Below, piece after piece: positions 1-60,309 of a stretch of 60,309 nt of DNA; the first letter of the stretch is position 1, and each line of letters begins with the position of its first letter. Position numbers and translations under genes: made by a program. The notes under the pieces are model-generated. The model ran no database searches. It was not told where the DNA came from and was given only the letters and a program-made list of their open reading frames with translations. The DNA lies in NCBI RefSeq assembly GCF_002571385.2, contig NW_019218045.1:216663-276971 (forward strand). The letters are read 5' to 3'. The DNA comes from Stylophora pistillata (lineage: Eukaryota).

Positions 1-22600: not shown

Positions 22601-25600
22601 GCTTTAAATTTACCATTTTCTTTAAAATGGTTTTATTTGGCCATAATTTTAGAAAGATTAGATAAGCGCCCTCGTCGATTAAGTACCCCTCCAGCCAACG
22701 GCCGAAGTGTTAGAGAGAAGATTTTGTATAGTGATTGTATATCTGTATTACAGGTATTGGGTCACAAGATCAGCTTTATGATGTCTCTGTCGTTCTTAAT
22801 GAAAAAGGTGGGCAAGTAAAGCTGACGCGCTGCTTGATATCTCATTTGTTAAAAATCAAATGCAAAAATTTGAGAGATGCGCTTCTTTAAACTTGAGTTA
22901 ATCAATCAATTCTATAATCAATCAGAGAATAGTACATAAAAATGGAAAAAGTGTAGTCAGGAGATGTCATGAGTTTTATAGAAATTGGTTGCCTCTGACT
23001 GTTGTTATTTCTGAAACAGACGTTTCGGCTAATGCTTAAGCCTTCATCAGTGATATGAAAAACGAAGATCGTTATCATACGCTATTTAAAGTTAGAGAAT
23101 AGTACATTTTGAATGGAACTGATTTTCTCTCAAGCGTCTGAAAGCAAAAGGCAAAAGGAAGTTCAATAGTGTCGCGCAAGTCGAATAACTTACGTTCGTG
23201 TTCTTAGGATTTTAAAACTTAATACATAAAGGTTTGACTTGACTTTGCTATTTTGTATACATAGAGCACGGAGGAAGTGGTAGGGGACGAAATAGGTGTA
23301 AACGTAGTCGAGCGCTTGTCCCTTCTGATCTCATTTTGGGAGGAGGTCACACAGTGACGATTGACTTTCACCTTTCGTCTGATCTTTTGTCTGACAGATC
23401 TTGTGCGAGCTAGTTGTACTTGTGCTGATCCGGCCAGTAAGCAAGGGAGATGTAAACATGGAGTTGCTTTATTACTTCGGTGCAAGAAAGAGAAAAACGT
23501 AAGTAACTGTGGACTTTGTGAACGTAATGGTGACTGAGACTTTTTGACATTTGGAATTTTTCAAGTAGTTTTTGTGATCGGCAAATTCTAACAACTGAAG
23601 GCGATGCAAATAGTAAATCAGTAAAAATTTATTTTGCAGATTAATGCCACTGACGATCGGTGCCCACCAAGCATTGTAGATGACGTAACGATGAGATCAG
23701 CAAAGGTAGGTACTGGTCAATATTTCGACGCCTCTTTAAAGTAAACGACGAGAAAGTTATCTAAGCTGTGGTTCAATTTTTATCCTTGATTAAAATCATG
23801 TCAACGCCAATAATACGTTTGAAAAAAAGCGTATAATTTTTTTTGTGAAGGGAAGTGATGTGTGATGTGTCTACTGAAAACTCGAAACTAGAAAAGAAAA
23901 ATCACTGCCTTTCTCTCCCAGATAGGGCGTGTTTCCTATGGCAACTTTATTCACGCACAGCCAACATAAAAGTATAGATAATTACGTTAAGCCCTTCTCT
24001 ATCTTGGTTATTTGTTTTTACTACAGTCCGCGTCAACTTGTGAAGATCCAGTGAAAAGGACTAAATCTGAAGATACACTCTCAGCTAAACGTTGCAAAAG
24101 GTACTGAGAAGTCCATCATACTTGTTTTATTTTTATTTTCCTTTTCCTTTTTACTTGCAAGTATATTTATAAGTTTTATGTATTGCAGACTTAAAGAGAA
24201 AAAGAAATTGGAAACCACGATGTATTTTTTAAGCGCAGAAGAACTACTTCAAACAGCACAGGAAATTTTGCATGAGGTAAAAAGCTACTCATAAATTGAT
24301 ATTTACCAAAAGCATAAGTTGTATGATTCTGTATTTTACTAACGGAGGTTTTTGTCATCAGCTGGTCTCGTCGTCTTGTATTTTAGAATAGTCACCTCAA
24401 AAAACCGGAGAAAACTGAGTGCAGCAGACGACAGTCAAGAGAATGCACAAGTGAGCAACGCAATTCTAAACTGAGTTCACATGAAGGGGACCAACCTTAT
24501 CAAGGGATTTCTCGCAGGTGCGTTTATAATTTACAATCAAGAGCAAACAATTGCCCCTACTGTGGCTACAAATTTGCCATTTATATTTTCAATACCTTTC
24601 CGACAGCTTTTTGGGACGAGACCAAACCTACAGTAGTGTGTAGTTGGTGTTTATGTTCAGCAGCTATTAGAACAAACGTTCGGTTTGTCAGTAGCCGGCT
24701 GTGGATACAGTCAAAATGTTTTTCGACTATGCACTAGTTAGGAAAATAGTCGTCAACTCCCGGATCATTCATCTGCTTCATTCATGGCGATGACAACAAG
24801 TAGTCAACAACACTCCAAACTCCAAACTCTAAACCCTCATTAATTTCGATTGCTCTTTACTACAAAAAAAACACAAGTGGTCATCGATTTGTAGCCACTT
24901 TTGTCCAATGGCAAATGTAACGCGATCCTTTCTCTAGTAATAGATGGATCTATAATCCATCAATAATTTTTTCCCGCCTACTATTAGGGTAAACACATCA
25001 CGTGACCGAATATTTGTGCCCCGGCTGAAACTAAGGAATATCCTGTGATATACCCCAAGTAATATTTCCCTATTTCCAATCCCTCTATCCACTACCATAA
25101 AAGACTTCATTTCTGTATATTTTCTCTTGGATTATGTTCCACGTAATTCACAGTTTTCGCAAAACTGTTCACATCGCAGAACAGACAAATATCCAAGTAT
25201 AGTTCGCGCAAAATGGAGGCTATTGTTTATATTTTAATTTAAAGTAGTTCTTTGCACATGTAATTTCCATTTGCGATGTCGTAATTTGGTTAGGTTTACA
25301 GCTTCTTGGTGTTCTCGACATTTTGTATCCCTTTTCTTCACAGAGAAAACCTTAATTCTTCCGTAAGCAGTGATAGTTTCATCAATAAAACTACTTTGAA
25401 GGAAAGATACGAGGACGTTCAGTCTGGCTGTGCAGATAATGGGCTTAAAAAAAAGATAATTCCTGAATCAGTTATTATGGGCACGTTGGAATCGCAGTCA
25501 AAGGAAACTAGTTCAGATGTTACTGAACCACCAATACGAACCAAGGCCTGTGGTCTTAAAAAGGGAAAAGCTCAGAACGCCAGTACCCATAGGAAGAAGG

Positions 25601-25641
25601 AATCACAAACGAGAACGTCTATATTAGATGAGTTTATTTAA
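18865..25641 (+). CDS. SWIM-type zinc-finger protein with disordered flanks and CYREN/MRI-like C-terminal motifs
   Basis: Well-supported in-phase exons ~21175-21260, ~21543-21751, 22032-22199, 22754-22807, 23398-23498, 23640-23705, 24027-24100, 24189-24276, 24387-24517, 25344-25641. They give HFRRGKG...FSAKCIGSQDQLYDVSVVLNEKDLVRASCTCADPASKQGRCKHGVALLL (SWIM CxC-x8-CxH). The 5' exons (ATG 18865, ~19204-19413, ~20282-20370, ~21080-21113) are tentative. Confidence 0.75.
20096..20220. repeat. Compound tandem repeat: 15-bp (ccgcgttttactagt) x~6 then (ccagt) x~7
   Basis: Directly visible. It produces the spurious repetitive ORFs 20020-20256 and 20068-20355. Confidence 0.9.
20564..21009. mobile_element. 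Inverted pair of tRNA-Thr-derived SINE-like units
   Basis: tRNA-like cloverleaf at 20817-20889 (+) and its reverse complement at 20586-20658 (-); anticodon AGT, broken T-stem. Second inverted repeat 20712-20765 vs 20957-21009. A further partial copy at 19968-20082. Confidence 0.75.
22938..23093 (-). mobile_element. 156-bp insertion with 14-bp TSD carrying a hammerhead ribozyme (Penelope pLTR / retrozyme-like)
   Basis: TSD agagaatagtacat at 22924-22937 and 23094-23107. Hammerhead motif inside. Confidence 0.7.
23017..23052 (-). ncRNA. Minimal type I hammerhead ribozyme
   Basis: Minus strand ca-CUGAUGA-aggcu-uaagcauu-agcc-GAAAC-GUC-ug: intact core, stem II GGCU/AGCC, palindromic stem III. Confidence 0.7.
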
Positions 25642-26088
25642 GAAATGATTAACTTATACTGAATTTTAACTCACTCATCACTTAAAGGAGGACAAAGTGA
25701 AACGTCTTTTGTCGAGTTTGCTTAAGTTTAATTCTTTGTTAAGTCGATGCTTACAGAAATTATTCCCTGGTAAGCTTTTACCTAAACTAAACGAGATCAA
25801 AATATTACAAAATTGTGATGTAAAGAGCGACGACAAGCATTCTTGAACAGGAAATCTCTTGCTTCCCCAAAAGAATTGATCTTCAAGCATAACAAACTGA
25901 ACTTAGCAGAATAAAGCTGGACAGGTAGAATCCTGTGCCAGTTATTCTCCTATACTTCGAATTAACTTTGGTAACAGAAGGTACGAGTGGTACCCATGTT
26001 TTACTTTTTGTATTTAGAGGAAAATTGAAGTCGTGGTTTAGTATGAAACATTAAAAGACAAAATGCCAATTTCTTTGCGAAACTAATC

Positions 26089-29000
26089 TCAGTTATTTGG
26101 TTTTGAAATTTCTTCTTTTATTGTCGCATACACATCCTGTGCCGGCCCCGGCCTTTGCACATTGTCTCTGATGCGATGAATGTCATTTCCCACGGGTCTG
26201 TACAATGCAACAACTATGACGTACTTGCCGCTGGGGCTTGGTGCTGCGCCCATTCCCAACTGGCTCGTATCTCCCCAAATCATTTGCGTGAAGTGCTTTA
26301 CTTTGTCGTTCAGCTGTGGATATGAAAAACTGAAAGCTTTTTTCTCACTGTACCATATGGTTGTCGCCTTTAGTGGCGCTCTTGGTAAGTCGTGCCATAT
26401 TTGAGCGATGTTCTCACCGAGAGGCTCCCCTTGGAAGGTGGAAGGATCGCTGGCCACAGATTCTGCTGTCTGCTGTGCTTGCTCTGCTAGGGTTACGTTC
26501 CACTGAAGTGGATTCACGTGATGCATTGCTCTGAGTTTGTTGTGTGCTGCAAGAGCCTCTTGAAATACCGCATCTGATCAAATGAGTAAAGGTTTTTACT
26601 TTGGAAATGTGCGACAAATACAAACGTTTGTCAAAGGAAGTGATTTACTTCTTAATTGTGTCAAGATCAAAATGCTCGAATATGAGTGGTTCTTAACAGC
26701 ACTTAGTTGTGGCTAAATTGGCTTTTTCAGGTCAAAACTGCTCGATTTCATCTGTCCGATTATAAACACTTGTAATCGGACAGGCCAAATCAGACGGTCG
26801 GGCCGTCATTAAAATTGTGCACTTAAAGCCACCAGCCAATAAAATTCAACTACCTAACCAATTCTAACCGATAAAAATGAGGGAAAACTTCCGAAGTGAG
26901 TACTGGAAATTTCGAAATATTTAGACGTGATAATCTTGAACTGTAGCTTAATATGTATCAATTAGAAGTCAATGTGCTGTTGCATTCAGTTTTTCCTCAC
27001 TGAGTTTTTCGCATTTTGTTATTGACACAATCAATTGCTAATCGGACTTCTCGTCCTACAATTCAAGAGTAATTTTACTCGTAATTCGAAATCACTTGCT
27101 CGATTATTTCCTGGATTGCACTCTTCTTACTCCTACAGTACAAGCCATACTAATACTTCAGACAGGGAAATAGTCTCTTCATGTATGTACCTGGTCCTTA
27201 CAGTGGAGGAGATCATAACCTTCATTAAACCATTCACCTTTTTACAATTACGATCTCCGATAACTTCCTGCCACTGCAATTTGTCACTTAGTACTTACTA
27301 TTCCTATTCCCCGTTCTGTTAGCGGCTGATGTTGCACCGGTTGATTTTGCACCGGTTGATGTTGCACCGGTTGCTATTGCACCGGCTGATGTTGCATCGG
27401 CTGATGTTGCACCGGTTGATGTTGCACCGGTTGCTGTTGTGGCGGCAGGGCTTTTACTGGTGACAGAAGCAATCTTTTCGGCAGTGGCGTCCGTTTTGCG
27501 GATAATTCCAATTCCAGTACTGCTCTTTGTCTTAATTCCGTTTTTAACGGTGGCCATGCTCTCATTTCGAGGGAGCGGAATGGTCCTGTTGTTAACATGT
27601 TTCTTCTGCTGAACGACGTTTTCCTCGGCAATGTAGATCTCGAGGGTTTTACGTGAAGCGGCTTAAGATTGGTATCATGCACATGCAAAGTAAATAAGTT
27701 TTTAAGGAACAACTAATTACTTTTTCAGCAAAATTTGGCAGTAACGCCGCAATTTGATCTGCCGTTGTCGATAAGAGTACAGACAATGCTGCTCTCGTCA
27801 ACGTTTCACGTAACGCACTGAAAGAGTCGTTTTATTTGATGTCGATGTATTGTGGTTGAAAAACGAATCGCCTGCGCCTCAAAGAGTCCATAACATTTTA
27901 ACGTGATGATGCATGTAGTTGTCGATAAGATTAGAGACCACGTTAAACCACTGTCGATTTGTTAAATCTAACACCGCTGTCAAACGAGAGCAACGAAAAT
28001 CTATGCATTTGATGAAAATTTTGTGCCCGTCAGGAAGATCATCTGTGCAGGAAAAGGAGTTTAGATTGAGCAATTTTTACAGACTCACCTTCTGCAATTG
28101 ACTCATCTTCAGACTCGGCCATTAAGCCTTTATTCTTCATCTTGTTTAATTCCTTACCTAACATTTGACCACCTAGAACATATAGAAAAGGTTTTGAAAA
28201 CTTTGAAAACCCAAACGGATTCGCAGCTGGCTTGCCCTGAGAAAAGTAAAGTCGCGAGGAATGAAATTTACTGTTGTTAATAAAATGAGAAAATTATGTC
28301 TAGTCAAACCTGTCTTAAGAAGGGACCCAGGACCCCTTAAATGTTCCCTCAATTTCTAATTTCTAATAGCCAGTGTCCAGGGCCTACTTATTCCAAAACT
28401 TTCCAGTCTTGAAATTTTCGTTATAAATTTCCAAGAAATTCCAGGTTTTCCAGTACTCGGATGCACTCTGCATCACTGCGGAGTTCAGAGTTCTTTCGGT
28501 CTAAGAGGTACCTCGTCATATTTTACCTTGTCGTCTTCTATCTTGAATGTCAAACTTTTCGTCGTCTTGAGATTTGTACGGGCGCACAGCATCCAGCACC
28601 TCTTCTTTGTTTCTCTCTCTGCCTGCAACTTCACTTAACACATCTGTTGCAGGAGACGAATCGCTGACTTCTTCCTCGTATTCTCGTGTTTCGTCTGTGC
28701 CATTTGTAAAGATGAGATATCATATATACAAGCAGTACTAATCACAGTTTCAGCGGATTTTCCCGGTCTAGTTATTGCCGGATTAACTAACGTTTGACAA
28801 AACTCCCGTTCATAGTTAGTAAACCCAATTATTGTGGGTTCTAGGGTTTCTTGATGTTATTGCGAGACACTATGCTGAGGGCTACGCCTAGCTTTGTTTC
28901 AAGAAAGGGTCTCCGTAAGAGCGGTCTACTCAGGTTTCATTGAAGTCTCCCCATTGGCTTGTTTGAAACCTGGTGTTCGAAAAAAGCGGCTCCATGGACT

Positions 29001-30218
29001 AGTTAGAAATTACACTTAGGGAAGAGGTGAATAGTCTCTGAAAGTTGTCACAGTCAAATTTAAGTCTTTGAAAATCGTCATAACAATCGTTCGCTCGAAT
29101 ACACCTAGACATCCGTTTAACTCGAGAAAATAAAGAGATCAATCAAGCGGATGGTGGTTTTTTAGTATATGTCTTGCGACACCTAGTCTGTGACTCGAAA
29201 TCAACCCTGTCTCAAAGCCTGCCGTCCATGCATGTTTTCGTGCTATCGATTGGGTTATTCTGTCCTCTTCATGGTACCATCGCAGAGGCAAGAAGCAGGT
29301 TTAAGCCCCAGTACCATAAAGGAAGTCACGGGCTGCTCAAGAAGAGTAAACCTGACACGAATCATGGACAAATCTGATACAGAACAACGATATATTAGAT
29401 GGGTAATGAAATAACTTTATGGTCACATGGTAACTACTGTAACTGTAGATTAACCTATACCTTCTACAAGTGGTCGCTGAACTTCGAGCCTTCTATCACT
29501 CCGTCCAGTCAACTGACTCGAAGATTGAGGCTTTTGGTCTGAAACAACTCCTTTATGCATTAGAGTATCCGAACTCTTCTTTGTTGCGTTTGCTATCAAA
29601 GCTTGGTTTGTCTTTGTAGTTTTGGAGCCAACCTCTGCGTAAAGGGACAACAGGAGATTACTCGCTTGGCCAGTGCTCAACAAATTGCCGATCCCAATCC
29701 GAAATTTCTTGTATGCAACTGGAATTTTTCCTTTTATTAAGCGCTCACTCACAACAGAGTTCGTACCAGCCAGGCATCGAAAGCAAATTCCTTGGCTTAC
29801 ATGTTCATTTGTTGATTTTTAAAATGGGATATGTCAGATTGCTCAAATCGATTGAAAAGCCGTGTCAGTTTCCTTTGGTAACGATTTGGACACGAAGAGG
29901 CAGATAATAAGAAGCGATAACCATAGCTTTAAGGAATTTCAACGGTAACACAGATATCTGAAGTTTGAGTTCCCTAAACAGGAACTCTCGCGTTGAGAGA
30001 GTTTAACATGTCTGTCAACATTTTCATGTGATCTTTTCACAAGAGGAAATGGATTCATTGTGGAAATTTGTCACGTGTACTTATGTCGATCTTTTTTATA
30101 CATCATTTCCTAACTCACTGCAAGGATTCTGGTAAAATCCCTCACCTTTTGCTTGCACCAGGAATGGTATAAGCAACAAGAGATTAAGTCCTTTTAAACA
30201 AAGTAGCCTCACTTCCAT
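26089..30218 (-). CDS. Secreted CAP (GAPR-1/GLIPR2-like) protein, paralog A, with Thr/Ala/Gly/Ser repeat linker
   Basis: Exons 30146-30218 (MEVRLLCLKGLNLLLLIPFLVQAK signal), 29461-~29790, 28527-28694, 27299-27661, 26089-26573 (ALAAHNKLRAMH...GENIA...WYSE...HFTQMIW...VVALYRPVGN). All introns phase 1. Confidence 0.85.
27322..27440 (-). repeat. 15-bp coding minisatellite encoding (ATSTG/ATSAG)n
   Basis: About 7 copies of gatgttgcaccggtt on the + strand, inside exon 27299-27661. Confidence 0.9.
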
Positions 30219-31553
30219 CTCTTTACCCTCCCAGCCGAGATACCTGAGAAGTTTAAACAGATTTGTTGTAGGAAAGCGTATTACAATTATTTTCTTGTCT
30301 ACCTTGGTGAAACGATCTATGTTCTGACTAAAACGTTGTAATCACCCTGTTTGGCCAAGGACGAATGCTAGTTATCCTTGTGGTGGTGGATACATTAACT
30401 CTCTGTAAGTAACTGTTTACTCTGAATGAATAAATCTTTCTGATTATGATTTACGTTTCATTTCGTGTACGTGCTTGTATATGAAAAATACGCTTAATAA
30501 TTACCCTAATCTTCAAACTCATGGTAGTTCCTTTCTGTCCCTGGTTAATTGTTCATTGCTGACCGATTAAAATTACATCATCTTACCTTCTCGTCGTCAC
30601 TAAAAAAACGTATGTTAAATGGCATTAGAGCAAGTTGTAAGCCAGTAGGGAATCGATTAAGTGACCTTTTGGTTTGGTGTTAATAGCAAGACGACCAACG
30701 ACAGGTTGTAATTCACAGATGAACGATCATTGAAGTTATTTTCTCAGAGAGAGAGTAGAAGTTACTCATCAAACAACTGTTTACTCGGTAAAATACCTGA
30801 ATCTTTAAGCAAGCTGATATTTCTTTTTCGAAAAATAAATCTAAATGTTTCCCTCAAACTGTCGACGTCGTTTTGCTAACAAAGCTCTGCAAATTCTTTT
30901 AGCCCAAACAACTCTGGGGCTTCACTTTCGAATGAAATTGTTTCAGGGATTGTCAAAGAAGGCCCATTACATTATTTTTGTACCACCCAGGTTTTAGATT
31001 AGGACATATCGCCCCGCCTTCCACATTGTAAAGCAGGTGACCAATGCATGTCTTTTCCATAGTTTTTCAGACAATATCATCTCGATAATTTTTAGTTTTC
31101 CATTTTCTTCATACACTATGCGCTCCATTTCACTTGACTTGAAAAGCATTTTAAGACATTTTCGCCCTCTGTTAAATTCGAAATCAGCGTTTTGAAAGTT
31201 ATTAGTCGACAAAGATCAAGTAAGGTATGTTGTGGTCATACGTATCCTTAAAATGCATAAATTTCTTTATTTTCAAAGCACGCAAGTCACTTCTAACACA
31301 CTCTATGTAACAAAGACATCTCACGGACTTCAAGTGTGTGGATAACTCATTCACGAATCTTACTAATTCTTGGTACGCAAAAAGTTTCCTCAAGATTTCC
31401 CGAAACAGAGTGCTTGTCGCGCTATCCAGCCAAGTTGGTAACATTTACCCACTTTCTTTCTTTGTCTTTTCCCCTTTTATATTCAAAAGTTTTCCTAACA
31501 AACGCCGGTCGAAAGCTGGAGCGTTCCACACGGCACACAGCTGAACTTTAACT

Positions 31554-34500
31554 TTATCGAATCGTCGAGTACAAATCGTGCCTAAGACCAGGAGGAAGAA
31601 TATTTTGCTGTAAGTGTCCCTCACTGGAAACAGGTGGATCATAAAGGGCAACTACAAAAGCATATTCTCCGCTGCCACTTCTTCTAATAGCAAGTCCCAT
31701 CTCTTTCGTTCCTTTCCATGTTATTTGCGCAAAATGTCGCGTTTTGCTATTTATCTTTGGATACGAAAAACTGTACGACCCTATTTCCTTGTACCATTTT
31801 TCTATCGCCTTCGTTATTGTACTCTCCCCAGTGTAGACTATTTGAGCGACACTCTCCCCTTGTTGCTCCTGGAGATCATCCAGAGTAAGGAAATCTTTGC
31901 CTGCGAGAGACTGAGCAATTTTTCGAGCCTTCCTTGCTAGGGAAGCTGACCAGGATAATGGAGGAGAAAAATGTTTGGCTCTGAGTCTATTATGTTCCTT
32001 CAAGGCTTCCCTCTCAACCTCATCTAGGAATCATAAAATTAATGATATTGGAAATAATAAGAATTGTAAATCTGAATTCGCTAGAAGAAGACTTGTAGCC
32101 GTACATAATTCTTATCACCGCGTACCTGCACAGATATCCTCATGACATCTTTTCGATTGAAACAAATCTTTTGGAGGACATGTATTCACGAGACACACAC
32201 GGGCTCTAACGATCACTCCTTTACCACAAGTTACTGAACACGAGGACCATTCATTCCATTCACCAAATGTAGCATCTAAAGGGAACGAAAGTACATTAAT
32301 TTCCTAATCCTGTGTAAAATGTTAGATGCAGGTTGAAAGGGTTAACTATAGTGGAATCACATTACATACACACTGTGCAGTAATACTGCGCTACACCCCA
32401 TATCACAGAATTTTGAGTTAAACGTTCACCTCATTACTTCCTACCTGCAATTTCTTATATCGAATACAGTGATATGTATTTCATTGTGTTTAATGTTAAT
32501 GTTTGGAACCTACCTTTGGTATCTGCATAGCCTCCATCATTTTCATCTTCAGGCGTTGGATGAAGTGGATAATAGTAAAGACTTTTCAGTGAAACATTAG
32601 TTGGCCTCGAAGATCTTGTAGGAAACGACAGAGAAGATGTCGTTCCCCGCAAAAAGGATATAATATGTTCGATATTTGTTAGGTCCGCTGTTGAGTAGCT
32701 CCAAGGCGGTGAAGGACGATAATTCTCCTCATTTCTTCGGAATCCAGTTGAAGTTGGCTTGTTATTTTTCCTATGTGAACGCATTCGCCTGTTATGATGC
32801 GGAAATGTTTTTCTATGGTCAAGTTTTGGTATCTTCAGAGTAGCTCTGATTCGTGCGTGAGGACTTTCCTCTACTTCTCTTAAGAGATCGTTTACTTTTT
32901 GAACGATTTGCAATTGCTCATCGCTAGATTTTGATTTAACTTTCTCTTTTTGGCTCTGAGATTCGTTATGAGATTGCTCAGTTTTTGACCCTTTTTTAAT
33001 TTCACCTATGACTTCAGGGCCTGAAAGTGGAACTAATTGTTCATCTGAATCTGAAAGTTGAAAACCTTTGATTTCGCTTTTGGCGGGTATCCAAAGAATC
33101 TTAGCACTCTTGCCAATTTTATCTACTTCAAGATTCAAGGTTTTCGAATGGTTATCGTTGCCGTTGCTGGAAATAGCTGTAGTATGATGTGAGAGTGTGT
33201 TGTTGGCAGGCATTTTGTTTTCCTTATAAGTAGCAAGTTGTATGTGTTGGCCTTCATTTATAATCTTCTCATCTTTACTTTCGCTCAAATGATTCCCCTC
33301 TCCACTAGCTATGCCGTGAAGTGTTTGTATCCTACTATCATTTCTATTGCTATGTGCCACTTCTTCCTCTGCTCCTTGCACCTTGCTATCGCCATTTACG
33401 TTATCAATGTTTATATCTTCAACTTGTTGATCACTGTTCATACTTTTAGCTTTAGCGTTTTCCCTACTTTTTTCATTCATTTCATCTTCCATTTCACTAT
33501 GTGGACTATCGTCTGTGTTGTCAGATAAAGAACCACTAGCGTCAGAGTCCTCCTCATTATCCGTGTCTTCCAGCTTTTCGGCGTCGATTTTATCACCTGC
33601 ATGTGAGCTTTCCTCACTGTTCCATTCATGATTGTTTCCAAGAGCATCTTCGTCCTGGAAACGATCAGAGTTACCGTCCTTTTCCGAGGAAGTATCGTCC
33701 TCATCGTCCGACTTATCGTCTGCTGTTTCGTTGTGTACGGTGCCAATGGTATTTTTAAACTCATCGCCGTAGGAATCAAAGTTATCCAGATAATCAGAAT
33801 TTTCATAGTAATCTCCTTTGTTATAGTTTTCTATTTCACGGAAAAGTTTTGTGTCTTGGTTTTTTATTCGTTCTTGGAGACTCTTTCTGGAAGATGCTTC
33901 GCTATTGCTGTCGAATTCGTCAAAAGTTCTACCAGTGGTACCGTCACTCACATCGTCAACATTTTCATTCCAAGATTTGTAACCGTGATCCGAGTTTTCA
34001 TGTTCAGAGTAATCGGACTGTGGGAAATCATTGTAATTGTCTGTTGATTTTGTTGCCTTACCACGATGTGCGCCAGTTTCAGCGTCGATCTTACTCAATA
34101 AGAAGTCTGTATCATCTCCCATTTGGTCATAATCCTGAAGAGACTGCGAGTTACTAGGAAGCTTAATTGTACCCTTGTGTCTTTCCTTCCCCTTTTTTCT
34201 TTGAAGAGCATTTGTTCGATGTTGATCTTCTATATCGGTTAAGTCCATATTTGAATCGAAATTGTCTGTATCTTCTAATGCATCGCTATCTTCAAAAGAT
34301 TTTACGTTGTAGTCGTTAGGATCCTTCATAAGCCAATCAACTGCTTCTTGGTTCCCTTCAAAGTCTGCTTTGGTTTCCAAGTTATACTCCGGCATGTCTC
34401 GTAAATTGTATCCCTCATCGTTATCCCCAGTATGGGAAACAGACATTTGGTCCACCCTTTTGTGGTGCTTCTTTCCTCTGTGCGACCCTTCGTCTGTTTC

Positions 34501-35513
34501 AATAGTAACGTCTAGTGGACGGAAGTCTTCAATTCCGTTTTCTTGAAGCATCACTAAAGATGAAGACAGATGTCAAAAGGCACCTTTGGTATGGAAATAC
34601 TATTGCATGGAGAAAGGCATATCGGCTTACAGTTCAAGTTGACCTTGATGCTGTAAGCACCAATGTACAGGGTTTTGCTTCACTGTACTTGATTTCTTTC
34701 TGTGTTTGATGAGCCCTACATGAACCCCCTTTCTAACATATCCGTAGGTCTAAGCCTATGATTACCATTACTTACTTCCCTCATCTTTACTCTCCTCAAG
34801 CAGTTTTGGTTGCACAAATGCGTGTAAGTTGTCAAGGTCATGCGGAGCTACGCGACTGTCGAGCATCACCAAATCTGCATGCAACACACACAAGATTTTT
34901 AACCATTTAAACATTTACGGCGTTCAAAATGTTTTTCTCTATTTATGCTATCAAATTAGAATCAACTGTGTATGATTAGCGTTGTAACTTTTTCTATTTG
35001 TCCTTACCTTGCAATGTTTTCCCTCTGTGAATTACTTCCACCTTGTTTCTACCGAATCTTATACCTGAAAAAGTAATTTCTTCGTGTTGAAAGCAGCAGT
35101 TGGTTTTAAGCAATTATTTGATGAGGTTGAGCATGATCTTATGAATGATCAAAACCGAGGTCTGAGTTATACGCTGAAGTCGAAGTTGAGGGTGATAACA
35201 CAGGCGCGAGGTTTATGATATCATGCGAAAATGGATTCAGTAATGTTTTATACTACATCTTTTTTAAACAATCTGCAAAGAAGATACTTCTTTCTGAGTT
35301 TCAGAGGACTACACGGACAAGGGGCTTGGAAACAAGAAAGAATTTGAACTCGACATGATAACTGCAATATCCGCTGCAGATATTGGGTCATCATGTCAAC
35401 TTCAAACAACCTCCTTAATCGACCGATCGGAGTTTTTATAGTAAGTCTAATGTATGATAATTAACAATTATTCCTATTGGCTATAATCATCTCATATCCA
35501 ACAAGCGCGAGTA

Positions 35514-35545
<32 letters not shown>

Positions 35546-35616
35546 AATTATTTTTTAAGAAGAGACCAGATTTTTTAGCTCCCTTTTGATTTTAAGCTGA
35601 CGCGTACGCTTACCAC

Positions 35617-35658
<42 letters not shown>

Positions 35659-35661
35659 GAA

Positions 35662-35710
<49 letters not shown>

Positions 35711-35834
35711 TTCCAATTATCGTGATTAAATTCTAGTGAAAAGCGAAATTGACTTCAAAATGTGACTTACCCAGGATACAGTTCTGCCCAATAGCAGTTA
35801 ATATCAAAATCGTTAAAATTGTTCTGCGACCCAT
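31554..35834 (-). CDS. Secreted CAP protein, paralog B, with large Asp/Glu-rich region
   Basis: Exons 35771-35834 (MGRRTILTILILTAIGQNCILG signal), 35008-35064, 32514-34553 (680 codons, D/E/N/S-rich), 31554-32023 (ALKEHNRLRAKH...WYKE...HFAQITW...VVALYDPP). All phase 1. Confidence 0.85.
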
Positions 35835-37738
35835 TCTGTTGAGAGAATTAAAAGTTAATCATGAAATTGAAAACGGAGAGTTATTGAGTTCCCACAACAA
35901 TGAATCAAATTACACTGCAAACTTAGCCTTTCAACCCGTAGAAGTGAAAAACATCAAATTCCTCCTTACAATATCGCTGCTAAGCTTCAAACATAAAGGA
36001 AAATGATGGCCAACGAAAGAAGCTCTCGACTGTTAAACAAATTCTCCATGTGAGCACAACAAGAAATCTATAGAAAGCGGTATGGAGAATATGCGTGTCG
36101 ATGTTATGATATAAAGGGTTAAACAGAAGCGCTAGTCGACCTATAGCTAGTAAACATGAACTTTGACATCATTGCAATGATGAACAAAAAAGATAGGCGA
36201 TTGATTTAGATGGTCTCCTATTCAGATGCTTCATTCAAAGTATTTTGCGTATTTAAGACTGATTAACAGTACAATTAAATACCACACTTATTACAACCCC
36301 TTTCGTTAATTATCAACTGCTCTAAGGTTTGAAACTCATCGGACTTCAAATCATAATAAACAAACCCAAATACCAAATGAAATCTAACGTCTCTATGGCA
36401 GAACAACAAGTACAGCTTCCCTTCATGAACACGTGAAAATTAATACTTGCCAAAACTATTTACATCCTTACCTTTGTCAGTGTTAGATTATAGTTTTCTA
36501 CCCCATCTTCGAGTTTTCAGGTGTTTTGATTTTAACGTTGTAAAATCACAAATGGTAGATTTTGAGTTCCTGAAAGTGTTATGGTAATAAATTTTGGTAG
36601 ACGTCGTCAACGAGAAAGATTTGTAATCATCTTTATATGAAGATAACTTATATTGGAACTAAGGTTGTTTAGGTACATGTATATTTTACCGATTCGTGGG
36701 CGCTAAATCTAAACGAATTTCAACTGAATTTGCTTTAGCACCTGACGGGAGCGATACCTTTACGGGTTCTCAATTGATTCACGTTCAACGCATGATTTCC
36801 TTCAGATATGAATAACTGAATTATAGGATGTTTCCCAGGATTTTCGCTCCTCTAACAATAAGATACATGTAGGTTTGTCGCTGTTTATGTTCTAGGTGCG
36901 TCTCTTTTTCAGCTTGCATACAGATCTGCTAGATCATTTGAAATGATCAAACAGATCTGCCTAAAGACCTGATCGTAATGCTTCAAACTTTTGTGGCAAA
37001 TTATTAGTACGGTGAAATGAGTTTTACATTGTTAAAAGTCCCACGGGGCTCTGGAATTATTTAAAGCTCACGAAAGAAAGCCAGGTTAGCTTTTGCAAAA
37101 TCCCCCGGTAACTTTTTTAAACACATGGAAGAACTTAAATTAGTGAGGAGGTGAGGACTGTTCATGATGGAATTGCTAATTTGAGTACCTGAAAACCTCA
37201 GGAATTGTGAAGGTTTCCCTAGGATATGAGTAAGTCAAGAAAGTTTTGATGCAGCCATTTCAAAACACGTTTTGGTGATTCAGAGGTAATTTCGCGAAAC
37301 TTATATCTACCTATATATATTTAAGAAATTAGGAAAATTAGAGTATTGTAAAAGTGTAATAAGTCAAAAAGATAGTGGAGATGGCACTCACTCGGACTGA
37401 TATTTTTTGACTTGGTGTTTCTATGATTTTGCTAGATTTGCAAGGGCATGACCATATACTTCAATCTGTTAGCTTAGAGAGAGACATTTTATTTTCAAAT
37501 AGTCGAGTATAGTTCATTTTTTACTTATAAAAGATACCAGGTGTAGGTCTTTGTACTTAAAAAACCTTTTTCCCCTTATACTTCAAGACATTGTTCATCG
37601 AGCCTTTCTAGAAGGTATGACGTCAGTGACGCGATGCAGGAAGTCAGTGATACTATGAAAGCCCACTCCTCTACCTTTCTCTTTCGTCTCCTTCAACGTG
37701 ACCCGTGTCGCGTCTGCTACCCAGGTGTGTAAGTGAAG

Positions 37739-38585
37739 TTTCACCCTCACAACCTCTCAGTTAAATCCATCATTCTTAAAAACTTTAAATTACTTCAAAA
37801 CGATCCAGAGACAAGCACTATCTTTTCGCAGCCTCCGCTCATTTCATTCAAACGCGACAAAAACATAGGCAATTTTTTGGTCAGAAGTTCTTTTCAGACT
37901 AATGACCAACCAGGCACTTTTAAATCCGCTCGTGCACGATGCAAAACGTGTCCTTTCGTTCACAACACTGATAAAATATCGTGACCTAAACGATACATTA
38001 AGATCACCGATCACTTCACGTGCACCTCCACCAATGTAATCTATTGCATAACTTGCACTTATTGCAAAAAGATATACATCGGCGAAACAGGCAGAAGACT
38101 AGGTGACCGATTCCGAGAACACCTTCGAGACGTGGAAAGGAATGACAAGGACACATCGAAACCAGTCGCTAGACATTTTAATTTACCTAATCATTCTAAG
38201 CAACATATGGCAATCTGCGGTCTTTCCTTGCACTAAGGTAGCACGGAAAGCCGTAAAAATCTTGAGCAAAAGCTCATCTTTCAAACCGGCAGTCTAAATC
38301 CCACAGGGATCAACGAACGCTTTTCATTTCACTAATTTATTCATGTTTGTCTCGTTGCCATGTTCCCACCAATAACTTAGCTCCATTTTCTGCCTTTAAA
38401 AGCACACACAACCTACAATTCCTCTATTCGCTCCGACGAAGGGCTAACGCTCGAAACGTCAGCTTTTGTAATCGTTACGGTGGCCAATTTACCATTTCAA
38501 CTTTGTTGATATATCCAAATTATTTCGTTACTCCCACCGACGCAGCCCCAAACAGTTTCTTTCGAAACTATCAGCCTTTATTCAT
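37739..38585 (+). mobile_element. Penelope-like element 3' fragment (GIY-YIG endonuclease plus pLTR), degenerate
   Basis: PPLISFKRDKNIGNFLVRS...RCKTCPF...FTCTSTNVIYCITCTYCKKIYIGETGRRLGDRFREHLRD...VARHFN...GINERF, with two in-frame stops. Hammerhead motif downstream. Confidence 0.92.
38430..38463 (+). ncRNA. Minimal hammerhead ribozyme of the Penelope pLTR (core variant CCGACGA)
   Basis: gct-CCGACGA-agggc-taac-gctc-GAAAC-GTC-agc; U4 is replaced by C. Confidence 0.65.
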
Positions 38586-39200
38586 TAGAGATATAACATT
38601 TGACACCAATTTGATTTTTTTTAACTTGACGAAATCGAGTCACTGGACGACTTCGTTTACGTTTAGGAACGATTTACCATTGAAGATAGTTTTCTAGACA
38701 ATCTGGTAAACTGCAAGGAGAACAAACTTCAAGAGAACGAAAAATCTTGCGTTCTCGTCGCAAGACGGTTTCACTGTAAACAGAGTTTAAAGAAAACTGA
38801 TATACCGACGGATTATTAAATGAACAATTGGCTATAAAAATGCATTATAGAGTTTTCGTTGATATTTTGAAAGGTTTATGCTACTCAGCCACTGATTTTG
38901 CACTGTAGACATTGGGTACCATTTTTTTTGCGACTGATCTTCACATTTGCATTAAGTGTAAGTTCTAAATGGTATGTAAAAAAGATTAATACACGCGCTT
39001 CGATTACACTGAATATAATCTCGTTTTTAGTTCTTTTATGAAAACTGTCAAACATGTAAATGTTCTTTTCAATTCAACCTGAAGCTAACTAAAATAAACG
39101 TGTAAGCTGTAAAACACCGCTGACTGACATCTGTTCAAATATGAACGAAGACGTGCCCGGCGACGGCATAGATGGTTAGAGGCATCTGTACCCTGCTTTC

Positions 39201-42200
39201 CTAACTCTGCGGTTCAGGTATATGAATGTTAGTTTTCTCTTTATGTCTTAAGTTTCCAGGTGGATCATAAAGTGCTACCACAAAGGTGTATTTTCCATCT
39301 GAGCTTTTGGCTTCCCCAATCCCAAGCCTTTTCGAGTCTCTCCAGATAAGTTGAGTAAAGTGCTCGGTGGAATTGTCGATCATTGGATCATCAAAGTTAT
39401 AGCTCTTTACCTCGCTATACCAGTCAGCGGTAGCTTTCTCGGCAGCAATGTCGTAACTGTGCCACAGGCGAGCCACGTTGATACCGATATGCTCTTTTTT
39501 TAAGTCTGATAAATGGATTGCATTATGTGCCAACTGTTTTGCGATTTCTTGCGCCTTAGACGCCAAGCGCTTGGACCATTTCAGAGGAGGACTTCCGTGC
39601 CATGTTCTAAACTTGTTATGCAAACGAAGACCAGCTCTTCCCAGTTGATCTGCCAAAATCAAGAAATGGCATTTGAAATTAAAGATCATTCGTTTTTGTA
39701 CATCATGCATCATCATTCTTCCGGAACGGCATAAGATCGTTCACTATATCGACTACAGAAAATAAGATTTACCGCCTAGATGTAGAGTTTTTTTACGAGA
39801 TGAAAAGATATCAGTTCAAAATCTATCCGGTCTTATTTTGTATATATGTTTATCAGTATGATTTAATGCTTTTTATATTAACAAAGGCTGTATAATCTAA
39901 TTGCTTACGAGCAGTTTGAAGTTAGCAGATAACGTGATTTTTTTCCCTTGAAGTGATTGTCTTACCGGGACATGGCGGCATGAAACAGGCCTTGCTTTCT
40001 GTTCTGTACCCCTTGCACTGTCTTCCCTGACAGAACTGAGCTCTGGCTTGAATACCTTGACCACAGGTCACTGAACATGGCGACCAAGAATCTCTCACAC
40101 CTGTGCAGAGAGTATAGTATTAGGAAACCGTCGATAAAGAAGTTAGAGTCTGTTTATCGTAGATAGTGACCAAAACCTGTAATAGTTGACGCGTGCAACT
40201 GAGGTTCGAAACTTTGACACAATCGACTGAAAACGACTGAAATGGTCACAAGAAACATCATTTCAAATTTTGGGGCGAAATGTTTCATAGACCTAAGGAT
40301 TTGTTCCGCGTTACTTAAACCAAAAACAGTCAATATTTTTGACGTTTCAATGACGCCTACTGTTTTTACATTAGTTTCGAGAGAATTAAGGTTAATTTGG
40401 TTTTGATTTTGAGACACTTCATTGTAAAGCAGTCTATCGCTTTGACAGAAGTTACAGAAACATCGGCCAGCTTTAGTTGTGTCAAACCCTTACGAATTAT
40501 ATTATTTTTGCTGGTACATTTACGCAATGGTAGTTACTAGTTTTGATTCTGACCATTTTCTAACTTTCTGTTGTTGGATGTCCTCGCTAAGTCGTGGTCT
40601 GGTCTAAAGCTGAGTCTTGCCCTGTTTTCGGGAGGGTCCTCGAAAAACTTGGATGGCCTCAAAAAGCTTTTCAAGGACAAAAACTTGTGCTTTTCTTCGC
40701 CTTTCGGTAGTCTTGAGCTTAGAGGAAATATATCTGGTGGGGGTGATTGTCCTACCCCGGCAAATGATATCCTGTCTAGTTCGTTGTATTTGGTTGGAGA
40801 TATTTGTTGAAAACCATGCACTGCAGTCGGACTTCTCTGATTCTCGCCAGGGTTGCGACCTATGGTTGGGCTCACAGAAGGCAGATCAGCCTCGTGAAGA
40901 AGATCGTCATTTTGTTCCCAGTCATTCTTTTTATTTAATTTGGAGTTCGTTTTCCCAAGAATTTGCCAGCTGAGCATATTTGTTGTCAAGTTGTCGTCAA
41001 AGCCTTTAATCATATTTCCTTTCTTAGAGAAATCCCTTGCTGGAGCTGTTTGGCTTTCCCAGAGATAACGGTTTATTTCTTCAGCATCTGTCGCCATTTG
41101 TGGTTTATATTTGCTATATTCTTTCATTCCTAGGAATGCGCCACTATTAATAGTTTTGTTTGGATCTGATTCCGTTAATGTGACATTGCCAGGTATTTTA
41201 AGCACCAACGATCCATCATTACTAGTTCCAGCTTTGAAACTAACTGGTTTTCCAGCACCAGATATCTTAAGTGTCACATAGCCAGCATTTGATGAATCTG
41301 TTTCTTTTGATTGCAAAGCGTTCCTAGATGGCGTTTTGCCTACGTTGGGGTATTTAAGAATATCTACGGACTGATCTTTCATCATTCCTGATGGTACAAC
41401 AGAACCACCTTGGGAAACTTGTTCTTGAATATGTCGGTGTTCTTCATTTGGCGTGCTTGGCGGTTGTTGCTCATTGATCATTATGCTTTTCGAAGATATT
41501 TTTCCTGAAGTTAAAACGCTTCCTTGCGAAGGTAATGTAGGCAAATAATTAAGTGCATTAGGGTTAGCTGTCATTAATGTTTTCAGTTGATTGCGAAAAG
41601 GTGACAGAGTCGTTGCTTGTTTATGTGCAAGCAAAGAGCCGATTGCTGCGTCATTTTGTTCTATTTTTTCTCCTATCGCTTTTTTGAGCAAGTCTTGCTT
41701 AAGATCTTCACTATGGTAATCTGATTCATTTTGATGGTTCAGCAAGTCAAGAATCACTTTTTTGCCAATTACAGAAAAAAGATCTGAGTTATCAGAAAGT
41801 GAGTTGTGAGGCTGTTCTTGATTTGTATCAACGTCCTCAAAGAGCTCTTTATCTTGGGTATCAAGTTCTTGATCATAGTTCTTTGGCATTTCAAACGGAT
41901 TGTTTCCAAATTTAGAATTATAATCCGGCATTTTGTCGTACTCGGACTCCTTGTAACTATACTCAGGTAAAGGGTTATCTTTGTACATGTCACTGACTTT
42001 GCCAGCATCAGATGCCTGTGGCTGATCGTTCTCTATCTGGCTAATTTGGCGATAGAATTCATTATCCAACCCTCCATTACGAACGGTACCTGTAAAAAAA
42101 ATACGGATTATGTGAGGCTTCCAGACAGTTTTGTTTATTTTTATTTGAAAACTTCCTAACCAGCTCGATGCCTTATCCAGTTTCACAATTGTTGCAATAA

Positions 42201-44663
42201 AGGGGGGAGAAGGGGTTGGATACAACACAACTTGTCTTTCAATATTTTCAAAGAGAAGCTGCAAATGTAAGAGGAGAAGAGAAAACCACTGCTTTTGTTT
42301 TAAAGCCAGATTTCATTTTAGACCGCTGTACTGGTGGTACTCGGACCTGAACCGTGCATGTTAACGTGCATTTTTTCGGTCGTCACGTGCACGTGCAAAA
42401 GTGAAGTGGGTGCTTACTCATGTCTTCAGTTCTCCCCATTTCATCTCTTGTTACCTTCTCAACGAAGTTCCTACTACTCTTACTAAAATCTGTAGAAGAA
42501 GAAATTAGCGTTACCCATGTGGTTTTAACATTTTGAAGAGGTGAAGACCAGTACTAGCAGAGTGAAGTATGCACCGATATCCTGGATAGGCTCTGCAAGC
42601 CAATGCACAGGAAAACTCCTTTTTTAACAATCCAGGCTCTGAATGTCAATGGTGAACACCGAGAGTTTAATCTTTGTTTGTCAAAGCTACTTTCGTAAAT
42701 CCTAATTCTTTGGACCTCAAAAGCCAAAAAATGACACATCACTCTATATTTCTGATAAGTTACCGTTTGGTGACTTGTTATGAGAAGGATCCTGTATATA
42801 ACCTTCTTCAATCTTGGACATTGTTCCATGCGAAGAATCCTCATGATTTCCTGTGAGTTCTTTTGAGGATGAAAAGTAGTTTGTTAACAAAATACTAGCT
42901 ACCGATACAGATAAAAAGGGATTAAAAAACAGAGGGGTGAACGTAGCCTACGTGTAGCCGCACCCTCCCCCCGACAAAGGAGAAACGGAGCGAGGGAGGG
43001 TTGCGGGGGGGAGGGTGCGTCTACACGTAGGCTAGGGTGAAATTGATAACTACCCCTTCATGATTACTTTAATGTAAATCGTGCATAACCGAATTAGTGT
43101 TTGGGTGAACAAAAAGCTACAAAAGGAACTTTGGATGAAATATCTAACCGAACCCTCGTGTCGGCTGTCATTATTTAAATCGAATTTACCAACTACATTC
43201 GAACCTGTATCAAGCGGCACCGTATTAAGCAGTCACCCTTTATTTAGCGGTCAAAGTCTTGAATTTTTTTCCCCAATAATCGCTTTAGATTTCACCTTCA
43301 TTAAGCGGTCACCTCTATAAAGCGGTCGTGGTCATCATTTATTGAGTCCCAACGGCCTGTTTGTATTTAACGGTCACTTAAAGCGGAATCACTCAAACGA
43401 AACTGGGAATAATCCTTCTAGTAAAATGTAATACTTGTTTCTTATCCGAATTCAGTTAGTTGTATTTTTTTGCGAGTTTCCTAACCTTAAGTGGCCAACT
43501 ATGTCATGAAATGACGTGTCTTATCGTTTTTTATAATACCCTTGTTCTGTGGAACCTTTATTAAGCGGTCACAAAGCCTTCCCCGCTTAATACAGGTTTG
43601 ACTGTAGCAATTTCAGAGCTCAAACTACACTGAACTCACTGAGGCCCATTTAAAGCTACCAGAAGGGAGTAAAGTTTCGACATTTTGTATAGCCTGGATA
43701 ATTTTTCATTTTGTATAGCTTGGATAATTTTTCTACGTGCCGAAAAACGCTGTGGTTGTTTCGTTTAAGAAAATTAGCTGAGAGTAATTCCGAGAGTTTA
43801 TAATTTAGATTATTCTATTAAATTAAACTACACTGAAAGCCTTGTTTGAGATAATATTTACGGTGAATAGACAAGTGGAATATCACCTTTATCAAATTGA
43901 TTCACCAGGTGCTGGTCAAGCGATGACAGCTGTCCAGAATACAATATAGCGCTGTTTGTTAAACTTTGTTCCTCTGAGTTCATGAAAAAGGAAAAGAACG
44001 AAAAGTCAAAGTAGAGTCAAATATGATCCTACTACTTGTGGGTTGGTATGATATTAGATACTCATATCACCCTTTAGTAGAACAGACAACGATCTTCTTA
44101 TCATAGTGAAGGGTCCTTAAAACAGAGTAAATTGCCTTGTCAGTTTTGGGAGACGAAGTGTATCCGTTCTGTTATGCAATTGGTACAATCTCATCTAAAT
44201 TAACGTCGTCATAAACACACCTAGATAAACACAGTACTGTAAAGCAATTACCTTTAATTGCTGGAAGCTGGTGTAGAGCCGAACCTAGATCACTTTTTCT
44301 TGCACCCCCGGCATCTAACCCTAGCACATAACAAAAGATTGTCATATAGGTCTATACCAATGATTTTATTATTCAATAAACAGACTTCTTGCCAACCTGC
44401 AGCAGTCACTTTAAAAACATCCTCTGGTTTTAATCCGAGGAGAGCTGATCGTGCAGTTTTCTCGAATGGTAGTACAAGTAGTTTTCTCTCATGTTTTCCG
44501 CGGATTACCTTCCCGTGAGAACCTAAGGAAACAAGTTTGCAAACAGTCCTCAACCTGGATTTGAAAAGAATCGAAGACAGGAATATATGCATCAAAACGT
44601 ACCTTTCACTACAAGTAACAAGAACACCGGTATTAACAGCTGGGCAGTGGTAGCCTTGGTCAT
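39201..44663 (-). CDS. Secreted TSP1 + CAP protein, paralog C
   Basis: Exons 44603-44663 (MTKATTAQLLIPVFLLLVVKG signal), 44397-44522, 44252-44320, 43887-43973, 42418-42489, 40554-42089, 39966-40100 (TSP1), 39201-39649 (GLRLHNKFRTWH...WYSE...HFTQLIW...VVALYDPPGN). All phase 1. Confidence 0.85.
39966..40100 (-). other. Thrombospondin type-1 repeat exon of paralog C (missed by the ORF track)
   Basis: DSWSPCSVTCGQGIQARAQFCQGRQCKGYRTESKACFMPPCP: WSxCSVTCG signature, six Cys, symmetric phase 1-1 exon. Confidence 0.92.
42944..43034. mobile_element. Small hairpin MITE with TAG...CTA termini
   Basis: ~28-bp TIRs tagcctacgtgtagccgcaccctccccc / gggggagggtgcgtctacacgtaggcta. Imperfect 9-bp flanking repeat gggtgaacg/gggtgaaat. 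Confidence 0.7.
43196..43604. mobile_element. Tc1/mariner(pogo)-type MITE, second copy
   Basis: ta-CATTCGAACCTGTATCAAGCGG ... CCGCTTAATACAGGTTTGACTG-ta. Internal (t)taagcggtca repeats. Similar to 16517-16898. Confidence 0.7.
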
Positions 44664-46255
44664 CTTAGCTGTTAAACATTTCTGCTCATGCAGAGCATGG
44701 CTCTAATTTCCTTTCAAAACCATAAGAAATGCTATTAACAAACCAAAATATCAGCGAGAGTAGATATCTTATGAATATATAACAACGATTGAACTAAATA
44801 AATATTATTCAAGAATAAAAAGCATACGCCGAACAATATAAAAAGGACTCAAGTATCATGATCTCTCATCTGACGTTTAAGAGGTCAAACACGCGAGCGG
44901 AAGATATTTAGCCAGGTTGTCAACTTAGTTTATTGCAGACATGAGTGGGCAACTTCTACGTAATAAAAGATCCTGATTTTGGCTCACTCCAGTTGAATAA
45001 GGAGTGATCGGTGTCTGGGTAATTCCCAGTCGAGAAGTCACATAATTGTACATGTTTCCATTTTTTTAAATGTTTGATTTGGAATTTCTACTCTATAAAT
45101 GCTTCACGTTACAAAGTTGCGCTTATCTCCGGTGATACTTCGTGAATGAAGTTAAGATATCAGGTTTCGATGTTTGTATCTGATCGATGTGGCAATTGTT
45201 TTCTATGGCTGAAATACTTTATCGATCCATCCGTCGTTTGGTATTTAGCGCTAAAAAATTTCTTACATTTCGACTTGAGCCAACAAGGATTGTCAATTAT
45301 CCTCGTTCCGGTAGATATGCCCCGCTGTAAAGCTTTTGGAAATTCAGTGAGATTTATATCTTGTACCGAGGCACACAGCCTAAAAACAAAATGATAAAGA
45401 TGACTGTACCCCTTACTTACCGGTTACATACCAGGTTAATTTTAAGCGGCAGACATATCATTTTGGGCCATTGCAAAATATCTGATTTTCACCAAGAAGA
45501 CAGGTTAAATTAGTCATAAAGAAAGTCTTTAAGACAGGTGCTCTATTTATTACATAACTACGTGTCAAAAAAATTTACGGTCCGCAGAGTAACATTCGGT
45601 CTTTCGGTTGTGTTTAACGCTCTTGAAATGTCTTCGTCAAGCGCTCGAGACCTCGACAGGAGTAGAATCGGAGCTACCGGAAACAGTCGAAAAAATGCCG
45701 GATGGATTGAAAGACATTTTAAAAGACCGTGAAGAAAAGTAAAGCTGGAGTGACTGCATTAGAAAGCATCCGAATCTCGGCCATTTGAAACATTTCTCCA
45801 TTTGTAACACGGGCTTACCCTAATGTATGAGAGATGATCACATTCTATCAAACTCAGTCCCGGAATTATGTTTTAAGGCTTTCAACTTACTCGAGGCAGC
45901 GTGAAGGACATGATAAGACTTTGCATGTGCTGAATTTCAAAAGTAAAGAGACTGCTCCTTTTGTCGTTATTACTGAACTTAATCTCAACAATAGTTTGCC
46001 TAAAAGTGTGTAGAGTATACTCAAATTTACACTATTAAATCGTAAAAAGAAGTTGTATTTGGTGTGCCTAAGATAAAGCTCTGCATTTTTATTTAATGAA
46101 AATTTTATTTTACAACTCAGTTACAACTTAATTACCGTTGTGTTTGCATTTTTTGTATCCTCCATGAAAAAATTCGTTATCAAGTCTTTCACTCATGAAC
46201 AAAAATGAAAACAAATGAAAGTGTTACTTTTCAAGAGTTTAATTCACGAGGTATA

Positions 46256-49041
46256 TTAATCAAGGGTTGAATTTGATAGCATCTGTGCTCTCTTAAATAT
46301 TGTGGCGTAAACGTCCTCTGTCATAGTTCCTTTATTAAGTACATTATCTCGTAATCGTTTCCGATCATTCCCTGGTGGTTTATACAAAGCCACCACATAC
46401 AAATCATTAGTAGCAACATCCTTGGCGCATCCCATGCCAATTTCTTTCGTTCCTTTCCAGACCAGTTGAGTGAATGCGTCAGTTTGTGGAATTACTCGTG
46501 GATACGAGTAACTGTAATTACGGGATTCGCTATACCAAAGATCAGTTGCCACTGCTCCAGCATCGTTGAATGGAACACCAGTTATTTTTGCCACATTTTC
46601 TCCATAACCCATTGACTCTGCTAATTCTGAGCGTTCTACGGTTCCCCTCATGGCCATATCATATGCCATTTTTTCTGCTTGCGTAGCAAGTACGTCTGAC
46701 CAACGAAGATTAGAAGAGTGGTGTTCTTGACGGTAGTGATTATGAGCTTCAAGCCCTTTCTCAGCAAAAGTCTCGAGATCTAATCAACAAGTGAACAATG
46801 CGGTTAAACCACATACAACGACAGCATCAGACAACATTACAAAGGCACAGGATGATACCAACATAAATACAAAGGCAAAAATGGTTTAATGTTACCTTCC
46901 TTGATGTGCTCTGCTGTGGAGAATTCTTGCTTGTCTTTAGGAGTTCCAATCTCTGTGGCAGACTCAAATAAGACATTGTCTGATGGGCCAAGCGCTTTTG
47001 TCTGAGAACTTGATTTTGTAATTGGTTCAGATGGTGACATTTCCAGGTCTTTTAATGGGTCAAAGAGCGTCTTTTGAGGCTTCCGATATTCTTGCCCAGC
47101 CCCTCTGGTTGAAGCGGACAGTTCTACTGAGTTCGCTTTCCCATGGACAGGAATATCTTGTATAAACTGAGACTTTATCGTGGGCTCAACATAATGTAAA
47201 GAAACTGGATCTTTTTTAATGGCTCTTACACTTCCAGTTCTTGTATACGGTACGTTTTGAAGGTTTATATGTTGATTCTCTTCTCTTGGGGTTAAATCAG
47301 TAGGATAATTTATCACGTGCTTGCCCTGCAGACTTTTGATACTGGATTGTACTGCTTGCAATAACTTCTTGACAGCTTCAGCGAATGCAGCTGTAGTTTG
47401 TGCGGCAGACTGAGGCTTTCTGTTTGTGCGGTAATTATTATTTAGTTTCTCAGCTGTCCCTTTTAATGAAGGTAGGATCCTCACGCTGTAACCAACCTTG
47501 GTGGTTGGCCGCACTTTAGAGTCGCTCGCAAAACTTTTATTCTTTGTTTCTTTTGAGGGTTCTCCTATATCTTTATCAAGGGCTTCCTTAGACGAAGGCT
47601 GAGCATCGTTAAGTTTCCCTAAAGTATCCACGATACCTGCCGGCTTTTTCTCAGATTCAGTCTCATTGTCCACGTCTGTCTCCTTTTCTTGAAGAGGTTC
47701 ATCAGACAAATCTGCATTAGGCAGCAGTGATTCTCCTGATTTTGGAATTTTTAAAAGAACCCACGATTTTCGATTCCCTTGAACGTCTACCACCTTTTTT
47801 GAGGGCCACAAACTGTCAGGTACCCTCGACAACGATATTCCCTTTGTAAATTTGGGATCATCGTGCATTTTTCGTAAGTAATTTTTTAGCTCTTCCTTGG
47901 CCATAGACTTGATAAGATCGCTAACGGCTTTTGCCAGGGCAAAGGAAAATGACTTTTTGTGATGTTTCCTCGTTCTTATCATTGCATTTCCTTTATCGAG
48001 CTCTTTTGTCTGAGGTAAAAGTTTTATTCGTGAACTGGAATCAGTTGGATTATACCGGAGCAAAGGTTTGTATGTGGGTTTGGTTACAAGGTGTGCCTTG
48101 CGCCCAAACAATAGTCTTAATATTGAGATTCCCAACTCTGTGGGATTGATAAGCTCGGTATGTATAGTAGACTTCCGCTCTCCAGATGCACTGTTCCGAA
48201 GCGATGAAGTGTTCAAAAGACGTAATAGTTTGCTTCCAAAATCAAGAGGAAGCTCAGCTTTAGAGTTTTGAGGATCAGAACCAACAGATTCGTGCTCTTG
48301 ATTTACAGTGTTGTCATTGTCGAGAAGCACTTTAGCCAGAGACAAGGCATTGGAGTCTTTTACAAAATGATTCTTTTCGTTTAGTAACAGCCCTAATGCA
48401 GTGACGAGAGTGCGGGAAATGGGAATTGCGTGTTCAGGCTGCGATCTGCCTCCTGAAGCTGAAGGCAACATTATTGAAGTTCTTTTCTGGGTGCTTTTCG
48501 CTGTTGATGTAGCCCGTATTGCAAGTCTTGTTTTTGATTTTGGATGGATTTTCTTTGTGATTTTGCGCTTCTTGTTTGTTACTTTCTTCTTAAGGTTTCT
48601 AACGTCTCCAACGAAAGATGACAAAGCCAGTTCCTTTACTAAAATTTCATTCTTTGCTATTTCATCTTTTTTTAAAGGGGGAGAAAACCCTCTCTTTCGA
48701 GATGTATCTTTCTTCTCCATTTCAACGATTCTTTTCCAGTCTCGAAGGTGAGCTGATGTCCGCCTGACGAAATCAGGTGAGTTCTTCTCTCTCCAGAACG
48801 CATGGTGTTTGGAGTTGTGCTTATGACACAGGCCTACACAAGTAACACAATTAGACGTTATGCACTCAGATAGTTATCTGCTTGATATTGGCAATAATCA
48901 TTTGTACTGAAGTTTCTAAAGTTCAATTGGTTTCATTTCAATCTTTGAGTATTTTTAGTACTCTTGGATTATCTTACCTAGGTGGAAGGCGTTAGGAACG
49001 AAGGTTAATGAAAGGACCAGGACCAATAACTTTTCATTCAT
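46256..49041 (-). CDS. Secreted CAP protein, paralog D, with large Lys/Arg/Ser-rich region
   Basis: Exons 48978-49041 (MNEKLLVLVLSLTFVPNAFHLG signal), 46896-48833 (646 codons), 46256-46779 (GLEAHNHYRQEH...GENVA...WYSE...AFTQLVW...VVALYKPPGN). Phase 1 introns. Confidence 0.85.
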
Positions 49042-50871
49042 TTGTTCATCAGACTTGAAACGCTGTAAGAGCAGAGGAAAATGCTTCTGCTAAGTGAAAA
49101 CTATCAAAATAAATGATTATGAGAAAAAAGCAAGCCGTTAGAGTATAAACGCAGACTTTAGGGGATTTTTGTTTCATAGCGTTTTAATGAAGTTAGCGTA
49201 AGAGTGAGCCAAAAACAGAATAATAGTAGCTATGATTGTGTGGGAAACCAGGGTAAATGGGTGATTTTATGGCTTTGAATACTCAAGCATTTGTTATGAA
49301 CATTTCAATTTTCAATTCAGGTATATTTTAAAGGCCACCTTAGGTGAATAGGCAAAATAGATCATGACAACATTAATCGTCTTTGAAAGCTACATTTCAC
49401 TAAATGTACTCCGAAACAGCAGTCAAAAGATGTTAAGAGACGACCCCGATAGAGTCTTTTCATGTTTTAGCGCGGCCCTTATCTCCCCGCCATAATAATG
49501 ACATTAAAGCTCACCAAGCAAATAACCATACCTGTTCTTACTCATTATTATTCATATCTGTGTCTGTGATTGCTTCCTTTTCAATCCAAGATACGAAGTT
49601 CCAAGCAAGAAATACCATCAATCGAAAAGTCGATCAGATGCGTTTTGTTCGCAAAACCATGTTGATCTTTCCCATGATCTGGAGAGAAGGGAATTATGGC
49701 ATATGGCCAAAAATATACTATGACTCACTTCTGTCCACAATCGAGGAACAAAATAGTACGATTAGTCATTTGACCGTGATAATAAAAGTGAGACTGGTGT
49801 CTGTTTTGTTTAGACTATCTACCTCTCCCCGAAGTGCTATTTGATGACTCAATCAACCTGCCAATTCACTTGACGCTTCAAAGGCTCTGCTATTCAAACC
49901 AAGCGAAAAAAACAGTGTAGAATAGAAGGTAAAATACGAAGATAACTCTTATGAAGGGTTCTCGCGATTCACGGCTGATGATCTCACAGCGACCGTGTTA
50001 TCTCATTTTCATATAATGGTGATAATGATAACAACAATAATGACAATTGGGATACAAGTGATTAAAAACATTTTATGTTGTTACTCTATTATAGCAAGTG
50101 GTGATGGCCACACCTCTCTTGATCAAACTTTACGTGAGTTTCAAATTCATCTTCCCTTTTTTCGATGACCCGTTGTTTTGTTTTCTTTGATTATTTATTT
50201 TCTCACAATATAACCTCAACCCATGAGTTTCAACAGCACTTTACCATTTGCATTAAGCTGATGCTTCATTCAGTATGAAAGTTTGGGATCCGTGCCCTCT
50301 AATGAAAGATAACTTCCTTTAAAGTCGAGATTCGGGTGAACATCTCAGACCACACAATTTCTTTGAGACTAGACCATCTTTCTTTTGGATAATTTAACAT
50401 CAGATGCGTAGTCTGCCTCAATCGTTTACGACTTAAGTTTCAGGAAAGTCAATTCAAAGAAATGAAATAAATATCATTCTAATTGGTTTGGTTTCCTCAG
50501 CATTTTATCCAAAATTCAACGATATCACAAACATTGCCGTTAATTTTATTTGCATATCCTTTGTTCAATGGTTGAAATTGTGAGATTGCATATCTTGCTA
50601 ACAAACAAAAGCACCCCGACACATTCGCAGCCTGTTATTGTTTTGCTCTCACTTTTTTAAGTGCGAAAATTGCAAATTGCATATACTGGGCCCCTACAAT
50701 GGAGAGGCATTTTAATTTGGATAGTGCGTATGCTGATAACAACTTTACTTTTAAATCCGCCCCAATCTTTACTTCTTATAGCCATCCTTGTTTCTTAGAG
50801 CAAGTTAAGAAACTGATTCGGTTTCAAGATAAAGTTCATTTTGAGACAGGCGGCTCAAAATATTTTGCGTA

Positions 50872-51824
50872 AGAACATAGCTAGCAGAGTCGCGCAATTA
50901 AATTCATTATACGTGAGCGTGCTCAAAATCCCGATAGTGCACGCTGAAAGCGTCAGCAAATCCGACTTCGCCAGAAGTTTTTTTTTCGCGCGAGCGGCCA
51001 TTGTTAGCGCGGTGAAAAATAATATATTTCGCGACAATAATGGATACAAATAGAAACTCGGCCTACTAGTCCGGAAACGAAGACAATGTTTCGACCTTTT
51101 CCCTTGGGCTAGAGCTCTTAAATGAGGCAGAAAGAGAGAAAAACAAAGGAAAAGGGGACTCGGAAACAGCGCCGTCACGATTCGCTTCAACTGATATTGT
51201 TGTCCGTTTTTCGCGTCGGATTTGATGCACAATTCCACCGGCTATGTTCTAAAACAATTGGTTCATGCTTTCAGCTGTGCACTATCGAGTTATGGAGCAC
51301 GTGGGAAGTTTGGAGAGCACTCAAGAAGCTAGAGTTTCCCTCGGCTNTTAGAACATAGCTAGCAGAGTCGCGCAATTAAATTCATTATACGTGAGCGTGC
51401 TCAAAATCCCGATAGTGCACGCTGATAGCGTCAGCAAATCCGACTTCGCCAGAACTTTTTTTTTCGCGCGAGCGGCCATTGTTAGCGCGGGGAAAAATAA
51501 TATATTTCGCGACAATAATGGATACAAACAGAAACTCGGCCTACTAGTCCGAAAACGAAGACAATGTTTCGACCTTTTCCCTTGGGCTAGAGCTCTTAAA
51601 TGAGGCAGAAAGAGAGAAAAACAAAGGAAAAGGAGACTCGGAAACAGCGCCGTCACGATTCGCTTCAACTGATATTGTTGTCCGTTTTTCGCGTCGGATT
51701 TGATGCACAATTCCACCGGCTATGTTCTAAAACAATTGGTTCATGCTTTCAGCTGTGCACTATCGAGTTATGGAGCACGTGGGAAGTTTGGAGAGCATTT
51801 AAGAAGCTAGAGTTTCCCTCGGCT
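50872..51824. repeat. ~475-bp near-identical tandem duplication across a single N (probable haplotype/assembly overlap)
   Basis: 50872-51346 vs 51350-51824 differ by only a handful of substitutions. n at 51347. Confidence 0.85.
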
Positions 51825-51920
51825 ATCGCCTCGGGCAACTCTTACGCTTCTTTCGTGCTCTCCAAACTTCCCGCGTGCTCCATAACTCGATAGTGCACGC
51901 TAAAGCATGAACCAATTGTT
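51731..51920. mobile_element. Palindromic MITE (arms ~90 bp)
   Basis: aacaattggttcatgcttt...gtgcactatcgagttatggagcacg...cgtgctccataactcgatagtgcac...aaagcatgaaccaattgtt. Confidence 0.8.
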
Positions 51921-52136
51921 AACTAACGCTAACATAAAGATTAGGACTATGCTTGAAAACAGAAAAATTGCATCTTGTTTCGAAACAAAATAAAATATCT
52001 CCCCTTGACTTCTTTTACACCTGAAAACAGCATTATATCTTAGGGTCTCGCTATCAACGTGGCTTATCACGACTTTTGTGAGGAGCCATGGTTCTGAAAG
52101 AGCTACCAATCAGTTCTTTGAGGTTTCTGTAATTCT

Positions 52137-52441
52137 GTAGCCGCTAAAACCGCAAAGGCTACGGCCTTGGTGTTTGAGGGCAAAGAGCACACCCATTGCG
52201 GTGACATTCTTTCGTTTGGCATGTTTGGTGTAGGTGACAGCATCACAAATTATTTTTCTCCAAGCAAACTCTAAGGTCTCCTCGGATCTCTTCTTATAAA
52301 AGCACAAGAAGTACAGTTAAACCGCTCTGCCCATGGGATTACTGGCTTGGTGATTCCCTAGATGTTGTCTCGTAGAATCTTTCCATGATAATAGGTGGCT
52401 CCTTTTCCTAACCCTTTACCTCCTTCACCGCATCCAGACGT
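52137..52441 (-). pseudogene. Histone H4 pseudogene (orphon)
   Basis: [34 protein letters not shown]...(frameshift)...[37 protein letters not shown] aligns end to end with H4. ATG changed to ACG, internal stop, terminal stop lost. Degenerate 3' stem-loop agctctttcagaacc at 52090-52104. Confidence 0.93.
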
Positions 52442-52587
52442 GATTTTCGTTTCTTGTTACCGTTGTTCTTGTCGCTTTTTATTTAGTAATCAAGCTTTCT
52501 AATGTGGATAATGTACCAGATACAGAGAAATTGTCGGCCCTGGACAAATCCTGTGATGTGTGGCTTGAGCTCTCTCTAGAAGCTTAA

Positions 52588-53001
52588 ACACGAAGGTGCG
52601 CTATATAAGGAAGTCTTCCCTGGGAAGACCTAGACTCATTTGTGACTCACCGTTGCGGGTCAAAGTTAAATGGTGGTAGACGAAGAAAAGGAGCTAATGA
52701 GATATCTATTGTTTACTTCCACCAGCATGGTGGCATGAGGTAACGTGCGAACCGCCTACTTCGATCTCAAATTTACCGCCACGAATAAAAACAGTCTTCA
52801 TTGGAGAAAGGAAATACAAATCTCAAAAATTCTTGTATTGTGATGAAGACAAAATAATTTTGAGGAATGCGCCCGCTGTTCACTGCTTTGGAGTAGCTGT
52901 AGCTCAAGCTGACTTGACTCTAAGAGTTCTACATCACACGACGGTTGATTGACAAATGGTCCAGTGGGACCTAAGGCTCCTCTTATAGCGCGCCTTCGTG
53001 T
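52588..53001. mobile_element. MITE flanked by TTAA
   Basis: ttaa-acacgaaggtgcgctata ... tatagcgcgccttcgtgt-ttaa imperfect TIRs. Confidence 0.55.
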
Positions 53002-53185
53002 TTAACATTGGATAAAATATATCCTGTCATGATAATTGACAGCCTGAGCATACACTCCTGCTTCTTAATAATGTCTTAATAATGTCTTAATAATGTTATT
53101 ATCAATTTGAATTATTTGTTTCAGTTGTTTGGTGAAAAACCTGTAAACTAGCTTCTAGCTAAGTGTTTCTCCACGTTATAAACTG

Positions 53186-53186
<1 letters not shown>

Positions 53187-53221
<35 letters not shown>
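53187..53221. repeat. (TTA)n microsatellite
   Basis: Directly visible, ~11 units. Confidence 0.95.
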
Positions 53222-53224
<3 letters not shown>

Positions 53225-53474
53225 CTAAAACCAAACTGAACTCTACTGAAGGTTGGTAAGAAATCACCTATAGGAAAATTACGTCACGGTACATGTGTAA
53301 TCAATCATTCGAGATGGCTACGCGTAAAATCTGCGTCAATCGTTTACGACCTGCTCTTAAACTTAGATACAAAAGTATTTTTCGATCAAGATGGAGTGAC
53401 TCCCAACCCAAAAATGAAACATGTCCAATGGAAAAACAAGTTGCCAACCTTTGGAACATTTGTAAAGTTGCATA

Positions 53475-53640
53475 GAAACAAATCTCGAGCAACATTAACC
53501 TGCTGGAGAACCAAAAGACGGCATCGCTAGGAACAGCACACAAGCTGCGAAAGGTTCTATCCGCCAAGTAAGAAGAATGTAAATCCCTCTCAGGCAATGG
53601 TTTGGTCACGGTCTCGGCCCCGGATGGAGGAAAAATGATG
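53475..53640 (+). mobile_element. Short 3' fragment of an R4/Dong-like non-LTR retrotransposon
   Basis: QISSNINLLENQKTASLGTAHKLRKVLSAK* resembles the QKTALLGTAHILRKVL C-terminus of restriction-like-endonuclease LINEs. Confidence 0.5.
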
Positions 53641-53699
53641 TGGAGAAGGGATAGGCAAACAACATCTACATGCAATGCGTGTTTATTAAGTCAAGTGAT

Positions 53700-54240
53700 C
53701 GAATACAAATAGTAACTTCCATGTGATTACAGCATTAAATAACTCTCCGATTAACGTTCCCTTCTAGCCCTCCGAATGCGAGCCTCGAAGGCCACAGGCA
53801 TAGTGATGATATATGGGCAGTATCTGACGGGGGAGCTGACTGCTAAAAGCCCATAGCTAGAAGAATTACTGTTGGAGCTTTCTCCATTTCTTTGCTTGGG
53901 CGATTTCCTCTTTGGTTCCAAGGAGCTCCAGAAGTAGGTGTTGAATAACTAGGCTACTGGAAAAGCCCCTGGTTTGTTTTAGGGTAGCATTGTATCCCGA
54001 GCGATGTAGGACAAATACTCTAGGGCTACCATTGCCGCATGGACATCAAACACACCAGAAAAACGGGAAAATTTGTCGCGGATGCTGGAGGGACTGGGCA
54101 ACAGTGTTCAGGGAGATTTTGCCCTTCATCGCTTCTATCTCTCTTTTGACCTCGTCTACCACGTCCAAGGGTGTCTGAGAAAGTGTGTGAAAGGGGAGTT
54201 TTTTTCTAGCGGTGAGTCGGCACGAGTACAAACAAACTCC
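53700..54240 (-). pseudogene. Degenerate gag-like ORF remnant (possibly DIRS-like retroelement)
   Basis: Frameshifted DEVKREIEAMK...TVAQSLQH...GVFDVHAAMVALEYL..AR, followed by an RG-rich stretch. Recognised from memory only. Confidence 0.3.
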
Positions 54241-54762
54241 TTAAAATCGAATACCTTTTTCCGGCAAACCTTAGAAAATTGATATCTTGTAACAACTAAC
54301 AAATACACAAGAGGCTGACAAAAAAAAAAATAAACAGGAGGAGAAGGTAAAGAGAACTGTGTCGCACGAAGTCTACAGACAAATGTAAGATTTAAGCTGA
54401 AACCAGCTTGCAAATTAAGATTTCTTGGCTATAATCACCCCTAAAATTAATCGCCAAAAGGTGTAAACACGAGTCTTGGTATTCGCTCCACTAGGCATAG
54501 ACGTTGCGAAGCGCCAGCATAATTCCAATGAATGCTTGGGGCGTTACACGAACGCTTTGAGTCGCCAACATATAATGGTTCAAAATCAAATCAAATCAAT
54601 ACTTTATTTACCCAGGCACGTAGCGTCAAGGAGCTCGCAAAGCTCGTAATACCTCGTAGAGGTTCGTTGCATTATACCCATTAAACCACCTTAGCCGTCG
54701 AACACAAAAGTAACGGCGCCAAAAACCTGCCTTAACTCTGTCAAGCAAAGGCGCTACGCAGT

Positions 54763-55400
54763 GCCAACATAACTTCACTCTCCGCTGGGTACGTTACACA
54801 GCCGCCCTATGACGCCAACATAAGTTCCTCTTATGTATACGTAACACAAACGCCAAAAGACACCAACGTAATTTCCTCTTTGGAATACGTTACACAAACG
54901 CCATGGGGCATCAACGTAATTTTCTCTTTTGGATTCGTTACATAAACGTAATGGAGCGCCAACATAATTTTCTTTTTTGGATACGTAACAAAAAACGCCA
55001 TGAGGCGCCAACGTAATCTTCAATTCTGGATACGTTACACAAACGCCAAGGGGCGCCAACGTAATCTTCACCTCTGGAAACGTTACACAAACGCCATGAG
55101 ACGCCAGCATAATGTTCTCTTCTAGATAAGTTACATAAACGCCATGGGGCGCCAACGTAATCTTCACCTCTGGATACGTTACACAAACGCCACGGGTCGC
55201 CAACGTAGTTTTCTCTTCTGGATACGTTGCACCAACGCCAGGGATCGCCGACGTAATTTTCTCTTCTGGATACGTTGCACCAGCGCCTGGGACGCCAACG
55301 TGATTTTCTCTTCTGGATACGTTACATCAACGCCAGGGGTCCCAAGCGTAATTTTCTCTTCTGCATACGGTACACAAACGCCATGCAGGGTCAACGTAAT
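54763..55400. repeat. 48-bp minisatellite, ~13-14 diverged copies
   Basis: Unit ~gccaacgtaatcttcacctctggatacgttacacaaacgccatggggc. More degenerate copies at ~54513-54570 and ~55450-55570. Confidence 0.9.
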
Positions 55401-57117
55401 TAAACTTTGTACAAATATCATCTTATGTACGTTTCACAGACACTATGAAGCGCCAATGAAAGATAAGCGGTTGGGTTCTAGGAAAGGTACGTAAATAAGG
55501 CCTGAGTTCCCCCTCTCCTTTTACGTTGCACAAATACCTGAAAGCGCCAACGTGAATAATTTCCCTACAAAGGAAAGCGTTGAGTCAAAAATACCAAATC
55601 AAATCCACACGTGTGTGCTAAAATGAGTATGAATCAGGAAGGGGACAAATGTAAACGTAAAAACACGGTACTCTGCGGGTGATGTTTGCCGTTTACCGGG
55701 GCGATAACGGCGACAACGACGAGTTCGGGTTCCGCCGGGACGTAAGACATAAAAAGAAACCTTCAGCGGTGCTGGCTGTATTTCAGGAGAACGAAATTTG
55801 CAGACTGTGGCGTCAGTAGACTTGCGAGAAGAGAGAGATTTTGTATGCAACGGCGTATAAAATGTCTTGAGAATTTCCCTGAGGACCTCTACGGCCCAGA
55901 GCATTTCTGCCGCGAGAGTGCGTAATTATCCGATTTACAAATTCTGCATGCGGCGCCTTTTACGCGGGTGAGAATAGAGCTTCTAACGAGTACAAAGGTT
56001 TATGAGGAATTGATTTCAATCTTCTGCAATAGTCTCTGTAATAAGGCGGTGATATGATTAATTTTTTTTGTCACTACGTCATCTTAGTAGATCACTGTAC
56101 ACCTTAAGTATTGATTTATCTGTAGAAGAAGCAGGTTGCAAATCAAAACTAACCACATGTTGGAGACAGCTACTAAAACACATATCCCTAATATCATAGA
56201 AACATTTATTGTTGTTCGTTGATGCTAAAGTCATGATTATTCACGAGGAAGAAGAATATTCAGTATAAGTTTGTTACCAGCTACAAGCAAAACCCATCGG
56301 TCTACATTATTTGCGAGATGGTGGCTCTATCTATTACTTCCTTTTGATCCTGATTATGAAATGTCTACACAATGTCATCTATATAAACCCCATTCAATCT
56401 TGGTTCGTTAATTTGACTAATCCTCAGTGAGCTGCCAGATTTCAAGCGATTCGTCCACTAATTAAACTATGACTATCTTGTTTCCTCTCTGTGTGCGGTT
56501 ATCAGTAGCAGCACCTTTACCGGGAGAATATTTCACATCTGTTTCAATCAAGTTGAAGCCCTTTGACTAGAAAAACAAGGAAAAAACAATACAGCATGCC
56601 ACAAGCCTTGTCAAAATTTGTTGTAAAAGCAAGAGAGTGATTTGGCATCTACACACGTTATTCTGCTCGACTGTACGCGAGCTTCGAGTAACTACGTACA
56701 TTTTCGAATTGAAAAGAATAAACGAATGAACTGAAATAATAACTCAACATACACAAGAGAACAACAAAGTAAGCGGGAGCGGACACTGACAGAAATAAAA
56801 AACAAATGATCGAATGAAAGAAGAGAGGAAGGAAGGAAGGAACAATAGAAGGAAAACGAGGAGCATACAAAGGTACGAAAAGAGGTAAGAAGCCTGCTCC
56901 TACTGAAGACTAACCAATAAAATTAGAAAGCAGCCTACCTTTCCAGACGTTATTTCAGCATTTACCAGCTGAACTCCGTCCACTACTGGCAAAGGAAAGC
57001 CAACGTCACCAATTTCTAAAAGGTAAGAAAACAAGCAATAAGAAAACACCAACCTGACAATAAATGTTGCAGTGGTTAAAACTGTAATTTATAAACAAGA
57101 TTAACTTTGAAAGAGAA

Positions 57118-57850
57118 GGTTACATAGGTTACATAGGTTAGTTGACCACTTCCCATAAGGGATTTTCAGGGCCAACACCCACCCATCCCACCGCAATGAT
57201 ACTATAGAGGATGGTATCATCAGCAAATAATCGTATAGCAGAATTGCAGTTATCCCCAATATCATTTATATAGAGAAGAAACATTAGGGGATCTAGGACT
57301 GTCCCCTGGGGAACACCAGATGACACATGGACTGCAGGAGAAGATACTCCATCTACTACAACAGATTGTTCTCTACATGTTAGCCAAGTAGTAATCCAGC
57401 TTTTGAGATTACCCCTTGTTCCATAATAGTCAAGTTTACTAATTAATCTCTGATGTGGGACAGTATCAAATGCCTTGGGGAAATCCATAATGATTAGATC
57501 TGATTGATTTCCATCGTCAAGGGCTCTTCCAATTTTCTCTATTGTTGTGACTAGCTGGGTTTCACAGGAGAGTTTCCTACGAAAGCCATGTTGAGATTTA
57601 ATAAGGATGTTCATTGAGTCTAGATGGGCCATAATATCATGAAAGATTATATGCTCTAGTATTTTACATGGCACAGCTGTCAATGAAATTGGTCGGTAGT
57701 TTGCAGGTTGATGTTTATCACCTTTTTTGAAAACAGGAGTGATATTTGCTTTCAGCCGGTCACCGGGCAGTTGACCAGTAGCTACAGATTGGGTGTAGAG
57801 AAATTGGAGAAAAGGTGCAATTTCAGCAGCCGCTTCTTTTAAAACCCGGC
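57118..57850 (-). mobile_element. CR1-group LINE fragment: RT core joined to the 3' tail
   Basis: KANITPVFKKGDK..ANYRPISLT...QHGFR...DFPKAFDTVPH...SGVPQGTVLDPLMFLLYIND...LFADDT. It then jumps directly to a 3' end with (cctatgtaa)n, indicating an internal deletion. Confidence 0.9.
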
Positions 57851-59481
57851 ACGGATTCATCGTGATGGAAAACCTCATCATAAAACTGTAAAGCTCCATG
57901 TACTTCGCTTTCGATACTCAATCATTTTCACTTGCTTCAAGTGTAAATCCATCGGCTGAAGGATCTCAATACTCACTGAGACTTTCCCGAAATCCAAAAA
58001 TGTAAACTAGGCTCAAAGAGGAATTTTAAAAAAATCAACAAAAATAAACCTATGAAGCCTTAGCATTCAAACTGAACTCAGAAAGAATCATCAGTTTTGG
58101 TATGATCGGAAGCTCCTTCCAACTTAGACTCAAACGTATATTTCATGGAGGTTTGAGTATCCCTTGGCATGTTTTCTTTTCAACAGGAGTTTTAAAATGT
58201 TTAACATGATCAAAAGAAGACACTAGAAAGCATCATGAACTTATTTCTGTGGACCATTTTAAGTTAACAGATTACATGGTGCCACATAATCCTGAAAGAG
58301 GAAATATATGTACGTCGGATTATAACTTTACAAACAAGTTATGTTCGGTTTGATTAGTTACCACCCATATTCTTCAGAACGGAGGCCAGCACTGTCTTAA
58401 ACTTTCTCTGTAACGATGGCTAAAATGTTCCTAGCAGAAGCGAAACAGAACAATATTTCTCGGAAGGCAAGCACCATGGAGACTTTTTGATTAACCGTTA
58501 GTATGTAGATGACACGAAAGTTTCTCTCACTGTTTAGTTGCTTAGCGATGATCTGGTCTGCAAAAGCATCCAAAGCAAATTGAAGAAGCTTCAGGTTGAT
58601 CTGCAATTCAGCAAAATAAAACTCTAAATAAATAAATTTCTCACACCTTTACCGAGCTGTGAATGTCCAGGGGTGATTCCTCAGAAATAAGACTGGTCGA
58701 AAACCTTTTTTATTGCTTTTCTTGAATGCTCCCTTTAATCGCTCCGTCAAAGAACAAAATCTCGCGATTTATTCCATCAGTTTACGTTATTATTTGAGGA
58801 AGCTGTATGCAAGGGTTTTAAAAACATAACTTACAAAAGAGCCGCCTGCATAGGTAGAAATTCGCGAGAATATGTAAGAGGTGATATTTACCTTCTAAAA
58901 AAGGTAACGTAATCTTCTCAGGACGTTCCTCGAGCCGTAGTAGTTAGAGTCGTTGTTTTCGTTCTAAGAAACGGCTTTGTATACACTTTGAATTGTGTTT
59001 TTTTTCTTTTCCATAGATTTGTTTCTACATAATAATACCTCAAAGGGATTGATTTTTGCATGAAAACTGAGCAAGAACCAAAAAAATACAGGCCACCACG
59101 CCTCCTGAGTATTCGACCCATCAAGGCTATTCCCGATCTTGTTATGTATTGTTCACCCCTTGTTCTATTTATATAGTTCTTTTTCTTGCTAAGAACAACC
59201 TATTACAATTCAAAAATGATTTTTATGAGCGTTAGCCATTGACTATAGTCGGTGACAGAGATACTACTGTTATGCAGTTGAGTAAGAATGAGAGTGCATA
59301 GTTCTAAGTTTCGTACCGATATATCTCCAATGGCAGACTTGATCAGATTGACTTTCACCCTGAAACATGGACACAACTGAAAATCAAACTTAAACCAAAT
59401 AAGAAAAGGAAGCCTTTTCTCACTAGTTCGTTCACTTTTAAGACACAAACGTGTGTCCTATTTCTTTATTTGAAGAAATTA

Positions 59482-60309
59482 GGAAATCGGAAAGTGCAAC
59501 TTAAATGGTGAACTCTTACTGGCATTCTGCTCTGAGTACAAGCTAGTCATCACTAGCACTGTCTTCAAACACAAGTATCATCACAAAACTACCTGGATGC
59601 ATCCTCGGTCAAAGCATTGGCAGCTATTAGATTATTTGATAACACTGCAGAGCGATACGAAAGATGTGTTGGACACTAGAGCAATGAGAGGGTCTGACTG
59701 CTCGACAGATCACAACATGATTCGATCTAAACTCGCTTTCTTACTGCGGAAAGCCATTAAGAAGACTAAAGGAAAACCAACATCCAAGATGAATGTGGCT
59801 AAGTTGCGAAATGAGAAAGTATGCAGGGCGATCCAGAAAATGGACAAGATCATGGAAGATAAGTAGGATGAAAACCTGGATTTAGAGGAGCAGTGGGACA
59901 GGTTGAAGACCACTGCCTACCAAACAGCTGGAGATATGCTTGGTAAACCAGACCGGAAACACTAAGACTGGTTTGATGAGAGTGATGTTGAGCTTAACAC
60001 CTTGCTTGGCGAACGAAATAAGGCTAAAGCAAACGAACTAAAAAGAAAAACACGAGCGAGCAGCTCTAGGCTTGCTACAGCCAGAAGCAAACTTCAGAGG
60101 TATACCAGAGAAAAGAAGTCTCAGTGGTGGGAAGAGAAAGCAGTAGAATTACAGCAGGCAGCAGACCAAAATGACATGAAGGCATTCTGCAATGGCCTTA
60201 GAGAGGTGTATGGACCACAGAAGAGAGGGAGTGCCCAACTAATAGTGCTTGACGGAGTAACAGTCTTGAAGAAAAAGGACGAGATTCTGAACAGATTTGC
60301 CCAGCATTT
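59482..60309 (+). mobile_element. RTE-clade LINE ORF2 fragment (end of APE plus linker), degenerate, runs off the window
   Basis: GKCNLNGELLLAFC...KTTWMHPRSKHWQLLDY...AMRGSDCSTDHNMIRSKL...DWFDE...WWEEKA...LREVYGP, with in-frame stops. Confidence 0.92.

What the first reader, a model, noticed from the sequence alone, without database searches (positions are those of the whole stretch)
26089..49041. Four-gene array of secreted GAPR-1-type CAP proteins with swappable giant low-complexity N-termini
Seen: four same-strand genes share one plan of signal-peptide exon, ~290-700 aa of mutually unalignable low-complexity sequence, and a single-exon, almost Cys-free CAP domain. Every intron is phase 1. 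Known: Cys-poor GAPR-1/GLIPR2-type CAP domains are typically small cytosolic myristoylated proteins, whereas secreted CRISP/Ag5/PR-1 members are disulfide-rich. Inference: this is a lineage-specific secreted family in which a constant CAP module is fused to interchangeable disordered modules, possibly co-deployed in one extracellular structure such as skeleton matrix, mucus, adhesive or cnida. This is the best candidate for an undescribed system here.
Basis: partly seen in the sequence, partly recalled or inferred. Interest (0 to 1): 0.8.

Follow-up and report, generated by a model that had tools for sequence, protein, structure and literature searches.

The report
Ancient array of secreted CAP proteins
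Four neighbouring coral genes each encode a secreted protein that joins a long, mostly floppy region to a small CAP domain; the family is real, old and unstudied, but its parts are inherited together rather than swapped.

Summary
The window is Stylophora pistillata. Four minus-strand genes (26089-49041) each end in one CAP exon that has 0-1 Cys and is closest to GAPR-1 or yeast Pry1. Each starts with a signal-peptide exon. All 19 introns in my models are phase 1. Gene 4 equals RefSeq LOC111335057 (uncharacterized, 841 aa).

Genes 2 and 3 carry a missed TSP1 exon before the CAP exon, plus 2 and 5 small upstream exons. Gene 1 has no giant exon.

The long regions cannot be aligned with each other and are predicted mostly disordered. 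They are not low-complexity and not swappable. Each has full-length orthologs across stony corals (31-86% identity). The gene 3 type is present in Nematostella, and gene 4-like CAPs occur in Hydrozoa and Scyphozoa.

Genes 2, 3 and 4 lie on contigs of equal length in six other assemblies. This is an ancient, linked paralog array, and age plus fast evolution of disordered sequence explains the unalignable regions.

Function is inferred as an extracellular matrix or secretion scaffold. The closest precedent is the abundant GAPR-1-type CAP + TSP1 skeletal matrix protein of Corallium rubrum.

Two first-reader notes overlap: s1-791849 covers this stretch, and s1-771626 reports another GAPR-1-like array elsewhere in this genome.

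The parts
30146..30218 (-). gene 1 exon 1: start codon and signal peptide, donor phase 1
   Evidence: hydrophobic Met-start exon with an AG|GTGAGG donor
29461..29634 (-). gene 1 exon 2 (1-1)
   Evidence: tblastn of relative's protein P0067; AG/GT sites and phases
28527..28694 (-). gene 1 exon 3 (1-1), acidic
   Evidence: The 3' end is longer than in the relative; the donor was chosen by phase and consensus only
28089..28172 (-). gene 1 exon 4 (1-1)
27299..27661 (-). candidate 363-nt 1-1 cassette exon in gene 1 (Ala/Thr-rich, holds the 15-nt tandem repeat at 27323-27439); unverified
   Evidence: open frame with AG and GTAAGT flanks; TRF. Absent from the relative's full-length proteins P0259 and P0264
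26089..26573 (-). gene 1 CAP exon with stop codon
   Evidence: Pfam CAP E 1e-15; 83% identical to P0067
35771..35834 (-). gene 2 exon 1: signal peptide, donor phase 1
35008..35064 (-). gene 2 exon 2 (1-1)
   Evidence: tblastn of Oculina ACROYT_G005412 (P0006), 63%; sites
34776..34874 (-). gene 2 exon 3 (1-1)
   Evidence: P0006 match 67%; sites
32514..34553 (-). gene 2 big exon: 680 aa, acidic (net -60), Cys-free, no Pfam family
   Evidence: Pfam TSP_1 E 2.7e-10
31554..32023 (-). gene 2 CAP exon with stop codon
   Evidence: Pfam CAP E 4.7e-20; PDB 1smb E 1.5e-22
44603..44663 (-). gene 3 exon 1: signal peptide; the 5' UTR reaches at least 44711 in RNA contigs
   Evidence: splice 44603 to 44522 seen in 4 of 4 runs laid
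44397..44522 (-). gene 3 exon 2 (1-1)
   Evidence: RNA joint at its 5' side. Its 3' side is supported only by a loose end of a contig. Ortholog match; phases
44252..44320 (-). gene 3 exon 3 (1-1)
   Evidence: RNA joint 44252 to 43973
43887..43973 (-). gene 3 exon 4 (1-1)
   Evidence: RNA joints on both sides
42764..42859 (-). gene 3 exon 5 (1-1)
   Evidence: RNA joints
42418..42489 (-). gene 3 exon 6 (1-1), skipped in one RNA contig form
   Evidence: joints 42489|42764, 42087|42417 and the skipping joint 42087|42763 in run X2
40554..42089 (-). gene 3 big exon: 512 codons, Cys-free. Its real start is about 170 nt downstream of the open frame's start
   Evidence: RNA joint; ortholog P0233 55%; donor chosen by phase
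   Evidence: Pfam TSP_1 E 5.9e-11; 86% to Oculina; few raw reads
39201..39649 (-). gene 3 CAP exon with stop codon
   Evidence: Pfam CAP E 1.4e-21; PDB 1smb E 2.2e-28; raw reads
48978..49041 (-). gene 4 exon 1: signal peptide
   Evidence: identical to the N-terminus of RefSeq LOC111335057 (P0190)
46896..48833 (-). gene 4 big exon: 645 aa, basic (net +42), 1 Cys
   Evidence: 100% identical to P0190
46256..46779 (-). gene 4 CAP exon with stop codon
   Evidence: Pfam CAP; P0190; PDB 5ete and 1smb

Best explanation
SHOWN. The locus is a conserved tandem array of four ancient paralogs in Stylophora pistillata. Each gene encodes a secreted modular protein built as follows:
- a signal peptide;
- a long, Cys-free, mostly disordered region that carries conserved short motifs and helices specific to that gene type;
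- in genes 2 and 3, one thrombospondin type-1 (TSP1) repeat;
- a C-terminal, disulfide-free CAP domain of the GAPR-1/Pry1 type whose His/Glu tetrad is incomplete.
Every coding junction is phase 1, so all internal exons are symmetric cassettes. At least one is skipped in RNA.

INFERRED (history). The four genes arose by old duplications, before the stony-coral radiation. Genes 1-3 form one CAP clade, and gene 4 belongs to a sister clade that also holds dispersed short CAP genes. Each disordered region has since evolved together with its own CAP domain. The regions are unalignable because of age and the fast evolution of disordered sequence, not because modules were exchanged.

INFERRED (function, not shown). 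The proteins act outside the cell as matrix or surface-secretion scaffolds. TSP1 would anchor to matrix or glycans. The CAP domain would act as a non-catalytic binding or self-association module. The charged disordered regions (net -60, -10, +42) would act as spacers or interaction surfaces.
For: Gene structure.
- CAP in 4 of 4 terminal exons. TSP1 in genes 2 and 3, each with 6 Cys.
- Signal exons with phase-1 donors. 19 of 19 introns are phase 1.
- Gene 4 equals RefSeq LOC111335057.

RNA for gene 3.
- Joints were seen for 5 of its 8 introns, plus one exon-6-skipping joint.
- The few raw reads over the big, TSP1 and CAP exons all have the first mate on the + strand, as expected for a minus-strand RNA.
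- The intron bins 39700-39899 and 40100-40499 have no depth in any of the 4 runs.

Orthology of the long regions.
- Gene 2: 27 of 39 hits cover at least 98% of the query, at 31-71% identity.
- Gene 4: 31 of 34 hits are 41-100% identical.
- Gene 3: hits reach 84%.
- Named full-length models have the same architecture: Oculina ACROYT_G005412 (TSP_1 + CAP) and ACROYT_G005413 (TSP_1 + CAP), Oculina LOC144638816 (CAP), and models from Montipora foliosa, Acropora muricata and A. millepora.
- Nematostella LOC5506678 (850 aa) shows signal peptide, long region, TSP1 and CAP in its sequence.

Linkage. Genes 2, 3 and 4 sit on contigs of identical length in 6 other assemblies, one of only 79,655 nt. Two of the three do so in 5 more.

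CAP tree. Genes 1+2+3 with their orthologs form one clade (98/96). Gene 4 lies in a sister clade (96/83).

Disorder. 536 of 645 residues (gene 4) and 391 of 516 residues (gene 3) have pLDDT below 50.

Tetrad. The first His is lost in all four genes. In gene 3 Glu is replaced by Ile, and in gene 4 the last His by Ala. These changes are conserved within each orthogroup.

Functional precedent.
- Three GAPR-1-like genes are up-regulated in the Exaiptasia pedal disc (PMC6626399).
Against: - No direct evidence of secretion, location or cell type.
- No gene of the array appears in the main-text tables of the S. pistillata skeletal proteome. I could search only by LOC-number prefix. Genes 2 and 3 seem to be missing from the reference proteins: no 100% hit turned up.
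- In S. pistillata RNA I saw no joint rows for big exon to TSP1 to CAP of gene 3. Depth was 3 or less.
- Same-contig linkage is inferred from equal contig lengths, not from coordinates.
- The array is not an exclusive clade (AU p = 0.02). Gene 4 may therefore have joined the neighbourhood separately.
- Low pLDDT from 31-35-row alignments is only a proxy for disorder.
Confidence: 0.7

Rival explanations
1. One reading: a constant CAP exon has been recombined by exon shuffling with unrelated, interchangeable disordered modules in a lineage-specific family.
For: The uniform 1-1 exon design permits shuffling. The N-terminal regions show no detectable homology, even profile against profile. The CAP tree puts gene 4 in a different clade from genes 1-3, so at least one N-terminal region may have been acquired independently, long ago.
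Against: Every N-terminal region tested stays with its own CAP orthogroup across Scleractinia, and for gene 3 as far as Nematostella. No mixed combination appeared among the named models. Orthologous long regions diverge about two to three times faster than CAP, which is enough to erase paralog similarity. The family is found across cnidarians.
Confidence: 0.1
2. The proteins are venom or nematocyst components, as many cnidarian CAP proteins are annotated ('toxin candidates').
For: A gene 1-like CAP protein of Ceriantheomorphe brasiliensis is deposited as a 'toxin candidate'. CAP proteins NEP-16, -17 and -20 are released from Nematostella nematocysts (PMC3627010). A GAPR-1-like protein co-purified in hemolytic fractions of S. 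pistillata (PMC5762905).
Against: The Nematostella relatives found here (XP_001627387 and XP_001639601) are not the NEP accessions (XP_001641525, XP_001625851, XP_001626820). According to that paper those CAPs are short, single-domain proteins. The proteins here are 327-959 aa with TSP1 and long conserved disordered regions, and their CAP domains are 79-88% identical between Stylophora and Oculina. That is unlike fast-evolving toxins. The 'toxin candidate' label is an automatic transcriptome call.
Confidence: 0.12
3. The gene models are artefacts: the big open frames are separate genes or pseudogenes not joined to the CAP exons.
For: No S. pistillata RNA joint was seen for big exon to TSP1 to CAP of gene 3. 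No 100% S. pistillata protein was found for genes 2 and 3.
Against: The gene 4 model is RefSeq's own. Annotated full-length models from Oculina, Montipora, Acropora and Nematostella join the same parts in the same order. All splice sites are canonical and phase-compatible, with zero in-frame stops. RNA depth lies on exons and not on introns 7 and 8.
Confidence: 0.04
4. They are intracellular GAPR-1 (GLIPR2) orthologs that work at Golgi membranes.
For: GAPR-1 is the closest solved structure for genes 2 and 3. The CAP domains lack disulfides.
Against: Hydrophobic signal-type N-termini are conserved in orthologs. A disulfide-bonded TSP1 repeat sits in genes 2 and 3. The CAP domain is at the C-terminus behind 150-800 residues. 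The tetrad is incomplete. S. pistillata has other, more canonical single-exon GAPR-1-like genes that keep the tetrad, on contigs C127 and C2.
Confidence: 0.02

Closest known systems
Human GAPR-1 / GLIPR2 (PDB 1smb, 4aiw, 5vhg)
   Same: Minimal CAP domain of about 150 residues without the disulfides of CRISP/PR-1. It is the best solved match for genes 2 and 3 (E 1.5e-22 and 2.2e-28).
   Different: From recall, GAPR-1 is a small cytosolic, myristoylated, Golgi-associated protein with no signal peptide and a complete His/Glu tetrad. Here the domain is C-terminal in secreted proteins of 327-959 aa, and every paralog lacks at least one tetrad residue.
Yeast Pry1 (PDB 5ete, 5jys)
   Same: The 298-residue Pry1 chain has its CAP domain at residues 163-296. 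It is the best solved match for genes 1 and 4. NCBI names a Nematostella member of the gene 4 clade 'protein PRY1'.
   Different: Pry1's secretion and its sterol and fatty-acid binding are recalled, not tested here. Pry1 has no TSP1 repeat, and its N-terminal region is much shorter.
Corallium rubrum skeletal organic matrix protein CR_3-4 (PMC7853314)
   Same: Described as an extracellular protein that combines a GAPR-1-type CAP domain with TSP1 repeats in an anthozoan. [quoted passage not shown]
   Different: The domain order is CAP followed by two TSP1 repeats. Here one TSP1 precedes the CAP domain, behind a 500-800 aa disordered region.
Nematostella vectensis LOC5506678 (A7SLZ5, 850 aa), Hydractinia LOC130645285, Oculina ACROYT_G005412/5413 and LOC144638816
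   Same: True relatives with the same architecture. All are annotated only as uncharacterized, hypothetical or SCP-domain proteins.
   Different: None has a described function. No paper in the searched library holds these identifiers.
Cnidarian nematocyst CAP proteins (Nematostella NEP-16/17/20; Hydra NOWA)
   Same: CAP-domain proteins secreted by cnidarians (PMC3627010).
   Different: The NEPs are short, single-domain proteins with different accessions. In that paper's words NOWA's CAP domain is highly derived, and NOWA combines other domains.
CRISP / antigen 5 / PR-1 secreted CAP proteins
   Same: Same Pfam family (PF00188); secreted.
   Different: Those proteins are disulfide-rich (recalled). 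The array CAP domains have 0-1 Cys, and there is no CRISP-type C-terminal domain.

Membership tests
CAP superfamily (Pfam PF00188) | Profile match above the curated gathering score | tested here: met
   4 of 4 terminal exons score 29.5-78 bits against a cut-off of 21.1
CAP superfamily (Pfam PF00188) | Alpha-beta-alpha sandwich fold | not tested
The fold is inferred only from sequence matches to 1smb and 5ete
GAPR-1 / GLIPR2 subfamily | Closest to GAPR-1 among solved CAP domains; no disulfide cysteines | tested here: met
   1smb is the best match for genes 2 and 3, and second within about 5 bits for genes 1 and 4. Cys counts are 0, 0, 0, 1
GAPR-1 / GLIPR2 subfamily | Small cytosolic protein without a signal peptide (N-myristoylated, Golgi-associated; recalled) | tested here: not met
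   Signal-type first exons. The CAP domain is C-terminal in models of 327-959 aa. TSP1 is present in genes 2 and 3
GAPR-1 / GLIPR2 subfamily | Complete His-Glu-Glu-His tetrad (residue roles recalled) | tested here: not met
   At the canonical first-His column genes 1-4 have Q, L, S and R. Gene 3 has Ile at the first Glu position, and gene 4 has Ala at the last His position. The changes are conserved within orthogroups. Other S. pistillata paralogs keep the tetrad
Thrombospondin type-1 repeat (PF00090) | Profile match above cut-off with six cysteines and a CSxTCG core | tested here: met
   Gene 2 scores 40.7 bits and gene 3 42.8 bits against a cut-off of 21.6. The sequences are seen. No TSP1 signature occurs in genes 1 and 4
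Coral skeletal organic matrix proteins | Detected by mass spectrometry in cleaned skeleton | tested here: inconclusive
   No LOC1113349/50/51-prefixed entry and no CAP, SCP or pathogenesis term occurs in the main text and tables of Peled et al. 2020. Supplements were closed. Genes 2 and 3 may be missing from the reference proteome that study used
Cnidarian nematocyst venom CAP proteins | Identified in discharged-capsule proteome or cnidocyte-specific expression | tested here: not met
   The accessions of the Nematostella relatives found here differ from those of NEP-16, -17 and -20. S. pistillata itself was not testable
Pry1-like sterol-exporting CAP proteins | Sterol or lipid binding through the caveolin-binding-motif loop | not testable with these tools
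   The loop is present, but in all four genes its last aromatic position is aliphatic (read; the motif is recalled). Binding needs an assay

The most novel reading that the evidence does not exclude
The linked genes form one co-secreted extracellular assembly system that is as old as Cnidaria. Strongly acidic (gene 2, net -60) and strongly basic (gene 4, net +42) disordered chains would be brought together by self-associating, non-catalytic GAPR-1-type CAP domains and by TSP1 anchoring. Together they would build a hydrated matrix or coacervate at the aboral or calicoblastic surface. This would be the hexacoral counterpart of the abundant CAP + TSP1 protein of the red-coral skeleton, and genes 2 and 3 would have escaped skeletal proteomics because they are missing from the reference proteome.
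Probability: 0.12. Interest if true: 0.7.

Novelty: new variant of a known kind. Interest (0 to 1): 0.4.

Why it matters
CAP domains are widespread, but their biochemical role is poorly understood. This family places a tetrad-deficient, disulfide-free CAP domain at the end of very long conserved disordered chains. Twice it is combined with TSP1. The family has been kept as a linked gene set through coral evolution.

It gives named, testable candidates for coral extracellular matrix, mucus, adhesion or skeletal organic matrix. It also points to a possible gap: genes 2 and 3 appear to be absent from the S. pistillata reference proteins that proteomic studies search against.

Finally, it is a clean example of two things. 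One is an all-phase-1 mosaic gene design. The other is how fast-evolving disordered regions can look 'swapped' when they are simply old.

Tried and rejected
- Pfam on the three big exons: 0 of 3 matched any family at E 0.01 or below.
- Five other open stretches in and around genes 1 and 3: no family at E 0.1 or below.
- ESM Atlas look-alikes for the gene 2 and gene 4 long regions: one 0.76 hit to a bacterial cluster and no usable hit. I treated these as nothing.
- Shared short motifs between paralog N-termini ('PEY', 'LKIP', 'SLKS'): considered as relics of common descent. They are not significant in hhalign or BLASTP, and the gene 2 'IP' motif is not kept in Oculina. I make no claim from them.
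- Logan ORF P0074: checked as possible spliced evidence for gene 2. It reads through intron sequence, so it gives no evidence.
- Poly(A)-signal scan between the genes: not decisive for the gene 4 to gene 3 read-through question.
- Paper searches for LOC and accession identifiers of gene 4 and of its Nematostella, Hydractinia, Acropora, Oculina and Actinia relatives: 0 relevant papers.
- Term look-ups in four papers found nothing on CAP, SCP or GAPR in the main text: the Nematostella matrisome paper, the Pocillopora laser-capture paper, the S. pistillata cell atlas and the Hydractinia atlas.
- One broad paper search was badly designed and uninformative. PMC3204972 was uninformative.
- Supplementary tables were closed and may hold the expression or peptide evidence I lack. 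These are the cell-atlas marker lists, the skeletome lists, and Additional files 3 and 11 of PMC7853314.
- The joined step was left out.

Full report
WHAT IS THERE. The window is from Stylophora pistillata. The big exon at 46840-48834 is 100% identical to NCBI 'uncharacterized protein LOC111335057' (841 aa). That protein's sequence equals my three-exon model of gene 4. On the minus strand between 26089 and 49041 lie four genes, numbered 1 to 4 by rising coordinate. Transcription order is 4, 3, 2, 1.

Each gene ends in a single exon that holds a whole CAP domain. 4 of 4 hit Pfam PF00188 above its cut-off. The domains are 34-41% identical to each other and have 0, 0, 0 and 1 cysteines. Among solved structures, GAPR-1 (1smb) is the best match for genes 2 and 3. 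Yeast Pry1 (5ete) is narrowly the best for genes 1 and 4, with 1smb next. The observation of a Cys-poor, GAPR-1-like, single-exon CAP module is therefore correct.

GENE MODELS. A scan for Met-started hydrophobic exons found one candidate upstream of gene 1, two upstream of gene 2, one upstream of gene 3 and four upstream of gene 4. In each case one candidate ends in a consensus donor in phase 1. I built exon tables from four sources:
- ortholog proteins mapped by tblastn;
- the sequence itself;
- RNA, for gene 3 only;
- the RefSeq protein, for gene 4.

The resulting models are gene 1 with 5 exons (327 aa), gene 2 with 6 exons (959 aa), gene 3 with 9 exons (876 aa) and gene 4 with 3 exons (841 aa). 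All have canonical AG/GT sites and no in-frame stop, and 19 of 19 introns are in phase 1.

- Genes 2 and 3 have a thrombospondin type-1 exon between the big exon and the CAP exon (Pfam TSP_1, E 2.7e-10 and 5.9e-11). Each has six Cys. They are the only two TSP1 signatures in the array.
- Gene 2 has two small exons after the signal exon, and gene 3 has five.
- The gene 3 big exon really begins at 42089, not at the start of the open frame.
- Gene 1 has no giant exon at all.
That frame has phase-1-compatible AG and GTAAGT flanks and holds a 15-nt tandem repeat. It is absent from the full-length proteins of a close relative (P0259 and P0264).

RNA. I searched for runs with the gene 3 stretch, 39100-45099. 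24 runs were listed, and 11 on record as RNA hold part of it. Four runs were laid.
- The signal exon is spliced to exon 2 in all four runs.
- Run X2's contigs give the joints of introns 3, 4, 5 and 6, plus a joint that skips exon 6. That exon is therefore a cassette.
- Intron 2 is supported only by a loose contig end.
- Depth was low (3 or less). For the big, TSP1 and CAP exons I have only a few raw reads, lying on the exons, with the first mate on the + strand. There are none in the bins 39700-39899 and 40100-40499, and no joint rows.
- The junctions big exon to TSP1 to CAP therefore rest on annotated orthologs, not on S. pistillata RNA.

THE LONG REGIONS. They cannot be aligned with each other. 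BLASTP best E values are 0.43, 0.29 and 0.53. Profile-profile comparison of ortholog alignments gives E 0.2 or higher at under 1% probability. They match no Pfam family and nothing usable in the Atlas.

AlphaFold2 with 31- and 35-row alignments gives mean pLDDT 39.9 for gene 4 (536 of 645 residues below 50) and 43.6 for gene 3 (391 of 516 below 50). Only isolated helices and one small hairpin reach 66-77.

The regions are nevertheless not low-complexity. Residue entropy is about 4.0 bits, compared with 4.07-4.14 for the CAP domains. There is no tandem repeat in any big exon. They contain 0-1 Cys, and their net charges are -60 (gene 2), -10 (gene 3) and +42 (gene 4).

They are also conserved.
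- Gene 2 found 39 proteins, 27 of them covering at least 98% of the query at 31-71% identity.
- Gene 4 found 34 proteins, 31 of them 41-100% identical.
- Gene 3 found 36 proteins, at up to 84% identity.
- The gene 4 alignment has long invariant blocks.
- The gene 3 alignment keeps 25 invariant columns even with Nematostella included.

RELATIVES AND AGE. Named full-length models repeat each architecture:
- Oculina patagonica ACROYT_G005412 (gene 2 type; TSP_1 + CAP);
- Oculina patagonica ACROYT_G005413 (gene 3 type; TSP_1 + CAP);
- Oculina patagonica LOC144638816 (gene 4 type);
- Montipora foliosa and Acropora muricata models (gene 3 type with TSP_1; Montipora also gene 4 type);
- Acropora millepora LOC114965693 isoform X5, a gene 3 type without the TSP1 segment. 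This fits a TSP1 exon used as a cassette.

Deeper relatives are:
- Nematostella LOC5506678 (A7SLZ5), 850 aa, with signal peptide, long region, TSP1 and CAP;
- Hydractinia LOC130645285 and a Sanderia protein with gene 4-like CAP domains behind long N-termini;
- Actinia LOC116300337 and a Ceriantheomorphe 'toxin candidate' with gene 1-like CAP domains;
- a Paramuricea protein and short 'GAPR-1-like' or 'PRY1' proteins in the gene 4 clade.

A CAP-domain tree of 42 rows that I chose shows genes 1, 2 and 3 with their orthologs as one clade (98/96). Gene 4 falls in a sister clade (96/83). That clade also holds a dispersed S. pistillata gene on contig C250, Nematostella 'PRY1' and the medusozoan forms. 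An AU test rejects an exclusive clade of the four orthogroups (p = 0.02). The group was named after I had seen the tree.

The S. pistillata genome has 112 CAP-exon matches among 131 candidates. The four array exons are by far the best (E 3e-78 to 4e-74). The next best is 3e-46. Another first-reader note (s1-771626) reports a nine-locus GAPR-1-like array elsewhere in this genome.

Linkage is indirect. Hits for genes 2, 3 and 4 come from contigs of identical length in six other assemblies (46,518,285; 3,234,440; 79,655; 572,472; 1,525,972; 1,121,608 nt). Two of the three genes do so in five more.

WHY 'SWAPPABLE' IS NOT SUPPORTED. Between Stylophora and Oculina the long regions are 38% (gene 2), 55% (gene 3) and 58% (gene 4) identical. 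The matching figures for the domains are 66% (TSP1 + CAP of gene 2), 78% (CAP of gene 3) and 88% (CAP of gene 4). The Nematostella gene 3-type long region is 21% identical in the alignment, while its CAP domain is 48% identical. Paralog CAP domains are only 34-41% identical, so the faster regions should be far beyond recognition. No exchange of modules is needed, and no ortholog showed a mixed combination. The all-phase-1 design does allow shuffling, and it may explain how TSP1 and CAP first came together. I cannot test that.

THE CAP DOMAIN. I aligned the domains with other S. pistillata paralogs and a fish multi-CAP protein that keep the His-Glu-Glu-His pattern (residue roles recalled from the CAP literature). 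At the first His position genes 1-4 have Q, L, S and R. Gene 3 of stony corals has Ile for the first Glu, while Nematostella keeps Glu. Gene 4 has Ala for the last His. Each change is conserved within its orthogroup. This points to a binding or assembly module, not a metal-dependent site.

FUNCTION (INFERRED). The signal peptides, a disulfide-bonded TSP1 repeat and the mosaic 1-1 exon design all point outside the cell.

The nearest documented precedent is the red coral Corallium rubrum. Its protein CR_3-4 is described as a GAPR-1-type CAP domain followed by two TSP1 repeats. [quoted passage not shown] The authors note GAPR-1's amyloid-like assembly and TSP1's many matrix ligands, and they leave the function open (PMC7853314; passages, and section 13 read in full).

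Two further leads exist. Three 'GAPR-1' genes are up-regulated in the Exaiptasia pedal disc (PMC6626399, table passages). A GAPR-1-like protein appears in hemolytic fractions of S. pistillata (PMC5762905, table passages). Neither could be mapped to these genes.

Against a skeletal role, the main-text tables of the S. pistillata skeletal proteome hold no nearby LOC number and no CAP term (PMC7115838). However, genes 2 and 3 have no 100% match among the proteins searched, so they may simply be missing from the reference used in that study.

Against a venom role, the Nematostella nematocyst CAP proteins NEP-16, -17 and -20 have other accessions and are short (PMC3627010, passages).

VERDICT. The locus is a conserved array of ancient paralogs that encode secreted proteins built as disordered region, optional TSP1 and CAP. 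It is not a set of swappable modules, and it is not restricted to a narrow lineage. It is a new variant of a known kind, namely secreted GAPR-1/Pry1-type CAP proteins. No function is described for it in any paper I could search. All searches were exon by exon.

Noticed in passing
window 44601-45099 and upstream: In RNA run X1 a 2181-letter contig (depth 19) starts exactly at the donor of gene 3 exon 1 and runs upstream past 45099. If it is colinear with the genome, it would end at about 46781, the acceptor of the gene 4 CAP exon. An unspliced contig also crosses gene 3 intron 1 (44495-44630). The gene 4 3' UTR may run into gene 3's first exon, or transcription may read through from gene 4 into gene 3. 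DNA in the library is not excluded.
   Followed up: partly
window 27299-27661: An Ala/Thr-rich 121-codon open frame lies inside the last intron of gene 1. It has AG and GTAAGT flanks in phase 1 and a 15-nt tandem repeat (7.8 copies, 27323-27439). It may be a young, species-specific cassette exon or an open minisatellite. It is absent from a relative's transcripts.
   Followed up: partly
window 42418-42489: Gene 3 exon 6 (72 nt, 1-1) is both included and skipped in contigs of run X2. In Acropora millepora isoform X5 the TSP1 segment is missing. Cassette use therefore seems common in this family.
   Followed up: partly
G000 contigs C163, C127, C2, C21, C105, C250: The genome holds 112 CAP-exon matches, many in clusters. 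C163 has about 30 two-exon hits between 307 and 436 kb. C127 and C2 have single-exon GAPR-1-like genes that keep the His/Glu tetrad. This is probably the nine-locus array of note s1-771626.
   Followed up: partly
window 57138-57899: A minus-strand open frame with a reverse-transcriptase domain (Pfam RVT_1, E 5e-22): a retroelement fragment next to the array.
   Followed up: no
window 43500-44299: A few raw reads with the first mate on the minus strand lie inside gene 3 introns. They suggest weak antisense or repeat-derived transcription. X1 contigs at 42979-43304 and 43503-43668 also lie in intron 4.
   Followed up: no
window 6569-7435: An 867-letter run of N (assembly gap or mask), plus single N at 20563 and 51347. 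I left them alone.
   Followed up: no
P0040-P0066: The strongest profile hits to the array's CAP domain are proteins with 2-10 tandem GAPR-1-like CAP repeats. One example is a 1226-aa protein of the fish Brienomyrus brachyistius with 7 repeats. This is a different way of making large proteins from this domain.
   Followed up: no
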